A stretch of DNA of 64,000 nt. Source: a virus. Location of the stretch: positions 32,001 through 96,000 of IMG/VR virus record IMGVR_UViG_3300034101_006340. One strand, written 5' to 3'. Positions 1 to 64,000 of this stretch are shown in pieces; the first letter of the stretch is position 1; every line of letters starts with the position of its first letter. The position numbers and the translations under genes were made by a program. Under the pieces are notes generated by a model. That model had not been told where the DNA came from. It saw only the letters and a program-made list of their open reading frames with translations, and ran no database searches.

Positions 1-1153
1 AAATCCTTGTTGCAGATATGGACAAGGTTCTGTAGACTACCAGAACTATTGCTGTAAAGCACCACTAACAACCAGACCAGATTTTGGATATTTAATATCT
101 AATTCTGCTGATACTAATACGCAAAATGTTAGACCTCGTAATATATATCCATTATCTAAGGTAGATAATTTTAATATAATAACTAATTGGTCTGCAAACT
201 CTATTACATTAACACAATCAGAAATATCTACATATACAAATATTATAGCTAATCTTAGGTTAAACGAGAGCATAGTATTTAAAAATAATGAAGTATATGT
301 TTATACTAATCCCTCATATAATGATAAATATGATATTAGATCATATACAAATTATATGTATAAAATGAGATATGTTGGTCTTTTACCTAGAGATATTTAT
401 GGTGGCTATGCTAACTTATTGAATAATAGCGGAAGTAATTTTTATAGTATTATAGATGATATATTTTTAGATTATGTTCAAAACAGAAATGGTTTTATTA
501 ATACTTTAACTCCTAATATTTATAGAGCACGAACAATTTCTATGTTAAGTGCCGATGTGAATGAAGCGGCAGCCAGCATAAAAGATTTGTTATGGAATGG
601 ATATGGTATAGTTTTATTTTCTAATGTTGGATTTCCTAATAGCAGAGATAGTAGAGGATTAAGTTATCCAGATAGGATGTGGTATACGACATACTCTATT
701 ATAGGGTATGATGATACAAAAATAGATTATAATGAATGCGTCTATGTTTTATCGTGTCCGTGGGGCAAATGGAATAATGGAGGAGAACCAATATGGGGAC
801 CGTTGCCAGACGGTTGTTTTTTGGTTACTGAAACACACCTAAAATGTATGCTTAAGGTATATGCCGATAGGGACTACTATGGCTGTAGAAGTAAACTGCC
901 ATGCAATCCAGTATTATATGATTGCGATAGTCCTACCGTGCTCAGAGAATTAGCGGGGTGTGGAAATCATGGACCAGCTGAAAAATGCGAACCATATTTT
1001 TGCGCCTCCCAACAAAAAGCTATGGGATTAGCCTTTGCTGTTTCTTTAAATGAGGGTTTTCCAAAACAAACCTTAGATCATTATTCTTATTTGCCAATTA
1101 GAAAAATAAAAGAAAAATTTAAAGAACAACCCTTATACTATAAGTATTCATAA
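1..1153 (+). CDS. Papain-like (C1) peptidase-fold protein, probably inactive; 5' truncated by the window edge
   Basis: The frame of ORF 356..1153 is open back to position 2 by hand translation (NPCCRYGQG...). The segment YSIIGYDDT...YVLSCPWGKWNNGG resembles the C1 motifs HAxxxxGYD...xNSWG, but with His and Asn substituted. Confidence 0.6.
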   Translation, partial: NPCCRYGQGSVDYQNYCCKAPLTTRPDFGYLISNSADTNTQNVRPRNIYPLSKVDNFNIITNWSANSITLTQSEISTYTNIIANLRLNESIVFKNNEVYVYTNPSYNDKYDIRSYTNYMYKMRYVGLLPRDIYGGYANLLNNSGSNFYSIIDDIFLDYVQNRNGFINTLTPNIYRARTISMLSADVNEAAASIKDLLWNGYGIVLFSNVGFPNSRDSRGLSYPDRMWYTTYSIIGYDDTKIDYNECVYVLSCPWGKWNNGGEPIWGPLPDGCFLVTETHLKCMLKVYADRDYYGCRSKLPCNPVLYDCDSPTVLRELAGCGNHGPAEKCEPYFCASQQKAMGLAFAVSLNEGFPKQTLDHYSYLPIRKIKEKFKEQPLYYKYS

Positions 1154-1160
1154 AAATATA

Positions 1161-3749
1161 ATGATTAATTTATGCGACAGTGATAAATATTTTACAGATT
1201 CTGTTTTAACCGGTCCAGCAAATAGAATTCCTAGATCCGTCGAAGACATAGAAATTATTGGAAATATATTAAATAATGAAACTATTGTTTTTCCTACTAT
1301 ATCAGGCCAATGTGGTATAAACGAGATAGCATCACTAAAAATTAATTTTTATAATAGATCATATCAATTAGAAATAATTGGTAATGGTGCCAATAGTGCA
1401 GTAAATACTAGACAACCAACTGGTATAGATCTTACGCAGATCCAAGAGAGAGACCCTCTAAGATTTAATCATGGTTGGTATACAATTAATCCGGCTTTTA
1501 CTGTTGGAACAATTTTAACTAATGGAAATATCAAATTAAATAATTTAGGTTTTAATAATTCAAGAACAGATTGTTTTAATCTTTTATCTCAAAATAGTAT
1601 AATAGCTAATAATACATTGTCTTTAAATCAGATTGCGTTAAGCAGCAATAGTAGAGCATATGATTCTCAATTTACTAGTAATATATTTTTAGCAGACTCT
1701 AGCATAAAAATGGATAATATATTAGTTGAAGCTTCAACAGGTGATTATACTGGTGGCTCTTATTATAGCTGTCAATTATTTCATGATAACATATATATGT
1801 CTAATGCTATATTATTAGATTCTTCATTGAATATTGTTACAGGTAGCATTAATTCTTGTCAAATATATCGTTCAAAGGTTGAGTCTAGTGATAGTAGTTC
1901 ATTGATTATGGGTGGTCCAACTATCAGTGGGAGCACTATTGTTCTAGATAAACTATACTTAGAAGGAGGTAGCAGTATAGATTCTTCTATACAAGCAAAT
2001 ATATTATATACTTCTGATCAAGTTCATCAGATAAGAAATGGTTCTATAATAGCAACATTAGTTGATAATAGTAGTTTTGTAAATTCTGGAATCATATCTT
2101 GTAATGAAGCAAAAAAACTTAATCTAACTAATTATGCACAAGTCCAGATTGTTTCTTTATATCAAAACGCTGGATCAAATATAACTAATAATCCCAATAG
2201 TTTAATCAACATTAGTACTAGTGGGTATTTATCAAACGGCAGCAATAATGGTACTATACTAGGCGGAAGAGTAGATATTGATACCGCTTTTACAAATAAT
2301 ATATCTGGTATTATTTTTACAAAAGAATGCAATTTATATAATTCTGCTGTTAATAATGGTACCATAGCCAATTGTAATTTATATAATACATCTAATAATG
2401 CCATCGCGTCTGGAAGAATTAGTAACGCTAATTTTTATAACGAGTCAACAAATAACGGTGTTGTTAATATTGGAAATTTTTATGACACTTCCCAAAACCT
2501 CAATACCGGTATACAACAAGCAACTTTTTATTCTGGCTCCATAAATAATGCTAATTTTTCTAATGATTTTATAGGTTCTCTAACTTTTAAAAATTTTAGT
2601 CAGAATACAAGCACTGTATATAATGCTAGCTTTTATGATTCAGGACTCAATAATGGAGGCGTTTGCTATAATACTAAATTCTATAATTTTTCGCAATCAA
2701 ATAGTGGCCCATTAATTAATACTAGTTTTTATAATAGTAGTGAAACTATCAATGTCATTAATGTCAGCGGGGTCGATTTCTATGATAACTCTAGGTTTTC
2801 TGCTCTAACAGTGATTGGTACTTCTGGCTCCTTAAATTTATATGATAATTCTAGTGGTAATATTATTGATATTGCTGTTTCTACTGGTTTAAAATGTACT
2901 ATTAACAATAATTCTATAGTATCTAATATAATGGGCTCTGTTTCTGATGGTTCAGAAATTATTGTCAATGACAAGTCTACTGTGTTATTTAGTCAAGGGA
3001 ATATTGTTGTTTCTTTTAAAGATCAGTCTACTTGTGGATCTAGTAGCGCATATATCAAGCTATATAATTCAGCTTTAGCTACTGGATCAACCTATGCTAG
3101 TATAACTGGATATGATAATTCACAAATTATTAATAATTCTGTCACGATATCGTCTTTGGTTTTAAAAAATAATAGTAAATGCCTATCAAGATCCACAACC
3201 ATTGAGAGAGCTGAACTATATGATCAAAGTTTATTTTATGGTAATAATATTACAAACGGTTTTATATACGGCGGGTCTAAACTTATGTTTTCTGGAGGCT
3301 TAACATCAACAAATCTTGTTTTTGCAAACGGATCACAGAACAGTATAACAATTAATACAACCACAGTAATATTTTCTGGTAATAGCAGTAATGCTCCCAG
3401 TGGATTTATAACAGCTACTCAAGCTACTTTTGATCAGTCTTCTAATTATGGTCAGTTAAATTCAATTACATTTTTTCGAAATAATTCTACTAACTATTAT
3501 AGAAAAGTACCATCATCAACAAATCCATATTATTTCTTAGAAAGCTTTAATTTTGGTAGTGGTAATAATGATATGCATTTTGGTTCTGGCTCTATCAATT
3601 ATGGATATGTAGAAAATGGATTATTTTATGAGAACTCTGTCAACGCCGGAGTGGTAAAAAACGGCACCTTTCATTCTAGTGTATCTCAAACTGGCACAGT
3701 ATTAGGAAACGGTATTATTAGCGATATATCCTGGTCTAATCCTTTTTAA
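1161..3749 (+). CDS. 862-aa Asn/Ser-rich beta-solenoid (beta-helix-like) protein, probable virion surface/fibre protein
   Basis: Low charge, N/S/G/T/I-rich, with about 15-16-aa repeats of the type FY(N/D)xSxNxGxI/V. Confidence 0.6.
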   Translation: MINLCDSDKYFTDSVLTGPANRIPRSVEDIEIIGNILNNETIVFPTISGQCGINEIASLKINFYNRSYQLEIIGNGANSAVNTRQPTGIDLTQIQERDPLRFNHGWYTINPAFTVGTILTNGNIKLNNLGFNNSRTDCFNLLSQNSIIANNTLSLNQIALSSNSRAYDSQFTSNIFLADSSIKMDNILVEASTGDYTGGSYYSCQLFHDNIYMSNAILLDSSLNIVTGSINSCQIYRSKVESSDSSSLIMGGPTISGSTIVLDKLYLEGGSSIDSSIQANILYTSDQVHQIRNGSIIATLVDNSSFVNSGIISCNEAKKLNLTNYAQVQIVSLYQNAGSNITNNPNSLINISTSGYLSNGSNNGTILGGRVDIDTAFTNNISGIIFTKECNLYNSAVNNGTIANCNLYNTSNNAIASGRISNANFYNESTNNGVVNIGNFYDTSQNLNTGIQQATFYSGSINNANFSNDFIGSLTFKNFSQNTSTVYNASFYDSGLNNGGVCYNTKFYNFSQSNSGPLINTSFYNSSETINVINVSGVDFYDNSRFSALTVIGTSGSLNLYDNSSGNIIDIAVSTGLKCTINNNSIVSNIMGSVSDGSEIIVNDKSTVLFSQGNIVVSFKDQSTCGSSSAYIKLYNSALATGSTYASITGYDNSQIINNSVTISSLVLKNNSKCLSRSTTIERAELYDQSLFYGNNITNGFIYGGSKLMFSGGLTSTNLVFANGSQNSITINTTTVIFSGNSSNAPSGFITATQATFDQSSNYGQLNSITFFRNNSTNYYRKVPSSTNPYYFLESFNFGSGNNDMHFGSGSINYGYVENGLFYENSVNAGVVKNGTFHSSVSQTGTVLGNGIISDISWSNPF
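2328..2800 (+). repeat. Degenerate coding repeats of about 15-16 aa (solenoid coils)
   Basis: CNLYNSAVNNGTIAN / CNLYNTSNN / ANFYNESTNNGVVNI / GNFYDTSQN / ATFYSGSINN / ASFYDSGLNNGGV / TKFYNFSQSN / TSFYNSSET; the motif recurs near the C-terminus (GLFYENSVNAGVVKNGTF). Confidence 0.75.
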
Positions 3750-3750
3750 A

Positions 3751-4521
3751 CTATCTAAGATCGTTTGGATTATTTTCTGCCACTAGTCGGCCAACCTCTG
3801 GAACAAATTTAATATTATCAGATCCAATATGATTGCTAAGACATAAAAAAGATATTTTTTCAGCATCACCAAAAATTCCTTGGTCAAAAATTTGCGATAC
3901 TCTTAAATAAGAATTTGCATATTTATTCATTATTTTAGAACCACCAAAAGCAAATCTTATTAAATCTCCCATCTCGCCCTTTTCCCAATAATGAGATGTA
4001 TATATTTTACTACAATCTGTAAACTGATGTAAATTCAGTAAATTATTTAGATTATATTGCATATCCGGGCGTAGTCTAAAAACAAAATCATACAGTAAAT
4101 TTGATGAGTACTCAACTTCCTTTTTTAAGATATTACAATAATAAATTAATCCAAATTGTTTAAAACAGTGCAAAACATCATTTTGTATAGCCCTGTCATC
4201 AAAGTTATACTCTTGATCGGTCATGTCTGTATAATTAAAAGGACTATATGTTGAAGAAAAAAAATCGTCTTTAAGTATTCTTACGTGATTTGTTTCGTAG
4301 TCTTTTTTTATTTGATTCGAAGATACTATCATATCAGATGACCCTGTCGCATTAAGATTATGTGCTGCTGACCAAGATTTGTTTGTGTTTAATTTATCCC
4401 ATGTGCATACAAATGTGTCGATGATACCAAATTGACTATAGTGTTGTTTAAACATATAATAATTATCTAATAATTTTTGATAATTTCTCATGTGACCAGA
4501 GATACAAAAAGCAATTCTCAT
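3751..4521 (-). CDS. Putative glycosyltransferase-like protein
   Basis: N-terminal RIAFCISGHMR and internal YDFVFRLRPD motifs, a pattern I associate with phage/bacterial glycan-locus proteins; sugar-cluster context. Confidence 0.5.
   Translation of the reverse strand: MRIAFCISGHMRNYQKLLDNYYMFKQHYSQFGIIDTFVCTWDKLNTNKSWSAAHNLNATGSSDMIVSSNQIKKDYETNHVRILKDDFFSSTYSPFNYTDMTDQEYNFDDRAIQNDVLHCFKQFGLIYYCNILKKEVEYSSNLLYDFVFRLRPDMQYNLNNLLNLHQFTDCSKIYTSHYWEKGEMGDLIRFAFGGSKIMNKYANSYLRVSQIFDQGIFGDAEKISFLCLSNHIGSDNIKFVPEVGRLVAENNPNDLR
4432..4460 (+). promoter_or_regulatory. Possible antisense sigma70-type promoter inside the 3751..4521 gene
   Basis: TTGACT (4432-4437), 17 nt, TATAAT (4455-4460); could be a chance match in AT-rich DNA. 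Confidence 0.3.
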
Positions 4522-4964
4522 AATAAATAATCTCTATAAGACTGAATATAATCGCTACATATACCAGCACAACTATAATATAATTTATTTTTAGACCATG
4601 GCTGTTGATCTAGGCATATCGAATACTCTTGTAGCTCATGCATAGGATATGTCCATATATAATTATTACTAGTTAATGTGTAATAATCATTTTGATGCCA
4701 AAAGCAAGCCATGTCTAATTTAAGCAATAGAGTTAATGCTGTAATATTTTTTGCATGACACCATAATCTATTTTTATTATCGATTAAAAAACTTTCATTT
4801 ATCCGATAATCACAAGAGTCATGTCCCAAGTACCATTGATTATTCTCAACTGTTAAATCTATTTCAACATCAAAATCTTTGTTTATAGCTTCTAAAATAT
4901 AAGAGGGAGAATTTTCGTATTTATTAACACCATCAGTATTGCCTCTATGCGAAATAAAAAACAT
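4518..4964 (-). CDS. PLC-like/GDPD-like phosphodiesterase (truncated TIM barrel)
   Basis: ISHRGN...ENSP...DVEIDL motifs of the glycerophosphodiester phosphodiesterase family. Confidence 0.7.
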   Translation of the reverse strand: MFFISHRGNTDGVNKYENSPSYILEAINKDFDVEIDLTVENNQWYLGHDSCDYRINESFLIDNKNRLWCHAKNITALTLLLKLDMACFWHQNDYYTLTSNNYIWTYPMHELQEYSICLDQQPWSKNKLYYSCAGICSDYIQSYRDYLL

Positions 4965-4971
4965 ATTATTT

Positions 4972-5292
4972 TTATATGATATATTTATCTGATGGTACAG
5001 ACGGCCATTTAATCACAATAAGATCGACATCCTCTAAAACAGTAACATCAGCTATGTCATAAGGTTCATACAAGAACATGTCGCCCCTAGACAATATGCG
5101 ACCAGATACTAATAGTTTACCAGAAATAATATACGTCAATTCTTGAGATATTTTATGCGTATGTGGTTGAGCCTCATGACCGGCTTTATGAGAATGGTGA
5201 GCAACTTCAAAAGAACTATTTCTAAAAACGGAAGGATAGAAATCTCCTATAAACCATCCATTTTTCATTTCACTAATGTTATATGTTTTCAT
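4972..5292 (-). CDS. Cupin (RmlC-like) protein
   Basis: GWFIGDF, HSHKAGHEAQPHTHKISQELTYIISG cupin motif 1, GDMFLYEP motif 2. Confidence 0.7.
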   Translation of the reverse strand: MKTYNISEMKNGWFIGDFYPSVFRNSSFEVAHHSHKAGHEAQPHTHKISQELTYIISGKLLVSGRILSRGDMFLYEPYDIADVTVLEDVDLIVIKWPSVPSDKYII

Positions 5293-6458
5293 ATATCTGA
5301 TAACTCTTGAACTCGCACTTGATGTCTTCCTCCATCAAAAGTATTATTTATTAAAATTTTAATAACGCTTTCTGCTTTACTAGTATCAGCAAAAATTTTA
5401 CTTGGGAAAGAAAAATAATTTGCACAACTATGCCTGATAGACATTTCAGCAGAATATTCGTCATAAATTAATGCTCCTCGAATACCATTAAATTTATTAC
5501 CACATATATTTACGCCCTGTCCGGTTCTACAAAAAGCGAAAATAAAATCACAAACTCCGTCTTGCTTAGAAACAATAGCTTGATTTATATAATATTTATA
5601 ATCACAATCGTTGTGAGTGTGTGTGCCAAAGTCTATATATTCTATACCCAATTTAGATAATATATCCGCAAATATTTGTTTTGTTTCATACCCAGAATGA
5701 TCAGCACATAATGCTATTGGTTTTACGCCTATGTGTTTAACAACATTATTTTTATAAAACATAAATTCTTTTGGCGTCCCAAAAATATGTATTTTATCTA
5801 CTAGTCTATCTATTATATTTTTATTATCTTTTATCAATAGATTATATAAAGGAGTGATATAAAACTCTCCATTAGTAGTAATATTATTTTTAATCATTGT
5901 ATCGGCATATTCACAAAACATAGATCCTTTAGCAAAATAATAAATACCTACACACGCCCTGTCACTAATAACTTTTTTTTCTGCCGTTAAAGTAATATAC
6001 TTATTATTATCATCTAATTTTACATAACTATAATTTGGAGAATTAGATTTAAAAGTTAATAGCGTACCATCAATACCATCGTCCGCCAAAGAAGATGGAT
6101 CTAAGACCGGGAAAAACTCTATATCTAATGTATGAATAATTAGAGGCATATCATTATTGATTACTTCTTTTGCCAATAAACAACTACACACTGAGCCTTT
6201 TGTTAAGCCATCAGTAATAAAAATTTTAATATCATCTCCAAATTTATTGCGTAAAATTGTGTCAGCATTATAGTTATAAACCTGATCATCTCTAACAATA
6301 AAAATTAAATTACACTCTGAATAGTCAATACAACTTAATGATATATCGATAAGTTGTTTATTTTCTACATAAATAAATTGTTTTGGCACCTCGTATCCCG
6401 CTTCCTTAAAACGACTACCTAATCCCGCCATAGGAACAATAAGATTATATTTTTTCAT
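5289..6458 (-). CDS. Fusion of a sugar-phosphate nucleotidyltransferase (NTP_transferase) and a C-terminal RpiB-like isomerase
   Basis: N-terminal IVPMAGLGSRF..GY..PK, AEKK, ACVGIYYF, EFYITP; C-terminal ADHSG, FCRTGQGV, RH-x-x-AN, FDGGRHQVRV. Confidence 0.85.
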   Translation of the reverse strand: MKKYNLIVPMAGLGSRFKEAGYEVPKQFIYVENKQLIDISLSCIDYSECNLIFIVRDDQVYNYNADTILRNKFGDDIKIFITDGLTKGSVCSCLLAKEVINNDMPLIIHTLDIEFFPVLDPSSLADDGIDGTLLTFKSNSPNYSYVKLDDNNKYITLTAEKKVISDRACVGIYYFAKGSMFCEYADTMIKNNITTNGEFYITPLYNLLIKDNKNIIDRLVDKIHIFGTPKEFMFYKNNVVKHIGVKPIALCADHSGYETKQIFADILSKLGIEYIDFGTHTHNDCDYKYYINQAIVSKQDGVCDFIFAFCRTGQGVNICGNKFNGIRGALIYDEYSAEMSIRHSCANYFSFPSKIFADTSKAESVIKILINNTFDGGRHQVRVQELSDI

Positions 6459-7173
6459 GGTTATTTCTATTTATTAATTTATTTTTTGTTTTTAATATTG
6501 CATTAACTAAATTATCTTTGATATACATATATCCCCATTGATCTATAATAAAACCAGCCAAAATATCTCCTGCTCCATTAACATTCAATCCTTCTATAGG
6601 AATATTTTCTACGCAGCAAACACTATTTCCGTCAACAACAATTTCTACTCCAAAAGGATCATGAAATATAATAGGAGTTTTTGTTCTAATAGAACAGTAC
6701 ATATTCTTTCTTTCTCTGGAATCAAAAATAATTTTAGCTTGATTTATTAATTGTATAAATTTAGTCCTGTCAGCCGAACTAGTACAAAAGTCTAAGCTAA
6801 AATTGGACACAATGTTTTGTACGGATAAATAATCTTCAAAATCATCAATATATGCAAAATGAACCCAGCTGGCTGTATTTAAATATTCGATATCTTTTTT
6901 ACTAATGATCGAAGCTTCTGTGTTTTTAACAAAAGACATTCTTGTACTATTAGCAATATCGCAAATAATATACGCTTTTTTTAACCCTATCCTATGACAA
7001 TGAAGAGTATAATTTAAAAAATTAACCTCATTAAAGTTGTTGTATCCTCCAATAATTTTTTGAAGATTAGTGTAGTAATTAGTTTCATTGAGTTGTATAT
7101 TCTGTGTTTCTATAATTGTGTCGAAATATTTTTTACCACAAACAATTAAGCTATGGTTTTTTCGTTGTATCAT
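6445..7173 (-). CDS. PfkB/ribokinase-family carbohydrate kinase
   Basis: C-terminal VNGAGDILAG anion-hole/catalytic Asp motif. Confidence 0.7.
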   Translation of the reverse strand: MIQRKNHSLIVCGKKYFDTIIETQNIQLNETNYYTNLQKIIGGYNNFNEVNFLNYTLHCHRIGLKKAYIICDIANSTRMSFVKNTEASIISKKDIEYLNTASWVHFAYIDDFEDYLSVQNIVSNFSLDFCTSSADRTKFIQLINQAKIIFDSRERKNMYCSIRTKTPIIFHDPFGVEIVVDGNSVCCVENIPIEGLNVNGAGDILAGFIIDQWGYMYIKDNLVNAILKTKNKLINRNNHEKI

Positions 7174-7174
7174 C

Positions 7175-7699
7175 TTAAAAAGTTTCTTGTTTATCTAGCT
7201 CTTCTATATCGGATAGACCAACATATTTTACCATTTGACGTTCAATAAGAACATTATAAAGATCACAAATAACATTATTTCCGCCTTTAGAAGATAATGT
7301 ATTTTTTATGCCACACAAACTTTTTATGTCTTCACAAGCATCTTGTGGACAAAAACAATATCCAACGCTTTTCATTATATTAATATCGAATAAGTCGTCT
7401 CCTACATAAACCATATCTTTTTTATGAATACGATACTTTTCTTCCAATATTGGCAACAATGATACCTTATCAATTCCTCTTGAACTAAAAAAGTCTATGT
7501 TTCTATTCTTGGCCATATTTTCATTAACTTTGATATCTCCAGAAATAAAACAAACAACTATATCAGAAGCTTTAAATCTTTTAATAGCTGTAAAATCTTT
7601 ATCACAGTATTTTTTAGCATATGGCATCCCATCGAGTCCATAAATTTTTGTACCATCCGTCATAACTCCATCGACATCTAGGGCTATTAATTTAATCAT
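7175..7699 (-). CDS. kdsC: KdsC/YrbI-family HAD phosphatase
   Basis: LDVDGVMTDG, DFTAIK, FISG, K, YVGDDLFD, SKGGNNVI pattern typical of KDO-8-P/NeuNAc-9-P phosphatases. Confidence 0.8.
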   Translation of the reverse strand: MIKLIALDVDGVMTDGTKIYGLDGMPYAKKYCDKDFTAIKRFKASDIVVCFISGDIKVNENMAKNRNIDFFSSRGIDKVSLLPILEEKYRIHKKDMVYVGDDLFDINIMKSVGYCFCPQDACEDIKSLCGIKNTLSSKGGNNVICDLYNVLIERQMVKYVGLSDIEELDKQETF

Positions 7700-8463
7700 A
7701 TTTTTAACAGATGCTCCTTTGGTTCATCATCAAATTGTTCGATAGACTCGTGAACCATATGAGGAGGTGGAACGCCCCCGGATTCTGTAAGCCAGTGTTG
7801 ACTCCAAAAATTTTTATTTCTGATTAATCTGGCTTCCAAGTCCACATATCCAGTATGAATAACATAGGGTGTTTTTCCTTGCCTTAACGCTTCAATCGAA
7901 TTGTCAAACATACGAGACTTAACTAAATTACCATTTTTATCAATTAGCTCACAAGTATCGCTTTTGGTTGTATCAACTGTTCCATTCGATTTTCTCGCAA
8001 AGTTTACTGGACCTCTGAAAAGACCGCTTTTATGTAAATACCATTTGTGTCCTATAGAATAATAATGATTAAAATCTTTGTAAAGATTTAATGAAGCAAT
8101 CATATAACACATATATGTATCACACAATAAATTATCTGCTAAATCTAACCATAATGATTTTTGATACAATGGAATATATTCATCCATATCTAATCCAATT
8201 TTAAGTAATTGAGTAGTATTTTGTAGGGCGCAGTTTTTTATTTTTCCATCCATCCAAGGGTCTTCGTAGGAAAAATCACAAGACACCACCTTTAGATTAT
8301 CGAGTTCATGCGAAAGTTTTTGGATTTCTATTAAAGTATCATCTGAGCTAGAATTTATAGCAATAACAACTTCATCGGCAAAATCAGAAAATTTTTGTAA
8401 AGTATTTTTGTAATCAAATTTGTTTTTGATAAGATTAAAAGCAGATGTATAGATAGAAATCAT
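7696..8463 (-). CDS. Glycosyltransferase family 2-like
   Basis: DEVVIAINSSSDDTL, KNCAL and LDMDEY (DxD-type) motifs. Confidence 0.75.
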   Translation of the reverse strand: MISIYTSAFNLIKNKFDYKNTLQKFSDFADEVVIAINSSSDDTLIEIQKLSHELDNLKVVSCDFSYEDPWMDGKIKNCALQNTTQLLKIGLDMDEYIPLYQKSLWLDLADNLLCDTYMCYMIASLNLYKDFNHYYSIGHKWYLHKSGLFRGPVNFARKSNGTVDTTKSDTCELIDKNGNLVKSRMFDNSIEALRQGKTPYVIHTGYVDLEARLIRNKNFWSQHWLTESGGVPPPHMVHESIEQFDDEPKEHLLKI

Positions 8464-9026
8464 ATTATGTCAATCCCCAAAAGATCAAATACAGCATTTG
8501 CTATTTGACTTGGTTCAATGGTTTGAATAAGGCCATAAGGATCATTGTAATGGAAAGTTGGCTTAGTGCTAGAGAAATCTGGTTCAAATATTCTAATATT
8601 ATTTTCATTAGAAAAGTATGGCCTAGACATGTTTGCGTAATATCCGTATAAAGCGACTATCTTTATATCATAATACGAAGCTAAATGCACGGGCAAACTA
8701 TCAAAACCAAGATGTAATTGAGCGTTTTTGATCAAAAAAGCTAAACTACCATAAGATGTTTTACCCAGATAATCATGATTAGCTCCCTGGCATTTAGGAT
8801 CTAATAACCCTCCAGTTTGAACGATTTCATAAGTAAAATTAGGATTATTTTTGAGAATACTAATAACATTTTCCCATTTGTTATATAATCTTGCTGTTCC
8901 TTTGGGGTCATAAGAATGAAGAGTTATGTATTTCGTAGAGGGCAAGACTATCGAGGAGTCTTCTTTTATAAACGGCTTAGCAATAGGACACCCGCAGGTC
9001 AGTGCATAAGTTTCTAATATGTGCAT
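8460..9026 (-). CDS. GT9 (ADP-heptose:LPS heptosyltransferase-like), C-terminal domain only
   Basis: LGKTSYGSLAFLIKNAQLHLGFDSLPVHLAS...IVALYG matches the GT9 C-domain consensus GKTSLxELAALI...DSGxxHLAAA...VALFG. Confidence 0.8.
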   Translation of the reverse strand: MHILETYALTCGCPIAKPFIKEDSSIVLPSTKYITLHSYDPKGTARLYNKWENVISILKNNPNFTYEIVQTGGLLDPKCQGANHDYLGKTSYGSLAFLIKNAQLHLGFDSLPVHLASYYDIKIVALYGYYANMSRPYFSNENNIRIFEPDFSSTKPTFHYNDPYGLIQTIEPSQIANAVFDLLGIDII

Positions 9027-9028
9027 AA

Positions 9029-9427
9029 TTATATTGTTTCTTTCATTTGAAGTCCTATTCTGGTTTGTCCATTATGAATATAATTTAGATATCTTTGAGT
9101 AAACACAGTAATCATGAAGCTAATGTCAAATAGTCCTTGCCATTTACCGTGTCCTTCCATAATGAGTTGGTTTTCCATAATTGGCATATAATTAATCACT
9201 TTAGCGATATTTGGATTATCTAACAACAATGAATGATATTGTTCCTTACAAGCAAAATATATATCATATTCCGGATATAGCTTTTTCATAGATGGTAATA
9301 AACTAGTAGATAAAAAAATATCTCCAGCACTTTCAGGAACTATCATTAGAATCTTTTTATTATCTGATTGAATTAGTTGTTGTGCTATAATAGCTAATTG
9401 AGAATCATAGTCTTGTTTTGTATCCAT
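9029..9427 (-). CDS. GT9 (heptosyltransferase-like), N-terminal domain only
   Basis: KKILMI...AGDIFLSTSLLPSMKKLYPEYDIYF...LLLDNPNIAKVI matches the GT9 N-domain; AAGGA SD-like sequence upstream. Confidence 0.8.
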   Translation of the reverse strand: MDTKQDYDSQLAIIAQQLIQSDNKKILMIVPESAGDIFLSTSLLPSMKKLYPEYDIYFACKEQYHSLLLDNPNIAKVINYMPIMENQLIMEGHGKWQGLFDISFMITVFTQRYLNYIHNGQTRIGLQMKETI

Positions 9428-9450
9428 ATAATTCCTTAATATACTGATTT

Positions 9451-9478
9451 ATCATAGATATTTGTCTGTACCGGTCAA
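9451..9478 (-). promoter_or_regulatory. Leftward sigma70-type promoter of the minus-strand sugar operon
   Basis: On the minus strand: TTGACC (9478-9473), 16 nt, TATGAT (9456-9451), then AAGGA and the ATG at 9427. Confidence 0.65.
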
Positions 9479-9489
9479 GAATCTTGACC
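9473..9489. repeat. Perfect 8-1-8 palindrome GGTCAAGA-A-TCTTGACC containing both -35 boxes
   Basis: Read directly from the sequence. Confidence 0.9.
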
Positions 9490-9511
9490 ATAGACATTGT
9501 TAACTTATAAT
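9484..9511 (+). promoter_or_regulatory. Rightward sigma70-type promoter of the plus-strand sugar operon
   Basis: TTGACC (9484-9489), 16 nt, TATAAT (9506-9511); ATG at 9536. Confidence 0.7.
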
Positions 9512-9535
9512 AGTTTGTTTCCACAGAGACTGAAA

Positions 9536-10402
9536 ATGATTATAGCCATAGCTTCGGATCATAATGGGATTGCTCTCAAACAATCCATTAAAACTTTTCT
9601 GATAAATAAATCTTATAAAGTTATTGATCTCGGACCATACTCGAATGAAACTGTTAATTATACAGATTATGCTGATCAACTTGCGCATATTGTTTCCAAC
9701 ACAGAAGTAGATAGAGGAATTTTGATATGTGGTACTGGCGTTGGTATGAGCATTGTAGCAAATAGACACAAAAATGTTAGAGCTGTTTTGGCACACAACA
9801 TGATAACGGCAACCAAGTCGAGAGAGCATAATAATGCCAATGTTTTATGTTTGGGGTCTTGGGTAAATAATGAGCCAGATAATCTGGACATTCTTGATGC
9901 TTGGCTATCGGAATCGTGGGGAGAAGGCAGACACGTTAAAAGAGTAGAAGTAATAGACCAAAAAGACACAGGCATTGTATTAACAAACGGTGTGTTCGAC
10001 ATCATGCATAAAGGTCATCTTGAGCTTTTAAAGTTTGCAAAAAAACAAGGCACCAAATTAGTTGTAGCGATTGATTCCGATGCTAGAGTTAAACTGCTCA
10101 AAGGTCCAAGCCGACCAATTAACAATGAAATAGATAGAAAAAGCTTACTGGAATCTAATATCTATGTTGATGAAGTGATTATTTTTAATACACAGGAAGA
10201 ACTGATTAATTTATATGCCTCAGTTAGGCCGTCTGTTGTGGTTAAAGGCTCGGAATGGACCGCTGATCAAGTACGAGAGCAAGATCATATACCAGATAAT
10301 ATTCAAATTAAATTATATCCATTATTTAAAGATTATTCTACAACCAGCACAATAAAAAACATAAAAGACATTCCAACATGGCAGAAAATAAAAAACTACT
10401 AA
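9536..10402 (+). CDS. rpiB: Fusion of RpiB (ribose-5-P isomerase B-like) and an HldE/RfaE domain II-type (HxGH) nucleotidyltransferase
   Basis: SDHNG, ICGTGVGM, EHNNAN, EGRHVKRV; then TNGVFDIMHKGH, DSDARVKLLKGPSRPIN, VKGSEW, STTSTI. Start moved from TTG 9497 to ATG 9536 because the TTG lies within the promoter. Confidence 0.9.
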   Translation: MIIAIASDHNGIALKQSIKTFLINKSYKVIDLGPYSNETVNYTDYADQLAHIVSNTEVDRGILICGTGVGMSIVANRHKNVRAVLAHNMITATKSREHNNANVLCLGSWVNNEPDNLDILDAWLSESWGEGRHVKRVEVIDQKDTGIVLTNGVFDIMHKGHLELLKFAKKQGTKLVVAIDSDARVKLLKGPSRPINNEIDRKSLLESNIYVDEVIIFNTQEELINLYASVRPSVVVKGSEWTADQVREQDHIPDNIQIKLYPLFKDYSTTSTIKNIKDIPTWQKIKNY

Positions 10403-11142
10403 TTATAGGCGACACTATTGTAGACCAATATATTTTTACTCAGGCTTTAGGGCTGAGTCTAGAATCACCATGCATAAAAACCAAATTTATAAATTCTCAA
10501 AGCATGTATGGTGGTGCTGCTAATGTTGCTAGGATAGCCTCCTATCTTGGAGCAGAAGTATCTTTTATTACTTCTGTTAGTAAAATTACCGAGTACCAGC
10601 TTTCTACTCAGTATCAAATTAAAGTTATTAATATAAAAGAACCCAAAGATAATATTAAAAGCAGATACTTTATACAAAAACAAAACACTATTTATCAGTA
10701 TCTACAAATTAATGATTGTATGGAAAATCAACAAGAAGCTAATCTTGTATTAGATCAAGATTATGACACTATTGCTTTTTCTGATTATAGACTCGGATTA
10801 ATAGATCAAAATATTTTAAACATAATCAAAGACAAAAATACCACTACCTATGCAGCATCACAGGTTTCTTCAAACAATCCCAATTTTGAATTATACAATT
10901 GGGTGAATCATATTGTTTGCAACGAAGAAGAATCTCAATACTTGCCTACCTTAGAAAATATTTTCGTTACTAAGGGACACAGAGGGTGTTCGTACAACGG
11001 CAAAGACTACCCTGCATACCCGGTTTCTTCTGTAAAACAGATTATTGGTGCTGGCGACTGCTTTTATGCTGCATTATTAGTATTTAATGATCCAGACAAG
11101 GCTAATGAGATAGCGGCTAAATATGTGGCCAAAGAATTATAA
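10378..11142 (+). CDS. PfkB-family kinase, HldE/RfaE domain I-like (heptose-7-P kinase-like)
   Basis: LLIIGDTIVDQY, GGAANVA, FSDYRLG, VTKGHRG, IIGAGDCFYAA. Confidence 0.85.
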   Translation: MAENKKLLIIGDTIVDQYIFTQALGLSLESPCIKTKFINSQSMYGGAANVARIASYLGAEVSFITSVSKITEYQLSTQYQIKVINIKEPKDNIKSRYFIQKQNTIYQYLQINDCMENQQEANLVLDQDYDTIAFSDYRLGLIDQNILNIIKDKNTTTYAASQVSSNNPNFELYNWVNHIVCNEEESQYLPTLENIFVTKGHRGCSYNGKDYPAYPVSSVKQIIGAGDCFYAALLVFNDPDKANEIAAKYVAKEL

Positions 11143-11822
11143 TGAATACATCAGAACTTTGCGTCAGGCTTAATAAGCAATTGTATGATCACAAAATAAC
11201 ATTGCATACCTGGGGTAATGTAAGTGTATACGACAGCAAGACTGGAAATATTTATATAAAGCCTTCCGGTGTTTCATTTGATGATCTAACTGTTGATCAA
11301 ATTTCTATTATAGATCATAATGGAAAACAACATAGTGGTTTAAAACCGTCCGTAGACACCCCCATACACAACGCAATATATAAAGCATTTCCACAAATTA
11401 GATCTATTCTTCATACGCACTCAAAATATACTACAATATGGTGTCAGTGTCGTAAGAATATTCCTATATTAGGTACCACACATGCAGATTATTTTCCTGG
11501 CCCGATCCCTGTTCTTGATCTTCCTAATAATTTTGATTTTGATGCTTACGAAACAAATTTAGGTAATCTAATTGTTAATTATTTTATAGAGCAAAAAGCA
11601 CAACCAGAACGCACTGGGGCTGTTCTTCTGGCCAATCATGGAGTTTTTGTATTTAGCGACAAACCTGAAACTATTATAGAAAAAACTATAACCCTAGAAT
11701 TTATTGCTGAACTAGCAATGTGTTGTGAGATCCTAGGTATTAATCATAAAGATAATACGAGTCTTTTTAATAAACATTTTGAAAGAAAACATGGAGTTAA
11801 TAAATATTATGGACAGTCCTAA
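11142..11822 (+). CDS. araD: L-ribulose-5-phosphate 4-epimerase (class II aldolase fold)
   Basis: WGNVS, IKPSGV, KPSVDTPIH, HTHS, GTTHADYF, LLANHGVF and C-terminal RKHGVNKYYGQ. Confidence 0.9.
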   Translation: MNTSELCVRLNKQLYDHKITLHTWGNVSVYDSKTGNIYIKPSGVSFDDLTVDQISIIDHNGKQHSGLKPSVDTPIHNAIYKAFPQIRSILHTHSKYTTIWCQCRKNIPILGTTHADYFPGPIPVLDLPNNFDFDAYETNLGNLIVNYFIEQKAQPERTGAVLLANHGVFVFSDKPETIIEKTITLEFIAELAMCCEILGINHKDNTSLFNKHFERKHGVNKYYGQS

Positions 11823-12219
11823 ATATGGCAAGCAAACTATTGACGAGCCATTTCGTCCTCCAGAGTCGCTCGAAAAATACTGGGGAAATATACAAAATAT
11901 TTTTAATAATGAATCACTAGTATTAAAAATCATAACTATGAATAAAAATACTCAAAGCAGTCTAGAGTACCATGTAACAAAAGATGAATACTATTATCTT
12001 ATTAAAGGCACACTAAAAGTAGGCATGAGGATTGGTAGAGCTAAAAATATTTCTAGAACATTAAATCAAGGAGAAATATTTTATATACCAAGAGGCTTGA
12101 TGCACATGAGGATTGCTTTGGAGGATTGTGTCATTCTAGAGTGGTCTAATGTTGACAACGACGAAGATTCGAATATAGTAGAAGATGGACGCACATACAC
12201 ACACCAGGAGTCTATATGA
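11809..12219 (+). CDS. Cupin protein (sugar isomerase-like)
   Basis: KYWG, SSLEYHVTKDEYYYLIKG, IPRGLMH, ILEWS; start placed at the second in-frame ATG to reduce overlap with araD. Confidence 0.75.
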   Translation: MDSPKYGKQTIDEPFRPPESLEKYWGNIQNIFNNESLVLKIITMNKNTQSSLEYHVTKDEYYYLIKGTLKVGMRIGRAKNISRTLNQGEIFYIPRGLMHMRIALEDCVILEWSNVDNDEDSNIVEDGRTYTHQESI

Positions 12220-12896
12220 GACAGCTTTTTTTAGATACCGCTAATCTGGAAACAATCAGGACATATCACGCTAAGGGTATAATAAATGGAGTGACAACTA
12301 ATCCGTCTCTAATATCCAAAGAACCCAAACAGAATTTCGATCAACTGATAGAACAGATATGGATTTATTGTGCATCCAATAGTTTATCGTTTAGCGTAGA
12401 AGTATTTGCTGTTGAACCAAAAGCTATTGTAGAACAAGTATTTTCTTTAACTAGTAAACTACTTAGTGTTTTTCACAACAGAAATCTTCTGTACATCAAA
12501 ATACCTGTCGGACTAGAAGAACTAGACTGTATTAGATACTTATCTGAAATTGGTATTAATGTTAATTGCACATGTGGATACACTACAACACAGATGGAGT
12601 TAGCAGCATTGGCTGGAGCAAAATATGTTTCTGTATTTTATAATAGAGCTAAAGATCTAGGTATTGATTCTTTAGAATCTATAAGGCAGATCAGAGCTTT
12701 TATAGACACAAATAATTTAGATACACAAATTATTGCTGGTAGTATACGTAATCCTTCTGATATTTCCGATACTTGGAATGCTGGTGCAGACATTGTTACG
12801 TGTGGACCAAAAATTATAGACTCAGCTATTTTCCATGAAGGTACCAAAAAGTCTGTTGAAGGATTTATGAAAGATTTTAATGATTGGATACAATGA
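12216..12896 (+). CDS. tal: Transaldolase (TalC/FSA family)
   Basis: FLDTAN, GVTTNPSL, SVEV, IKIP (Schiff-base Lys), NVNCT, IIAGSIR, GADIVT. Confidence 0.9.
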   Translation: MRQLFLDTANLETIRTYHAKGIINGVTTNPSLISKEPKQNFDQLIEQIWIYCASNSLSFSVEVFAVEPKAIVEQVFSLTSKLLSVFHNRNLLYIKIPVGLEELDCIRYLSEIGINVNCTCGYTTTQMELAALAGAKYVSVFYNRAKDLGIDSLESIRQIRAFIDTNNLDTQIIAGSIRNPSDISDTWNAGADIVTCGPKIIDSAIFHEGTKKSVEGFMKDFNDWIQ

Positions 12897-13636
12897 TTTA
12901 TTCTCAAATTAGAAAAAATTTAGTACATCGTTTAATAGATATATCTTATAAGAATAAAGAAGGCCATATAGGTAGCTCATTATCTATTTTAGACTTATTA
13001 TATGGGATTTATCATAGCTACAATTTATTTGATCAGTTTGTTTTATCAAAGGGTCATGCCTCATTAGGGCTGTATGTTATACTAGAACATTTTGATTTGC
13101 TTCATGATTCTTTAGATAATTTTTGTAAGTTTGATTCTCGTCTAGGGGGACATCCATACTGTTATTCAGATTCTAGTATTCAGTGCGCTACTGGATCTTT
13201 GGGACACGGATTTCCTTTTGCTTTAGGACTATCAATGGCAAAAAAAATACAGAAAGACATCGGCAGAGTCTATTGTATAATAGGAGACGGAGAAGCTAAT
13301 GAAGGGACCATATGGGAAACAGCTTTATTGGCTTCTCATATGAAAATAAACAATCTATATTGCATAATGGATTATAACCATTCTGGAGACAGAGCACTGG
13401 GTCTTGGTAATATAATTGAAAAATTTGAGGCTTTTGGCTGGGATTCGACAGAGATTGATGGACACAACATGTCTGAAATTTTAAATGCACTAAAGTATCG
13501 ATCCTCCAAACCATTTTTTATTCTTGCTCATACCATCAAAGGATATGGGATACCGAGTATACATAATAATCCTGAATGGCATCATAAGTCTCCTAATGAA
13601 TCTGAATACCAATTTCTAGTATCTCAATTACAATAA
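12893..13636 (+). CDS. Transketolase, N-terminal (TPP-binding) subunit
   Basis: GHIGSSLS, LSKGHA, LGGHP, TGSLGHG, GDGEANEG..W, DGH, HTIKGYG, WHH; the ATG at 12893 forms an ATGA overlap with the tal stop. Confidence 0.9.
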   Translation: MIYSQIRKNLVHRLIDISYKNKEGHIGSSLSILDLLYGIYHSYNLFDQFVLSKGHASLGLYVILEHFDLLHDSLDNFCKFDSRLGGHPYCYSDSSIQCATGSLGHGFPFALGLSMAKKIQKDIGRVYCIIGDGEANEGTIWETALLASHMKINNLYCIMDYNHSGDRALGLGNIIEKFEAFGWDSTEIDGHNMSEILNALKYRSSKPFFILAHTIKGYGIPSIHNNPEWHHKSPNESEYQFLVSQLQ

Positions 13637-13654
13637 ATAAGCGAAGAAAAATAA

Positions 13655-14338
13655 ATGAAACACGATAAACCAATATGTGGTAGTAATATTGCTAAAGTTA
13701 ATAGATATATTAGTAATGCTAATATAGTATTCGAAATAGGGGCTTATGATGGCGTCGATATCGAAGAAATTAACCAGCTTTGGAATAACCCCATCATTCA
13801 TTGTTTTGAACCAGATCCAGAACCATTTGAGATATTGAATACATATGCTTCAGAAAAAATAATATGTAATAATATTGGACTTTTCGATAAAGAAGATAAA
13901 ACCATACTATATAAAGTACTTAATAAAAATCTTGGCGAAGCAGAACAAAAAAATAGAAGTCTGTGGTATAAAACTGCTCAATCTTTATATCCAATAAATA
14001 CAAACTATTATGGATATCCAAGAGATATTGGCCTACAGGAAGTAGAAATTAATGTATCTACTATAGATAACTACTGTAAAAAATACAACATTATGCCAAA
14101 TATTATTCTGATGGATACACAAGGTAGTGAATATGATATTTTAATCGGAGCACAAAACACATTAAAAAACAATAATTTAAAAGGTATTATGCTGGAATGG
14201 TCTACAGACACACTGTATACTGGTCAAAAAAAATTAAATGATATCACAACACTACTTGAAACAACCGGTTTTGTATTGGCAGAAAAAATTAATTTATGGA
14301 ATGCAATTCATGGTGATGCTATCTTTATAAGAAAATAA
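13655..14338 (+). CDS. FkbM-family SAM-dependent methyltransferase
   Basis: FEIGAYDG, HCFEP, TIDNY, LMDTQGSEYDILIG, IMLEWS, GDAIF. Confidence 0.85.
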   Translation: MKHDKPICGSNIAKVNRYISNANIVFEIGAYDGVDIEEINQLWNNPIIHCFEPDPEPFEILNTYASEKIICNNIGLFDKEDKTILYKVLNKNLGEAEQKNRSLWYKTAQSLYPINTNYYGYPRDIGLQEVEINVSTIDNYCKKYNIMPNIILMDTQGSEYDILIGAQNTLKNNNLKGIMLEWSTDTLYTGQKKLNDITTLLETTGFVLAEKINLWNAIHGDAIFIRK

Positions 14339-15217
14339 ATGCGTAAACAATTTGCTAAAACACTCCAGAATATTCTATATAAAGACTCCAATTCCGTATT
14401 GTTATTAGGAGATATAGGCGTATTTGCTTTTAGAAAAGAAATAGAAGAATTATCAGACAGAGTATATAATATAGGAATTTTAGAACAATCCACTGTTAGT
14501 TTAGCCGCTGGGCTATCTAAAAATGGTATAATTCCTTTTGTTCATACAATAGCTCCCTTTATGGTAGAAAGAGCTTTTGAACAAATCAAAATAGATTTTG
14601 GCTATCAGAATTTAAATGGCAATTTCATTAGCGTCGGCTCTTCTTACGATTATGCTGGGCTTGGTTGTACTCATCATTGTCCTGGCGATGTGTCTTTGAT
14701 GCTAACTGTGGAAAATATGCACATATTTTTACCTGGCAATAGTAAAGAATTAGACGATTTAGTTAATCAATCGTATGTTTTAAAGCATCCAAAATATTAT
14801 AGATTAAGTGAATATGAGCACAGCTTATCTCTAGAATTAGAGTATGGTAAAGCCAAGCTTATTAAGCGAGGTCAAAAAGCAACCATAATATGTTATGGTC
14901 CGATGCTTCAACAGGTATATGAAGCAACAGAAGATTTGGATGTGACAGTTCTTTATTACAATACCGTATACCCGTTCGACTGCAAAACTTTGCTGGACAA
15001 CTTGAGTCAAAACATTATTATATGTGAGCCATTCTATATTGGTACAACTAATTATCTTATTACAAACGCTATAAAAAACACATATTATAAAATACATAAT
15101 ATTGGTGTGCCAAGAAAATTTTTGAAAAATTATGGCAATAAACAAGACCATGATCAATTTTTAAGTTTGGACACAACCGGTATAAAAAATCAAATAGAAT
15201 CATGCTTGATATCATAA
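14339..15217 (+). CDS. Transketolase, C-terminal subunit
   Basis: MRKQF, NIGILEQ, AAGL, THH, YYRL and CEPF motifs of the pyrimidine-binding and C domains. Confidence 0.9.
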   Translation: MRKQFAKTLQNILYKDSNSVLLLGDIGVFAFRKEIEELSDRVYNIGILEQSTVSLAAGLSKNGIIPFVHTIAPFMVERAFEQIKIDFGYQNLNGNFISVGSSYDYAGLGCTHHCPGDVSLMLTVENMHIFLPGNSKELDDLVNQSYVLKHPKYYRLSEYEHSLSLELEYGKAKLIKRGQKATIICYGPMLQQVYEATEDLDVTVLYYNTVYPFDCKTLLDNLSQNIIICEPFYIGTTNYLITNAIKNTYYKIHNIGVPRKFLKNYGNKQDHDQFLSLDTTGIKNQIESCLIS

Positions 15218-16227
15218 CTGATGATTGCCAGAATATAGCCGATAAAATTAATAGCACCAAATTAGCTAACAAAAAAATCTTAATAACGGGTGCCACAGGA
15301 TTGATAGGTCTACATTTGGCTAAATCAATAATATCTATTAAACAAAATAATAAACTTGTTTGTCTATTTAATTCAGAGATAGATCCTAAAATAAGACCCC
15401 TATTCGATGACAACAATTTGTCTTGTGTTGCCTATGATCTTACTGATTTGAATTGGAAGTATTTAAATGAATTTGTTGCTGAGTTTGATATTATCATTCA
15501 TGCTGCTGGATATGGTCAACCAAATAGATTTACTGCTAATAAAATAAAAACAATATCACTAAATACAGAAATTACACATAGATTATTTAACCATTTAAAG
15601 CCGGGGGGAACTTTTTTATTTTGCAGTACTAGCGAAATATATAGTGGTTTAGAAAAAAATAATATTTCTGAGGATGATATTGGTGCAACTCAGCCAGATC
15701 ATCCAAGATCATGTTATATAGAAGGCAAAAGATGTGGGGAAGCCATATGCCACGCTATTAAAGATCAATATCCCGATAAGCAATATAATATTAAAATAGC
15801 GAGAATTAGCTTAGCATATGGTCCCGGAACTAGAATCAATGATGCTAGAGTATTAAATAATCTTATTCAAAAGGCTATACAAAACAATAAGATAGAATTA
15901 TTAGATAATGGTAGTGCTATTAGAACTTATGGTTATATTACAGATATTACTGAAATGCTATTGAATATTATGTTGCACGGTCAACACTCAACATATAATA
16001 TAGCTGGTCAATCTCGATTATCTATACTAGAATTAGCCTCAAAAGTAGCATCTCTGACCGATAGTCCTTTAATAGTGCCTGAAAGCACTAATGGTTTGGC
16101 GGGTAATCCTAAAAATGTTAACTTATGTTTAGATAGATATGCTAAAGAATTTCATAAATCAGACTTTATAGACATAGATACTGGATTACAAAAAACAATT
16201 CAATGGCAAAGGTTTTTATATGCATAG
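15202..16227 (+). CDS. NAD-dependent epimerase/dehydratase (UDP-glucuronate decarboxylase-like SDR)
   Basis: ITGATGLIG, HAAG, STSEIY, CYIEGKR, YGPG, RTYGYITD. Confidence 0.85.
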   Translation: MLDIITDDCQNIADKINSTKLANKKILITGATGLIGLHLAKSIISIKQNNKLVCLFNSEIDPKIRPLFDDNNLSCVAYDLTDLNWKYLNEFVAEFDIIIHAAGYGQPNRFTANKIKTISLNTEITHRLFNHLKPGGTFLFCSTSEIYSGLEKNNISEDDIGATQPDHPRSCYIEGKRCGEAICHAIKDQYPDKQYNIKIARISLAYGPGTRINDARVLNNLIQKAIQNNKIELLDNGSAIRTYGYITDITEMLLNIMLHGQHSTYNIAGQSRLSILELASKVASLTDSPLIVPESTNGLAGNPKNVNLCLDRYAKEFHKSDFIDIDTGLQKTIQWQRFLYA

Positions 16228-17146
16228 AATATTAAGTCAAGATATTGAAAAAATATTATCATTACCAGTACCAAAACATATTGCAAATAAATTAGATTCT
16301 ATAGATGAATCTTTAATATATACAGACTTATCACCAGTAGACTATGAACAATATCTTATACATGTTATAAATGTACTAACAACACCCATAACTCAAAGTG
16401 GACCACATAGACTACAAGACTGGGAAAAGGGCTGGAAAGAAAACTTAGTAGAATTTGCTAAAACTCAAAATACTAATTTATTAATACCTAAATATCATGG
16501 TAAACACCGATATGTAAGATGGCAAGGTAGAATAGTTAATCCTGTAACGAAATATTTTGACTATAAAATTCATACATATATTATAGATACTATAATCGAT
16601 CACTATGTAAAAAATATTAATAATATTTATGAATTTGGCTGTGGCCCAGCGTACCACCTACTAAGATTATCTTCTTACTATAACGATAAACAATTCTTTG
16701 GATTAGATTGGACAAGTACATCGCAAGAAATTATTCAGTTGATTAATGAAATAAATAATACGTCTATTATTGGTAATAGATTTGATTTTTTTAGTCCAGA
16801 CTATAATGTAATTATACATCCAAATAGTTTAGTATATACCATAGCGGCGCTCGAACAAGTTGGTAAAAATTTTGTTAATTTTATTGATTATTTACTAAAA
16901 AACAAACCACAAATTTGTATACATCTTGAGCCCATGTCTGAAACATTAAATAAAGATAGTTTGGTTGATTTATTATCTATTAAATATTTTGAAAAACGTA
17001 ATTATTTATCTGGATTCCTAGAATATCTATCGGCTCTTGAAAAACAAAAAAGAATAGAAATCATAGATGTTCGTAGAACATATGCTGGCAGCTATTTTAT
17101 AGAAGGACACTCGCTGGTTGTTTGGAGACCATTAACTAATGATTAG
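16220..17146 (+). CDS. Class I SAM-dependent methyltransferase
   Basis: YEFGCGP glycine motif, GLDW, FDFF, ALEQ. Confidence 0.75.
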   Translation: MHRILSQDIEKILSLPVPKHIANKLDSIDESLIYTDLSPVDYEQYLIHVINVLTTPITQSGPHRLQDWEKGWKENLVEFAKTQNTNLLIPKYHGKHRYVRWQGRIVNPVTKYFDYKIHTYIIDTIIDHYVKNINNIYEFGCGPAYHLLRLSSYYNDKQFFGLDWTSTSQEIIQLINEINNTSIIGNRFDFFSPDYNVIIHPNSLVYTIAALEQVGKNFVNFIDYLLKNKPQICIHLEPMSETLNKDSLVDLLSIKYFEKRNYLSGFLEYLSALEKQKRIEIIDVRRTYAGSYFIEGHSLVVWRPLTND

Positions 17147-17819
17147 TCTACTAATACCCACAAGAAAAAGATTTCATTTTATCAAAAAATCTCTTTCTAG
17201 TGTTGTGCGTCAAGCAGATGACATCAATCAATACGAGGTGTTGTTTGCTATCGATGATGATGATTTAGAAACGAGAGACTTAATAGAACAATATTGTATA
17301 GGACTAAAAATTAACTATAAAATTATTATCTTTAAAAGACTATACTATAAAAATTTTCATATATATGTCTACGAGCTTTTTCAACATGCTTCTGGTCAAT
17401 TATTATGGGCTGCCTATCCTGATGATATGGAAATACTAACACCTCATTGGGATACAATTTTAAATCAAAAATATATAGATAAGCTTTATTTGAAAACTAG
17501 ATTTAAATGCAATGAATATAAAAATAATTATGCTTGTGAATTTGATAGCTGGAAATACTCTGTTGCTCCCATTTTAAACAGAAGATGGTTGGATGCCACT
17601 AAAAGAATCGGATGTAATTCTCAAACTGATGTTTGGTTGGGCACAATAGCGAGCGAGCTTGATATTGTAACTATTGTTGATGAAATTACTTGCGATATTT
17701 TTAACCACGCAGACGGTTCTCAGCACAACACAAGAGATATAGAATTACCTGATATAAAAAAAGAATGGCTTCTAGACAAAACTAATATACAAGAACTTCT
17801 CAATAAGGATCTAAGATGA
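17139..17819 (+). CDS. Glycosyltransferase family 2-like
   Basis: ISLLIPTRKR, EVLFAIDDDD, YPDDM, DVWL. Confidence 0.7.
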   Translation: MISLLIPTRKRFHFIKKSLSSVVRQADDINQYEVLFAIDDDDLETRDLIEQYCIGLKINYKIIIFKRLYYKNFHIYVYELFQHASGQLLWAAYPDDMEILTPHWDTILNQKYIDKLYLKTRFKCNEYKNNYACEFDSWKYSVAPILNRRWLDATKRIGCNSQTDVWLGTIASELDIVTIVDEITCDIFNHADGSQHNTRDIELPDIKKEWLLDKTNIQELLNKDLR

Positions 17820-18724
17820 ATACTTTAGTGACTGGAGGAAAAGGATTAGTTGGCTCCTTTATACCCTTCGGATTAAAGCCAACAAAAGATATATTAAATT
17901 TATTAGACTATCAGGCTTTGGAAAGATATATAGAAAACAATAATATTTCAAGTATCATACATACAGCAGCCAAGGTTGGAGGTGTTCATAGTAATACAAA
18001 GTATGTGTTTGATTTTTTTGTAGACAATCTAAATATTAATACAAACATCCTCAAAGTCTGCCAAAAATATTCTATTAATAAGTCTTTATTTATGATCTCT
18101 ACCTGTGCATTTCCTAAAAATGCTCAACTACCACTACAAACAGAGTCATTGCACAATGGAGAGCCACATGAGACTAACTATGGCTATGCTTATGCAAAAA
18201 GAATGATAGAGGTTGGGATTAGATCATTAAAACAGCAATATAATCTAATGGCGAATTCTATTATTCCATGCAATCTTTATGGAGAGTATGATAATTACCA
18301 TTTAGAGAATGGCCATGTTATTCCTGGTTTAATTCATAAATGCTATCTAGCTAAAAAAAACAATACTACACTAGAAATTTGGGGGTCTGGCAATGCTGAG
18401 AGAGAGTTTATTTATGCAAAAGATATAGCTGATATAATTGATAGTATTCATAAGAATAATCTCTATATAGATGGGCCAATGATAGTATCTCCCGATTCTA
18501 TTATTACTATTAAAGAAATAGTTCATAATATAGTTAAAATTATGAAATTCAATGGTGAAGTATATTTTAATACTACAAAACCAGAGGGTATTCTCAAAAA
18601 AAATTCTTCTAACGCAAAGTTTAGAACACATTTTCCGGATTTTCAATTTACTGCTCTAGAAGAAGGTCTTGGTAAAACAATCGAATACTTTTTATCCAAT
18701 TACTCTTCTGTGCGACAACAATGA
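17816..18724 (+). CDS. fcl: GDP-L-fucose synthase-like epimerase/reductase
   Basis: VTGGKGLVG, AAKVGG, STCAFP, YAYAKR, NLYG, GHVIPGL, WGSG..REF.YA. Confidence 0.88.
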   Translation: MNTLVTGGKGLVGSFIPFGLKPTKDILNLLDYQALERYIENNNISSIIHTAAKVGGVHSNTKYVFDFFVDNLNINTNILKVCQKYSINKSLFMISTCAFPKNAQLPLQTESLHNGEPHETNYGYAYAKRMIEVGIRSLKQQYNLMANSIIPCNLYGEYDNYHLENGHVIPGLIHKCYLAKKNNTTLEIWGSGNAEREFIYAKDIADIIDSIHKNNLYIDGPMIVSPDSIITIKEIVHNIVKIMKFNGEVYFNTTKPEGILKKNSSNAKFRTHFPDFQFTALEEGLGKTIEYFLSNYSSVRQQ

Positions 18725-19062
18725 TATATTGTTTTGATATCGATGGAACACTGTGTACTCAAACCGATGGTAATTATGATAATGCTATACCTATCCAGCA
18801 CAGAATTGATATAGTTAATAGTCTATACGAAAACGGAAACACCATCTATCTTTTAACCGCAAGAGGAATGACAAGATCAAAAAATAATACTGCTATAGCT
18901 TATGGAGAAATGTATTCCCTTACTAAAGAACAATTATCTAAATGGGGTCTCAAATATCATATGCTGTTTCTAGGAAAGCCTAAAGCAGATTATTACATAG
19001 ATGACAAAGCGATGATCGATACAAAGTTTTTCCATGATGGATCGAGCGAAGCAGGCTCTTGA
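18721..19062 (+). CDS. Small HAD phosphatase (capsule-biosynthesis EcbF/BcbF-like)
   Basis: CFDIDGTLC, LTARGM, GKPKADYYIDDKA. Confidence 0.8.
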   Translation: MIYCFDIDGTLCTQTDGNYDNAIPIQHRIDIVNSLYENGNTIYLLTARGMTRSKNNTAIAYGEMYSLTKEQLSKWGLKYHMLFLGKPKADYYIDDKAMIDTKFFHDGSSEAGS

Positions 19063-19087
19063 CAACCCAAACAAAGAACACTATAAT
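19059..19087 (+). promoter_or_regulatory. Perfect sigma70 consensus promoter; predicted leaderless transcript
   Basis: TTGACA (19059-19064), 17 nt, TATAAT (19082-19087), 6 nt, ATG (19094). Confidence 0.85.
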
Positions 19088-19093
19088 AGAGCC

Positions 19094-19561
19094 ATGAGAC
19101 CAAACTGGCAAAATTATTTTCTGGGACTGGCTAAGGTTGTATCACAACGAAGTCATGATATACACACCCAACATGGTTGTATAATCACAGATGCTCAAAA
19201 TAGAATCTTGGGCGTGGGGTATAATGGTTTTCCAAAAGGAATGAATGACACCACACTGCCCTTGACAAGACCAGAAAAATATCACTGGATGATACATGCA
19301 GAAAGAAATGCTTTATCTAATTGTGTTATTAGACCAGACAACGGTATAGCATACGTAACCGGCCAAAGTTGTAATGACTGCATTATGGCTTTATGGCAAG
19401 AAGGAATAGTCAAAGTTGTTATGGCTAAGTCTCATGGAACAAAATTATTTGATGAAGAAGCCCAAAAAAGATTCGATTTATTTGTTGAACAAAGCGGTAT
19501 TGTTATTGAAAAAATAGATACAGACTTTTCTTGGATCAAAAATTTATGTGGTGTATTATAA
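19094..19561 (+). CDS. dCMP deaminase
   Basis: MRPNWQNYF, GVGYNG, HAERNAL, SCNDC zinc ligands. The ORF-track start at 19034 would lie upstream of the promoter, so 19094 is preferred. Confidence 0.88.
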   Translation: MRPNWQNYFLGLAKVVSQRSHDIHTQHGCIITDAQNRILGVGYNGFPKGMNDTTLPLTRPEKYHWMIHAERNALSNCVIRPDNGIAYVTGQSCNDCIMALWQEGIVKVVMAKSHGTKLFDEEAQKRFDLFVEQSGIVIEKIDTDFSWIKNLCGVL

Positions 19562-19675
19562 AAATAATTTCATATATTATTGTTTCTGAAGCCCATTTTT
19601 CATTTGTCAATTATGATAAATAAATTATTCTCGTTATTTATGGGCATTATTAATTAAGATTTCTAAGGAGATAGT

Positions 19676-21874
19676 ATGTCTGCATTGAACGAATTACAAA
19701 ATTATACATTTGTTAGTAAGTATGCGAGATGGATCGAAGACAAAAAAAGAAGAGAAACTTGGAAAGAAGCCGTTGATCGCGTCAAAAATATGATGCACAC
19801 ATATTATGCCGATAAAAATATCAGCCAAGATATTGATTGGGCTTATGATCTAATGTTCAAAAAGAAAGTACTAGGCTCACAAAGAGCGCTTCAATTCGGT
19901 GGAGAGCCGATTCTAAAAAGACATGCTAAGATTTATAACTGCACAAGTTCGTATTGTGATAGACTACGCTTTTTTTCCGAGTGTTTTTGGCTGCTTTTAT
20001 GTGGTAGTGGCACAGGATTTAGCGTACAAAAGCACCATGTTGCGAAGCTTCCAGCCCTATCGAATAAAACAAAAGACTCCGATCAAGGTCTAAAATATAC
20101 AATAGATGATAGCATAGAAGGCTGGGCAGATGCCCTAGGAGTTTTATTAAGCTCGTATTTCGTAAAACCATCCGAACCTAAATTTAAAATGTATCAAGAT
20201 ACATATATAGTTTTTGATTATTCAAATATCCGTGAGAAGGGTTCTGCATTATCGTCTGGTGTTGGTAAAGCCCCCGGTTTCGAGCCTCTTCAGAACGGCC
20301 TAGAAAAAATCAGAAAACTATTAGATAGTTGTGTTGCTAATGGTCAGAAAAAACTTAGACCAATCGACGCATACGATATTATTATGCATAGCAGCGATGC
20401 CGTTTTATCTGGTGGTGTTCGTAGAAGTGCTTCTTTGGCCCTATTTAGTCCAGACGATGAGGAAATGGCTAAAGCCAAAACCGGCAACTGGTATATGGAT
20501 AATCCACAGAGAGCAAGAAGCAATAATTCTGCTCTTTTACTCAAGAATGATACTACCTTTGAACAATTTGCTAAATTGATGGAAAGCGTTAAAGAGTTTG
20601 GAGAACCAGGATTTATTTGGAGTGATTCCACCGAAATGACATTTAATCCATGTGTTGAGGTTGGCATGTGGCCGGTAGATGAAAAAAGTGGTGAGTCTGG
20701 TTGGCAAGGATGTAATTTATCAACTATTAATTGCTCCTCAGTAACAGACGAAGATGATTTCTATGAAAGATGTAAGGCGGCAGCCATTATTGGAACTCTA
20801 CAAGCCGGTTTTACAAATCTAGAATACCTTGGACAAACCAGTCAAAGAATTTTTGATCGTGAAGCTTTACTTGGCGTGTCATTAACAGGTATTATGGAAA
20901 AACACGATATTGTACTTACCGAAAAAGTATTAAAACAAGGTGCAAAAATTGCCGTAGACACTAATAAGATTATGTCTCAAAAAATTGGTATTAATCAAGC
21001 TGCTCGTGTTACTTGTTTGAAACCCGAAGGCACTAGCAGTAGTATGCTTGGAACAAGTTCAGGTATTCATCCTCACCATGCCAAGCGATATATAAGACAT
21101 GTACAAGCCAATATTTTAGAAGCGCCATACCAACATTTTAAAAAATTAAACCCGCAAGCTTGTGAAAAATCTTCTTGGTCGGCCAATAATACTGATGAGG
21201 TAATAAAATTTCCAATAGAAGTACCAGATGGAGCTAAACTAAAAAATCAATTACCGGCAACAGAAATGCTAACAGTAGTAAAAGAAACACAAAAAAACTG
21301 GGTGTATTCTGGTAAAAACAGATCATTATGTACTCAAGACTATTTAAGTCATAATGTTAGCAATACTGTTACCGTCAAGCCAGATGAATGGCAAGATGTT
21401 ACAAAGTATATCTATACTAATCGTAAATATTTTGCTGGTATTAGTCTAATTCCTCAAAGCGGAGACAAAGACTATCCTCAAGCGCCATTTACCACCGTAT
21501 ATACAAGTAGAGAAATTGTTAAGGAATATGGGGATGCCGCTTTATGGTGCTCCGGTCTTATAGAACTAGCACTAAATTCTTTTAATCACAACTTATGGGC
21601 AGCTTGTGATTATGTGAATATGAATCAAGCTAAAGAGAATGATAGCGATGATAAGTTGAAGTTTATAACAAAAATGAAAAACTTTGCTGGAAAATATTTT
21701 AATGGAGACGTTAAACGTTTAACCTATTGCATGAAGGACGTGTATAACTGGAAATTATACTGTGATCTATATAATAGTTTCACTAAAGTTGATTATACGC
21801 AACTATCAGAAGTAGAGGATAATACTACTGGTATAGAGGAAATTAGTTGTGCTGGCGGCGCTTGTTTAATTTAA
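19676..21874 (+). CDS. nrdJ: Class II (adenosylcobalamin-dependent) ribonucleotide reductase, RTPR-like
   Basis: NCTS, GSGTGFSV, GGVRRSA, RSNNS, NPCVEV, GCNLST, KPEGT, C-terminal CAGGAC; AAGGAG SD; no intein; no small subunit nearby. Confidence 0.9.
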   Translation: MSALNELQNYTFVSKYARWIEDKKRRETWKEAVDRVKNMMHTYYADKNISQDIDWAYDLMFKKKVLGSQRALQFGGEPILKRHAKIYNCTSSYCDRLRFFSECFWLLLCGSGTGFSVQKHHVAKLPALSNKTKDSDQGLKYTIDDSIEGWADALGVLLSSYFVKPSEPKFKMYQDTYIVFDYSNIREKGSALSSGVGKAPGFEPLQNGLEKIRKLLDSCVANGQKKLRPIDAYDIIMHSSDAVLSGGVRRSASLALFSPDDEEMAKAKTGNWYMDNPQRARSNNSALLLKNDTTFEQFAKLMESVKEFGEPGFIWSDSTEMTFNPCVEVGMWPVDEKSGESGWQGCNLSTINCSSVTDEDDFYERCKAAAIIGTLQAGFTNLEYLGQTSQRIFDREALLGVSLTGIMEKHDIVLTEKVLKQGAKIAVDTNKIMSQKIGINQAARVTCLKPEGTSSSMLGTSSGIHPHHAKRYIRHVQANILEAPYQHFKKLNPQACEKSSWSANNTDEVIKFPIEVPDGAKLKNQLPATEMLTVVKETQKNWVYSGKNRSLCTQDYLSHNVSNTVTVKPDEWQDVTKYIYTNRKYFAGISLIPQSGDKDYPQAPFTTVYTSREIVKEYGDAALWCSGLIELALNSFNHNLWAACDYVNMNQAKENDSDDKLKFITKMKNFAGKYFNGDVKRLTYCMKDVYNWKLYCDLYNSFTKVDYTQLSEVEDNTTGIEEISCAGGACLI

Positions 21875-21895
21875 TTCTATACGAGAGGCACTACA

Positions 21896-22618
21896 TTGAG
21901 AAAAAAAACAAGAAAGAACAAAGAAAATATTCTAGACCTTACTAATAAGATTGTTCAAGATGAAATTGTCTGCAATTTTAAAAATAAACTAAAACCAAGA
22001 AGTAAAAATCAAGCAGAGTATGTGAGAACTGCTGCTGAGAATATTATTACTTTTTGCCAAGGAGTAGCTGGCAGTGGTAAAACCCATATTGCTATAGGAA
22101 TGGCCTTAGAATATTTATTAGATCATAAAGTAGAACGCATAATTATTACCAGGCCTGTTGTAGAAGCAGGAGAAAAGATAGGATATTTACCCGGAACAGC
22201 AGAAGAAAAAATTCATCCGTATTTATTACCTATACTAGATGAAATTAATCATTTTATATCAATACAGACTTATACAAAATTAAAAATTACAAACAGAATA
22301 GAAGTTGTGCCTCTTGGACTAATGAGAGGAAGAAGTTTTCACAAGTGTTTTATAGTTGCCGATGAGTGTCAAAATGCATCTTACGACCAGCTAAAAATGC
22401 TATTGACACGAATTGGGATAGACAGTAAAATGATATTGACCGGAGACACAGCACAATCCGATTTACAAAAACACCAAAGGGGTGGATTTGCAGATATGAT
22501 TAGGGTTCTTGGCGATCTTAATCATTTAGGTTTTGTAAAATTATCTACATCAGACATTGTTAGAAATCCAATTATCGGTGATATTATTAATCGCTTAGAT
22601 TCGTATGAGCAAACATAA
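21896..22618 (+). CDS. phoH: PhoH-like ATPase
   Basis: GVAGSGKT, ITRP, GYLPG, MRGRSF, ADECQN, LTRIG, GDTAQSD, VRN; TTG start with a GAGG SD. Confidence 0.93.
   Translation: MRKKTRKNKENILDLTNKIVQDEIVCNFKNKLKPRSKNQAEYVRTAAENIITFCQGVAGSGKTHIAIGMALEYLLDHKVERIIITRPVVEAGEKIGYLPGTAEEKIHPYLLPILDEINHFISIQTYTKLKITNRIEVVPLGLMRGRSFHKCFIVADECQNASYDQLKMLLTRIGIDSKMILTGDTAQSDLQKHQRGGFADMIRVLGDLNHLGFVKLSTSDIVRNPIIGDIINRLDSYEQT
22403..22431 (+). promoter_or_regulatory. Possible internal sigma70 promoter within phoH
   Basis: TTGACA, 17 nt, TAAAAT; it coincides with the conserved LTRIG..SK codons, so it may be incidental. Confidence 0.35.
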
Positions 22619-23165
22619 GTCTTGTTTAGTATTAAATGCTGATTATTCACCCATTGGAATCATAGACTGGCAAAGAGCTATGATTTGGTATTATCGATAT
22701 TATAATAATACTAAGCCCAGTATTGATATTGTAGAGTATCATGATAATGACTATGTAATAGGTATTGATCAAAAATTTAGTTTGCCGGCCGTTATCAAAA
22801 CTACTCGTTATTTTAGAATAAATAATTCATCAGTAAATTTTTCTCGAAAAAATCTTTTTATCAGAGATAATCATACTTGTCAATATTGTGGATGTTCGTA
22901 TAGTATTAATCAATTAACATATGATCATATAATACCAAAATCACAATGGACAAAAGATAGCTCGCCCACAACATGGACTAATATAGTAACGGCATGTAGA
23001 AAATGCAATGCTAAAAAAGGAAATAAAACACCTTCTCAAGCAAATATGCCACTCATTAATAAGCCCTATGTTCCACAAAAAGCACCCAAATACTTGCCAC
23101 TGTACAGCGAACTGCTTACTATATCACATGATATTCCAAAACCGTGGCTGATATATATCCAATAA
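22605..23165 (+). CDS. HNH endonuclease (McrA-like)
   Basis: LVLNADY, RDNHTCQYCG, TYDHIIPKS, NIVTACRKCNAKK. Confidence 0.9.
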   Translation: MSKHKSCLVLNADYSPIGIIDWQRAMIWYYRYYNNTKPSIDIVEYHDNDYVIGIDQKFSLPAVIKTTRYFRINNSSVNFSRKNLFIRDNHTCQYCGCSYSINQLTYDHIIPKSQWTKDSSPTTWTNIVTACRKCNAKKGNKTPSQANMPLINKPYVPQKAPKYLPLYSELLTISHDIPKPWLIYIQ

Positions 23166-23166
23166 T

Positions 23167-23520
23167 ATGCCTGTTTATAGCTATAAATGTGATAAGTGTG
23201 ATGGTAGTTTTGAATTGTTTTTTTCTATTAGGGAATATCAGGAATCCCCTAGGTGTGCTCTGTGTTCCTCCAAAAACACCACCAGACAATACATAGCAGA
23301 TGCAGCTACCATAAACACATCTGTTAAAAAATCCGATTCAGAACTCAAAACTATTGGCGATTTGGCAAATAGAAATAGAGATAAACTATCACAGGATGAA
23401 AAAGAAGCCTTGTTTAAAAAACACAACGATTATAAACTACAAGAATCAACCAAAGAACTACCAAAAGGAATGTCTAGAATAAAGAAGCCAACACAAAAAA
23501 CAAAATGGAGAAATAAATAA
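23167..23520 (+). CDS. FmdB-family zinc-ribbon protein
   Basis: MPVYSYKCDKC...FE...CALCSS. Confidence 0.8.
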   Translation: MPVYSYKCDKCDGSFELFFSIREYQESPRCALCSSKNTTRQYIADAATINTSVKKSDSELKTIGDLANRNRDKLSQDEKEALFKKHNDYKLQESTKELPKGMSRIKKPTQKTKWRNK

Positions 23521-23910
23521 ATGTCTATATTTAGTAATAATAATGTTTTTGGAACAAAAAATACTAGAGAAAATGTTGAGCTATATACTATGGCTGGAGA
23601 AGAGGATGATATCAATCATGGCATCCCTACTAGGAATAATGACGATGACAAAGTATATGCTAAAAAAATTCAACGTTCTGATGCTTCCTTAAAGTATCTT
23701 ATACGATTAGATCCATCGGCTAAATTATTTAATCCTTTATCTATTTATGATCAAACAGACAAAAGACCCGTCACAGAATTTTTGAACTCTGTTTGTCGCA
23801 CCAATAAAAAATTCAAAGAAGTAAATAGTAAAACCTTCGAACTATATTTAAAATTTTTATCAACTAAAAATATTTCATGGCTACATAACGCTGAAAGAGA
23901 GATATTATAA
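23521..23910 (+). CDS. Hypothetical protein
   Basis: 129-aa ORF abutting both neighbours on the coding strand. Confidence 0.7.
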   Translation: MSIFSNNNVFGTKNTRENVELYTMAGEEDDINHGIPTRNNDDDKVYAKKIQRSDASLKYLIRLDPSAKLFNPLSIYDQTDKRPVTEFLNSVCRTNKKFKEVNSKTFELYLKFLSTKNISWLHNAEREIL

Positions 23911-24236
23911 TGAATAAAATAACTAATTTGCATAAATATGCAATATTATGGTTAAACAGTCAAAATTTATCGGTGGAAGCTATAGGTGAGGAGCTAAAAT
24001 TAACAGATAAACAAATTCAGAATGTTTTAAATAAACATATCACCAGTTCTACTATCAATAACAAAACAGAGACTGTGAAATCAAAAATAAAAGATCTAAT
24101 GATAACCGACAGCGCCTCTGCTAAACACAAGGTTACTATTATGACCAAGGCGGCTTCGGAAGTTGCCGATGAAAGTAAAAAAAGTAATATACCCACGCCT
24201 TCAAATAAACCATATATTTTTAAGCCATCTAATTAA
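23910..24236 (+). CDS. Hypothetical protein with N-terminal helix-turn-helix
   Basis: LSVEAIGEELKLTDKQIQNVL resembles an HTH; TAATG overlap. Confidence 0.55.
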   Translation: MNKITNLHKYAILWLNSQNLSVEAIGEELKLTDKQIQNVLNKHITSSTINNKTETVKSKIKDLMITDSASAKHKVTIMTKAASEVADESKKSNIPTPSNKPYIFKPSN

Positions 24237-24238
24237 TT

Positions 24239-24661
24239 ATGACAAACAAAGATATTTTTAAAGATATTTTATCTGAATCCGAAATCGAAACACTTATAAC
24301 TCTTCAAGAAAAAATTCAATCCAAGTTATCTGAAAAAGTAACAGAAAACACAGAATCTAATCTTTTAGAAAATTTCGATTCATCTTCTCCTTACGCATTT
24401 GATGAAATAAATAAACCAAACCATCTTTCAAATGAAAATCGTGAGTTGATTTTTTATGTTAGAGCAGAAGTTAGTTCCATAGATTATGAAAACCATAAAT
24501 ATTTATCACTAGATCAATGTTTAGATGAATCTTTTCATATTCCCATACCGTCTGGTACTAATTTAGATAATAAGATTAATGAATTCATGAATATTATTGA
24601 AAATAGTCTAAATGATTTGGCAAAAAAAATACATAAACCACAAGATGGAAAAAACAAATAA
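24239..24661 (+). CDS. Hypothetical acidic protein
   Basis: 140-aa ORF within the operon. Confidence 0.65.
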   Translation: MTNKDIFKDILSESEIETLITLQEKIQSKLSEKVTENTESNLLENFDSSSPYAFDEINKPNHLSNENRELIFYVRAEVSSIDYENHKYLSLDQCLDESFHIPIPSGTNLDNKINEFMNIIENSLNDLAKKIHKPQDGKNK

Positions 24662-25073
24662 ATATATATCAAGATACTCTAATAATAAATCAGTATCTGA
24701 AGCTCAGTACATTACTGAGTTAATTTGTGAAAAAAAAGCCAAGTTAGAAAAAACAGATCTTCATTTTCGTTTTTGGTTATCAAAAAAATGGAGTGCTTTT
24801 TTTCGTAATCAAATTGCTTCCGCCAATAAGCTACTGTCTCAATATAGTGCTAAAGCTATTGTATCAGCGCTGTTAGATAGCAGAGCAGATAAAATTTTTT
24901 CATTGCGAGCGCCGCACCTCAAACCTATCATAGAAGAGAAAGAAGATATTCTACAGTCTACTAACAACCAATTAACAAAGGATATTTCTCGTAAATCAGA
25001 TGTTTCTTTTGGGCGTATAAATAAATCTAACAATATACTTTCTAGACTAGAGGACATAGACAATGACAGTTAA
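24645..25073 (+). CDS. Hypothetical protein
   Basis: ORF directly upstream of recA; the start at MEKTNKY is preferred over 24612. Confidence 0.65.
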   Translation: MEKTNKYISRYSNNKSVSEAQYITELICEKKAKLEKTDLHFRFWLSKKWSAFFRNQIASANKLLSQYSAKAIVSALLDSRADKIFSLRAPHLKPIIEEKEDILQSTNNQLTKDISRKSDVSFGRINKSNNILSRLEDIDNDS

Positions 25074-26082
25074 AGAGGATGTTAAGAAAAATTTTGGTGC
25101 CGACATCATATTGTCTGCTACGTCAATAGTAGATAAAGATTTAATTACTATACCGGTTAGTCCATCATTAGATATTGTTCTCAATGGTGGTATTCCAGAA
25201 GGCAGTTTCGTAATCTTTACTGGACAACCAAAATGCGGAAAAACCACAACCTCATTAGACTTCGCTGCTACGGCACAAAAACCAGAATATCAAGGAGATC
25301 TTAAAAAACCAAGGCATGTGTATTACCTAAATATCGAAGGTAGATTGAAAAAAAGAGATCTTGAAGGCATACCTGGATTAGATCTTAATAGATTTGATGT
25401 TATAGGATCTCAACAAGGCAAAATTTTACACGCAGAAGAATATCTTCAAATAGCAGAAAGATTGATTAACGAAGAACCTGGGTGTGTTCTTATCATCGAC
25501 TCATATTCTGCTTTATGTACTGAAGCAGAAATTACTAGCGATATGGATAAAATGCAAAGAGCTGATGGCGCAAAATTATTAGCTAAGTTTTGTAGAAAAG
25601 TAGCTAACGTTATTCCTGTTAATAAAAATATTGTTATTGGTATCACTCATCTTATGGGTAATCCTGGATACGGTAATGTTGAGTGGAAAGAAAAGAGTGG
25701 TCAGGCCATAGCATATCAAACAGACGTAAAACTAAAAGCAAAAATGTTCACCGCTTGGAGAGCAACTGCTGAAGGTCCGCAAATTGGGCAAGAAGTAGAT
25801 TGGCAAGTGTTGTGTTCTGCATTGGGGCCTCCGGGTGGAACCATAAAAAGCTATATACGATATGGTTTTGGAATAGATAAAGCCATGGAACTGGCTATGC
25901 TTTGTATAGATTTTGGACTTATAAATAAAAGCGGGGCTTGGTATACTTTAACATCAGTAGAAGACAAACCCAAATTTCAAGGCACCGAAAAAATAAGACA
26001 ATATATCTATGATAATCCAGAGGTATTTAAAAGCTTATCAGAAGCACTATATGAAACTATGGGCATCAAATGCAGCAAGTAA
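25063..26082 (+). CDS. recA: RecA/UvsX-like recombinase
   Basis: SLDIVLNGGIPEG, GQPKCGKTT Walker A, LIIDSYSAL Walker B, SGGQ-like SGQAIAY, GFGID, KSGAWY, KFQG. Confidence 0.92.
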   Translation: MTVKEDVKKNFGADIILSATSIVDKDLITIPVSPSLDIVLNGGIPEGSFVIFTGQPKCGKTTTSLDFAATAQKPEYQGDLKKPRHVYYLNIEGRLKKRDLEGIPGLDLNRFDVIGSQQGKILHAEEYLQIAERLINEEPGCVLIIDSYSALCTEAEITSDMDKMQRADGAKLLAKFCRKVANVIPVNKNIVIGITHLMGNPGYGNVEWKEKSGQAIAYQTDVKLKAKMFTAWRATAEGPQIGQEVDWQVLCSALGPPGGTIKSYIRYGFGIDKAMELAMLCIDFGLINKSGAWYTLTSVEDKPKFQGTEKIRQYIYDNPEVFKSLSEALYETMGIKCSK

Positions 26083-26492
26083 TTGATCTAGATGGTAATA
26101 CTCAAAATTGGAGCTTGACAGGAGGCATAGCCCATGGTAAAATGAATAATAAGTCCGATCTGCATTTAAAAGCTCGTGGACTATTAAAAGAATGTTTTCC
26201 AACTTTTCAGATTTTGGAAGAACTTCCAATACCGCTCAGAAAATCGGAAACATTATATCTAGATTTTTATTTACCTCTACTTAAAAAATGCATAGAAGTA
26301 CATGGATCTCAACACTATAAATTTACGGCATTTTACCATGTTAATATGATGGGATTTGCTAAACATAAAAAAAGAGACAAAGAAAAACAGGAGTGGTGTG
26401 AAATAAATAATATTGAATACATAGAACTGCCTTTTGACAAAACTATTGAAGAATGGAAAGAAATAATAACAAATGAATACAAAAACCAGTAA
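26070..26492 (+). CDS. Restriction endonuclease-like (PD-(D/E)XK/Vsr-like) nuclease
   Basis: LYLDFYLP...IEVHGSQHY...DKEKQEWC...IEYIELP. Confidence 0.7.
   Translation: MQQVIDLDGNTQNWSLTGGIAHGKMNNKSDLHLKARGLLKECFPTFQILEELPIPLRKSETLYLDFYLPLLKKCIEVHGSQHYKFTAFYHVNMMGFAKHKKRDKEKQEWCEINNIEYIELPFDKTIEEWKEIITNEYKNQ
26115..26143 (+). promoter_or_regulatory. Internal sigma70 promoter with extended -10
   Basis: cTTGACA (26115-26120), 17 nt ending in TGG, TAAAAT (26138-26143); upstream of the helicase/primase genes. Confidence 0.55.
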
Positions 26493-26964
26493 AGAAGAAG
26501 TATCAGAATGGGATAAAATTCTGGACGAATACGAAACCTCTGTCGGTATGCCAAAATATGTATCAGATTCTATGCCGGAATCCGAGCTTAATGACTATCT
26601 TACGATGTCACGAGACTCTTTAGAAAAATTAACTGTTGAAGACTGCGGACAAATAGCGTATCGATTGGGCCAATTTGCTTTCCATATACAGCGTACTATT
26701 AATAGAGAAACGGCAAGATTTAATTGGGCAGAGGAAACAATTAAAGAAATTATTGCTGACGATATTAATAACTATAAGGGATATGGTTATGTGGAAAAAT
26801 CTTCACAGGCTATCAAACACAATGACAAAGCAGCTTCTTTGCAAAAAATAAAGAAATATGCTAAACAAAGATCCGACAGGTTAACATATATAGCTTCGTC
26901 AGTTAAAAACTTATCAGATATTTTACTTTCTATTATAAGACTTAAGGGTATGAAACATGGATAA
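26473..26964 (+). CDS. Helical hypothetical protein, possibly a UvsY-like recombination mediator
   Basis: 163 aa, predicted coiled-coil character, lying between recA and dnaB. Confidence 0.4.
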   Translation: MNTKTSKEEVSEWDKILDEYETSVGMPKYVSDSMPESELNDYLTMSRDSLEKLTVEDCGQIAYRLGQFAFHIQRTINRETARFNWAEETIKEIIADDINNYKGYGYVEKSSQAIKHNDKAASLQKIKKYAKQRSDRLTYIASSVKNLSDILLSIIRLKGMKHG

Positions 26965-27352
26965 TTTATCTCCAGATCAGATCAAACAGATGATTAGTAT
27001 GTTGCAGGCTATGCTTACAAAGGATACTATATCTGAGCCAAATGATGAGCCCGCACAATCCACTCAACAACAAACGAATATAATTAAAACTGTTTCTCCA
27101 AGACAAGTTAATAAAACTGGAAACCTCGTCAATAGATTCGATGAGATGATGGAGTCTAAACTACATCAAGAAGATAGGGCTATAGATCAAGCATTATCTG
27201 TACATTCTCCAACCCCAAGAAACAGAAGATCTTTTGATCCAATAAATGTAGTATGTAGAGTATGTGGAAGAAAAGATTCTGTTAATCCGTCTATGTTGTC
27301 GGATTCTCCAAGTAGATATAAGTGTAATAGTTGCGCTAGGAGCCCAGGATGA
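26957..27352 (+). CDS. Hypothetical protein with C-terminal zinc ribbon
   Basis: CRVCG...YKCNSC. Confidence 0.65.
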   Translation: MDNLSPDQIKQMISMLQAMLTKDTISEPNDEPAQSTQQQTNIIKTVSPRQVNKTGNLVNRFDEMMESKLHQEDRAIDQALSVHSPTPRNRRSFDPINVVCRVCGRKDSVNPSMLSDSPSRYKCNSCARSPG

Positions 27353-28815
27353 TTTTATCTGATACCGCAGCAGAACGAGCAGTATTAGCCGGTGTCTGCA
27401 AATATGGGGACACTGCATATTTAGAAATAACAGATCTGATTCAAGAATCTACATTTACCATAGATAGTAATAAGATTATATATAAATGCTTAAAAAGAAT
27501 ATTTGAGCAAGAACAAACGCAGTCCATCGATGTTGCTATTATTTTTTCCACGGCAGAAGAACTTGGATTAGCTAACGTATTTGCAAAAAAAGAAGAAACA
27601 CAACACCTAAGAGCGGTTTTAGAATTTCCTGTACATTTAGAAAATGTAAGAAAATTTGCAGCAAGAATACGTAAGTTAGAAATAGCGAGACTATTAAGAC
27701 AACAACTAGATAAAGCACAAGATAAATTATTGGAAGTTACAGGATCAGAGACTATCGGTTCTATTCTGGGTATAGCAGAAGAGGCTATTTTCGACTTCTC
27801 CTCTTTGTTAAATGACACAGACAATAACCCAGCAACCATTGGAGACAAACTAGAGGAATATATAGATCAACTTATTAATAGTCCAATTGATCAAGTTGGC
27901 ATACCTACAGGATTTCCAGTTTACGACCAAGCTATTGGTGGAGGCTTAAGAAAAAGCACAATTAATGTTATAGCGGCTCGACCCAAAACCGGAAAAACTC
28001 TTTTATCCGATAATATGGGATTTCACATAGCAAATAAACTCAAAATTCCTGTATTAAATATGGATACAGAAATGACCAAGGAAGATCATATTAATCGAGT
28101 AATAGCTATGATGACAGAGATCGAAATTAATGACATCGAAACAGGAAAATTTCAAGATTCGCCAAGCAAGGTGTCGAAAGTAAAGGATGCGGTAGCGTCG
28201 TTAAAAGAAACACCGCTTTATTATAAATCTATTGCTGGTAAACCATTTGAAGATCAGTTGTCTATTATGAGAAGATGGATAGTAAAAGAAGTAGGACTAA
28301 ATGCAGACGGCACAGCAAAGGACTGTGTTATATTCTATGACTACCTAAAGCTAATGGATACGCAGGGTATGACCCAAGATCTTAAAGAATATCAAGTTCT
28401 TGGGTTTATGATGACTGCTCTTCATAATTTTGCTTCCAAGTATAAAGTTCCTGTGGTAGCTTTTGTTCAGCTTAATAGAGACGGCATAACAAAAGAAAGC
28501 ACAGATACAGCGAGTGGTTCTGATAGAATTATATGGCTATGTAGTAATTTCAGTATTTTTAAGCGTAAAACACCAGAAGAAATATCAGAAGATGGACCAG
28601 AAAACGGTAATAGAAAATTGGTGCCATTAGTTAGCAGACATGGCGGAGGATTAGACGATAATGATTATATTAATTGTTATATGCAAGGCTGGTGTGCTAA
28701 GATTGTAGAAGGAAAAACTAGACTAGAATTGGTTAACAACACATCTAAACATTCAGATGGATTTATTATCGATGAAAACAATGAAGAAATCAATCAAGAC
28801 ATCCCGTTCAATTGA
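27349..28815 (+). CDS. dnaB: Replicative DNA helicase
   Basis: AERAVLAG, GIPTGF, AARPKTGKT, NMDTEM, FYDYLKLM, VQLNR, SGSD. Confidence 0.92.
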   Translation: MILSDTAAERAVLAGVCKYGDTAYLEITDLIQESTFTIDSNKIIYKCLKRIFEQEQTQSIDVAIIFSTAEELGLANVFAKKEETQHLRAVLEFPVHLENVRKFAARIRKLEIARLLRQQLDKAQDKLLEVTGSETIGSILGIAEEAIFDFSSLLNDTDNNPATIGDKLEEYIDQLINSPIDQVGIPTGFPVYDQAIGGGLRKSTINVIAARPKTGKTLLSDNMGFHIANKLKIPVLNMDTEMTKEDHINRVIAMMTEIEINDIETGKFQDSPSKVSKVKDAVASLKETPLYYKSIAGKPFEDQLSIMRRWIVKEVGLNADGTAKDCVIFYDYLKLMDTQGMTQDLKEYQVLGFMMTALHNFASKYKVPVVAFVQLNRDGITKESTDTASGSDRIIWLCSNFSIFKRKTPEEISEDGPENGNRKLVPLVSRHGGGLDDNDYINCYMQGWCAKIVEGKTRLELVNNTSKHSDGFIIDENNEEINQDIPFN

Positions 28816-29935
28816 TCAGTCAAAATTAAAGGTTCTATGCGATGACTTATGTGATCATATAGAAGAGCTATTAGACTATTTTCACTTAGAATATAGATCT
28901 AATGAAAAAATGATCTCTATGTGTTGTCCTATACACGGAGGAGATAATACTGGCGCTATTAATTTATATGTGCAAGGAGATTCTTATAGAGGCAACTGGA
29001 AATGCAGAACCCATAATTGTGAAAAAACATTCAAAGGTTCTATTATAGGATTTATAAGAGGCATTTTATCTCACCATGAACACGGATGGTCCAAAGACGG
29101 AGATGATGTGGTTTCGTTCAATGAGACCATAGATTTTGTCACGGGTTTTCTCAAGAAAAATCTTAAAGATATACATATTTCTAAAACAGAAAAAGATAAA
29201 CAAAAATTTTCGACAACTATAAACAATCTAAAAAACAATGAATCCCCAATACAAAATTTAGTGACTAGACCAACTATAAGATCTAATCTGGTAATACCGG
29301 CTAAATATTACTTAGACAGAGGATACTCTAAAGAAATACTCGACAAGTATGATGTGGGGTTGTGTGATAAGCCCAATAAAGAAATGTCTAATAGGATTGT
29401 TGTTCCAATATATGATCAAAATCATCAACATATGATTGGATGTACAGGTAGAAGCCTATATTCTAAGTGTGATGCCTGTCAGTCTTTTCACAGCTCTGAA
29501 CGCTCTTGTCCGGCTCCACACGAACGATATTTATATTCTAAGTGGAAGCATAGCCTAAACTTTAAAAGCCAGAATGCCCTATATAATATTTGGTATGCTA
29601 GGGATCATATTGAAAAATCTGGTTGTGTTATTTTAGTAGAAAGTCCAGGCAATGTGTGGAGACTAGAAGAAGCAGGAATTCATAGCAGTGTCGCTATGTT
29701 TGGCTGTACTCTAAGCGATAGACAAAAAATTATTCTTGATTCTTCTGGAGCAATGTCTATAGTTATATTGACCGATAATGACGAAGCTGGCCAAAAAGCG
29801 GCTGAACAAATAGATCAAAAATGTAAAAACACCTATAGGATAATCAGGCCATCTATATCAAAAAATGATATTGGCGAAATGTCTATAGAAGAGATTCATA
29901 AAGAAATTAAACCTATACTGGATAAAATACTATGA
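28757..29935 (+). CDS. dnaG: DNA primase (Zn-binding plus TOPRIM)
   Basis: CPIHGGDN...WKCRTHNC; RIVVPI; LVESPG; TDNDEAG; KNDIGEM. The true start may be 28772 or 28781. Confidence 0.85.
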   Translation: MDLLSMKTMKKSIKTSRSIDQSKLKVLCDDLCDHIEELLDYFHLEYRSNEKMISMCCPIHGGDNTGAINLYVQGDSYRGNWKCRTHNCEKTFKGSIIGFIRGILSHHEHGWSKDGDDVVSFNETIDFVTGFLKKNLKDIHISKTEKDKQKFSTTINNLKNNESPIQNLVTRPTIRSNLVIPAKYYLDRGYSKEILDKYDVGLCDKPNKEMSNRIVVPIYDQNHQHMIGCTGRSLYSKCDACQSFHSSERSCPAPHERYLYSKWKHSLNFKSQNALYNIWYARDHIEKSGCVILVESPGNVWRLEEAGIHSSVAMFGCTLSDRQKIILDSSGAMSIVILTDNDEAGQKAAEQIDQKCKNTYRIIRPSISKNDIGEMSIEEIHKEIKPILDKIL

Positions 29936-30522
29936 TTATAGCTTTTGCTGGAAGAAAACAATCTGGAAAAACAACTTCGTGTGAATTTATACAAAATTAT
30001 GCTAATGGTATACTAAAGCCTTTTAATTCTGTAAAGATTTACAATTTTGCCGACCCTTTGAAACAAGATGTTTGTATGAACATATTAGGTTTGACCAAAG
30101 AACAGTGCTATGGTACAGATGACCAGAAGAATGAATTAGTTAATTGTTATTGGGATAATAAACAATTGTCTGCCAGAGAAGTTATGCAAATGGTTGGTAC
30201 CGATATGTTCAGGAACATGCAAAAAAATGTTTGGTCAGAGGCAACGATCAGAAAAATATTACGTGATAAACCAACGCTCGCTTTGATTGCTGACTGTCGA
30301 TTTCCTAATGAAGTTGATGCTGTGAAAGCGTGTGATGGTGTCGTAATTAAGCTAAATAGAAATCCATATAATTCCGATCATGCTAGTGAAGTAGCTCTTG
30401 ATGAAAACTTATACGACCAATCAAATTTTGATCTTGTTATAAATAATCAAACACTATCGGTCAATGAACAAAATAAATTAATTTATGAATTTCTTACAAA
30501 CAAAGGAATACTACCATTATAA
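29932..30522 (+). CDS. Deoxynucleoside monophosphate kinase
   Basis: AFAGRKQSGKTT, FADPLK, REVMQMVGT, DCRFPNE, HASE. Confidence 0.88.
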   Translation: MIIAFAGRKQSGKTTSCEFIQNYANGILKPFNSVKIYNFADPLKQDVCMNILGLTKEQCYGTDDQKNELVNCYWDNKQLSAREVMQMVGTDMFRNMQKNVWSEATIRKILRDKPTLALIADCRFPNEVDAVKACDGVVIKLNRNPYNSDHASEVALDENLYDQSNFDLVINNQTLSVNEQNKLIYEFLTNKGILPL

Positions 30523-31556
30523 TTACATATCTTCGCAGTAGTTCGTATGGTACACATTCTATGTGTCCAATGCAATACTTTATTGAATATAATTTAGGAC
30601 ATAAATCACCGTCCAATAAAAAAGCAGATAAAGGAACAATATGTCACAAAGTTTTCGAAATACTTGCAGAAATTAAATTAAATACTCAATTTGGTAGGCC
30701 ATATTTTTATGACGATATAATGAACCAAGTAAGTATTGCTGACTATGATTTAGAAAAAATCATTGATCAAGTTTATGATTACTATACATCTCGTTTTACT
30801 CATCATGAGTGGACGAGCCTAGATCTTAGAGATTGTAGAAAGTGGGTTTATAAAGCCTTAGAATATAACGATGGAATGTTTGATCCTAGAAATAGAGAAA
30901 TAGTTAGTTCTGAACAACATTTTGATATAGAGATAAAAAAAGATTGGGCTGCTTATAATTATAAAACAACAGATGGTTTTATTGCTGGAAACTTAGCGAT
31001 CAAAGGAACCATAGACTTAATGACTAAAGTAAACGATAACACTATTGAAATAATAGACTGGAAAACCGGAAGAAGATTAGATTGGGCCACTGGAGAAGAA
31101 AAGACTCTCAGTAAACTACATAGAGATGCTCAATTAATGATATATTTTTATGCTACGCACCACTTATATCCTGATATAGAACACATTATTATTTCTATTA
31201 ATTTTATTAACGACGGCGGAGTATTCTCTGTGTGTTTTGACAGACCCCAAATATATGATGTTGAAATGATGCTACGACATAAATTTGAAACCATAAAAAA
31301 CACATATAATCCAGAACAAAATAAATCATGGAAATGTGGTAAATTATGTCACTTTGGAAAAACAACTTTTGAGAATACCGAATATTTACCGATTATAGAA
31401 TATAGAGATCATCAAGTTACTCAAAAGGGTCGCTTCATGACAAAATGTGAACAAATACATCATGATATTGATGTTAAAGGTTTTAATACGGTGGTTGACG
31501 AATATACAAAAGCAGGATATAGTGTAGGACAATACAAAGCACCAGGAAGCGCATGA
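30516..31556 (+). CDS. PD-(D/E)XK exonuclease, Cas4/AddB-like; probable ATT start
   Basis: SSSYGTHSMCPMQYF N-terminal motif, KGTICH, EQHF, KGTIDL, IDWKTG, QLMIY, C-terminal KCGKLCHF. The frame is open 15 codons upstream of the ATG at 30561, with AAAGGA 8 nt before the ATT at 30516. Confidence 0.8.
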   Translation: MIITYLRSSSYGTHSMCPMQYFIEYNLGHKSPSNKKADKGTICHKVFEILAEIKLNTQFGRPYFYDDIMNQVSIADYDLEKIIDQVYDYYTSRFTHHEWTSLDLRDCRKWVYKALEYNDGMFDPRNREIVSSEQHFDIEIKKDWAAYNYKTTDGFIAGNLAIKGTIDLMTKVNDNTIEIIDWKTGRRLDWATGEEKTLSKLHRDAQLMIYFYATHHLYPDIEHIIISINFINDGGVFSVCFDRPQIYDVEMMLRHKFETIKNTYNPEQNKSWKCGKLCHFGKTTFENTEYLPIIEYRDHQVTQKGRFMTKCEQIHHDIDVKGFNTVVDEYTKAGYSVGQYKAPGSA

Positions 31557-33433
31557 CCATGCCATCATATATACCATTACATGTTCACTCAATGTATTCT
31601 CTTTTGGACGGTCTATCAAAGCCCAGTCAAATCGCAGATCGATGTAAAGAAATTAATGTTAAATCTTGTGCTTTAACAGATCATGGTAATATCGCTGGAT
31701 CTATCAAGTTTTATACCGAAATGAAAAAAAATGGTATTAAACCCATTCTGGGTTGTGAACTATATATATGTAATGAAGACGCAAGTATTCAAGAAAAAAC
31801 CAATAAGTCTCTTAGTCATCTTTTGGTATTAGCAAAAAATCTTAAGGGGTGGAAAAATCTAATACAAATAGTTTCCGAATCAAATCGTCCTGAGTTTTAT
31901 TATCATAAGCCTAGACTTGATCTTAAAAGACTTAAAAATCTTATTGACGGTAATATTATTGGCATATGTGGTCATTTAGGATCTACTCTAGCAGATAAAT
32001 TAGTTGATAATGATAAAATAGTGGGAGACTGGAGTAATATTGGAAAACAGTATATCAATACTTTTCACGATATTTTTGGTAAAGATAATTTTTTCTTAGA
32101 ATCACAATTAATGGACAAAGATAATATCCCACTACAAGTAGAACTGTCTGATTGCATTAGACAACTAGGAAAAATAACTAACACTAAGGTTATCTGTACT
32201 CCAGACGCTCACTATTGTCGTAAGTCCGATGCTGTTGATCAAAGAATACTATTGTGTAATAATCTTAAAACTACATTTCCAGAAATAAATAGAAAAATAG
32301 CTAACAATCAGGAAGTTCCGTTAAGCGCATTTTTTATGTCAGATAATTTTCATATATTATCACAAGAAGAAATTGCTAATTTACATAGTGCAGAAGAGAT
32401 AGAGAATACCAATTATGTAGATTCTATGTGCGAAGAATATGATATTCTTAGTAAACCTCATCTGCCTCCGTTTAGTTGTCCAGCTGGATACACAGATGCA
32501 GAATACCTGAGACAACTGTGTCGTGATGGATGGAAAAATAAAATCGCAAATCATATATCAGAAAACGATCAGTCTATTTATGTGGATCGTATAAAATATG
32601 AATTGAGCGTATTACAGGGCGCTAATTTGTCTAGTTATTTTTTAATTGTTCAAGATATTGTAAACCATGTTAGAAATCATGCTTGGCTTCCTGGTCCCGG
32701 AAGAGGAAGTGCTGCTGGATGTTTAGTATCTTATCTTATTGGGATTACTAATATTGATCCTATTAAATATAATCTAATGTTTGATAGATTTTATAATGCT
32801 GGTCGTAATAGTGCTAATCACATATCTATGCCAGATATTGATGTTGACGTTCCAATAGATAAGAGAGAACAAGTTATTCAATATATTAAAGATAAATATG
32901 GTAATAATAAAGTTTCTCAAATGATAACGTTTAATACTATCAAAGGTAGAGGCGCATTAAAAGATGTCTTAAGAGTATATGGTCATATTTCTTTTGATGA
33001 AATGAACCAAATTACAAAACACATACCAGATGAAGCAAAGATTGCCGATGAATTACAAGAAATGAAAGAAGAAACAGGAGAAGCATCGATTATACGCTGG
33101 TCACTAGAGAATAATTCGGATAAGCTAAAAGAATGGTGTTGGATTGATGATAATGATGAGTTACAAGGTCCACTTGCCAAGCGTTTTGAGCAGGCTATTA
33201 GATTAGAGGGTACAAAGTCTAATCAATCAAAACATGCGGCTGGTATTGCCATCAGTTCCGATCCATTAAAAGACATATGTCCTATGGTGTATGATTCTAA
33301 AAACGATCAAATGATAGCCGGTATGGAGATGCAGGACTTGGAATCTATTGGAATTATTAAGTTTGATATTCTAGGTGTTGCTATGTTAGATAAAATTATG
33401 ACTATTCAACAACTTCTAAAAACAGGAGCATAA
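31553..33433 (+). CDS. dnaE: DNA polymerase III alpha-like (DnaE), N-terminal half: PHP plus palm
   Basis: HVHSMYSLLDG, TDHGN, GCE, PDAHY, GRGSAAG, MPDIDVD, HAAG, KFDILG. Confidence 0.93.
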   Translation: MTMPSYIPLHVHSMYSLLDGLSKPSQIADRCKEINVKSCALTDHGNIAGSIKFYTEMKKNGIKPILGCELYICNEDASIQEKTNKSLSHLLVLAKNLKGWKNLIQIVSESNRPEFYYHKPRLDLKRLKNLIDGNIIGICGHLGSTLADKLVDNDKIVGDWSNIGKQYINTFHDIFGKDNFFLESQLMDKDNIPLQVELSDCIRQLGKITNTKVICTPDAHYCRKSDAVDQRILLCNNLKTTFPEINRKIANNQEVPLSAFFMSDNFHILSQEEIANLHSAEEIENTNYVDSMCEEYDILSKPHLPPFSCPAGYTDAEYLRQLCRDGWKNKIANHISENDQSIYVDRIKYELSVLQGANLSSYFLIVQDIVNHVRNHAWLPGPGRGSAAGCLVSYLIGITNIDPIKYNLMFDRFYNAGRNSANHISMPDIDVDVPIDKREQVIQYIKDKYGNNKVSQMITFNTIKGRGALKDVLRVYGHISFDEMNQITKHIPDEAKIADELQEMKEETGEASIIRWSLENNSDKLKEWCWIDDNDELQGPLAKRFEQAIRLEGTKSNQSKHAAGIAISSDPLKDICPMVYDSKNDQMIAGMEMQDLESIGIIKFDILGVAMLDKIMTIQQLLKTGA

Positions 33434-33435
33434 AT

Positions 33436-33612
33436 ATGAAATTTCACGAACTTAAAGTTGGTGATAAATTTGTACTAGACAATATAGAACATGAACGTAT
33501 CACCGACGAAAGAGTTAGTTGCTGCAAGGTTCTTAACGCTATTAATAAATCAACTAATGAAAAAATTATGGTAGTTCCTATAACAGAGGTTAATGTAGTA
33601 GAAAATTCATGA
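33436..33612 (+). CDS. 58-aa hypothetical protein (absent from the ORF track)
   Basis: Hand translation MKFHELKVGDKFVLDNIEHERITDERVSCCKVLNAINKSTNEKIMVVPITEVNVVENS; AGGAG SD; ATGA overlap with the next gene. Confidence 0.75.
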   Translation: MKFHELKVGDKFVLDNIEHERITDERVSCCKVLNAINKSTNEKIMVVPITEVNVVENS

Positions 33613-34301
33613 TTAACTATAATAAGATTTGTGTTTTTGACTTTGAAACAGATGGATCCGATCCAACAGAGTGTAGCCCAGTACAAATTGCTGCAATAAT
33701 CATTGACCCAATTTCTCTGGAGGTCGTTCCAGACTCGGAATTCAATATAAACTTTAAACCAGAAGTTTTATCCAATAATGATAGCTATGAATACCAAACA
33801 GATATTCTAGACTTTCATGCGAAAGTAAAGGGCTGTGCAAAACAAGATGTTTTAGATTTGTGGAAGAAGTATCCCCCACAACAACAATCATGGAAAATGT
33901 TTACAGAATATTTACTTAAATATCATAGTAGATCAAGTAAAAAAAGTGCATTTAGCGCACCTATCGCTGCTGGCTATAATATTCATAGATTCGATCTTAA
34001 AATTATAGACAGACTAAGCAAGAAATATGGAAATATCGATAAAGAGAGATGTAGCAATATATTTTTTAATAGAGATGTTATAGACGTAATGAATCTAGTA
34101 TTTTATTGGTTTGAGCACAATAATGATCTAAAAAGTTATTCTATGGATAATCTTAGAGATTATTTAGGAATATCCAAAGAGGGAGCGCACGATGCTCTAA
34201 AAGATGTTAAGGATTGTGCTGAGGTTTTGATTCGATTCATGAAGCTGCATCGTAGTTTGGGGTCTAAAGTAAAATTTAAGGATTCTTTTAATCAAAAATG
34301 A
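33609..34301 (+). CDS. DEDDh 3'-5' exonuclease (DnaQ-like)
   Basis: FDFETDG (ExoI), AGYNIHRFD (ExoII), AHDALKD (ExoIII). Confidence 0.9.
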   Translation: MINYNKICVFDFETDGSDPTECSPVQIAAIIIDPISLEVVPDSEFNINFKPEVLSNNDSYEYQTDILDFHAKVKGCAKQDVLDLWKKYPPQQQSWKMFTEYLLKYHSRSSKKSAFSAPIAAGYNIHRFDLKIIDRLSKKYGNIDKERCSNIFFNRDVIDVMNLVFYWFEHNNDLKSYSMDNLRDYLGISKEGAHDALKDVKDCAEVLIRFMKLHRSLGSKVKFKDSFNQK

Positions 34302-35923
34302 GTAAACAGTTTAAGTATTCTTGTGGATGTTCATTTAGTGTCATTGGCGAAAATAAAGATCAACCATTAATAGATTTTGATCCTATTAATCACGATATCA
34401 ATTTTGATTGCCATAAAACCTGGGATCTGATTTCTGATGGCAATACTAAGGGCTGCTTTCAATTGGAAAGTCGCCTAGGTAGATCAATGGCAAAAAAATT
34501 AAAGCCAACAAATATAGAACAACTATCGGCTTTAATTAGTATCTTAAGACCGGGATGCTTAGAAGCTATTAGAGATGGTAAAAGTGTAAGCAATCACTAT
34601 ATTGACAAAAAGAATGGACAGGAATCTATAGATTATTATCATAAGTGTTTAGAATCAATATTAGAAAAAACATATGGAGAAATGATTTATCAAGAACAGG
34701 CTATGGAAATTGCTAAAACTATAGCCGGATTCGATCTTCAAGAAGCCGATAATCTTCGCAAAGCCATCGGTAAAAAGAAGCCAGAAGAGATGTCTAAATT
34801 AAAACAAAAATTTATACAAGGCGCCAAAAAGCTTAATATTGTAGATGACAAACAATCCGAAGAAATTTTTAGCTGGATAGAAAAAAGTCAAAGATACTCT
34901 TTTAATAAGAGCCATGCGGTATCCTATGCCGTTAATGCTTACCTCTCTGCTTTTGCTAAAGCTCATTTTCCTAAAATATTTTTTGCTTCATATCTGAGAT
35001 TTGCTAAAGACAAAATAGATCCGAAATCCGAAATTAAAGAATTAGTACAAAACGCTAGTGAAATGGATATATCCGTTTGCGTCCCGGACTTAAGAAATCT
35101 TAACAGATTTTTTATTCTAAAAAATAATTGTATACATTTTGGTTTAACAGATATCAAGGGTTTCGGGGATTCTGTATTTAAGAAACTAACTGATATTGTT
35201 CAAAATAATAATATAGATCTTAATACAATGTCTTGGCCGCAAATACTTTTTGGTGTTTTATTAAAAATTAACTCTATGTCTGCTAAAGCTTTAATAAAAA
35301 GCGGAGGATTATCTTTCTTAAAAAAGACCAGAAGCAGTATGATGTTTGAATATGATATCGCTAGTTCTCTTACAAAAACAGAATTAGATTATATAAGTTC
35401 TAAAATAGATTTAACGCTCAATTTATATGATATTATTAGCCTATTAAAAAATAAAGAACGCATCACAAAAAAAAGACTAGATGTTTTAAATAGTTTTCTA
35501 CATGCAATTCTTTCTCCTCCGTATTCTATGGACGATAATCCAGAGTGGATATCTGATGCAGAAGAAGAGGTATTGGGGTGCAGTATCACTTGCTCGAAAG
35601 TAGACATGTATGATATTACAATGACTAACTGTAATTGTAAAGAATTTAAAACAACTCTTAATAAGGATAATATAATTGTATGTGGAGAAATTGAAAGTAT
35701 CAGTGTAACCAAAACCAAAACAGGAAAAAGTCCTGGTTCAGAAATGGCGTTTGTCTCAATATCTGATAGTTATGGATGTATTGATAGTGTAATCTTTTTT
35801 CCTGACGCATATAAAACACATCGAAATATTTTATTTGATAATAATGTAATTATTGTCAAAGGTAAAAAAAACAACACAGGCGACAGCTTGATTGTTGAAA
35901 AGGCTTATATACCAAGGACTTGA
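34298..35923 (+). CDS. dnaE: DnaE C-terminal half: fingers, HhH and OB-fold
   Basis: GNTKGCFQLES, LRPG, TYGEMIYQEQ, ADNLRKAIGKK, YSFNKSHAVSY, FGLTDIKG, MAFVSISD. Confidence 0.92.
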   Translation: MSKQFKYSCGCSFSVIGENKDQPLIDFDPINHDINFDCHKTWDLISDGNTKGCFQLESRLGRSMAKKLKPTNIEQLSALISILRPGCLEAIRDGKSVSNHYIDKKNGQESIDYYHKCLESILEKTYGEMIYQEQAMEIAKTIAGFDLQEADNLRKAIGKKKPEEMSKLKQKFIQGAKKLNIVDDKQSEEIFSWIEKSQRYSFNKSHAVSYAVNAYLSAFAKAHFPKIFFASYLRFAKDKIDPKSEIKELVQNASEMDISVCVPDLRNLNRFFILKNNCIHFGLTDIKGFGDSVFKKLTDIVQNNNIDLNTMSWPQILFGVLLKINSMSAKALIKSGGLSFLKKTRSSMMFEYDIASSLTKTELDYISSKIDLTLNLYDIISLLKNKERITKKRLDVLNSFLHAILSPPYSMDDNPEWISDAEEEVLGCSITCSKVDMYDITMTNCNCKEFKTTLNKDNIIVCGEIESISVTKTKTGKSPGSEMAFVSISDSYGCIDSVIFFPDAYKTHRNILFDNNVIIVKGKKNNTGDSLIVEKAYIPRT

Positions 35924-35948
35924 CATTTTGTCTCAGCTATGGTATTAT
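35920..35948 (+). promoter_or_regulatory. Sigma70 promoter of ssb, extended -10
   Basis: cTTGACA (35920-35925), 17 nt ending in TGG, TATTAT (35943-35948); AGGAG SD before the ATG at 35994. Confidence 0.8.
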
Positions 35949-35993
35949 ATATTGTGTTTGGTTTTGGTTTGTAACTAACAATAGGAGATCAGT

Positions 35994-36359
35994 ATGAATA
36001 TAAATATATTACGCGGTAATCTAGCTCGTGATCCAGAAGTTCGTAGTGTCAACACTAATGGTAAGAGCACTTCGGTGGTCAACTTTACTATTGCTGTTTC
36101 GCGCGAATATACAAAGGCAAATGGAGAAAAGGATAAGATAACAACCTTTGTTCCATGTGAAGCATGGGATTCTGGTGCTGAGATTATTGGTCGTTCATTC
36201 AAGAAGGGTGATCTGGTGATGGTCGAAGGATCTCTCAGAAATGATTCATGGGAGAAGGATGGAGTTAAGCATAATTCTTTGAAGGTTAGAGTTAATAACT
36301 TTTCAAAGATAACCAAGCTATCAAGCAAGGCAGAGGAAAGTCAGCCTGTAGCGTTCTAA
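35994..36359 (+). CDS. ssb: Single-stranded DNA-binding protein
   Basis: GNLARDPE, NFTIAV, CEAW, KGDLVMVEGSL, short acidic tail ending PVAF. Confidence 0.93.
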   Translation: MNINILRGNLARDPEVRSVNTNGKSTSVVNFTIAVSREYTKANGEKDKITTFVPCEAWDSGAEIIGRSFKKGDLVMVEGSLRNDSWEKDGVKHNSLKVRVNNFSKITKLSSKAEESQPVAF

Positions 36360-36367
36360 TAATGGTG

Positions 36368-36415
36368 ATTATCACGGGTGGTCTTCCTATAAGGCCACCT
36401 GTGATAATTTCTTCT
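36368..36415 (+). terminator. Intrinsic terminator-like hairpin after ssb
   Basis: ATTATCACGGGTGGTCTT-CCTAT-AAGGCCACCTGTGATAAT (18-bp stem including G-U pairs), followed by TTCTTCT. Confidence 0.75.
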
Positions 36416-36430
36416 AATATAAAGATTATA

Positions 36431-38113
36431 ATGAGTAAAAAACTTAAAGTATTAATGGTTTCTGAAGCTAGTTTTCTTAGTTCTGGATTTGGAACATATA
36501 CTAAAGAGATTCTGTCTAGATTACATCAAACTGGCAAATATGAAATCGCAGAATTTGCCTGTTATGGTAAAGTTAATGATCCAAAAGATATCGAGATAGA
36601 CTGGAAATACTATGCTAATGCTGTAGAAGGAAATGATCCTCGCAGTCAAGAATATAATAGCTCGATGGAAAATCAGTTTGGTAAGTGGAGATTTGAGAGG
36701 GTTCTAATTGACTTTAAGCCAGATATTGTTATAGATGTTAGAGACTACTGGATGAGTGCTTATCAACAGTTTTCTCCCTTAAGACCATATTTTCATTGGA
36801 TCCTAATGCCAACGGTTGACTCTGCTCCTCAACAAGAAGAATGGATCGATACGTTTGTTCATACCGATGCTATTTTTACATATTCTGACTTTGGAAGAGA
36901 TACGCTTCTTCGTCAGAGTAATAATTCTATTAAATATATAGACACCACATCTCCGGGTGTGTCTCTACAAAACTTTCAATATTTACCCAAAGAATCCAGA
37001 CAACAACTAAGACAATTTTTTGGTATCGATCCAGAAGCCTTTGTTATAGGTTCGGTGATGAGAAACCAAAAACGCAAACTCATACCAGAACTTTTTGTTG
37101 CTCTCAAAGAATTTATTAAGTACCTAAAAGAGACTAATCATCCCAAAGCCGATAAAACTTTTCTTTATCTACACACAAGCTATCCGGATGCTGGATGGGA
37201 TCTTCCTCTTTTTCTTAAAGAATACGAGATTGGAAATAAGGTCCTATTCACGTATTCTTGCAAAAACTGCAAATTCTATAAGCCTTCTCTCTATCAGCAT
37301 CCATTAGCATTATGCCCCCGATGCGGACAAATGTCTATGAGTATGCCAAATGTTAGTAATGGTATTAGTCAACAAGAACTAAATACTATATATAATGTTA
37401 TGGATATTTATACTCAATATGCCATTTGTGAAGGGTTTGGTATGCCCCAAGTAGAAGCTGGTGCTGCTGGTGTTCCCATAGCTTCTGTTAACTATAGCGC
37501 TATGGAAGATATTGTACAATATTTAAAAGCATATCCAATAAAAGTTAATCAATTTTTTAGAGAACTAGAAACAAAAGCTATTAGAGTCTATCCTGATAAT
37601 GAGTCGTTGTTAGAAATATTAAAAAACTTTATAGAATTACCAGAATTTTTACAAGAACAAAAAAGACATGAGACCCGCAAATTGACAGAAGCAAGATACA
37701 ACTGGGATGATATTGCTAAGAAATGGGAAAAGTATTTAGACTCAGTTAAACTATCTAATCTTCAAGGAAAGTGGGATCAGATTTTACCACAAATAGCGGA
37801 AATCAATCCTCAAGAACTGGATCAATTTAAAGATCTTGCTCCGTCAGAACAGATTATGTCTATTGTGTCTCGTAAAATGGGTAATCATCCACTAATGACC
37901 TCAACCATGTTACTAAATATGATTAAAGATAGTGTTTATGGATTTACTATCAATGGTATACAAACACAACCGTACAATCTAGAACATGTTATTAATACTG
38001 TTAATAATTTGATAAAAAATCATAATATAGCTATGACAGCTTTAGCTAATGAAGATAAAATTTCTAAAGAAGATTTTATTAGCTATGCAGCTATGAAAGA
38101 GAATTTAAAATGA
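36431..38113 (+). CDS. GT4-like (GT-B) glycosyltransferase with inserted CxxC...CxxC motif
   Basis: SSGFG.Y, PDIVI, MRNQKRK, LYLHT, CEGFGMPQVEAGAAGVP; CKNCK...CPRCG insert. The ORF-track start at 36362 runs through the hairpin, so 36431 is preferred. Confidence 0.88.
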   Translation: MSKKLKVLMVSEASFLSSGFGTYTKEILSRLHQTGKYEIAEFACYGKVNDPKDIEIDWKYYANAVEGNDPRSQEYNSSMENQFGKWRFERVLIDFKPDIVIDVRDYWMSAYQQFSPLRPYFHWILMPTVDSAPQQEEWIDTFVHTDAIFTYSDFGRDTLLRQSNNSIKYIDTTSPGVSLQNFQYLPKESRQQLRQFFGIDPEAFVIGSVMRNQKRKLIPELFVALKEFIKYLKETNHPKADKTFLYLHTSYPDAGWDLPLFLKEYEIGNKVLFTYSCKNCKFYKPSLYQHPLALCPRCGQMSMSMPNVSNGISQQELNTIYNVMDIYTQYAICEGFGMPQVEAGAAGVPIASVNYSAMEDIVQYLKAYPIKVNQFFRELETKAIRVYPDNESLLEILKNFIELPEFLQEQKRHETRKLTEARYNWDDIAKKWEKYLDSVKLSNLQGKWDQILPQIAEINPQELDQFKDLAPSEQIMSIVSRKMGNHPLMTSTMLLNMIKDSVYGFTINGIQTQPYNLEHVINTVNNLIKNHNIAMTALANEDKISKEDFISYAAMKENLK

Positions 38114-39249
38114 AAAAAGTATTATTTATAGGAACCTATCGTCAACAAGATTCTTGGGGTCGTGAAGCTAGAGACTATATAAAAGCTATGTTAACAAATT
38201 CAAATATAGCTTTGTCTACTAGACCAATATACTATACGAATATGGTGGAAACCAATATTGATAATGACATTTTAAAATGCGAACACTCAACATACGATGA
38301 ATATGACGTTCTTTTACAGTACGGTCTGACCTCTTCTTTTCATAATAGTCAAAAAGCAAAGAAAAATATCGGAATTGTTAACGTTGAATTTAGTAAAGGC
38401 GAGTCAGTATATAACAATTTAATACTTAATAGACTAGATGAAATTTATGTGTCTACAGAACCAGAAAAAAAAGCTCTAACTAATGGTGGTATAACCAAGC
38501 CCGTAAAAGTTATACCAAAACCCATGGATTTAGAAAAAATACCACCATTGCAAAAATCTAACTTGATAAAATTTCCTTCTGCCATAGATTCATCTTTTAA
38601 GTTTTATTCTAGATCTAATCATGATGAGCGATCTAATTTGCACTTATTAATTACTGCTTTTCATTTAGCTTTTTCGGAATTAGATAGGGTGTCTTTAATT
38701 ATAGCTCCAAGTTCTGATGCTTCAAACCAATCATCTACCATAAAAAACAATATAGAAAAACTTGCACAACAGATTAAAAGTAGCTTACATACCAATAAAG
38801 TATTTAAAAATGAAATAGTTTTTACAGATAATTTTAATCAAGATACAATCATTGGTATACATAATAGTTGTGATTGTTTTGTTAATATTAATAGCGGTTC
38901 TAATTTTGATCAAGAAACTTTGATAGCATCGTATCTTGGCAAAACACCAATTGTATTACAAAATACTGGCTTAGATTATTTAGTTGGAGGAGAAAAGGGT
39001 GGATTTATTGTTAAATCAGAAAATTCGCCAGTGGTTCTTGGTAAGCCACCACTACCAGAAGACTACGATTTATTCAATGCAAAATACTCATGGAGAACTC
39101 CAATAATCAGTAGTCTTATAGAAACCATGCAAAAGGTTTATAATATGTACAAGAACGATAGAAAAATGTACCAGGAAAAACAGAACTTTGGTTCAAATCA
39201 AATTAATCAATATTCCTATTCGAACGTAGGACAACAATTATGCAGTTAA
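38110..39249 (+). CDS. GT4-like glycosyltransferase, degenerate
   Basis: WGREARDYIKAM, DEIYV, RSNLHLLITAF, IHNSCDCFVN...ASYLGKTPIV; lacks a clear EGFG motif. Confidence 0.65.
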   Translation: MKKVLFIGTYRQQDSWGREARDYIKAMLTNSNIALSTRPIYYTNMVETNIDNDILKCEHSTYDEYDVLLQYGLTSSFHNSQKAKKNIGIVNVEFSKGESVYNNLILNRLDEIYVSTEPEKKALTNGGITKPVKVIPKPMDLEKIPPLQKSNLIKFPSAIDSSFKFYSRSNHDERSNLHLLITAFHLAFSELDRVSLIIAPSSDASNQSSTIKNNIEKLAQQIKSSLHTNKVFKNEIVFTDNFNQDTIIGIHNSCDCFVNINSGSNFDQETLIASYLGKTPIVLQNTGLDYLVGGEKGGFIVKSENSPVVLGKPPLPEDYDLFNAKYSWRTPIISSLIETMQKVYNMYKNDRKMYQEKQNFGSNQINQYSYSNVGQQLCS

Positions 39250-40142
39250 GCTTCATGATAGACAACACGGTATTTCGTACGACATCAACAAAAGTATTAC
39301 AAAAAAATATTGTGTACGAGCCTAAGAATAGTTTATTGGATAATTTTTTATATTTAACAGATGACAATTATTTTATCTTAGAAAATAATACTTATGCTAC
39401 TAATGTTGATAATGTAATTAATCTACCAAATAATCATATTGGATTATATAATTACCATTTTTTAATGACTCATAATATTGAAAAACATATCAATGATACT
39501 ATATCTGCTGGTATGCACATTCCTATTCTATTTATAATAGATCAAGTTAAAGCCTACAAAAAAGAAGATAAACATATTATACAGCAAAAATTAAATAATC
39601 ATACTAAATTATATCTTAATGAAAACTCATTCCAGTCTTTTAAGTCTAATCATAAATCTATTCTAACAAAAATTGGAATACCTGTAGAACATTTTCAGTC
39701 ATCATCTGACTTCGAACAAAGAAAAGACATTGCTATATTTGATTACGGATCAGTAACACAACAATTAAAGTTTGCGCTAGAACAAAACGGAATGTCTTGC
39801 ACATTAATAAATACAAAAATTAATTTAGAAACACTTAACTATCTTTTTAACCGACATAAAATATGTTTAGACATATCAGATAATTATCTAGTTAATCTAA
39901 TGTCGGCTTTATGTTGCGGATGTAGAACCATTACAACAAAAAATAATCCGGTAATATCGCCTTTTATAAATCATATTGATCTTAATGATAATATTATATC
40001 AACGATTAAAGAATTGTCTTCTTCTAAGCCGGACGTTAAAGAACAAGTTGAATATGTAAAAGAAAAATATCCCTTTGAACCATTTAAACAAACTCTAAAA
40101 CAAATTATTAACGATATTAGCCACGAGGTATATACCAAATGA
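39240..40142 (+). CDS. GT-B-like hypothetical protein
   Basis: C-terminal LFNRHKICLD...NLMSALCCGCRTIT resembles the GT1/GT4 donor-binding region. Confidence 0.45.
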   Translation: MQLSFMIDNTVFRTTSTKVLQKNIVYEPKNSLLDNFLYLTDDNYFILENNTYATNVDNVINLPNNHIGLYNYHFLMTHNIEKHINDTISAGMHIPILFIIDQVKAYKKEDKHIIQQKLNNHTKLYLNENSFQSFKSNHKSILTKIGIPVEHFQSSSDFEQRKDIAIFDYGSVTQQLKFALEQNGMSCTLINTKINLETLNYLFNRHKICLDISDNYLVNLMSALCCGCRTITTKNNPVISPFINHIDLNDNIISTIKELSSSKPDVKEQVEYVKEKYPFEPFKQTLKQIINDISHEVYTK

Positions 40143-40552
40143 ATAGGAATATTAATTTAATCATAGACGATAGCGGATCTATAGAAGGCTACCAAAATAT
40201 AAAAATTCAAGACCTAAATAATGTCATTAATGGATTTGTTAATAATATTATTTGTGAATGTCTTGATAAGATAGAATTTGCGCAAAGACTAGATGTGTTT
40301 AAGGCTATTTTGTCAAAACTAGCCTTTGATGGTACGGCTACATTTAAATGTATTAATGCTACAATGCTATCCAGTCGTATTCTGAAAAATGAGATAGATG
40401 CAAAAAAAATATCGGATATTATTAAAGATATAAATTCTTTATGGACAGAATCTCTGATCGTAGAAGCTTTTTCATCTTTTCCAAATATAGTAGTACAAAA
40501 AAATTACATTGAACACATATATACAGTAATTACTGTAACAAAAACACTATGA
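40139..40552 (+). CDS. Hypothetical protein, possible degenerate methyltransferase fold
   Basis: ECLDKI...FKAILSKLAFDGTATF recalls HVLEH...R.LKPGG.L segments; no SAM-binding glycine motif. Confidence 0.35.
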   Translation: MNRNINLIIDDSGSIEGYQNIKIQDLNNVINGFVNNIICECLDKIEFAQRLDVFKAILSKLAFDGTATFKCINATMLSSRILKNEIDAKKISDIIKDINSLWTESLIVEAFSSFPNIVVQKNYIEHIYTVITVTKTL

Positions 40553-41253
40553 CAAAAATAGCTTGTTGTATTTTTGCACACGAAATAACAAAAGGCATGA
40601 AATCTTATGGATCTATTGGCCTATTGAAATCGAGCAACAAAACCAAGGAGCTTATATATTATTGTGTTAAATATATAAAAGGAGCAATACATAGTAAAAA
40701 TATCTTTGTTCTATTGGGCTTTGAAGAAGATAAGCTTATTAAAAAAATTAAAGAATATAATCTAATAACAGAAGATAATACTATAAGCAATATAGAGTAT
40801 ATAGAAAAAAATCAAGGCTATGCTTTTAAACTGGCATTAACAAAAATTCTACAAAACAATCACAACATAAACGGTGTTTTATTCTTTAATAGTAACAGTA
40901 TTATAAAAAAACTGCCAACCTATTCGACAAAAGAATCATGGATATTGATTGATAAAAAAATCAAAACACCCAGATATAATATTGGTTGTTTTATAGATGA
41001 AGACAATTATGTTCAACATTTGTTTTATGATTTAGGAGATAAATATTGGGCGGAAGCTGTTTATTTTACTATAGATGATCTTAAAAAAATGTATTCACAG
41101 ATGGATCTTTTGTATTATGATAATATGTTTTTATTTGAGATTATCAATACCACAATTGAAAAACAACTATTAAATATTAAAGCTATATATAATAATAAAA
41201 CAAGTAATATTATTAAAATTACTGGATTAAAAGATAAACATAAAATTAGATAA
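40549..41253 (+). CDS. Degenerate nucleotidyltransferase-like (LicC/NTP_transf-like) protein
   Basis: FAHEITKGMKSYGSIGLL parallels LAAGxGTRMKSxxPKxLL; VLLGFEEDKL; MFLFEIIN. Confidence 0.5.
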   Translation: MTKIACCIFAHEITKGMKSYGSIGLLKSSNKTKELIYYCVKYIKGAIHSKNIFVLLGFEEDKLIKKIKEYNLITEDNTISNIEYIEKNQGYAFKLALTKILQNNHNINGVLFFNSNSIIKKLPTYSTKESWILIDKKIKTPRYNIGCFIDEDNYVQHLFYDLGDKYWAEAVYFTIDDLKKMYSQMDLLYYDNMFLFEIINTTIEKQLLNIKAIYNNKTSNIIKITGLKDKHKIR

Positions 41254-41261
41254 GAGTTTAT

Positions 41262-42038
41262 ATGCAAAAAATATTAGTACATTCCAACGGCAATAGACAG
41301 TACAGGTCTTTAATAAGGCACTTATCTCTACTACAGAGCGAATCTATTTCTGTACAGATTAGCAATCTACATAATAATATATTTGATACTACTTATGTTT
41401 TTAAACCAGATATTTTGTTGTATCCTTTTATAGAGTATACTCAAGAAATTCATAACTATGTGGAAAATTATCATAATAAACATAAAATTATATTATATAT
41501 AGATCTTATCATAGAAAATCCCAATCTTGTTTCTTATCTTTCACAAACAAACTGCTCTTTCGTTGTCAAAAACAATACAACACAATTCAACAGCAAGGCT
41601 CTGACATTTGATTATTTATATGATGATACCATATACTATATGATCCCAGATATTATAAAAAATAATAAAGTTGCAGTCTCTTTATCTAATGATAATACAA
41701 AAAATAAAACCATACTAGAGTCCTACATATATCCAAATGAATGTGAATATCCAATAGTATTATTTAATAATCCAGAATTTAAACATCCGCAAAATATAGG
41801 TATATATAACGAACAGGATTTAAATTATGTGCTCAATACTTATTCTTATTTTGTTGATATTGATCGTGAATTTGAATTAGAAACAGCCGCTACTAATACT
41901 TTATGGTTAGACGGAAACCATGATTTTATTGAACAAATCAAGCATAATCAGATATCCAATCAGTTTACAAAAACACATGAAAAATATCGTGTTTCTAATT
42001 TTATGAAAGAACAACTTATACCATACCTAGGACTATAA
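41262..42038 (+). CDS. Hypothetical protein, GT-like
   Basis: FKPDILL, LNYVLNTYSYFVD...ELETAAT; in operon with GTs. Confidence 0.45.
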   Translation: MQKILVHSNGNRQYRSLIRHLSLLQSESISVQISNLHNNIFDTTYVFKPDILLYPFIEYTQEIHNYVENYHNKHKIILYIDLIIENPNLVSYLSQTNCSFVVKNNTTQFNSKALTFDYLYDDTIYYMIPDIIKNNKVAVSLSNDNTKNKTILESYIYPNECEYPIVLFNNPEFKHPQNIGIYNEQDLNYVLNTYSYFVDIDREFELETAATNTLWLDGNHDFIEQIKHNQISNQFTKTHEKYRVSNFMKEQLIPYLGL

Positions 42039-42039
42039 T

Positions 42040-42507
42040 ATGAATATAGGATTTTATCTACCAAATATTAATCAACAAATTGAGGAACACAGATATATTG
42101 TTGAGAATATTAATAAACTATGTGAATTGAGACCATATGATCATATTGTAATATTTAATAATTATTTCCAGCTTCTGGATTCAAATAAAAAATATTATAT
42201 ATTATCAGCCAATCATGCAAAATACTTTAGAGGTATTTTATTCTTGTTTGATACACAAAGCGCGTTTTTGACTCAAACTTTTCCTGGTCCAGATAAACAG
42301 ATTTTATATATGCAAACACCTGAGTGGGCGGAGCGTTCAAATGTTCCGTATATGATGTGGCATAATATATACTTAAATAATAAATTTGAAACATTAGCAG
42401 GAAATGATGATATTGCTAAGTTGCTCGATATTTGCTGGAAACCACCTCTAGCCAAAATAGATAAATTTAATTATAAAGAGGTTAATAATGTTATACAACG
42501 AATATGA
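42040..42507 (+). CDS. Hypothetical protein
   Basis: 155-aa ORF within the operon. Confidence 0.65.
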   Translation: MNIGFYLPNINQQIEEHRYIVENINKLCELRPYDHIVIFNNYFQLLDSNKKYYILSANHAKYFRGILFLFDTQSAFLTQTFPGPDKQILYMQTPEWAERSNVPYMMWHNIYLNNKFETLAGNDDIAKLLDICWKPPLAKIDKFNYKEVNNVIQRI

Positions 42508-43270
42508 CGAAAGTGGCAAAAAAAAATTATTACAAAAGCTTTATTTGCAAGAAAATAAAAGCTTTCAAGAAATTGCTGAGCTATATCATACATATCCTAA
42601 TAAAATTAGAAGAGACGCTATTAAATTTAAAATACAAATTAGAGATAAAAGCCTAGCACAAAAAAACGCATTAAAAACAGGAAAACACAAACATCCAACC
42701 AAAGGAACAAAAAGATCTGAATCCACAAAAACAAAAATTGGACAAAGCATTATTCAACAGTGGGAGAATATGGATGATGGAACCAAAAAAACGAGAAAAG
42801 AAAAAGCAAAACACTTATGGAATAGCCTTAGCGAAGATGAAAAACAAGAAAGACTAATTGCTGCTAATCAAGCGGTTCGAACAACAAGCAAAACAGGATC
42901 TAAACTAGAACACTATTTATTAAAATGTCTAATTAATGATAACTATAAAGTTGAATTTCACAAAGAACAGATTTTATCAAACACCAAGTTGCAACTTGAC
43001 CTGTTTCTGCCTACTATGAATATTGCGATAGAGATCGATGGACCTTCTCATTTTCTTCCAGTTTGGGGAGAAGAATCGTTAGCAAAAAATCAAAAGTATG
43101 ATAGAAAAAAATCTGGTTTGATCATTGGAAAAGGACTAAAATTAATAAGAATAAAACAGATACATGATTTTTCAAATGCTAGAGCACATCAAGTATATAT
43201 GTCTTTAAAACTACTATTAGATAATAAACAGGCTTTCGCTAATTCGAACATTCTAGAAATAGAGGATTAA
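42488..43270 (+). mobile_element. Free-standing homing-type endonuclease (HTH + NUMOD3-like + Vsr/EDxHD-like nuclease)
   Basis: KSFQEIAELY HTH, KGTKRSESTKTKIGQS (NUMOD3-like), SKLEHYL...LDLFL...AIEIDGPSHF...DRKK...LIRIK. Confidence 0.7.
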
Positions 43271-43271
43271 A

Positions 43272-43991
43272 ATGGCTAAAAAGGATAAGTCGGAAATAGA
43301 AACACAAGATATGAAAACTACTTCTAATCCAAAGATTACTGATTTGGAGTGGACAGATTATGTACTAGGTCTTTTATCCGATGATGAAAAAATAATGGGA
43401 AATCCTACAACCGATGGTTTAAGACGAGTATTTGAGCTGGCTATGGAGGCTAGAATAATATCATCAACCTCTCAAATCGTTCAATCTCCGTCTCCAGAGA
43501 ACGAAAAAAGAGCAACGGTTTGTCATTCTCTAACATTTCGTTTAAATCCTGGTATAGCCGACCCAGAAGGTTTAAATCTATTGACTGTAGACGGCTCAGC
43601 GGATGTGTATTGGGGCAATTGTGATAAGATTTTCCGTAATCATCCCGTCGCCGTTGCAGAAACCAGAGCAGAAGGAAGAGCTTTGAGAAGAGCATTAAGA
43701 CTTAAGAAAGTTGTTGCGGCTGAAGAACTGGCAGAATCTGTAGAAGACAATGTTGACGGATTAACGGTTACAAAAATTAGCTCTAATCAAATTAATTTTA
43801 TAGATGTTATTGCTAAAAGATTAAATATTAATGTAACCAAACTTTTTGATGAGCTTGACATTACCTATGATTCGATATATAATATTAAGCATGAACACGC
43901 TGTTTCGTCCGTTCAAAAACTGAACCACTATCAGCAAAATATGTCCAATATACCAGAGCAACTAATAGGATACCAGGACACCTGGAAATAG
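43272..43991 (+). CDS. Putative single-strand annealing protein (Rad52-like fold)
   Basis: DGLRR...RATV...DGSAD...AVAETRAEGRALRRAL motif followed by a helical C-terminal domain; GAGGA SD. Confidence 0.5.
   Translation: MAKKDKSEIETQDMKTTSNPKITDLEWTDYVLGLLSDDEKIMGNPTTDGLRRVFELAMEARIISSTSQIVQSPSPENEKRATVCHSLTFRLNPGIADPEGLNLLTVDGSADVYWGNCDKIFRNHPVAVAETRAEGRALRRALRLKKVVAAEELAESVEDNVDGLTVTKISSNQINFIDVIAKRLNINVTKLFDELDITYDSIYNIKHEHAVSSVQKLNHYQQNMSNIPEQLIGYQDTWK
43855..43883 (+). promoter_or_regulatory. Perfect sigma70 consensus promoter embedded in a coding sequence
   Basis: cTTGACA (43855-43860), 17 nt, TATAAT (43878-43883), about 110 nt upstream of the ATG at 43994. Confidence 0.7.
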
Positions 43992-43993
43992 CC

Positions 43994-44344
43994 ATGAAAG
44001 TAAAATATAAAGTAGGCGATAAATTAGAATTCGAACTTGAAGGCGCCGGTCAAAAAGAAATTTTTAAAGAATTAGCTATCATCCAAGAAATTTTTGCTGA
44101 AGAAAAATGTGGACTATGTGGTAGTAATAATCTTCGGTTTGTGGTTAGGAATGTAGAAGGCAACGACTATTATGAATTAAGATGTGTTGATTGCGGAGCA
44201 CTACTCGCATTTGGACAACACAAAAAAGGTGGAACTTTGTTTCCAAAAAGAAAGGACGATGAAGGCAATTGGTTACCAAACAAAGGTTGGCACAAATGGG
44301 CTCCTCAGCAACAAGAAACAGAAAACAACAAAAAGAAAAAGTAA
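43994..44344 (+). CDS. Zinc-ribbon hypothetical protein
   Basis: CGLCGS...YYELRCVDCGA. Confidence 0.75.
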   Translation: MKVKYKVGDKLEFELEGAGQKEIFKELAIIQEIFAEEKCGLCGSNNLRFVVRNVEGNDYYELRCVDCGALLAFGQHKKGGTLFPKRKDDEGNWLPNKGWHKWAPQQQETENNKKKK

Positions 44345-45315
44345 CAGAAAATCGACAATTTACAAAAGAAGAAAAAATAGAATTACATTCTTTTATAACC
44401 AGTTTGGTTTTTCATACTTTTTTCTTATTGTTTTTGTCTTTAATATATGAAATTCCTGTTACAGATAAGCCCATTCTTGTTAGTTTATCTTTTAGTTCCA
44501 GCGAAGATCTTATCGAGCCAAATTTAGAAGCTACTATAGTAGATATATCAAGCTTTTCTGCTGAATCTGTACCAGAAAACCACGATCCTATAGAATCGTC
44601 TTCTATTATAGTAGAGGCTATAAACAACACCGCTGTTGATTTAGAAACCATCAGTCTTGATAATCCAGAGAATATAGATAATCGAAAATTATTATCTGAA
44701 AGTATTCCCATAGAAAGTCTAACTGCTATTGTCAATAGTTCTTTGACGGCAAGTATCGATAAAGAAACAGACGCGCCGGCGCAAGAAACACAAACCAATG
44801 TTTTAGAGGATCTAATCAAAACAACCTCTGCTGGACTATTGGCACAAAATAAAACTGCTAATATGTTTCGTGGTCGCTCTGGACCTATAAACAGAGCAGG
44901 AACTGGAATCTCCCAAAGACTAACGGAGGCTGGTGCTCAAACAGGAGACATTCAAATATCTATAGCCTGGGACACTATAGATGATATAGATTTACATGTG
45001 ATAGTAAATACTAATGGTCATTTAGATATAATTAATTGGACACGACGAATTGGTACCGGTGGTGGTATGCTGGACGTGGATATGAATGCCAATAATACTG
45101 CTTTAGTAAATCAACCAGTAGAAAATATATTTTGGCCACATAAATCCTATCCTAGGGGTTCTTTTATGGTGGGAATTCATTTTTTCAGATCTTGGACAGG
45201 AAATAGACAAGTACCTGTTTTAGTTAGGGTGAAAAACGGAGACCATATAGAAACTTTTAATGTAGTTGCCATAATAGGTAATAGCGTACAAGAAGTAACA
45301 AGATTTAGTTACTAG
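44296..45315 (+). CDS. Membrane-anchored protein with C-terminal YfaP/DUF2135-like domain
   Basis: Hydrophobic SLVFHTFFLLFLSLI, acidic linker, then GDIQISIAWDTIDDIDLHV...GGMLDVDMN...VENIFW. Start uncertain (TTG 44269 or ATG 44296). Confidence 0.7.
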   Translation: MGSSATRNRKQQKEKVTENRQFTKEEKIELHSFITSLVFHTFFLLFLSLIYEIPVTDKPILVSLSFSSSEDLIEPNLEATIVDISSFSAESVPENHDPIESSSIIVEAINNTAVDLETISLDNPENIDNRKLLSESIPIESLTAIVNSSLTASIDKETDAPAQETQTNVLEDLIKTTSAGLLAQNKTANMFRGRSGPINRAGTGISQRLTEAGAQTGDIQISIAWDTIDDIDLHVIVNTNGHLDIINWTRRIGTGGGMLDVDMNANNTALVNQPVENIFWPHKSYPRGSFMVGIHFFRSWTGNRQVPVLVRVKNGDHIETFNVVAIIGNSVQEVTRFSY

Positions 45316-45808
45316 GACTATCTATAATAGGACCCCACTTATTGATTGGACAGGCGTGTCTCTTATGTGCTAGTTTATTATTAAAGTTTTTATCTCTAAC
45401 AACTACACACCCACACAATAAGCAAGAACTATCTTTAAAATGTTCGCACTTATGACAAATATCTAATCTTTCATCTATCTGTTCTTTGCTGCACATAATA
45501 TCAGATGGTTCTGTTGGTGTGGGCATGTTCTGCATATCTGGGATTGGTTGTCTTTCGAGATCTACTTGTTGAGAGACCAATGCTTTAAATTGTGCTTCTG
45601 ATTCAGCATGAAGATTTAAAACTTTATGTTGTTTAGGTAATATTTCGTTTTCAATTTGTGTCATTACTTCATTATGTTTTTTAAAACATATGATATTAAT
45701 TGTAGGATCTTCTAAAGCTAATTGAGATCCACAATACGAGCATTTATAAATTTTTTTATCACGAAATATTTTACCGGTATCCTCAAAATTACAAAATGAT
45801 AAACTCAT
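45305..45808 (-). CDS. Small Cys-rich protein
   Basis: CSYCG...C and RLDICHKCEHF...CLLCGC...CPINKW; AGGA SD-like sequence upstream. Confidence 0.75.
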   Translation of the reverse strand: MSLSFCNFEDTGKIFRDKKIYKCSYCGSQLALEDPTINIICFKKHNEVMTQIENEILPKQHKVLNLHAESEAQFKALVSQQVDLERQPIPDMQNMPTPTEPSDIMCSKEQIDERLDICHKCEHFKDSSCLLCGCVVVRDKNFNNKLAHKRHACPINKWGPIIDSPSN

Positions 45809-45816
45809 AATTAATC

Positions 45817-48800
45817 CTATGATGAAAAAGGAGCATTAATAGTACTACAGGAAAGATCAATACCTTCATTTCTTGTTACGCCTAAATCAGACATACAACA
45901 AAAATCTGCGCTGCCACAAATAAATACCTTATGTCTATAATAACAAGAAATACCACCATCGCAATTAGATGCCTGATAATATGTGGGATGCGTATGAGTA
46001 TATGAGGCTCCTTCAATATTACCCGTTCGATTCACAGTAAATAGATAAGCTTGATATGGGGCTAAATTAGAAGCATACGCACTAGGAAATGGTACATTTG
46101 AACAATGATGAGAGGTATTATTACTACTAACGTAAAGATTATCAGCAGTGCATATAATATTATTGTCATTACGCATTATATCTTGTATTGTTACCGGTCT
46201 AATATAGCTATATGTAAAATAGAAAGCATGTGTTGTAGAAACATCATTAACAATATTACCGGTTCTGGTTATGCTTGCTCCTCCACTATTAAAGCTTTCT
46301 GTTATCACATCACTAACAGAACCAGGGATTACGCCTTCTATAATATCTTCAGTAGGAATATGGCTACTTCCCTTAGCCAAGTATTGGTATCGGCTTCTCA
46401 TCTGATTTGCAAGACGCCACTGTGTTTCTGGTACTTCATAGCCAGCAATCGTACTACTCATACTACAGGATAAGCCTTTTAAACACTCATAGACCACGTT
46501 GAATAATAGATCGTCGTTTCCATACATTAAACTACCAAGCTGACCACACCCATATTCAACCTCTCCTCCTCCGCATTGATGAGCCCAAGAAGCATGATTG
46601 TAAAAAGATTGCCACCCACCACCTACCACACCTGGATTATTGACGCTACAAGAAGTAAATGTTGCTAATAAACATCTGCGAGATTCGGTTTTGGTGACAA
46701 ATGCCTGTCTTTGTTCAGGAACAAAAACTTTTAGAGCAGATGATAAGCACTGATCACAACTGCTCTCAATATTGTCTATTAAAGATAGCTGCGACATCGT
46801 AGAATTAATGCTAATTCTTGGACATCTTAATAGTGTTCGACTAAAACACATACTTTTTCCGCCAATGGTCAATGTGATAGCCGAACTACTATAAGAGATC
46901 GTACATAATGAACTAGCGCACAAAGGATTATACGGAGAATTAGTTGTGGTTGTTGTTGATAAATATAGTCTATTTTTTGATAAAATATTATGACTACCAG
47001 TACGGCCAACCCCACAAAAATGACAATATTCATCACATTTACCAGAAGGATATTCAAACCCACTATCAATATCGTCGCACGGGGCTGTATAAGAAGATTC
47101 TGGAGTATAACAAAAATCACAGTCTCCTGTCGAACAACCCCCTGATGAATTAAGGCTACTAAATGGGGTTGGACAACCTATAAACACACATCCTTTATAA
47201 CCGTCCTGGCACTCACCCCCTGCTCCAGCTACAGGAATACATACGGTGGTTGGTGTTGGTGGAACATAACCATTCGTTTGATCTGAACAAACATAACCAA
47301 CTGCTTGAGTAACACCAAGTAACATATTATTTTTTCTTAAATTATCTAGTTGATCTCTTGTAAGGCCCATAACAGGATATGTTGTACAATTTGCTGTTTC
47401 TGTTCGTACAACCGTTGTTCCTGGCTCAACATTACCACATTGATCATATCCAGTATCAAAAAAGTTAGTATAACAATCGGGTGGTCTTGGTTGTACTATA
47501 ATTGGAGAACCATCGAATTGATGAACTTGCCTATAGATATGTCCAAATAAATTAAAATTAGTTCTACAATACTGCCAGTCATATTCAAAATTGACAGATG
47601 TTTCTTCTTGAAGCGTTTCATCACATGTTTGACAATTATTTTTTCTACAATAACCAACATCAAATGATGTGCATGGTCCAGAACCTATACCGTATGAATA
47701 CCCTAATCCATTACACGGAGGCGTTCTTTGCGTTGTGAAAGGAGCCATAAATCCAACAGAACCAACTTGTGGTTGACCACAAACACATTGTCTAAGATGA
47801 TTTGGGCCCCAGCTGGTCACACTAAGAGCAACGCATCCTCCGCCACACGGACCGGCTGGACCACAACAACAATCTCCTGGTTGTCCAGCACCCGCCTCTC
47901 CATAAGCATTACCCCAACCAATTCCGCAGCTAGTAGAAGAAGACACTATATTTTGCAGATTAGGCGGACTCGATGAGTCATAAGCAAAGGCTAGTTGATA
48001 ATATTGATAACTATCATAATATAGACATTCTCCTTGATAAACTATACTAGTATTATTATCTGGTGGAGCAGGTGGTGGCGGGTCTGCGTCTGGAGCCACA
48101 TTCAATATAACATAAGAAGAGGAGGTGGTTACACCAGAGTATAGTAGAACTTCTAACTTATTACCAAAATATGGTATAGATATACTGCTTGTAGCGACAG
48201 CATAAATATTACCAGAACGATTTTCTATAACAATGGTAATGGTTAAATCATCTATAGATAGTGTTGTGGTTGATCCAATAGAAGCAACCCCGTTTATAGT
48301 AAAAGATCCATTTAAATTAAAATTAGAAGTAGCTGCTTTATCATAATTATATAAAATTTGAGAATATATATCTTCTGCTGTTATTCTAGGATCAGTATAA
48401 TTAATAATATCTTGTTTATTATATATTAAATTATCAATAAAATACATTTGTTTATTTACGTACTGTGCTTGTCCATATAAAATTCTAAATAACATTTCAT
48501 TAGCAACACTATCTATAGGATAAGATAATGGAGTGCTAACATTAGTGTCTAGAATTGTACTTTGGAATACAGGAGAAGAAGAATTTAATCTATAATTTGA
48601 GGGTAAAATAAAAGCAGAAGAACATGAATCAGATACATTATCAATACTATTATTGGTTGTTAAAGAAAATCTTTTGATCTCTACTAATGAATCATTACCT
48701 ATTATATTATAGATACCAGCATCGTATGCCAACGCATAATTAATAGAACCACCACCAATAGTCTGTGTAGAGTTTGAAGCAATTCTATAATTTGCTTTTA

Positions 48801-51800
48801 ATTCTAAATTAGCAGCTTTAGCTAAGCCATGATCATTAGATCCAAAACATCCAGTGTTGTCACAAGTACCATCGTCACGATCTCCATAAATAGGGTAGAC
48901 CCAAAACGGTTGTCTTCTATTTACATTAGTCATAACGTAAGACGAAGAGTTATCAAAAACAGCAGCACTACTACTAGCATTATAATTAGTAATATTATTA
49001 GGAGAAAATCTTCGTCTATATGTAACATTTGGAGTCAGTTCTCTAGTAGACTGTGTTGTACTATTAAGCCAAAATGTTGGCTGATCTATACGGAGAGTTT
49101 CTGTATAAAAATCTGATGCTGGTACAAATGTTCCTTCCATAGAAGCGCCAGAAGGAAAATCTATCCAGAACTTACCATCTCCATAAGGCTCATATCCTTC
49201 GTCCGGCTTAGAAGTATATGTAACATTACTAACATTAATAGTTCCACTATTAGGCAAAGAAGGATCTGTTGGTACAGAAATATTAAGTAAATTAAGATCT
49301 ATTAAAGGTATAAAGTTATGATACTTATCAGAATCTATCGTGTAGGTTTTAGAATTATCGCCTATACCATATTTATGTAATATACTATAATATATATTTT
49401 CTGGCCCATTGTCTCTGGTGCCTGTCACCAGTGAAACAGTATTAGCAGCATCAGTAATTTTATATATATGTTTTTTAGAATGATTATTAATAATCATTTG
49501 CTGGAATAAATTGTTATACGTAGACTTTGGATATATATCCTCTATAGGATATTGAGCGTCTACAATTGCATCAACTAGTCTTCCATTATAGTTAATCACA
49601 TCTCCCCATTTTCCAGGAATATAACTATTATTGAGTAGTGGATTGTTTTCTGCTATTGGGGCACTTATTTGTCCCAGTACTAACGATGTTCCTGTTGTGG
49701 GAAAGATATTATATACTCTAACATTTTGTGGAACAGAATTTTGTAGTTTGAAAAGCGTGTACGGTTGCATATATACGTCGTCTGTGTTAAAATTTTTAAC
49801 TTGACTACCGTTTTTGTTTTTATAAGAAACATATATGCTTTTTTCTAAAATCGTATTAGAACTACTAATTAAGGTGGTATCTGAATATAATGTAATAGGA
49901 TATGAACAGGATTTTTTAGTATTATATACATATCCTTGTCTATTAATTTTATCAAACGCAATATGCGTATCGCTAAAATAATGATCTAAATAAGAAAATT
50001 CTGAATATATATAAGACGATCTTAATGTTGGTTGTGTCGGTTTAATGCATATCCAGTGTGTATTATCATTAAAAACAATAGTGGTTCCATAACTAAAATT
50101 ACTGGGGGCTACAAAAAGAGATATATCGTCCATTGACGCTAAATTAGTCTGAATAGCTGGGTCTTGTTCCGGAATCAAAAAGTATGCTCTTATCCCAGGT
50201 ATGCGAATCTCATAATCTGAGGATGGATCTACTTTACAAATATTTTTTGAAAAAGGAAACGGCGTTTGTTCGTCATACAACGGAAATGAATTGTTCCAAT
50301 TTGAATTTTTGATAAAACTAAAGTTGATATGTTTACGAACAGGAGTTAATAATAATCCAGGCAAGTTTTTTGTATTAATTTCTGTATTATATTCAAAAAA
50401 AGAAGGAGATCCGGGATATTTTATATTATTAACAAGAAAGCAACCTATATTAGAACCAGTATATTTATACCATTTATTATTAGATTGAATATATAATCTT
50501 AATTTTTTATGATAATCAAATTCATTTAAACTATTTATAACATTTATAACTCTATTATTAATGTTGCCATAAAAAACTTTGCCAGTAGGAAAATCAGCAT
50601 TTGTTAATTCATTGGTATAAAGAATATTTCCACTAATAGGACTTTTACCGTTTGCAGAACCAATCAAGCCCTTATTCGGGTCAAAGAACCCTTCCGTTAA
50701 AGTGCCCATGGATTGTAATGGTGGTATTTTAAATAATAGCTTATGTGAATTAAATTTTTGAGTAAAATTTAGAGTAACAGCAGCTGTTTCATCTCCTCGT
50801 TGAGGATCTCCAATCTTTGTAGTTCCATTATTAGAAAAAATATAGGTGTTTTGTAAATTACCAGACGGAGGATAAAGAACAGATTCAGCATTTCCTCCTC
50901 TAGCAGACATGGCAGCAGCTAAAAACGGATTTTGTAGTTGTACAGTAAATGATGTTGCGCCATCAGTAATTGGAGCTGTTTGGCCGCCATATAATACTGT
51001 GCTACTATTAATAGTGACTTTAGTAGCAAATCTTTTAGATTTAATGATAGGTTGATACATCGTGTAATAATCGGTAATCTGACCATCACCACCCCCTACT
51101 TGATATATAACAAAATTGTATCTAGGACCAGATAAGTCCACATCTTCATTTACCGTAACATATAAATCAGCATTGGGATTTTTGCCTTGAACACTTAGAT
51201 TCCATATGGTATTGGTATAATTATGTAGAGTAATCGATGCTGTACTATTGCACCCAAATGGTGTTCTTGGATTTGTATATGAAGATAACACTGGTATAAT
51301 ACCACCACCAATAACAATTCCAGAGCCAAAAATAGAATTTAAATAATCTTGTGAAAATCCTCCATATTGTTTTAAACGAGGAGAATACCGAGTAGATAAT
51401 CCAGGAGTAAATATATTAGAACTAGAGATTTGATTAGGGTTAGGATTATCACAATCTGTGGGTCTACTAATAGTATCGACAGATATAATAGGCAAGCATT
51501 TACAAGTACCACTAACAGGGAATCTTTTGCATGAATAGGTTGATGATGATGATGTTTGTAAATATTCCGCTGATATATTATAAATTTTAATTCCAACATT
51601 ATTAGTATCAAATTGTATATAAATATTTGACGCAGAACCAGCGCTGGTTGTATTGAACTCAAATGCTGCAAATGCATCTAATTTAAATGGTGGACTATTA
51701 ATAAAAACACCATTATTTTGATGAAAAGCTACGCTGTCTATGTACGGATTAAAAAATAAAGCAGGATACGATCTAACAAATCTTTTGGTGCCATCTGATA

Positions 51801-53883
51801 TTGATCTTTCTAATCTGTTTTGTTGATCACCAGAAAATTGCGGAGGAGAATTATTAAATCTTCTAGCAAGAGTAGCATAACAAAAACTATTAGCAGCATT
51901 ATAATTGCCACACTCTGTTGTTTCAGCATTGGGTATTAAATAAAAAGAACTATACGGATCACAATCTCTACAAAACTTAGTATTATTGCTTTCAGATATT
52001 CTTGGATATATGCCAGACAATACACTACATCCATTTGATGTAAATACTGATTTAATTTTAGATTCATTATAGTATATATTAGAATATAATCCAAAATTAT
52101 TGGGAGTAATATTACCGCTTACACAAGATGTTGCGTATCTAGCATTTTCATTTGTTGCTGTATATACCTTGCCTAAAGAATATCCTATGTTTTGAGCATA
52201 AGAAAAATTTTTATTGATTGATCTACTATTACAATTAGTCATCGGTCTACAAGTGGCCGAACTAAATAACGTATCGCTTGTTTGTAAACTAAGATTAAAA
52301 TTCATATCCACAGCAAAACTACTATTTACAGAAGAAGCAAAGGTTATATTTTTACTAGAATTAGGAGGCACCCACAAATAAGCTCCGTACTTATTGACCA
52401 GTGTGTCAAAAAGTTCTTGAGAATTACTAATATAATTTAATCTTGAAACAGAATCAAAGTCTGTTCCTGATTGCATATATTTATTTAAAAGATCTATTTG
52501 ACCATAATTATTGATACCATAATCAAAAGTATTATTTCGTTTTAATAAATCCACAATAATCTCATCATATCGTGGCGCAGTCGATAGTATTGCTGCGGTC
52601 TCAAAAGATCTTTTTGCAATATCATTTCCTGTTGGTAAAATTTCTAAAAGCTTATAATACAGATTATGGAATCTTTCATAAATATTGGCTGAAATATATG
52701 CAAATTGAGATCCACTTGGAATTATACAAGTCAGTTCTGATCCCTGAAGTATTTTTAATCCAGAAGGACAAGATTGAATAGATCCGACCATACCAGTTGG
52801 ATTATTAAGATCGGTTGCTGGTTCTGGGCCATCATTTTTAGCGTAAAAGAAGTCTCCAGGAGAAATATATAAATCTACTCCGGGAAGTGGCCTTGCGTCA
52901 TTTGGAATCCCAGTGTTGTAATATCTATACCAGCATAATATACCAGAACTATAATTCCATTTCCAATATGATCCCAATTTTTGATTGTTAATAAAAATAT
53001 TTTTATATGTTTCTTGATCAAATCCATAAGGAAGTTTTGTAAATTCAGTAATTGAAGGGATATTTTTATTTGGTGTCTCACCAACGATAGTTGTAGAAAT
53101 TAATCCGGTTAATATTGGATAATTATTAGAATAAAAATTACCACTAATAGCATCTGATGGCATAGATGTCATAATAAAATTGCCGCAAGTCGAGCTTATT
53201 TTTTTACTTTTATCATATGATATCTCATGCATATGTTTTGTATCATGCTGACTAGTTAATAAATTATATGGAACTTCTGATATGGTTTCTTGTATTCTCC
53301 AATCTACTCTTAAAGAGACTCCATTTATTGTTCTTAATGTTAACGCTTCAGCAAAACTTTCACAACCAAGAGACTTATTATTACATGCCGGAAATTGTAA
53401 CTTGTGTTTCCAGTCGGCTAATCCTGTAATATATGCATAATTTAAATATGGAATTTTTGGAATATAATCATCAACTTTAAGCATAGTATCGCAACCGCCA
53501 GAACAGCAAGAAGTATCGTACTGTCTTGGAGAAGCATTGCTATTGTTGTCATAAAGTCTCCATTTGGTGCCAGTAGGAGGATTTCCACAATAAGAGCATA
53601 GTCCTAAAGAGGATTCTTCTTGATACAGAGCATCTGGATTAATTTGGCTATCTTGACAATTACAAGGACTAAAAGATCGAGACGCTTTGTTTCGTGCAGG
53701 ATATAGCAGCTCTACGCCAGATGTTTGACTTCTGGTGTCTGAAACCCAAACAGGTTGCCAAATACCAGATAAATTAGCGTCATATGCCGGAATTAATCCA
53801 GATAACCAATTTATATTAAAACTAATACTATTAATATTAGAAATATCTGAAGACAATGATTTTTTAAAAATATTGCAGCTCAT
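45817..53883 (-). CDS. 2688-aa Cys-rich putative virion (tail fibre/baseplate-associated) protein
   Basis: 8-kb uninterrupted ORF, S/T/N/G/Y/C-rich, at the end of the structural-type operon. Confidence 0.6.
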   Translation of the reverse strand: MSCNIFKKSLSSDISNINSISFNINWLSGLIPAYDANLSGIWQPVWVSDTRSQTSGVELLYPARNKASRSFSPCNCQDSQINPDALYQEESSLGLCSYCGNPPTGTKWRLYDNNSNASPRQYDTSCCSGGCDTMLKVDDYIPKIPYLNYAYITGLADWKHKLQFPACNNKSLGCESFAEALTLRTINGVSLRVDWRIQETISEVPYNLLTSQHDTKHMHEISYDKSKKISSTCGNFIMTSMPSDAISGNFYSNNYPILTGLISTTIVGETPNKNIPSITEFTKLPYGFDQETYKNIFINNQKLGSYWKWNYSSGILCWYRYYNTGIPNDARPLPGVDLYISPGDFFYAKNDGPEPATDLNNPTGMVGSIQSCPSGLKILQGSELTCIIPSGSQFAYISANIYERFHNLYYKLLEILPTGNDIAKRSFETAAILSTAPRYDEIIVDLLKRNNTFDYGINNYGQIDLLNKYMQSGTDFDSVSRLNYISNSQELFDTLVNKYGAYLWVPPNSSKNITFASSVNSSFAVDMNFNLSLQTSDTLFSSATCRPMTNCNSRSINKNFSYAQNIGYSLGKVYTATNENARYATSCVSGNITPNNFGLYSNIYYNESKIKSVFTSNGCSVLSGIYPRISESNNTKFCRDCDPYSSFYLIPNAETTECGNYNAANSFCYATLARRFNNSPPQFSGDQQNRLERSISDGTKRFVRSYPALFFNPYIDSVAFHQNNGVFINSPPFKLDAFAAFEFNTTSAGSASNIYIQFDTNNVGIKIYNISAEYLQTSSSSTYSCKRFPVSGTCKCLPIISVDTISRPTDCDNPNPNQISSSNIFTPGLSTRYSPRLKQYGGFSQDYLNSIFGSGIVIGGGIIPVLSSYTNPRTPFGCNSTASITLHNYTNTIWNLSVQGKNPNADLYVTVNEDVDLSGPRYNFVIYQVGGGDGQITDYYTMYQPIIKSKRFATKVTINSSTVLYGGQTAPITDGATSFTVQLQNPFLAAAMSARGGNAESVLYPPSGNLQNTYIFSNNGTTKIGDPQRGDETAAVTLNFTQKFNSHKLLFKIPPLQSMGTLTEGFFDPNKGLIGSANGKSPISGNILYTNELTNADFPTGKVFYGNINNRVINVINSLNEFDYHKKLRLYIQSNNKWYKYTGSNIGCFLVNNIKYPGSPSFFEYNTEINTKNLPGLLLTPVRKHINFSFIKNSNWNNSFPLYDEQTPFPFSKNICKVDPSSDYEIRIPGIRAYFLIPEQDPAIQTNLASMDDISLFVAPSNFSYGTTIVFNDNTHWICIKPTQPTLRSSYIYSEFSYLDHYFSDTHIAFDKINRQGYVYNTKKSCSYPITLYSDTTLISSSNTILEKSIYVSYKNKNGSQVKNFNTDDVYMQPYTLFKLQNSVPQNVRVYNIFPTTGTSLVLGQISAPIAENNPLLNNSYIPGKWGDVINYNGRLVDAIVDAQYPIEDIYPKSTYNNLFQQMIINNHSKKHIYKITDAANTVSLVTGTRDNGPENIYYSILHKYGIGDNSKTYTIDSDKYHNFIPLIDLNLLNISVPTDPSLPNSGTINVSNVTYTSKPDEGYEPYGDGKFWIDFPSGASMEGTFVPASDFYTETLRIDQPTFWLNSTTQSTRELTPNVTYRRRFSPNNITNYNASSSAAVFDNSSSYVMTNVNRRQPFWVYPIYGDRDDGTCDNTGCFGSNDHGLAKAANLELKANYRIASNSTQTIGGGSINYALAYDAGIYNIIGNDSLVEIKRFSLTTNNSIDNVSDSCSSAFILPSNYRLNSSSPVFQSTILDTNVSTPLSYPIDSVANEMLFRILYGQAQYVNKQMYFIDNLIYNKQDIINYTDPRITAEDIYSQILYNYDKAATSNFNLNGSFTINGVASIGSTTTLSIDDLTITIVIENRSGNIYAVATSSISIPYFGNKLEVLLYSGVTTSSSYVILNVAPDADPPPPAPPDNNTSIVYQGECLYYDSYQYYQLAFAYDSSSPPNLQNIVSSSTSCGIGWGNAYGEAGAGQPGDCCCGPAGPCGGGCVALSVTSWGPNHLRQCVCGQPQVGSVGFMAPFTTQRTPPCNGLGYSYGIGSGPCTSFDVGYCRKNNCQTCDETLQEETSVNFEYDWQYCRTNFNLFGHIYRQVHQFDGSPIIVQPRPPDCYTNFFDTGYDQCGNVEPGTTVVRTETANCTTYPVMGLTRDQLDNLRKNNMLLGVTQAVGYVCSDQTNGYVPPTPTTVCIPVAGAGGECQDGYKGCVFIGCPTPFSSLNSSGGCSTGDCDFCYTPESSYTAPCDDIDSGFEYPSGKCDEYCHFCGVGRTGSHNILSKNRLYLSTTTTTNSPYNPLCASSLCTISYSSSAITLTIGGKSMCFSRTLLRCPRISINSTMSQLSLIDNIESSCDQCLSSALKVFVPEQRQAFVTKTESRRCLLATFTSCSVNNPGVVGGGWQSFYNHASWAHQCGGGEVEYGCGQLGSLMYGNDDLLFNVVYECLKGLSCSMSSTIAGYEVPETQWRLANQMRSRYQYLAKGSSHIPTEDIIEGVIPGSVSDVITESFNSGGASITRTGNIVNDVSTTHAFYFTYSYIRPVTIQDIMRNDNNIICTADNLYVSSNNTSHHCSNVPFPSAYASNLAPYQAYLFTVNRTGNIEGASYTHTHPTYYQASNCDGGISCYYRHKVFICGSADFCCMSDLGVTRNEGIDLSCSTINAPFSS

Positions 53884-53889
53884 AAATAA

Positions 53890-56800
53890 TTATGTAGAGG
53901 CTTGAAGAATCCATTTCCCATTCAAGAACGTGAATAATCCTATAGTATTAGAACTAATACCAATATTTAAAGGATTATCAAATACAGCGGTATAACTAGA
54001 TACAATATCTCCAGACACAGAAGATGGAGTATATGCGGTATATATTGTAGCACTATTACCGCCAAGCATCAATCCTGTCGTTACTAATGGACGATTATAA
54101 ATAGGTTCATAAAAACCATTGACAGAATCATATTTACAATAAAGAGCAGCTCCTCTAGGGGCAGAAAACATACCCAGATTATCTTTAACAAAAACTAGTT
54201 TTCTTAATCCGCTAGGCAATGGATTATTAGTATAACTAGATTCAATCACAATACCTCTGGCTGGTGTATCATTAACTAAATCTTGCTCCACAACAACCCA
54301 TACTGGTTTATAATTAGCCCCAATCGTCCATACTCTACCAATATCATCCCATCTCAAATCAATTGGTCCTACTGGCCATGCTCCGGGTTGTTGAGCCCAG
54401 CCTTTCATAAAAGATCTTTCTTTATATGGTGAAGTGTATGATCCATCGGATTGTAGTTGTTGATTTTTTCCAATCTTATTACCACTGCTATCAACTACTG
54501 GAATTCCATTCGCTGTCAACAAATATTCACCAGAAGCATTTGGTACGGGATATCCTTCTAGATCATATCCCCACGAATGTAACATTAGCGGTCCACGTAA
54601 TCCAAAAAATCTATAGTTTTGTGTAAATCTAGGGTCATTTGCATTAAGATCCAAATCATTATAGTTATTATCTGGTTTTTCCGATAATGCTGATCGTAAA
54701 GCGTCATCTCCAGAAGGAATAACATTTCCAAAAGCTAAAACATCAATAGAGTATCCACATCTATCATTTGCTTGTTTATGAGCCAAACAATTAAAATCAG
54801 CACCGGTGGCAGATAATACTATAGGATTTAATGTATAGTTATTAATTATAGACGCCTGGAACTGTACGGCAGTTGCTCTATCATTAATAATTGTTCTATC
54901 AGTACCACTACCAATAAGATAAGGAGGCGTTAATTCTGCGGGCTGAGCGCTTATCTTCTTTATTTCTGTGATTTGGGTATCGGGCAAACAAAAAGGACAA
55001 GGAATAGTTTTTTGCGTATTTGCTGACATAATATCAGAAATATTATCAGCATTAGTTACAGTGGATTCTAATAATTCATTATAAGTATAATCACCAACAC
55101 CCATACATTGTGGACAAACAGATCTACGGTATTTTGTAATTGGAAATGTTGAAAAATATGGTGTTGGATATAAAGATATGGGTGAAAAAATACCGTCTAA
55201 ACTCATTACTGATTTTCTAGAATATGATTCACCATCTTCAAACAAAGCTTTATCCATTTCTGCTGGATCATAAAGACTAACGGCAGAAATGTGTTTCGGC
55301 GCTTTAACGTCGCATGGTACACTATTTGGAATAATAGGCTTATTGGGCCAACCGGGATCAAATTGACACTGTGTAGCAAAATTATTCACTGTGCTATTCT
55401 TATGCAAGAATGGGTACGCCGCTCCAACTAAAACACTAACAGGACTAAAATTACCAGCTTTTGATATAGAATAACTTCTAGACATTTTTTGTGTTTGTGC
55501 TTTTATTTCCGCTCTAGTTTTATTAATGTTTTCTGCTAATTGAGATCTAAATTGCATTGACTGTTTACCAAATTTTTGTATATTGTCTGCATTTTCTTTA
55601 TTAAAATATCCTAATTTACGACTAAAAGTACGAAAATGGTATGTTGTTCTAATTCCGTCGTTACCAAAAGTTAATCCTATAGAATTACATAATGGTCCAT
55701 TATCAAAAATTTTACTACCCATATTAGTATTATTCAACATAATGCCAGCTAGTGTTAATCGACCAGCTTCTTCAATTTGCTGGTATTCATTGCTATCGCC
55801 TAACATTGTCAATACAGCAGTATCTAGGGCGTCCATTCCGCCGTACTCCCATGGAACATACTGAGAATTTATATCTAAATCAACGCCTCCAACCACATTA
55901 TCTACCCATGTTAGATTATTAATAGTATTAGGAAAAATAGCATCAGCAATTTCGCCAGGGCTTGTTGACCACGGACCATATAAACTCATATTATACTTTA
56001 CAGGTATAGCGGCAAAACATGGCATCGCTGCTCTTTCATGTATTGGCATATTGGTTTCATTATTGACCGTAACGGTACCTCCGTTTGTTTGAAATAGAGC
56101 CCAATCGGCCATAGCTAATGTCATCATCAAATAAGCTGCTGTACTATTGCCAGCAACACTATCTAAAAACCGATTTTGCATATATCTTAGATTAGGAACA
56201 GAGCTATATGATGCGGTTTCTTCTCCTTCTTTATAAGATAAGGCACAATCAAGAAGAATAGTTTTTTGTAAATTATCAGCATCATGAATAAAAACAGGAG
56301 AAGATGCGCTAATCATAGCATATTGAACACCTATCGTATTATCAAAAATTAATGTTTTTTCTGGTATAGAAGCTTTTTGATAAATTTTGTATAACCTATC
56401 GTTCGGAACAGATACTCCAAAAGAATCGGTTAGTCCCGGATTAGCGGATGTAAAATTAGACTCTCTGATACCAGTATATGGTACCCCTATAAAATCCCCG
56501 TCGGTTCTCAATGGATAATACCATGCATTACTCGCCCCTATTTTACCTAACGTTGCCATGGCGCGACCCATAGAGTTGCTGACGGCAGCTCCGCCAATAG
56601 TGCTAGGAGGCCTAACAAAAGAGTATTCTTGTTCAGCAGAATTATTCCATCCTAAAATTGGACCAAATTTTCCATTATCTTGAGCCAATAAATCGGCCGT
56701 TGTGCTACCAATAACCAATGTATCATCTAGAGCATTTCCTGGTTCTTCCCAACCAGAATCGGTAATCTCATAATCATATCGTCTAACTCCGTCTGCGCCA

Positions 56801-59142
56801 ACAGAACTGTTTACTGTTGGCATTCTAACTAAATAGTCTTTACCATAATGTTGACCAAGTTCATCGGAAATATAAGAATGTAAATTTTGTAACATTGGCA
56901 TAACTCTGTTAGAAAACAAAACTGCTTGTGAAGGACTAACAGGATTGCCTGTATGATAATATCCATATGGACTTTTTTGTTTTCCAAGGCTTTTAGTAAT
57001 ACCAAAACCTCTTAACCTAAGAGAATTAGCAACTGCTGGACCAAGAGCGGAAGATATAGCAGTATATATGAGCCTAGCGGATGGTTTCCAAACATCAAAA
57101 GACAAAGAATCAAATAAATAGGCGATCCAGCTATCAAAACTTGCTTTAGCGGCACGGATCTCGTTTTCCATAATAGTCAAATAGCCCGAATCTGCTGTGT
57201 ATACTGGGAAAAAATTTGCTATATCACTAATGGGTATATTAACTTTAAGTTGTCTTAATTTACGATCATAAAAAACTCTTCTTGGATAACCATCAGAACC
57301 TATACCAAAATAAGGGCTTATAAGATCAAAATGAATAGGATATGCAGCTGATCCTGGTAAATTAGTATTTGCCAATGGATCGTTTATGCTTGTTAGAGAT
57401 ATCTGCGATGTTGCATAGCCGCCTAATGGTACAGATGTTGCTGTGGCACCCAGATTAAATGTTGCCCATGCCGAACTATTACGTTGAGCAGTAATTCCTC
57501 CGTTTATCATTATGTACGGATTGGGGGGACTACTCCACATTCGTTGAGCATCGGCTATTGGTTCTCTATAAATATTATGATAACTACCATTTCTTAAATT
57601 ATTAATACTCATATCATTTCTAACAGGCATAAAAGTATCAAGTAATGGATTATATATTCTAGAGTTTCTATACTTTGAAAGAGTGTGAGTCATAAACTGA
57701 GCTAGTCGTTCCTGTTTTCCTCCCATTACTACTTTTCTTACATTTTGATCCTTATATTCTTCTCCCAAATCATATGATACAACATTATCACCGGCTTGAA
57801 AACTTGTAATAAAATCACGCAGAACCTTTGGAGGATATTGAACCCTTCTAGAATATGTGTTAATAACAATTGCAGCGGTATATTGGCTCGATGTTGGTGC
57901 TGGTACCAGTGTACAATTCCAATCATAACCAGCTCCTTTACAGCAAAAATCTATAAATTCATCAAGAGGCATTGATGATGATAATGGTAAAAATAGATTT
58001 GGATCAGGACGAGGAACATTACTAAAATCAACTCTAAAAATTGGTCTTGGTAAATTATCAACAGCAGTAACTGTTCTTAATAGTCCAAGTTTTGTTAAAT
58101 CTGTAGAGGATTCTCCTCCTTGCGACGATATTGTTGTTCCAAGGGTGTCTATTAATACCTCTCCGTCTGGACTTATAGACAAAGGACTTCTACTAACTAT
58201 TCCACCATAAGGAGAAAATTTATTACGTGTGATTCCATTTGAATCAATTAAAACAGGATTTCCATCGCTATCTACAAAATTATCCCATTCTCCTCCTCCT
58301 AATAAAACTAACAAAGTGTCATAAACTTGAGCGGCACTAATTCCATAGTCCGAAACCCGAGCAAATCCATATCTAGGAGGAGTAGCATTTGATTGGTATT
58401 GTAGCCAACCAAAAACATTGATCAAATTTGGTATATTGCCGTAAGCAATTTCTGCCCCAAAAGACCCAGCAACGGTTGGGTCGTTGTACGGAACTGCTAT
58501 AGGTCTTCCTTGATCATTAGTGAATGGCATTAATGTGCTAACACTACCATAATAGTCATTGATAATTAATTTACATCCTTTTAATAAGCTTCCAGGACCG
58601 GTAAGGCTAACGCTGTAAACGCCGTTATCATATGTCCATCTATTAACAAAACCAGCAAAAACCAAATCTTCAAATCTAAAATAACAAGGAGCACCAACTA
58701 TTGAATATTTATCTCCTAAAAATCCAGGATCAGCGCTAACCCAATGATAAGGATTAGCATCATAATTATGGGCATTCCAGCATTTTTTTCCTAAATCTCG
58801 TATTACTATCGGATAAGAAGAACCACCTTCTATATTTGTATTAAAATCTTTTTTATTCTTTTCATAATTAATAATCGGTTTAAGATATTGTTGTGCTTGT
58901 GCTGATGCGGCTAAAGCCGTTGATGGAGTAGTGTTGTCTAATGTGCTATGAATACTGTCTATAGCAGTATTTAAACCATTATAGTCTCGTGAACGATGGT
59001 GTGCCACATAATCATTAACCAGTTTAACTTCACAGGTTGAAGCCTCAGAACCCCAAGCCAAAGTCATGCTGGCTTCTGTAACACTACATCCTAAAAATAT
59101 TGTTTGAGCATGTGGGCCTACCGCCCTATAGTTGGCTACCAT
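53890..59142 (-). CDS. 1750-aa putative tail/baseplate hub-like protein
   Basis: FLGCSVTEASMTLAWGSEASTCEVKLV and FEDLVFAGFV N-terminus, and late GRLTLAG...SIGLTFGNDGIRTTYHFRTF, recall hub/tail-tip proteins; position in the operon. Confidence 0.55.
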   Translation of the reverse strand: MVANYRAVGPHAQTIFLGCSVTEASMTLAWGSEASTCEVKLVNDYVAHHRSRDYNGLNTAIDSIHSTLDNTTPSTALAASAQAQQYLKPIINYEKNKKDFNTNIEGGSSYPIVIRDLGKKCWNAHNYDANPYHWVSADPGFLGDKYSIVGAPCYFRFEDLVFAGFVNRWTYDNGVYSVSLTGPGSLLKGCKLIINDYYGSVSTLMPFTNDQGRPIAVPYNDPTVAGSFGAEIAYGNIPNLINVFGWLQYQSNATPPRYGFARVSDYGISAAQVYDTLLVLLGGGEWDNFVDSDGNPVLIDSNGITRNKFSPYGGIVSRSPLSISPDGEVLIDTLGTTISSQGGESSTDLTKLGLLRTVTAVDNLPRPIFRVDFSNVPRPDPNLFLPLSSSMPLDEFIDFCCKGAGYDWNCTLVPAPTSSQYTAAIVINTYSRRVQYPPKVLRDFITSFQAGDNVVSYDLGEEYKDQNVRKVVMGGKQERLAQFMTHTLSKYRNSRIYNPLLDTFMPVRNDMSINNLRNGSYHNIYREPIADAQRMWSSPPNPYIMINGGITAQRNSSAWATFNLGATATSVPLGGYATSQISLTSINDPLANTNLPGSAAYPIHFDLISPYFGIGSDGYPRRVFYDRKLRQLKVNIPISDIANFFPVYTADSGYLTIMENEIRAAKASFDSWIAYLFDSLSFDVWKPSARLIYTAISSALGPAVANSLRLRGFGITKSLGKQKSPYGYYHTGNPVSPSQAVLFSNRVMPMLQNLHSYISDELGQHYGKDYLVRMPTVNSSVGADGVRRYDYEITDSGWEEPGNALDDTLVIGSTTADLLAQDNGKFGPILGWNNSAEQEYSFVRPPSTIGGAAVSNSMGRAMATLGKIGASNAWYYPLRTDGDFIGVPYTGIRESNFTSANPGLTDSFGVSVPNDRLYKIYQKASIPEKTLIFDNTIGVQYAMISASSPVFIHDADNLQKTILLDCALSYKEGEETASYSSVPNLRYMQNRFLDSVAGNSTAAYLMMTLAMADWALFQTNGGTVTVNNETNMPIHERAAMPCFAAIPVKYNMSLYGPWSTSPGEIADAIFPNTINNLTWVDNVVGGVDLDINSQYVPWEYGGMDALDTAVLTMLGDSNEYQQIEEAGRLTLAGIMLNNTNMGSKIFDNGPLCNSIGLTFGNDGIRTTYHFRTFSRKLGYFNKENADNIQKFGKQSMQFRSQLAENINKTRAEIKAQTQKMSRSYSISKAGNFSPVSVLVGAAYPFLHKNSTVNNFATQCQFDPGWPNKPIIPNSVPCDVKAPKHISAVSLYDPAEMDKALFEDGESYSRKSVMSLDGIFSPISLYPTPYFSTFPITKYRRSVCPQCMGVGDYTYNELLESTVTNADNISDIMSANTQKTIPCPFCLPDTQITEIKKISAQPAELTPPYLIGSGTDRTIINDRATAVQFQASIINNYTLNPIVLSATGADFNCLAHKQANDRCGYSIDVLAFGNVIPSGDDALRSALSEKPDNNYNDLDLNANDPRFTQNYRFFGLRGPLMLHSWGYDLEGYPVPNASGEYLLTANGIPVVDSSGNKIGKNQQLQSDGSYTSPYKERSFMKGWAQQPGAWPVGPIDLRWDDIGRVWTIGANYKPVWVVVEQDLVNDTPARGIVIESSYTNNPLPSGLRKLVFVKDNLGMFSAPRGAALYCKYDSVNGFYEPIYNRPLVTTGLMLGGNSATIYTAYTPSSVSGDIVSSYTAVFDNPLNIGISSNTIGLFTFLNGKWILQAST

Positions 59143-59157
59143 ATTAAATTTTTCCTA

Positions 59158-60666
59158 TTAATTTTTAGTATAAGACCATGTTTTATTTCTTGTTATTCTA
59201 TTTTCTCCAATATTAATTTTTTGATCATCAGCTGTTACATATCCAGAATAAGGCAAGCTAGGTCCTAAAGAATTAACTAAATTATCAATTGCTCTTAATA
59301 TTTGCATATCTACTCTTATATTACTAAATCCTGATGGTGGAGCAAACACTCCCTCATATGAAACCGATCTATTTCCTAGTCCTGAAGACGCTGTATAAAA
59401 ATACACCACCGGACCAAGTCTTCTTCCTAATACGGGAATTGTTGTATGACGAGGGACTGGGCTATTTTCATTAACTGTTAATGTTTCAGAAATAGCTCCA
59501 CTAATATAACTATTTGGCCTATTATCAAAAGTGAAATTATATGTGATTTCTCCATTATGAGGATTAAATGTTTCAACAAAATTTATTGGAGTTAAATTCA
59601 AAGGAGGTTTTGACCAAGAAGGATAAGGAAAAGAATAATCTGTATTTAATGAAGACACTAAATTATAATGTTGAGATATTATGCCAGTAAATAATCCTGT
59701 AATACCTTTATAGCCACTCATAGCACTATTATATTTAGTGCCACTGTTAATAATATTTGGCACACCAAATGGCGAAATGATACTTATACCTGATTTATGC
59801 ACAGATGGTGAAAGCGGTGTTTCTAAAATATTTATGCCTGTTGCCGGAGCTAATCCAATTATATTGCCTTTAATAGAAAGTTCTTCTGTAAAATCTTCTC
59901 TGATCTGTGTTGATACGGTATATTTATGAGTCCATGGGTCATTGGGCAATATCGGTTTAGATATAAACTTATCTGTAATACTAATGTTGCCTTCTAGTTC
60001 ATTAACGTCCAAAGTTCTAGTATGATTAAAAAGAGGAAATTTGCCTGTAGGTAATATACCAGTTAAAGGGAATAATGCTTTACGATCATTAATCCATCTT
60101 AGTGCTTCTACAATGGCACCACTTGATGCAAAATATCTGCTACCTTTAGCACTAGTAGTACGAGTAATATCATATAATGGATAAGTTGTATAACCAATCA
60201 TGTAATTTTCTGAAGAAACAGAAATACTAACATTATCATCAACACTTTCTACACGATAAACATTGGCTATATTATTAATAGGACTACCAGTAGTAGTAGC
60301 ATCAAAATCTATAGATATTTGATACTCTATAAGATTAGCGGCATGATTTTTATTAGTATCAAATTGTAATTTTGTAACATATCCGGTGCCGCTAATAACA
60401 GGGTTTGCCGTAGACCCTTCTTTTAATCCGAATATAAATCTTTCTGGGTTTGAAGACACAACCCCGGTTTGTAATGATATGGCTTTTTGTAATAGGTCAT
60501 TGACCCCGGAACCTACTATAACTCCATTGAGTTCTATGGTTTGTTTGCTACCAAGATATTGTTGAGATGATGTTCTATTTTTAGATATTGATGTTGTGAG
60601 TTTTGGAATAGGAAATCCGCTTGCGGGAGAAAATATATAGTTACCAAATTCTAGATAAGTATTCAT
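59158..60666 (-). CDS. Putative tail/baseplate protein, paralogue of the next gene
   Basis: Beta-rich; shares motifs with 60663..62201. The start at MNTYLEFG (AAGGA SD, ATGA-type overlap) is preferred over 60690. Confidence 0.65.
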   Translation of the reverse strand: MNTYLEFGNYIFSPASGFPIPKLTTSISKNRTSSQQYLGSKQTIELNGVIVGSGVNDLLQKAISLQTGVVSSNPERFIFGLKEGSTANPVISGTGYVTKLQFDTNKNHAANLIEYQISIDFDATTTGSPINNIANVYRVESVDDNVSISVSSENYMIGYTTYPLYDITRTTSAKGSRYFASSGAIVEALRWINDRKALFPLTGILPTGKFPLFNHTRTLDVNELEGNISITDKFISKPILPNDPWTHKYTVSTQIREDFTEELSIKGNIIGLAPATGINILETPLSPSVHKSGISIISPFGVPNIINSGTKYNSAMSGYKGITGLFTGIISQHYNLVSSLNTDYSFPYPSWSKPPLNLTPINFVETFNPHNGEITYNFTFDNRPNSYISGAISETLTVNENSPVPRHTTIPVLGRRLGPVVYFYTASSGLGNRSVSYEGVFAPPSGFSNIRVDMQILRAIDNLVNSLGPSLPYSGYVTADDQKINIGENRITRNKTWSYTKN

Positions 60667-62201
60667 ATATATCCTTTTTGGTATTCCCACGAAATTGTTT
60701 TACTATATTTCCCGCCCAAAACATCAAAACTTTCATTATTTTCTGTAATCCAACTAAAGTATTTTGGACCTCTAGGATTGTTGTTTGCAAGAGCCAGACC
60801 ACTTGGGTCAAATTCTCCCATAACTTGATTAATTCTTGTTTTCAAAGTGGCTGTAATGCCAGTAGGAGAAAACGGCCTAGGAAATGTAGCACTATATGTG
60901 ACTGATCTTTTAGAATTTGAATAAGTGCCTTGATCTTGAGCTAATGGCATTCTATAAAAAATATCTGGGAAATTATACGTTCTCAAAGCATAATTATCAT
61001 TCATGTCAATAGACTCATTAATAGCTCCACTAATCATAGCCAACGGTCGTGAATTGTAGCTATAATTATACGATATCGATCCTTGAACAATATCATGATC
61101 CACAGATATACTAGCCGGGAGTGGATTAATACCGGTATGAAAAAGATATCTTCCAGAACTAATAATAGCTTTATATAAACCAGTATTGCCTATCCATGAA
61201 GATAATACTCTATTAAAGATATTGGGTTTTACATGATTAAAGAATCCTCCGCTTGCTGCAAGCCATTTTGTTGAACCATAGCCTTGCGAAGTAGTATCGG
61301 TAGAAAAACTATCGTCGATAGTCTTTGTATAAAGACTAGTAGACAATGGATAAGACGCAAACCCTTGTACTTGCCCAGCAATTTCAACTGTTCTACGTAA
61401 ACTATTATCTATAGTACTGGTAATAGTATATGTGTCTATCCAGCCACTAGATCCAGAATATGCTGCAAAAGTATCTCTGATAGAATACGAACCATTAATA
61501 GGGTCTTTAGAAATTTCTGTTGATCTATCATAGATATATAAACCACTTAATATACTTGAGAATGCAATATTACTATTGGCAGTTAACCCAGAAACACATT
61601 TCACAGCATTTTCTAAAGCCGAAACGGTTTCGGTTTGTATTCCTTGAGCAGAAACTTCTCTAGTTATTGTATATGAAGGAAAATCTAAACCAATAGGTCT
61701 AAATTGAGAACCATTATAGTAAGCATTATCATCGTTTGTAGAAATATTATATGTATTAGTGAAATTAGATACTAGATATCCACTATCAGTTATATAGTTA
61801 ATAAAACCAGTAGAATATACTGATAAATTAATTGTATAATTAATAACTTGTAGCCATTGTTCGTCCGAACTATTTTCAAAAGAAAAACTATCAACTATTG
61901 TTTTTCCTTTTTCGCTTCTGTAAATATCCGTACTACATCGTAACCAAAGCTGTTGATAGTCTTGTTGTACAGCTGCTTGTAATCCTGATAGCTGAACCAT
62001 CAAATTATTGATACTGCTTTTATTTTTAGGAGTCCCGCTCTGATTAATTTCAGAACCAGCAGCATACAAAACACCGTTAAGAGTTATTTTGTCAACTGTG
62101 CCTACTCCATAGCCAGCATCACTACGTTGTATCTCTGTACTAATAGCAATATCAGGAACAGGTATAAAACTATATGTTCCGTATGTTAGTACTGTCGCCA
62201 T
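60663..62201 (-). CDS. Putative tail/baseplate protein, paralogue of the previous gene
   Basis: ITLNGV, Y.ITR..SA.G, G.I.YN....RP...ISGAI.E and RSV.Y...F..P shared with 59158..60666; AAGGA SD. Confidence 0.65.
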   Translation of the reverse strand: MATVLTYGTYSFIPVPDIAISTEIQRSDAGYGVGTVDKITLNGVLYAAGSEINQSGTPKNKSSINNLMVQLSGLQAAVQQDYQQLWLRCSTDIYRSEKGKTIVDSFSFENSSDEQWLQVINYTINLSVYSTGFINYITDSGYLVSNFTNTYNISTNDDNAYYNGSQFRPIGLDFPSYTITREVSAQGIQTETVSALENAVKCVSGLTANSNIAFSSILSGLYIYDRSTEISKDPINGSYSIRDTFAAYSGSSGWIDTYTITSTIDNSLRRTVEIAGQVQGFASYPLSTSLYTKTIDDSFSTDTTSQGYGSTKWLAASGGFFNHVKPNIFNRVLSSWIGNTGLYKAIISSGRYLFHTGINPLPASISVDHDIVQGSISYNYSYNSRPLAMISGAINESIDMNDNYALRTYNFPDIFYRMPLAQDQGTYSNSKRSVTYSATFPRPFSPTGITATLKTRINQVMGEFDPSGLALANNNPRGPKYFSWITENNESFDVLGGKYSKTISWEYQKGYI

Positions 62202-62225
62202 AATTATAATCCTTATAAATCATCA

Positions 62226-64000
62226 TTAAAGTGACCCAGAAACTGCGGTGCTATCTGGGTGATTTAATTGATGAATGTCCACAGTACAATTCCATAAAAT
62301 ATTAGCATCGCCAACACCCAAAGCATTGATTTGCATTCTTTGGGGCGCAACACCTGTCACAAATGACACAGATAGCGGGGGAGTAAGACCAGAAGTCCAC
62401 GAGCTACTATAGGAAGATGAAGTTCTGAATGATTGACTCTCTGAACCAAGTTTAATAGCTTGATATGCATTACTATCATTACGATAAAATAATACCGCTC
62501 CTTCTAATTTACCAGCAACAGCATTCCAGCCATCGCTAGATGGACCAAGCTCTGTATTACTAACAACAGGACTAATAAGTCCACAGTAAGTAATTGTATA
62601 ATTCCACACCCCAAGAATACCACTTCGTGATAGTTCATTACCGGCTTCTAAAGGATCAAATAATGTATCAATGGATATAGTATTCTGTTTGGTAACAGTA
62701 CCAGCGGATTCTTTAACAAAATCTGTACGTAGCTCAGTAGATGAAGCATTTGTGGTTCTACCTTTGAGCATATGGATAGTTGATTGATTAGATCCTCTAT
62801 AGCTGGTATAAGCAGTGCCATTAAATGGTGTGCCAGCAAAGGTTAGGCTGTTACGAGCGGTATTTAAGCGTCCAGCAGAATTTGGTCCGATGATAGCACC
62901 GGGAACTGCATTAGGATTATCATTACCAAATGATGGTTGGTATAAATATAACCCTTTAGCATTTGTTACCCATCCGCCGCCGTTGTAAACCAGCATTGCT
63001 CCATTACCAGCAGCGCCCATAGCAGTACCACCAGGAGTTGCTGATTGACTAAGACCGATATCAACACGACTAGAAATATCTGTATTGATATATACAGGCC
63101 ATATTCCACTATACACAGTGCTTAAATCAAGAGCGCCACGATAAACCTGGCCGTTATTAGGATTCACTCTTAAATATGTATTAGTAATACTAGAGCTAAA
63201 TCCATTATTTTCAACAAATTGTAAGCCATGGACTCTAGCAGTACCATTTACAAATAGTTTAATATTGTGTTCTTTCCAATCTGTAAGAACACCATCAATA
63301 GTTTTTTGGAATGTTTGCGTTGTTTCTACACCAACAGCTAAACTACCAGACTTTGGATAATAATGGAATCCAAGACCATTACTCGATGAGCCAGAGTTAT
63401 AGATAGAAAATAATTTATCGCTACGCCCAGCATTATTAAATACTGTACCGTGATTAGAAGAGCAGCTTAAGATAATATCACTGCTTCTATCAATTCCTAT
63501 ACCCTGAAATTCAGCGGCTTGTGATGCTGATAAGCCTCCTGTAGCACCTATTGTCATTACAGACGCAGCAGAAAAGAACTTTAGATCATTGCTACCCGAT
63601 TGAGCAGCCAATCTGTTTCCAAACAATATAACATTTGGCGGGGTTGTAGTCGAAGACAATAATCCATCCCCGGCTCGTACTGATAAAAATGTTCCTGTTA
63701 AAGAAGTAGGTAGATTAATTTGTTGAGTAACTGTATGCCTATAGAGATGTCCAGAAACACCAGTAATATTAAATACTTGAACGGCATTATACTGTGGTAA
63801 AGTTTTAAATAGTACTATTCTTGAACCATCGTCTTGATAAATATTAAGATCTGCTAAATCACCAATACCAGAGCCATTAATTCTTACATTATATACGGTT
63901 TCATCGTCTGATGTTTCGTTAATATATAACCCACTAGGAGTTAATGTAAAGCCCTCAAACGAGTTAGTTCCTCCTCCAATGGCTGGTAGAGTATATATAT
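62226..64000 (-). CDS. Putative tail fibre/virion protein; 5' truncated by the window edge
   Basis: By hand translation the frame of ORF 62226..63659 stays open to the window end (...IYTLPAIGGGTNSFEG...). Gly/Ser/Thr-rich, with a C-terminal KGRTTNASSTEL...LWNCTVDI domain. Confidence 0.65.
   Translation of the reverse strand, partial: IYTLPAIGGGTNSFEGFTLTPSGLYINETSDDETVYNVRINGSGIGDLADLNIYQDDGSRIVLFKTLPQYNAVQVFNITGVSGHLYRHTVTQQINLPTSLTGTFLSVRAGDGLLSSTTTPPNVILFGNRLAAQSGSNDLKFFSAASVMTIGATGGLSASQAAEFQGIGIDRSSDIILSCSSNHGTVFNNAGRSDKLFSIYNSGSSSNGLGFHYYPKSGSLAVGVETTQTFQKTIDGVLTDWKEHNIKLFVNGTARVHGLQFVENNGFSSSITNTYLRVNPNNGQVYRGALDLSTVYSGIWPVYINTDISSRVDIGLSQSATPGGTAMGAAGNGAMLVYNGGGWVTNAKGLYLYQPSFGNDNPNAVPGAIIGPNSAGRLNTARNSLTFAGTPFNGTAYTSYRGSNQSTIHMLKGRTTNASSTELRTDFVKESAGTVTKQNTISIDTLFDPLEAGNELSRSGILGVWNYTITYCGLISPVVSNTELGPSSDGWNAVAGKLEGAVLFYRNDSNAYQAIKLGSESQSFRTSSSYSSSWTSGLTPPLSVSFVTGVAPQRMQINALGVGDANILWNCTVDIHQLNHPDSTAVSGSL

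What the first reader, a model, noticed from the sequence alone, without database searches (positions are those of the whole stretch)
3751..19062. Twin divergent sugar-nucleotide operons in a phage: two parallel activation modules
About 15 kb (22 genes) forms two divergent operons with matching logic. Each has an RpiB domain fused to a nucleotidyltransferase, a PfkB kinase, a HAD phosphatase, a cupin and a GT2. The left operon adds a split GT9 and a phosphodiesterase. The right adds AraD, transaldolase, split transketolase, two methyltransferases, a UXS-like SDR and an Fcl-like SDR. Isomerase, kinase, phosphatase, nucleotidyltransferase, GT is the known order of the ADP- and GDP-heptose pathways. 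Two versions using different nucleotidyltransferase folds suggest a self-contained system making two unusual activated, possibly methylated, sugars. They could decorate the virion or remodel the host surface for superinfection exclusion.
Basis: partly seen in the sequence, partly recalled or inferred. Interest (0 to 1): 0.85.

Follow-up and report, generated by a model that had tools for sequence, protein, structure and literature searches.

The report
Two phage sugar-activation cassettes, back-to-back
A large lake-water phage carries, side by side, two separate gene sets that probably each turn a common sugar phosphate into a nucleotide-activated sugar; both sets are common in uncultured aquatic phages, but nobody has studied what they make or what gets glycosylated.

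Summary
The less obvious ones are a divergent PfkB kinase, a mini-cupin, a truncated GDPD-like phosphodiesterase, a GT2 and a second SAM methyltransferase.

The "twin system" reading is only partly right. Each arm is built around its own conserved cassette.
- Right core: RpiB-HldC fusion, PfkB kinase, AraD-like, cupin, transaldolase, mini-HAD. These genes lie contiguous in about 45 IMG/VR contigs. In this phage a seven-gene insert splits the cassette.
- Left core: HAD, PfkB, NDP-sugar pyrophosphorylase-RpiB fusion, mini-cupin, GDPD-like. It occurs in about 75 IMG/VR contigs and in cyanophages Bellamy and SynMITS9220M01.

The cassettes are analogous, not duplicates. None of six near-complete related genomes carries both.

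The best reading is two isomerase-kinase-phosphatase-nucleotidyltransferase routes. The right one makes an ADP-linked C7 or C8 sugar whose carbon skeleton is built by transaldolase, as in lincomycin octose synthesis. Soluble glycosyltransferases then use the products. The acceptor (virion protein, LPS core or DNA) is unresolved.

Independent lake metagenomes confirm the locus is contiguous. This is a new variant of the known phage "LPS-like" sugar islands. Other first-stage notes in this scan flag the same stretch.

The parts
3751..4521 (-). L9: 256-aa protein of a viral 'capsular polysaccharide biosynthesis'/DUF7796-like family; activity unknown. Last gene of the left operon.
   Evidence: No Pfam/PHROG/PDB sequence hit. 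Atlas: feature score 0.98 and TM 0.76-0.80 to viral clusters; the same fold occurs fused to sulfotransferase or GT92 domains. Homologs follow the left cassette in 12 of about 80 loci.
4518..4964 (-). L8: truncated GDPD-like phosphodiesterase (148 aa); member of the left core cassette.
   Evidence: phrog_34507. Invariant HRG..EN..ExD..LGHD motifs. Profile hit to GDPD 7e0v, E 0.008. AF2 pLDDT 95; best Foldseek hits are GDPDs, prob 0.97-0.99. Present in 70 of 81 left-cassette loci.
4972..5292 (-). L7: 106-aa mini-cupin; member of the left core cassette.
   Evidence: phrog_24762. Cupin motif HxHKx3Ex6G is invariant. Profile hits to KdgF and small M6P-isomerase cupins, E 1e-3. Present in 80 of 81 loci.
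5289..6458 (-). L6: fusion of an NDP-sugar pyrophosphorylase (GT-A fold, residues 1-235) with an RpiB-type sugar-phosphate isomerase (residues 245-389).
   Evidence: Pfam/NCBIfam. Profile vs PDB: 4evw, E 5e-25, for the N domain; RpiB structures, E 5e-28, for the C domain. Catalytic C-x-T-G and H-N, GGRH motifs invariant. More than 1200 homologs. 60% identical to Bellamy gp206.
6445..7173 (-). L5: divergent short PfkB/ribokinase-family sugar kinase.
   Evidence: A positional ortholog sits between the HAD and the fusion in 75 loci. NVLGAGD motif. Profile hits to ribokinase-family structures, E 5e-6.
7175..7699 (-). L4: HAD-IIIA phosphatase of the KdsC/YrbI type (terminal-phosphate sugar phosphatase).
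   Evidence: Hydrolase_3. TIGR01670 at 81.6 bits, below its cutoff of 107. Present in 76 of 81 loci.
7696..8463 (-). L3: GT2-type (GT-A) glycosyltransferase; lineage-specific.
   Evidence: Atlas: 27 of 30 nearest clusters are GT2, score 0.98, TM 0.85. DxD-like LDMDE motif. Absent from related loci.
8460..9026 (-). L2: C-terminal (donor-binding) half of a split GT9 heptosyltransferase-like enzyme.
   Evidence: PF01075 at 28.9 bits (cutoff 22); matches RfaQ/heptosyltransferase III positions 235-339. The split is identical in independent metagenome contigs.
9029..9427 (-). L1: N-terminal (acceptor-binding) half of the split GT9.
   Evidence: Weak NCBIfam matches to positions 1-67 of heptosyltransferases II/III/RfaF, E 1e-4 to 3e-3.
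9428..9535 (.). Divergent control region. The palindrome GGTCAAGATCTTGACC (9474-9489) supplies two -35-like boxes, with -10-like TATAAT (9506-9511, plus strand) and TATGAT (9456-9451, minus strand).
   Evidence: Promoter-like sites are not enriched over shuffles across the region, so function is inferred from position only.
9536..10402 (+). R1: fusion of RpiB isomerase (N) with an HldE-domain-II/HldC-like adenylyltransferase (C); first gene of the right core cassette.
   Evidence: LacAB_rpiB 163 bits; CTP_transf_like 59 bits; rfaE_dom_II 121 bits (cutoff 181). CGTG, HN, GRH and HxGH motifs invariant. At least 1390 homologs. ATG 9536 fits the 286-288-aa homologs.
10378..11142 (+). R2: PfkB kinase nearest to HldE domain I (heptose-7-P 1-kinase).
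   Evidence: PF00294; rfaE_dom_I 67 bits (cutoff 345). Follows R1 in 45 of 46 loci.
11142..11822 (+). R3: AraD-like class II aldolase/4-epimerase.
   Evidence: Aldolase_II 141 bits; AraD subfamily 217 bits (cutoff 257). Present in 39 of 46 loci. No counterpart in cultured phages.
11779..12219 (+). R4: 146-aa cupin, nearest to the PMI-type cupin.
   Evidence: Cupin_1, MannoseP_isomer, Cupin_2. Present in 44 of 46 loci. Only weakly related to L7 (hhalign E 1e-4).
12216..12896 (+). R5: short transaldolase (Tal type, not FSA type).
   Evidence: TAL_FSA 130 bits. Best PDB hits are B. subtilis and T. acidophilum transaldolases. The equivalents of TacTal D6, E60, K86, T110 and F132 are kept. About 35% identical to cyanophage TalC versus 43-54% to cassette orthologs.
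12884..13636 (+). R6: transketolase N-terminal (ThDP-binding) subunit; first gene of the 5.8-kb lineage-specific insert.
   Evidence: Transketolase_N 105 bits. Absent from cassette relatives.
13655..14338 (+). R7: FkbM-family methyltransferase.
   Evidence: Methyltransf_21, TIGR01444. An FkbM gene also follows the cassette in 16 related loci.
14339..15217 (+). R8: transketolase C-terminal (pyrimidine-binding plus C) subunit.
   Evidence: Transket_pyr, Transketolase_C.
15202..16227 (+). R9: extended SDR of the NDP-sugar dehydratase/decarboxylase/epimerase type.
   Evidence: Epimerase 123 bits; weak matches to dTDP-glucose dehydratase and UXS/ArnA models.
16220..17146 (+). R10: class I SAM-dependent methyltransferase of a large family without a Pfam model.
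   Evidence: EFGCGPA motif. 857 homologs, none with a Pfam domain. AF2 pLDDT 88.6; Foldseek E 1e-8 to AtmM/CouO/NovO.
17139..17819 (+). R11: GT2 glycosyltransferase.
   Evidence: Glycos_transf_2 29.8 bits.
17816..18724 (+). R12: Fcl-like SDR (NDP-4-keto-6-deoxy-sugar epimerase/reductase type).
   Evidence: Epimerase 141 bits; GDPFucSynFcl 202 bits (cutoff 500).
18721..19062 (+). R13: 113-aa minimal HAD phosphatase (1xpj/9iqw type); last gene of the right core cassette, displaced here by the insert.
   Evidence: All four HAD motifs invariant. Profile hits 9iqw 'capsule biosynthesis protein', E 3e-22, and 1xpj, E 2e-16. Directly follows the transaldolase in most relatives.

Best explanation
The 15-kb block is a phage glycan-building island. 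It was assembled from two unrelated but analogous sugar-activation cassettes set back-to-back around one divergent control region, and each cassette has been extended with lineage-specific tailoring enzymes and glycosyltransferases.

Each cassette encodes a self-contained four-step route:
1. A ketose phosphate from central metabolism is isomerised to an aldose phosphate (RpiB domain and/or the small cupin).
2. The aldose phosphate is phosphorylated at C1 (PfkB kinase).
3. It loses its terminal phosphate (HAD phosphatase).
4. It is coupled to a nucleotide by the transferase fused to RpiB.

In the right arm the transferase and kinase are HldE-like, so the product is most likely ADP-linked. A true transaldolase is part of the conserved core. 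In this phage a split transketolase has been added, and RpiB and an AraD-like enzyme are also present. The carbon skeleton is therefore built on site. It is either sedoheptulose-7-P, giving an ADP-heptose, or an octulose-8-P made from ribose-5-P as in lincomycin biosynthesis, giving an ADP-octose. Two SDRs and two methyltransferases then tailor the sugar.

The left arm makes a second NDP-sugar with a GT-A-fold pyrophosphorylase.

All 22 proteins are soluble, and there is no flippase, polymerase or lipid-carrier transferase. The split GT9, the two GT2s and the unknown L9 must therefore act on an acceptor reachable from the cytoplasm. My ranking of acceptors is: virion proteins (about 35%), the host LPS core on the inner face of the membrane (about 30%), phage DNA (about 20%).

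Shown: domain identities, intact motifs, cassette conservation, independence of the two cassettes, and contiguity of the locus. Inferred: the order of reactions, the sugar identities and the acceptor.
For: - Domain identities.
- Catalytic motifs are invariant in both RpiB domains, the HxGH transferase motif, the PfkB GAGD motif and all four HAD motifs.
- The right core genes R1-R2-R3-R4-R5-R13 lie contiguous and in the same order in about 45 viral contigs.
- The left core genes L4-L5-L6-L7-L8 occur in about 75 viral contigs and in cultured cyanophages.
- RpiB has been fused independently, in opposite orders, to two unrelated nucleotidyltransferase folds. This argues that RpiB belongs to the activation route and not to general metabolism.
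- The kinase and the transferase of the right arm score best against HldE domains I and II.
- R5 keeps the transaldolase-type residues.
- There are precedents for the same logic: ADP-heptose synthesis; the lincomycin octose route LmbR/N/P/K/O (PMC4351081, PMC5854111); and phage UDP-arabinofuranose synthesis with a 1xpj-type HAD (PMC13326640).
- No viral GmhA/SIS gene is present in five near-complete cassette-bearing genomes.
- In relatives the cassette's neighbours are GT11, GT4, FkbM and SDR genes.
- None of the 22 proteins has a transmembrane segment.
- The locus is contiguous in independent lake metagenomes.
Against: - No enzyme was assayed.
- All matches to HldE, AraD, Fcl and KdsC models fall below the curated equivalog cutoffs, so substrate assignments are by analogy.
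- Which of RpiB or the cupin performs the committed isomerisation is unknown.
- AraD-like enzymes are not part of any known heptose or octose route.
- GT9 accompanies the right cassette in only 1 of 5 related genomes, which weakens the heptose reading.
- The role of the GDPD-like protein in the left core is unexplained.
- The cassette sits next to nucleotide and DNA-metabolism genes here and in relatives, which fits a DNA target as well as it fits a glycan on protein or lipid.
Confidence: 0.6

Rival explanations
1. DNA hypermodification. One or both activated sugars are transferred to a hydroxylated or hydroxymethylated base in phage DNA to block host nucleases. This would resemble arabinosyl-5-hydroxycytosine in RB69/DLP3, whose UDP-arabinofuranose is made by an isomerase-kinase-HAD-nucleotidyltransferase set.
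For: - The route has the same four-step logic, and R13 belongs to the same 1xpj-type mini-HAD class named for the phage Araf-1,5-bisphosphate phosphatase.
- The island abuts dCMP deaminase, RNR and PhoH. The window also holds a T4 gp1-type dNMP kinase and a PD-(D/E)XK nuclease.
- In T4-like relatives the right cassette lies 2-6 kb from PhoH, PD-(D/E)XK and a 'GT4-conflict' glycosyltransferase. A homolog of that GT4 sits beside the DNA polymerase in this window.
- Host-type promoter-like sites suggest early expression.
Against: - No thymidylate-synthase-like base hydroxylase or hydroxymethylase was found in the window, and none was noted elsewhere in the genome (unverified notes).
- GT9, GT11, GT2, FkbM methyltransferases and Fcl-like reductases are typical of glycans on lipid or protein, not of known DNA sugars.
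- Two sugar routes plus four or more transferases is more than any known DNA modification needs.
Confidence: 0.2
2. Central-carbon auxiliary metabolic genes. RpiB, AraD, transaldolase and transketolase boost the host pentose phosphate pathway for nucleotide synthesis, as proposed for cyanophage talC. The sugar-nucleotide genes would be unrelated neighbours.
For: - The four enzymes nearly complete the non-oxidative pentose phosphate pathway.
- The transaldolase has intact Tal-type residues.
- The block adjoins nucleotide-metabolism genes.
- talC is a classic cyanophage gene.
Against: - Both RpiB domains are covalently fused to nucleotidyltransferases.
- The transaldolase is locked in a fixed six-gene order with the kinase, HAD and transferase in about 45 contigs.
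- It is only about 35% identical to cyanophage TalC.
- AraD is not ribulose-phosphate 3-epimerase.
- The transketolase halves are separated by a methyltransferase and are followed by SDRs and a GT2.
Confidence: 0.08
3. A captured or mis-binned host LPS/capsule locus with no phage-specific role (passenger DNA or an assembly chimera).
For: - Homologous cassettes occur on contigs labelled as Pelagibacter, Prochlorococcus, DPANN archaea and Acidobacteria MAGs/SAGs.
- One left-fusion homolog lies on a 3.77-Mb NCBI contig.
Against: - GC content is uniform with the rest of the phage.
- Contigs from three independent runs bridge the island into flanking phage genes with 0-1 differences.
- The stretch recurs in 20 lake runs.
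- Both cassettes are found in near-complete Gp23-positive viral genomes and in cultured cyanophages.
- The genes are intact and tightly coupled.
Confidence: 0.03

Closest known systems
ADP-L-glycero-beta-D-manno-heptose pathway (GmhA, HldE or HldA/HldC, GmhB, GT9 heptosyltransferases)
   Same: It follows the same order of chemistry: ketose-P isomerase, C1 kinase, terminal phosphatase, adenylyltransferase. The kinase and transferase of the right arm score best against HldE domains I and II. A GT9-like transferase is present.
   Different: - There is no SIS-type GmhA; an RpiB domain and/or a cupin stands in.
- The transferase is fused to the isomerase, not to the kinase.
- The phosphatase is a 105-aa 1xpj-type HAD, not GmhB.
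- A transaldolase and an AraD-like enzyme are core members.
- All scores are below the equivalog cutoffs.
- The GT9 is split and is not conserved with the cassette.
Lincosamide octose activation (LmbR transaldolase, LmbN isomerase, LmbP kinase, LmbK phosphatase, LmbO guanylyltransferase; Sasaki 2012 and Lin 2014, as cited in PMC4351081 and PMC5854111)
   Same: This is the only characterised route in which a dedicated transaldolase is an integral member of an isomerase-kinase-phosphatase-nucleotidyltransferase set. Its acceptor, ribose-5-P, is the product of an RpiB reaction.
   Different: The enzymes are of different families: SIS isomerase versus RpiB/cupin, and GDP- versus ADP-type transferase. 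It is a natural-product pathway of actinomycetes. No sequence orthology was tested here.
Phage UDP-arabinofuranose pathway for arabinosyl-5-hydroxycytosine DNA (RB69, DLP3, HY126 AfhE/AfhF; PMC13326640)
   Same: It is phage-encoded, uses the same four-step logic starting from a pentose-phosphate-pathway ketose, and has a small 1xpj-like HAD phosphatase.
   Different: - Its isomerase is a SIS arabinose-5-P isomerase.
- Its kinase is an APH-like domain fused to the transferase.
- It is accompanied by a ThyA-like 5-hydroxy-dCMP synthase, which was not found here.
- Its glycosyltransferases are GT-B enzymes that act on DNA.
'LPS-related' gene clusters of cyano- and pelagimyophages (rfaE, glycosyltransferases in the host-recognition cluster; PMC7029224)
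   Same: They share the ecological setting and gene classes. The left cassette is present in cyanophages Bellamy and SynMITS9220M01, and both cassettes occur in Gp23-positive T4-like contigs.
   Different: Those reports list individual genes. They do not describe the two conserved cassettes, the RpiB fusions or the transaldolase-containing core. The window phage is a different, freshwater, roughly 234-kb lineage that carries both cassettes together.

Membership tests
ADP-heptose biosynthesis pathway | SIS-family sedoheptulose-7-P isomerase (GmhA) | tested here: not met
   None of the 22 proteins has a SIS domain. PF13580 is found in 0 of 5 near-complete genomes that carry the right cassette.
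ADP-heptose biosynthesis pathway | HldE domain I / HldA heptose-7-P 1-kinase | tested here: inconclusive
   R2 scores best against TIGR02198, but at 67 bits versus a cutoff of 345.
ADP-heptose biosynthesis pathway | HldE domain II / HldC heptose-1-P adenylyltransferase | tested here: inconclusive
   The R1 C domain scores 121 bits against TIGR02199 (cutoff 181.5). The HxGH motif is invariant.
ADP-heptose biosynthesis pathway | GmhB-type HAD-IIIA 7-phosphatase | tested here: not met
   R13 is a 1xpj/9iqw-type mini-HAD. L4 is KdsC-like. Neither matched a GmhB model.
ADP-heptose biosynthesis pathway | GT9 heptosyltransferase using the product | tested here: inconclusive
   A split GT9 is present in the opposite arm. 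GT9 is found in only 1 of 5 related genomes that carry the cassette.
Lincosamide-type octose activation (LmbR/N/P/K/O) | Dedicated transaldolase as an integral pathway member | tested here: met
   A Tal-type R5 with catalytic residues kept lies in fixed order within the cassette in 43 of 46 loci.
Lincosamide-type octose activation (LmbR/N/P/K/O) | Formation of octulose-8-P from ribose-5-P and its conversion to an NDP-octose | not testable with these tools
   This needs enzyme assays.
Phage NDP-arabinofuranose / glycosylated 5-hydroxycytosine system | ThyA-like 5-hydroxy- or 5-hydroxymethyl-pyrimidine synthase | tested here: not met
   No thymidylate-synthase-like domain was found among the window ORFs scanned. 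The rest of the genome could not be searched.
Phage NDP-arabinofuranose / glycosylated 5-hydroxycytosine system | Small 1xpj-like HAD sugar-bisphosphate phosphatase | tested here: met
   The R13 family profile hits 1xpj at E 2e-16. 1xpj is the fold hit reported for DLP3 gp81/RB69 gp51.
Phage NDP-arabinofuranose / glycosylated 5-hydroxycytosine system | SIS arabinose-5-P isomerase and an APH-like kinase fused to the nucleotidyltransferase | tested here: not met
   The isomerases here are RpiB, the kinases are PfkB, and the fusion partner of the transferase is the isomerase.
Phage 'LPS-like' sugar/glycosyltransferase islands of aquatic myophages | Clusters of nucleotide-sugar enzymes and glycosyltransferases in a phage genome, without export or polymerisation genes | tested here: met
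   Phage context. Gene content. No transmembrane proteins. Relatives are Gp23-positive. The category is described in PMC7029224.

The most novel reading that the evidence does not exclude
The two RpiB-fusion cassettes define undescribed nucleotide-sugar pathways that are common in aquatic phages. In them an RpiB domain (or mini-cupin) replaces the SIS isomerase. In the right cassette a dedicated transaldolase builds a C7 or C8 skeleton, giving an ADP-activated higher-carbon sugar, possibly an octose. Such a sugar has not been reported for any virus. It is then methylated or deoxygenated and placed on virions or on DNA.
Probability: 0.3. Interest if true: 0.75.

Novelty: new variant of a known kind. 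Interest (0 to 1): 0.6.

Why it matters
Sugar genes in marine and freshwater phages have been listed as "LPS-related" for twenty years, yet no product or target has been defined. This analysis reduces a 22-gene island to two compact, conserved cassettes of five and six genes. Each is represented by more than a thousand metagenomic protein clusters, and the left cassette is present in cultured cyanophages, so the question can now be tested at the bench. If the products are new ADP- or NDP-linked heptoses or octoses, they would add a new isomerase solution (RpiB in place of GmhA) to nucleotide-sugar biochemistry. They would also show what abundant aquatic phages glycosylate: their own particles, the host envelope or their DNA.

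Tried and rejected
I could therefore not fetch the closest relatives (75-98% identical proteins known from Logan/ENA assemblies) or examine the 3.77-Mb contig that carries a left-fusion homolog.
- Single-protein pattern scans of IMG/VR found nothing. Alignment-based scans were needed.
- The one metagenome scan returned only HldC-domain relatives, not close kin.
- Megablast of the island against cultured phages gave no match.
- Single-sequence PDB searches of the four unknown proteins gave only noise. Family profiles or folds resolved them.
- No RNA holder was listed among the sequencing runs, so expression could not be examined.
- Promoter-like sites are no more frequent than in shuffled sequence, so the timing of expression remains an inference.
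- A literature search for PDB entry 9IQW, for the Bellamy phage and for RpiB-nucleotidyltransferase fusions returned nothing relevant. The primary LmbR/LmbK papers are not held, so I cited them through secondary sources.
- I considered and rejected a Kdo-type route for the left arm. L4 is a KdsC-like HAD, but no KdsA/NeuB-type synthase or KdsB-type transferase is present.
- I considered and rejected the idea that the two arms are duplicates. Their HADs, transferases and kinases are of different subfamilies, and their cupins are barely related.

Full report
**Observation.** The window is a piece of an uncultured large phage with about 31% GC. Around the finding lie UvsX, a DnaB-type helicase, a primase, a two-part DNA polymerase, a class II ribonucleotide reductase, PhoH, an HNH endonuclease, dCMP deaminase and a T4 gp1-type dNMP kinase. 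The protein cluster that holds one of the island's proteins sits on a contig of 233.7 kb. Between 3751 and 19062 there are 22 overlapping or abutting genes, nine on the minus strand and thirteen on the plus strand. They diverge from the only real intergenic gap, at 9428-9535.

- an NTP-transferase-RpiB fusion
- an RpiB-HldE-domain-II fusion
- a PfkB/HldE-domain-I kinase
- an AraD-like enzyme
- a cupin
- a transaldolase
- transketolase N and C halves with an FkbM methyltransferase between them
- two extended SDRs, one of them Fcl-like
- a GT2
- two HADs
- the two halves of a GT9

**The genes that Pfam missed.** Six genes had no family hit, and single-sequence PDB searches were uninformative. 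Alignments built from related loci resolved five of them.
- 6445-7173 is a short, divergent PfkB kinase. It has the NVLGAGD motif, and its profile hits ribokinase-family structures at E 5e-6.
- 4972-5292 is a 106-residue cupin with the HxHx4Ex6G motif.
- 4518-4964 is a truncated GDPD-like phosphodiesterase with the HRG, EN, ExD and HD motifs. Its AlphaFold model has pLDDT 95, and its best structural neighbours are GDPDs.
- 7696-8463 is a GT2.
- 16220-17146 has a class I SAM methyltransferase fold. It belongs to a family of more than 850 proteins without a Pfam model.

3751-4521 belongs to a viral "capsular polysaccharide biosynthesis"/DUF7796-like family whose activity is unknown.

**Is the locus real?** The 7.6-kb stretch that spans both fusions is held almost word for word in 20 lake-water or freshwater metagenome runs from 20 studies. 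In three runs not flagged as possible sources, assembled contigs bridge three junctions with 0-1 differences:
- from the 862-residue flanking gene into the left arm
- from the split GT9 across the divergent region into the right arm
- from the right arm into dCMP deaminase

The island is therefore not a chimera with a host LPS locus, and the GT9 split is not a sequencing error.

**Two independent cassettes.** The right fusion has at least 1390 homologous protein clusters, nearly all with the same two domains. The left fusion has at least 1213.

In 46 IMG/VR loci fetched with the right fusion, six genes recur contiguously and in the same order: RpiB-HldC, PfkB kinase, AraD-like, cupin, transaldolase and a mini-HAD of about 105 residues. 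They are present in 46, 45, 39, 44, 43 and 41 of the 46 loci. In the window this cassette has been opened between the transaldolase and the HAD. A 5.8-kb insert sits there, containing transketolase-N, FkbM, transketolase-C, an SDR, a methyltransferase, a GT2 and an SDR. None of these genes accompanies the cassette elsewhere.

In 80 loci fetched with the left fusion, a different five-gene core recurs: a KdsC-like HAD (76 loci), a PfkB kinase (75 positional orthologs), the NDP-sugar pyrophosphorylase-RpiB fusion, the mini-cupin (80) and the GDPD-like protein (70). The same core is in the cultured cyanophages Bellamy (genes 204-208) and SynMITS9220M01, at 60% identity for the fusion. The split GT9 and the GT2 upstream of it are unique to the window lineage.

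**Analogous, not duplicated, and not a pair.** The two cassettes share a logic but not an ancestry.
- The transferases have different folds: a cytidylyltransferase-like HxGH fold versus a GT-A pyrophosphorylase like 4evw.
- The HADs are of different classes: 1xpj/9iqw-type versus KdsC-type.
- The kinases are distant from each other.
- The cupins are barely related (hhalign E 1e-4).
- The RpiB domain is N-terminal in one fusion and C-terminal in the other.

In five viral genomes estimated 93-100% complete that carry the right cassette, the left fusion is absent. In a 100%-complete genome that carries the left cassette, the right fusion is absent. The five of these genomes that I tested all encode a T4-type Gp23 capsid protein. 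It refutes the "twin system" idea but strengthens each arm as a self-sufficient module. No cultured phage in the collection has the RpiB-HldC fusion or the AraD-like gene.

**Mechanism.** Catalytic signatures are invariant across each family:
- the C-x-T-G, H-N and G-R-H motifs of both RpiB domains
- the HxGH motif of the HldC-like domain
- the GAGD motif of the kinases
- all four HAD motifs of the mini-HAD

The order isomerase, C1 kinase, terminal phosphatase, nucleotidyltransferase is established for three routes. The first is ADP-heptose. The second is the lincomycin GDP-octose route, LmbN/P/K/O preceded by the transaldolase LmbR, which joins a C3 unit from fructose-6-P or sedoheptulose-7-P to ribose-5-P (PMC4351081, PMC5854111). 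The third is phage UDP-arabinofuranose (PMC13326640).

In the right cassette the kinase and the transferase score best against HldE domains I and II, although below the curated cutoffs. The transaldolase keeps the Asp, Glu, Lys, Thr and Phe of true transaldolases rather than the Gln/Tyr of fructose-6-P aldolases (the residue roles come from my knowledge of the T. acidophilum enzyme). It is also more consistently present than the AraD-like gene.

A dedicated transaldolase is unnecessary if the substrate is simply a central metabolite. Its presence suggests that the skeleton is built on site. That skeleton would be sedoheptulose-7-P from erythrose-4-P, or octulose-8-P from the ribose-5-P that RpiB can supply. 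The added transketolase in this phage fits either route.

No viral GmhA is present in five related genomes, so RpiB or the PMI-like cupin must do the isomerisation, unless the host does. I cannot say which of the two acts, nor what the AraD-like and GDPD-like proteins do.

**Acceptor.** None of the 22 proteins has a membrane-spanning segment, and there is no flippase, polymerase, ligase or polyprenyl-phosphate transferase. The acceptor is therefore reachable from the cytoplasm. The three candidates rank as follows.
- Virion protein (about 35%). The convergent neighbour is an 862-residue protein with 15% Ser, 14% Asn and 8% Thr. The L9 fold occurs fused to sulfotransferase and GT92 domains in viral proteins. 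First-stage notes report further sugar genes among the packaging and virion genes (unverified).
- Host LPS core (about 30%). This rests on the GT9 similarity and on the usual reading of such genes in pelagi- and cyanomyophages (PMC7029224).
- Phage DNA (about 20%). The island lies in a nucleotide-metabolism setting. R13 is of the same 1xpj class as the phage arabinose-bisphosphate phosphatase. In relatives the cassette sits close to PhoH, a PD-(D/E)XK nuclease and a "GT4-conflict" transferase, and a homolog of that transferase sits next to the DNA polymerase in the window.

Two points count against DNA. No ThyA-like base hydroxylase was seen in the window. The commonest neighbours of the cassette in relatives are GT11, FkbM and SDR genes, which are typical of glycans. 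These three figures are my judgement.

**Comparison and novelty.** That aquatic myophages carry rfaE-like genes and glycosyltransferases is known, and the four-step activation logic is textbook. I could not find the following described in the searchable literature:
- the two compact conserved cassettes
- the double, independent fusion of RpiB to two unrelated nucleotidyltransferases
- the transaldolase-containing core that parallels the lincomycin octose route
- the mini-HAD and the mini-GDPD as fixed members of the cores
- the occurrence of both cassettes back-to-back in one freshwater jumbo phage

I class the finding as a new variant of a known kind. Membership in the ADP-heptose pathway proper is not established. 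The defining GmhA and GmhB are not met, and the HldE-like scores are below cutoff.

**Limits.** The closest relatives and the rest of this genome could not be examined. The cellular labels of some MAG/SAG contigs that carry the cassettes were not checked for viral origin. No expression data were available. All substrate and acceptor assignments are inferences.

Noticed in passing
window 36362-38113: A 583-aa GT4/GT-B glycosyltransferase lies right after the DNA polymerase genes. Homologs (21-26% identity, E down to 4e-14) lie 2-4 kb upstream of the right cassette in six T4-like viral contigs, where Pfam calls the family 'GT4-conflict'. It may be the transferase that travels with the cassette.
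   Followed up: partly
window 31553-35923: The DNA polymerase is encoded in two ORFs (31553-33433 and 34298-35923). Between them is a 230-aa RNase T/DnaQ-like exonuclease gene (33609-34301).
   Followed up: no
window 19059-19087: A perfect sigma-70 consensus (TTGACA, 17 nt, TATAAT) lies at the end of the mini-HAD gene, inside the annotated 5' end of dCMP deaminase. The deaminase probably starts further downstream.
   Followed up: no
window 29932-30522 and 19034-19561: A T4 gp1-type dNMP kinase and a dCMP deaminase are present, but no thymidylate-synthase-like gene was seen in the window. Whether the phage replaces a base is open.
   Followed up: partly
window 1161-3749: An 862-aa protein with 15% Ser, 14% Asn and 8% Thr has no family hit. 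It is convergent with the left operon, ending 1 nt from it. It is a possible glycosylation acceptor or a fibre protein.
   Followed up: partly
window 45817-59142 (minus strand): Two giant ORFs of 2688 and 1750 aa, presumably virion proteins. I did not examine them.
   Followed up: no
L001 (Synechococcus phage Bellamy, MF351863.1) 20900-25100: Besides the left cassette, Bellamy carries unfused relatives of right-arm parts in a second cluster: an AraD-like aldolase (gene 211), a mini-HAD like R13 (212), a GDPD-like protein like L8 (213), a kinase (215), a cupin (216), a nucleotidyltransferase (217) and two SDRs.
   Followed up: partly
window 5289-12896: The stretch is nearly invariant (0-1 differences over kilobases) in lake metagenomes sampled between 2016 and 2024. 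This points to a widespread, very homogeneous freshwater phage population.
   Followed up: partly
window 4518-4964 (model m0ccb7ceaaf5f): Structural neighbours of the mini-GDPD include the GDPD domains of the Staphylococcus phage K gp155 C-terminal domain and the phi812 central spike. These are virion enzymes, and by background knowledge GDPD domains of this kind are thought to act on teichoic acid.
   Followed up: no

Follow-up and report, generated by a model that had tools for sequence, protein, structure and literature searches.

Two opposite-order fusions of RpiB to nucleotidyltransferases in candidate sugar-nucleotide modules of an uncultured marine phage

An uncultured marine phage encodes two RpiB-family isomerase domains, each fused to a nucleotidyltransferase and in opposite domain order. 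We tentatively favour a reading in which they belong to two divergently transcribed phage modules for nucleotide-activated sugars, with RpiB acting on pentose phosphates and a small cupin serving as the GmhA analogue. Both modules combine the same set of enzymes: an isomerase of the RpiB family joined to a nucleotidyltransferase, a kinase of the PfkB family, a HAD phosphatase and a small cupin (Table 1; positions refer to the window, the 64,000-nucleotide stretch of viral DNA that was analysed). Both fusions are widespread in ocean viruses, and a literature search found no paper describing either cassette.

Table 1 Features of the two modules and of the genes around them.
Feature	Position	Strand	Description
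Conserved virus-only protein	4518..4964	-	148 aa (starts ..SHRG..); phrog_34507; weak glycerophosphodiesterase-like lead
Small cupin (module 2)	4972..5292	-	106 aa; HxH-x4-E-x6-G motif; phrog_24762
NT-RpiB fusion	5289..6458	-	389 aa; GT-A-type sugar-phosphate nucleotidyltransferase + divergent RpiB (CRTGQG)
Compact PfkB-like sugar kinase	6445..7173	-	242 aa; G-A-G-D signature
KdsC-like HAD phosphatase	7175..7699	-	174 aa; TIGR01670, 81.6 bits (cut-off 106.95)
Protein of no assigned family	7696-8463	-	255 aa
GT9-like glycosyltransferase in two ORFs	8460-9026, 9029-9427	-	PF01075 Glyco_transf_9, 28.9 bits (cut-off 22) on 8460-9026
RpiB-CT fusion	9536..10402	+	288 aa; RpiB domain (residues 1-145) + HldC-like HxGH nucleotidyltransferase (147-277)
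PfkB-family sugar kinase	10378..11142	+	nearest HldE kinase domain; PF00294, 8.5e-13
AraD-like L-ribulose-5-phosphate 4-epimerase	11142..11822	+	class II aldolase fold; PF00596, 3.5e-41
Small metal-binding cupin (module 1)	11779..12219	+	type II PMI-like signature; candidate ketose-aldose isomerase; PF00190
TalC/FSA-type transaldolase	12216..12896	+	PF00923, 1.9e-37; TIGR00875, 147.9 bits, below cut-off
Window-specific insert	12884..15217	+	split transketolase around FkbM methyltransferase
Transketolase N half	12884-13636	+	within insert
FkbM methyltransferase	13655-14338	+	within insert
Transketolase pyrimidine/C half	14339-15217	+	within insert
Tailoring/transfer genes	15202..18724	+	four genes
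SDR epimerase/dehydratase	15202-16227	+	
Protein of no assigned family	16220-17146	+	
GT2	17139-17819	+	
SDR	17816-18724	+	
Small HAD-IIIA phosphatase	18721..19062	+	113 aa; TIGR01689/TIGR01662; final gene of the conserved cassette

Both fusions are genuine and intact, as an earlier note on this DNA had proposed, with profile matches over both domains of each ORF. In NT-RpiB, residues 6-233 match a GT-A-type sugar nucleotidyltransferase (PDB 4evw, E 1.5e-15; PF00483 and PF01128 match weakly) and residues 248-386 cover the full LacAB_rpiB profile (PF02502, E 1.5e-30); the protein shares 60.5% identity with Synechococcus phage Bellamy gp206 and with SynMITS9220M01. RpiB-CT, which starts at an ATG within a longer TTG ORF (9497-10402), matches PF02502 over residues 3-143 (E 3.6e-48) and exceeds the cut-off of the NCBIfam rpiB equivalog TIGR01120 (156.9 against 138.65 bits). 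Residues 147-277 match CTP_transf_like (PF01467, 8.6e-16) with an H-K-G-H motif, and the top NCBIfam match of this domain, rfaE_dom_II/HldC, falls below its cut-off (121.5 against 181.5 bits). Conserved copies of each fusion occur in more than 1000 protein clusters, and we located RpiB-CT on about 52 and NT-RpiB on at least 80 IMG/VR viral contigs. Because the RpiB domains fall into separate clades and are joined to unlike partner folds in unlike orders, we agree that the fusions arose independently.

Both phage domains share with stand-alone RpiB/AlsB and LacAB enzymes (PF02502) the fold, the Cys-x-Thr loop, the Asp-His and His-Asn pairs and the Arg-x3-Arg phosphate site, but the stand-alone enzymes are unfused. 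NT-RpiB departs from them at G66R, I69Q, M71V, S72N, E97R, N100C and G107P, and its RpiB domain sits on a long branch in our tree. Its C-R-T-G-Q-G loop does not vary across 16 aligned homologues, and the change defines the family. In RpiB-CT the catalytic loop reads C-G-T-G-V-G, and the catalytic residues D8, H9, C65, T67, H98, N99, R132 and R136 are unchanged in 14 homologues. These fusions instead carry W109 and N10 where stand-alone RpiB has R and G/A. Both substitutions, R109W and G10N, occur in 52/52 viral genes and in 26/26 proteins, whereas R is kept in 111 of 118 stand-alone relatives, where it corresponds to the phosphate-anchoring Arg113 of trypanosomatid RpiB (PMC4783025). W109 occurs regardless of whether a cassette includes AraD. 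The two changes fit an altered substrate, possibly a longer one, and our preferred model leaves them unexplained. The domain nevertheless looks like a pentose-phosphate enzyme, because it passes the equivalog cut-off, keeps the catalytic residues, has an AraD-like neighbour and belongs to a clade that is sister to a group including Pelagibacteraceae RpiB (support 0.72).

Module 1 recurs on about 50 viral contigs in the collinear order RpiB-CT, PfkB, AraD-like, cupin, TalC, HAD. The kinase directly follows RpiB-CT in 47 of 52 viral loci; the AraD-like gene does so instead at L045, L052/L053 and L055, and L045 and L048 lack a PfkB match. Its top NCBIfam match, TIGR02198 rfaE_dom_I, reaches 67 bits, far under the cut-off of 345, and as a gene separate from RpiB-CT it confirms that HldE-like kinase and transferase domains are split between proteins. 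The AraD-like gene (45/52 cassettes) aligns over its full length with E. coli AraD (1jdi, E 6.7e-47; NCBIfam AraD PRK08193, 217.5 bits, cut-off 257). Its Zn ligands are retained, as are the positions of the catalytic residues Asp120 and Tyr229; since every AraD catalytic and metal position is kept, the enzyme points to pentulose 5-phosphates as intermediates. The cupin is found in 50 of 52 cassettes, including all complete ones. It is a candidate isomerase by its motif and a marginal match to PF01050 MannoseP_isomer (25.7 bits, cut-off 23.6); its AF2 model (pLDDT 89.6) retrieves generic cupins only in Foldseek, and it is 35% identical to an S-CAM3 cupin annotated 'cysteine dioxygenase'. TalC is present in 49/52 cassettes and in most viral loci is directly followed by the HAD-IIIA gene, which the insert has pushed away here and whose product is 49% identical to S-SSM7 gp130, annotated 'phosphoheptose isomerase'. 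Across the 52 related loci the transketolase halves have no counterpart, and FkbM has a single weak match (L047, 26-27%).

Module 2 recurs at 80 viral loci in the order HAD, PfkB-like, NT-RpiB, cupin, 148-aa protein, and the module has no transaldolase. The HAD gene is present in 75, the cupin in 79 and the 148-aa gene in 69 of them. The cupin is related to the module-1 cupin family (hhalign probability 91%, E 9e-7). ESM Atlas clusters of the 148-aa protein are virus-only, and the GDPD lead there reaches only 0.85. At the kinase position, 57 of 58 unique viral gene versions have the G[AS]GD signature; 14 of 17 members are recognised by PF00294 (best 2.2e-8), and PDB matches to the family profile are exclusively ribokinase-family chains. 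Between the modules, the GT9-like ORFs are not conserved across related viral loci of either cassette, and the 255-aa ORF has a single weak match in them (L038, 22-23%). In S-CAM9 and B23 a related nucleotidyltransferase domain is joined to a HAD of the beta-PGM-like type, indicating that this domain has repeatedly been fused to an enzyme that prepares its sugar phosphate.

As the earlier note had observed, the window contains no SIS-fold GmhA or KdsD. A six-frame phmmer --max search with four SIS protein queries returned no match below E 0.59 (3.9 bits), while two GmhA-like queries used as a control match each other at 1e-42. We likewise found no SIS_2 in five related viral genomes (93-100% complete). 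Nor did any SIS turn up in three further ones (72-87% complete), or in Bellamy, S-CAM3, P-TIM68, P-SSM5 and S-SSM7, whose genomes are complete. Cyanobacterial genomes, the control in the SIS_2 search, carry SIS_2 proteins, and the cyanophage core cassette could depend on host GmhA.

In the scheme we favour, both modules would follow the four-step logic of the ADP-heptose and phage UDP-arabinose routes: isomerization to an aldose phosphate, O1 phosphorylation, removal of the terminal phosphate and NDP-sugar formation. Module-1 RpiB would still be active on pentose phosphates as part of an upstream sugar-phosphate backbone block with the AraD-like epimerase and TalC (plus the split transketolase in this phage). 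Most economically, RpiB would make an aldopentose 5-phosphate that TalC extends to a C8 ketose phosphate, as LmbR does; alternatively, the block may deliver a C7 ketose phosphate. The cupin with the PMI-like signature, placed in the core block with the kinase, phosphatase and transferase, would more plausibly carry out the ketose-to-aldose conversion of the GmhA type. In module 2 the divergent RpiB, alone or with the cupin, may produce an aldose phosphate from a pentose phosphate, by analogy with the arabinose-5-P isomerase of the T-even Afh pathway. Several observations sit uneasily with this scheme: the HldE-like kinase and transferase with a nearby GT9-like gene would favour a heptose-type product, the invariant R109W/G10N pair fits a changed substrate, the PF01050 match of the cupin is marginal with generic cupins in Foldseek, and the cyanophage core cassette could draw on a host enzyme for the GmhA step.

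The earlier note had RpiB apparently replacing GmhA. On such an account, it would isomerize TalC-made sedoheptulose-7-P or another C7-C8 ketose phosphate for an HldA-like kinase. That account, which we consider unlikely but worth keeping in view, draws on the missing SIS isomerase in the window and related near-complete viral genomes, TalC in the cassette, HldE-like domains I and II with a HAD-IIIA phosphatase, the GT9-like transferase, and two independent fusions of RpiB to a pathway nucleotidyltransferase. The invariant R109W and G10N also speak for it, as they lie at the phosphate end of an active site whose catalytic end is unchanged. Part of it stands, as RpiB does lie in sugar-nucleotide modules devoid of SIS isomerases; like-for-like replacement is not supported. 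The cultured cyanophages S-CAM3, S-SSM7, P-SSM5 and P-TIM68 carry CT, PfkB, HAD, cupin and SDR genes without RpiB, and their whole genomes lack both RpiB and SIS. At locus L027 the extended cassette precedes another CT, PfkB and cupin set, one without RpiB, AraD or TalC. RpiB is thus accessory to the core cassette, and it co-varies with in-cassette TalC and the canonical AraD-like pentulose-5-P epimerase. Replacement gives neither the AraD-like enzyme nor the cupin a role, and it sits poorly with a true-RpiB score, grouping with housekeeping Pelagibacteraceae RpiB and HldE-like matches that all fall under curated cut-offs. Known RpiB/AlsB/LacAB enzymes yield 2R aldoses (ribo, allo, galacto) and GmhA yields the 2S manno-heptose, so RpiB acting on sedoheptulose-7-P would give D-glycero-D-gluco-heptose-7-P rather than the manno product. 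RpiB is probably not a simple GmhA stand-in.

A direct NDP-pentose pathway, which we regard as doubtful, would make RpiB the committed entry isomerase on D-Ru5P or on L-Ru5P from the AraD-like enzyme, with the aldopentose 5-phosphate activated directly by kinase, phosphatase and nucleotidyltransferase as a non-SIS analogue of phage UDP-arabinofuranose synthesis, TalC and transketolase only feeding it and the cupin acting later, for example as an epimerase. The parts list agrees with the phage arabinofuranose route (PMC13326640). RpiB-family precedents act on C5/C6 substrates, a canonical AraD-like enzyme adjoins, and module 2 lacks any transaldolase; LacAB chemistry (tagatose-6-P to galactose-6-P) would be a stereochemical parallel for L-Ru5P to L-arabinose-5-P. 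However, the near-constant TalC of module 1 is difficult to account for by a supply role alone, the cupin is left unexplained and W109 is independent of AraD. We also know of no biology that uses L-arabinose-5-P or NDP-L-pentofuranoses so made. Far less probable is that these are ordinary auxiliary genes raising ribose-5-P for nucleotide synthesis, with fusions of no pathway meaning, although marine viromes show enrichment of rpiB and transaldolase, which was interpreted in this way (Enav et al. 2014, PMC4022391), and the RpiB domain lies near housekeeping RpiB. Two independent, widely conserved in-frame fusions argue against it, as do a strictly kept gene order alongside the kinase, phosphatase and cupin, active-site changes peculiar to each fusion clade (W109/N10; CRTGQG) and the absence of the fused form from 401 cellular genomes of the one phylum sampled.

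Among known systems, the ADP-heptose route shares the four-step logic. The phage PfkB kinase is closest to the HldE kinase domain and the HxGH transferase to HldC/HldE domain II (PDB 5x9q), the phosphatase is HAD-IIIA-like, and SDR epimerases and a GT9-like gene lie nearby. In contrast, that route uses the SIS isomerase GmhA, and the phage matches to HldE, HldC and GmhB types are all below curated cut-offs. The phage adds conserved RpiB, AraD-like, TalC and cupin genes and fuses its transferase to RpiB rather than to the kinase; its product is probably not manno-heptose. In the lincomycin octose route, LmbR is followed by the LmbN isomerase, LmbP kinase, LmbK phosphatase and LmbO nucleotidyltransferase. 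LmbR is a transaldolase that converts ribose 5-P to octulose 8-P (Sasaki et al. 2012, as recounted in PMC5854111). The same activities would be arranged linearly in the phage as RpiB, TalC, cupin, PfkB, HAD and CT, but the lincomycin isomerase, kinase and nucleotidyltransferase come from other enzyme families, and an eight-carbon phage product is hypothetical. The UDP-D-arabinofuranose (Afh) pathway of the arabinosyl-5-hydroxycytosine phages RB69, DLP3 and HY126 likewise starts from a pentose-phosphate-pathway intermediate and relies on phage genes for its isomerase, its anomeric kinase, its GmhB-like HAD phosphatase and its GT-A-type nucleotidyltransferase, with one fusion enzyme that includes the last (PMC13326640). 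There, however, the arabinose-5-P isomerase is of the SIS type and the nucleotidyltransferase is fused to an APH/choline-kinase-like kinase, whereas here the isomerase is RpiB-family and itself fused to the nucleotidyltransferase, the PfkB kinase is compact and a cupin is added; the scanned parts of the window contain no 5-hydroxycytosine synthase. The cyanophage 'heptose' gene clusters T4-GC 304-308 (S-SSM7, P-SSM2/5, S-CAM1/3) have an unfused CT and no RpiB, AraD-like or in-cassette TalC gene, but their CT, PfkB, small HAD, cupin and SDR genes are homologous to those of the phage described here.

The window carries two proteins in which RpiB is joined to a nucleotidyltransferase, and both exist as an earlier note had described them, with the same domains, domain orders and loop variants (CRTGQG and CGTGxG). 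In RpiB-CT, a complete RpiB domain with the loop C-G-T-G-V-G precedes an HxGH nucleotidyltransferase (CT) that best matches HldE domain II and, as top PDB match, the HldC structure 5x9q from Burkholderia. In NT-RpiB, a GT-A-type nucleotidyltransferase (NT; PDB 4evw, E 1.5e-15) precedes a complete RpiB with the loop C-R-T-G-Q-G, which is invariant across 16 aligned relatives. Full-length matches to PF02502 were obtained for both (163.5 bits for RpiB-CT and 106.4 for NT-RpiB; cut-off 24.7). Each fusion has more than 1000 similar-length homologues or protein clusters in a collection of 5.8 billion proteins, and the top 120 homologues of each have the same architecture. Alignment-based scans of IMG/VR recovered 52 full-length RpiB-CT loci; for NT-RpiB, 80 of 120 IMG/VR stretches encoding relatives were analysed, and at least 130 IMG/VR contigs carry the cassettes described below. 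Both fusions are intact genes and not the product of a chance ORF. Across 401 genomes from the phylum of one Burkholderiales MAG, no full-length RpiB-CT fusion was present among the best 150 of 535 matches, which were stand-alone RpiBs or covered only the RpiB half of the query. Cellular hits do occur, for example P0191, on a 3.77-Mb contig. Variants in which RpiB is followed by two tandem HxGH nucleotidyltransferase domains also occur (proteins P0007 and P0008, 441-464 aa).

The proposal that the two fusions arose independently was borne out: their RpiB domains fall in separate, well-supported clades and are joined to unrelated partner folds in opposite domain order. In a maximum-likelihood tree, the RpiB-CT clade has a support of 0.99 and a sister group that includes Pelagibacteraceae RpiB (support 0.72), and the stem of the NT-RpiB clade is long (1.08 versus 0.27 substitutions per site). 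Housekeeping RpiBs share 47-52% identity with the RpiB domain of RpiB-CT. At 156.9 bits, RpiB-CT exceeds the 138.65 cut-off of the TIGR01120 rpiB equivalog; NT-RpiB, at 94.6 bits, falls below it.

Throughout the RpiB-CT clade, the catalytic Asp, His, Cys, Thr, His and Asn are unchanged, and the window protein keeps the D-H near its N terminus, the C-x-T loop, the H and N99. RpiB proper anchors phosphate through His9, Arg109, Arg132 and Arg136 (His11, Arg113, Arg137 and Arg141 in the numbering of PMC4783025), and Arg113, the equivalent of RpiB-CT position 109, is one of the four anchors in trypanosomatid and mycobacterial RpiB (PMC4783025). Position 109 is Arg in 111 of the 118 closest stand-alone RpiBs, whereas all 26 fusion proteins and all 52 viral RpiB-CT genes have Trp there, leaving RpiB-CT without the full anchor set (R109W). 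Position 10 is Asn, where stand-alone RpiB has Gly or Ala. A pattern of this kind would be expected of an enzyme that retained its chemistry but acted on a substrate with a different distal part. We considered W109 as an adaptation to L-ribulose-5-P; W109 is present with or without an AraD-like gene, so co-variation lends this explanation no support. A search for true LacB sequences, from which the residue at this position in hexose-6-P isomerases could be read, returned none above cut-off in the 31 genomes sampled.

NT-RpiB retains the D-H, C-x-T and H motifs and is variable at the equivalent of position 109 (R, K and others); the Arg of its CRTGQG loop is residue 311. Ser344 follows the ring-opening His in the window protein (H-S), where 25 of 26 sampled relatives have Asn (H-N). 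Synechococcus phage Bellamy gp206 and its counterpart in SynMITS9220M01 share 60.5% identity with the window protein. In phages S-CAM9 and B23, a related NT is fused not to a C-terminal RpiB but to an N-terminal, beta-phosphoglucomutase-like HAD_2 domain. Because NT is paired with HAD in these phages and with RpiB here, it has been fused repeatedly to whichever enzyme readies its sugar phosphate.

RpiB-CT anchors module 1, a collinear operon that continues with a PfkB kinase, an AraD-like class II aldolase-fold enzyme, a small cupin, a TalC/FSA transaldolase and a small HAD. Of the 52 loci, 49 have TalC, 50 the cupin and 45 the AraD-like gene, the missing cases being mostly truncated contigs. 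The best match of the PfkB kinase is rfaE_dom_I (67 bits; cut-off 345) and that of the RpiB-CT transferase, in which the HxGH motif is present, is rfaE_dom_II (121.5 bits; cut-off 181.5). The small HAD scores 26.2 bits against HAD-SF-IIIA (cut-off 44.6) and 32.7 against the EcbF/BcbF subfamily (cut-off 162). The AraD-like protein aligns over its full length with E. coli L-ribulose-5-P 4-epimerase (1jdi; E 6.7e-47), scores 217.5 against its NCBIfam subfamily (cut-off 257) and conserves the Zn ligands His95, His97 and His171, Asp76 and the catalytic Asp120 and Tyr229. Because this neighbour keeps the metal ligands and both catalytic residues, pentulose 5-phosphates are probable intermediates of module 1. 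The window's own module 1 is interrupted by an insert that comprises a transketolase split in two around an FkbM methyltransferase, along with two SDRs, one GT2 and one unknown gene. The transketolase halves and intervening FkbM gene are absent from the 52 related cassettes; one compared contig, L047, has a weak (26-27%) FkbM match elsewhere. The GT9-like ORF matches PF01075 at 28.9 bits (cut-off 22) over profile positions 159-228 only and is not conserved in related loci; with the ORF that precedes it, it may form a two-piece GT-B enzyme.

Module 2, of which Bellamy and SynMITS9220M01 are cultured carriers, runs in the order KdsC-like HAD, ~220-aa gene, NT-RpiB, 106-aa protein and 148-aa protein. 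The ~220-aa gene encodes a compact PfkB-like kinase, an assignment based on family alignment: 57 of 58 unique versions carry the G-A-G-D signature, 14 of 17 members are matched by PF00294, and the family profile finds ribokinase-family structures only. BLASTP gave no significant match between the 242-aa window kinase and the module-1 PfkB. The 106-aa protein, a cupin with the motif HxH-x4-E-x6-G, is related to the module-1 cupin (hhalign 91%). The two modules thus have the same parts: an isomerase of the RpiB family, a kinase of the PfkB family, a HAD phosphatase, a nucleotidyltransferase and a cupin.

The cupin is present in every complete cassette of both modules. The module-1 cupin carries W-G and H-x4-E motifs and matches the type II phosphomannose isomerase cupin PF01050 marginally but above threshold (25.7 versus 23.6 bits). 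Its structural model (pLDDT 89.6), searched with Foldseek, and a PDB profile search retrieved generic cupins only, among them oxalate decarboxylase, KdgF, cysteine dioxygenase and lyxose isomerase. In stereochemical terms, converting sedoheptulose-7-P (S7P) to D-glycero-D-manno-heptose-7-P corresponds exactly to converting fructose-6-P to mannose-6-P. We infer that the cupin could carry out the ketose-aldose isomerase step.

Positions of the genes and cassettes discussed, in the window or in compared contigs (L-numbers)
Feature	Sequence	Position	Strand	Description
NT-RpiB	window	5289-6458	-	NT then RpiB; module 2
GT9-like ORF pair	window	8460-9427	-	188-aa GT9-like ORF, preceded by a separate 132-aa ORF
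RpiB-CT	window	9536-10402	+	RpiB then CT; module 1
Split transketolase	window	12884-15217		two halves and intervening FkbM gene
Small HAD	window	18721-19062		displaced downstream by the insert
DnaE-type polymerase, one ORF	window	31553-33433		PHP and NTPase
RNase T-like exonuclease	window	33609-34301		between the DnaE-type polymerase ORFs
DnaE-type polymerase, other ORF	window	34298-35923		finger/HhH/OB
583-aa protein	window	36362-38113		GT1-type glycosyltransferase segment; among replication genes, outside the sugar island
Giant ORFs	window	45817-59142	-	adjoining ORFs of 2688 and 1750 aa, then three of ~500 aa without a Pfam match
Double cassette	L027	10001-15158		extended cassette, then minimal set
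S-CAM3 gp150	L062	10083-10403		T4-GC 306
S-SSM7 gp130	L150	7055-7390		T4-GC 306
S-CAM9 gp067	L151	4347-5732		HAD_2 then NT
B23 gp352	L152	4347-5720		HAD_2 then NT

The surrounding sequence is AT-rich (G+C ~31%) with phage-like gene content, including a class II ribonucleotide reductase, PhoH, an HNH endonuclease, a RecA/UvsX-like protein, a DnaB-like helicase, a Toprim primase, a dNMP kinase, a PD-(D/E)XK nuclease and a split DnaE-type polymerase. The giant ORFs and the ~500-aa ORFs beside them presumably encode virion or fibre proteins and are possible glycosylation targets. With 25 kb of the window as query, megablast gave no match among cultured phages, and the helicase is only ~26% identical to that of any cultured phage; an initial guess that the phage is a T4-like cyanophage or pelagimyophage was therefore dropped. 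Its replication genes are DnaE-type. It is a phage without a close cultured relative.

The earlier observation that the window encodes no SIS-fold isomerase held in a six-frame search with four SIS proteins, which found nothing. SIS_2 was likewise absent from five RpiB-CT-carrying viral genomes that are 93-100% complete, from three more viral genomes and from five cultured phage genomes including Bellamy; PF01380 was absent from the five genomes searched for it. The cultured cyanophages S-CAM3, S-SSM7, P-SSM5 and P-TIM68 carry CT with a PfkB, a small HAD, a cupin and an SDR, and their complete genomes contain no RpiB, SIS_2 or SIS domain. These core cassettes might depend on host GmhA instead. 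The S-CAM3 protein annotated 'phosphoheptose isomerase' was rejected as a GmhA, since it carries the HAD motif DxDGT and gave no SIS match. Its family, T4-GC 306, is a ~110-aa HAD phosphatase with that motif, 49% identical to the small HAD of the window, and the annotation, also found in P-TIM68 and SynMITS9220M01, looks like a propagated error. Since the T4-GC 306 product is a HAD phosphatase, the step missing from cyanophage 'heptose' clusters is the isomerase. In contig L027, an extended cassette is immediately followed by a second, minimal set of CT, PfkB and cupin without RpiB, AraD or TalC. RpiB therefore behaves like a member of an add-on block with TalC and AraD and not of the activation core. 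The L027 arrangement suggests that two different activated sugars are produced side by side.

We favour, at a little under even confidence, a scheme in which a pentose-phosphate block feeds the activation core of module 1 and RpiB, with or without the cupin, yields an aldose phosphate in module 2. In module 1, the AraD-like enzyme, RpiB and TalC (with transketolase in the window phage) would act upstream on pentose phosphates and build a ketose phosphate backbone. RpiB would provide an aldopentose 5-phosphate and TalC would extend it in the manner of LmbR, which extends ribose-5-P to octulose-8-P (PMC5854111). This scheme uses each enzyme once, and its sequence of steps is chemically precedented. 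The cupin would then isomerise the product, PfkB would phosphorylate it at position 1, HAD would dephosphorylate it and CT would nucleotidylate it. A pentose phosphate would be converted into an aldose phosphate in module 2 by the divergent RpiB, acting by itself or together with the cupin, in the position of the Afh arabinose-5-P isomerase. The general logic of the modules is much more secure than the assignment of steps, and R109W is left unexplained by this scheme.

The interpretation in the earlier note is supported in part; that RpiB functionally replaces GmhA, as it proposed, is unlikely. One part of that proposal that stands is the SIS-free character of the sugar modules, seen in the nearly complete RpiB-CT viral genomes, the three further ones and Bellamy, and the most informative point in its favour is R109W/Asn10, specific to the fusions and located at the phosphate-binding end of an otherwise intact active site. 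S7P could also come from TalC, a GT9-like ORF is present, and the kinase, transferase and HAD resemble heptose-type enzymes at scores below curated cut-offs. However, the module-1 core occurs without RpiB or SIS in four cyanophages, the L027 minimal set drops RpiB, AraD and TalC together, and a cupin, in module 1 with a marginal match to phosphomannose isomerase (PMI), accompanies every complete cassette of both modules. RpiB-CT itself scores as an RpiB equivalog and groups near Pelagibacteraceae RpiB, and its AraD-like neighbour points to pentulose 5-phosphates. Stereochemistry also argues against replacement: characterised RpiB, AlsB and LacAB enzymes yield aldoses with a 2R hydroxyl (ribose, allose, galactose) and GmhA, KdsD and PMI yield the 2S epimers (manno, arabino), so RpiB acting on S7P would be expected to give gluco-heptose and not the GmhA product. 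That an aldopentose phosphate produced by RpiB is activated directly is likewise unlikely. Least credible, and very improbable, is RpiB as a plain auxiliary gene of the pentose-phosphate pathway; the fusions, the operons and the active-site changes specific to each clade all contradict this reading.

Marine viromes are enriched in rpiB and transaldolase, and rpiB has been read as boosting nucleotide precursors (Enav et al. 2014, PMC4022391), with viral rpiB and talC together interpreted as redirecting host carbon to nucleotides (PMC4022391). The same study found rpiB scaffolds to be cyanophage-like although cyanobacteria lack rpiB, and mentions neither an RpiB fusion nor a cassette (PMC4022391). 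Pelagimyophage and cyanophage papers touch on rfaE or 'heptose' genes in passing only (PMC7029224, PMC7378029), and our literature search found no paper on RpiB-nucleotidyltransferase fusions or these cassettes. The viral RpiB genes recovered here are overwhelmingly fused to nucleotidyltransferases, in kinase/phosphatase/cupin operons beside glycosyltransferases, and this context changes the presumed role of the abundant marine viral rpiB. A bolder reading, which we consider doubtful, is that marine phages twice recruited RpiB by nucleotidyltransferase fusion into SIS-free routes to activated sugars new to biochemistry, and that the 'rpiB' signal of viromes reflects glycan biosynthesis. An example product would be an NDP-octose or an L-series sugar made from D-xylulose-5-P by the AraD-like epimerase, W109 RpiB, TalC, a cupin isomerase, the PfkB kinase, HAD and CT. 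The cassettes give direct, testable access to new nucleotide sugars and to the targets that marine phages glycosylate.

The ADP-heptose route proceeds through an isomerase, an anomeric kinase, a terminal phosphatase and a nucleotidyltransferase. The cassettes follow this four-step logic, the nearest among known pathways, but the SIS-fold GmhA was not found, and their kinase, transferase and HAD resemble HldA, HldC and GmhB while all scoring below curated cut-offs. A recently described phage route to UDP-arabinofuranose has the same logic and combines an SIS arabinose-5-P isomerase, the NT-kinase fusion AfhE and the GmhB-like HAD AfhF (PMC13326640). Of that set, the HAD is shared; here, by contrast, the isomerase is of the RpiB family, NT is fused to the isomerase, and the kinase is a separate PfkB-like protein. 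The cassettes are a widespread, uncharacterised variant of a known pathway type.
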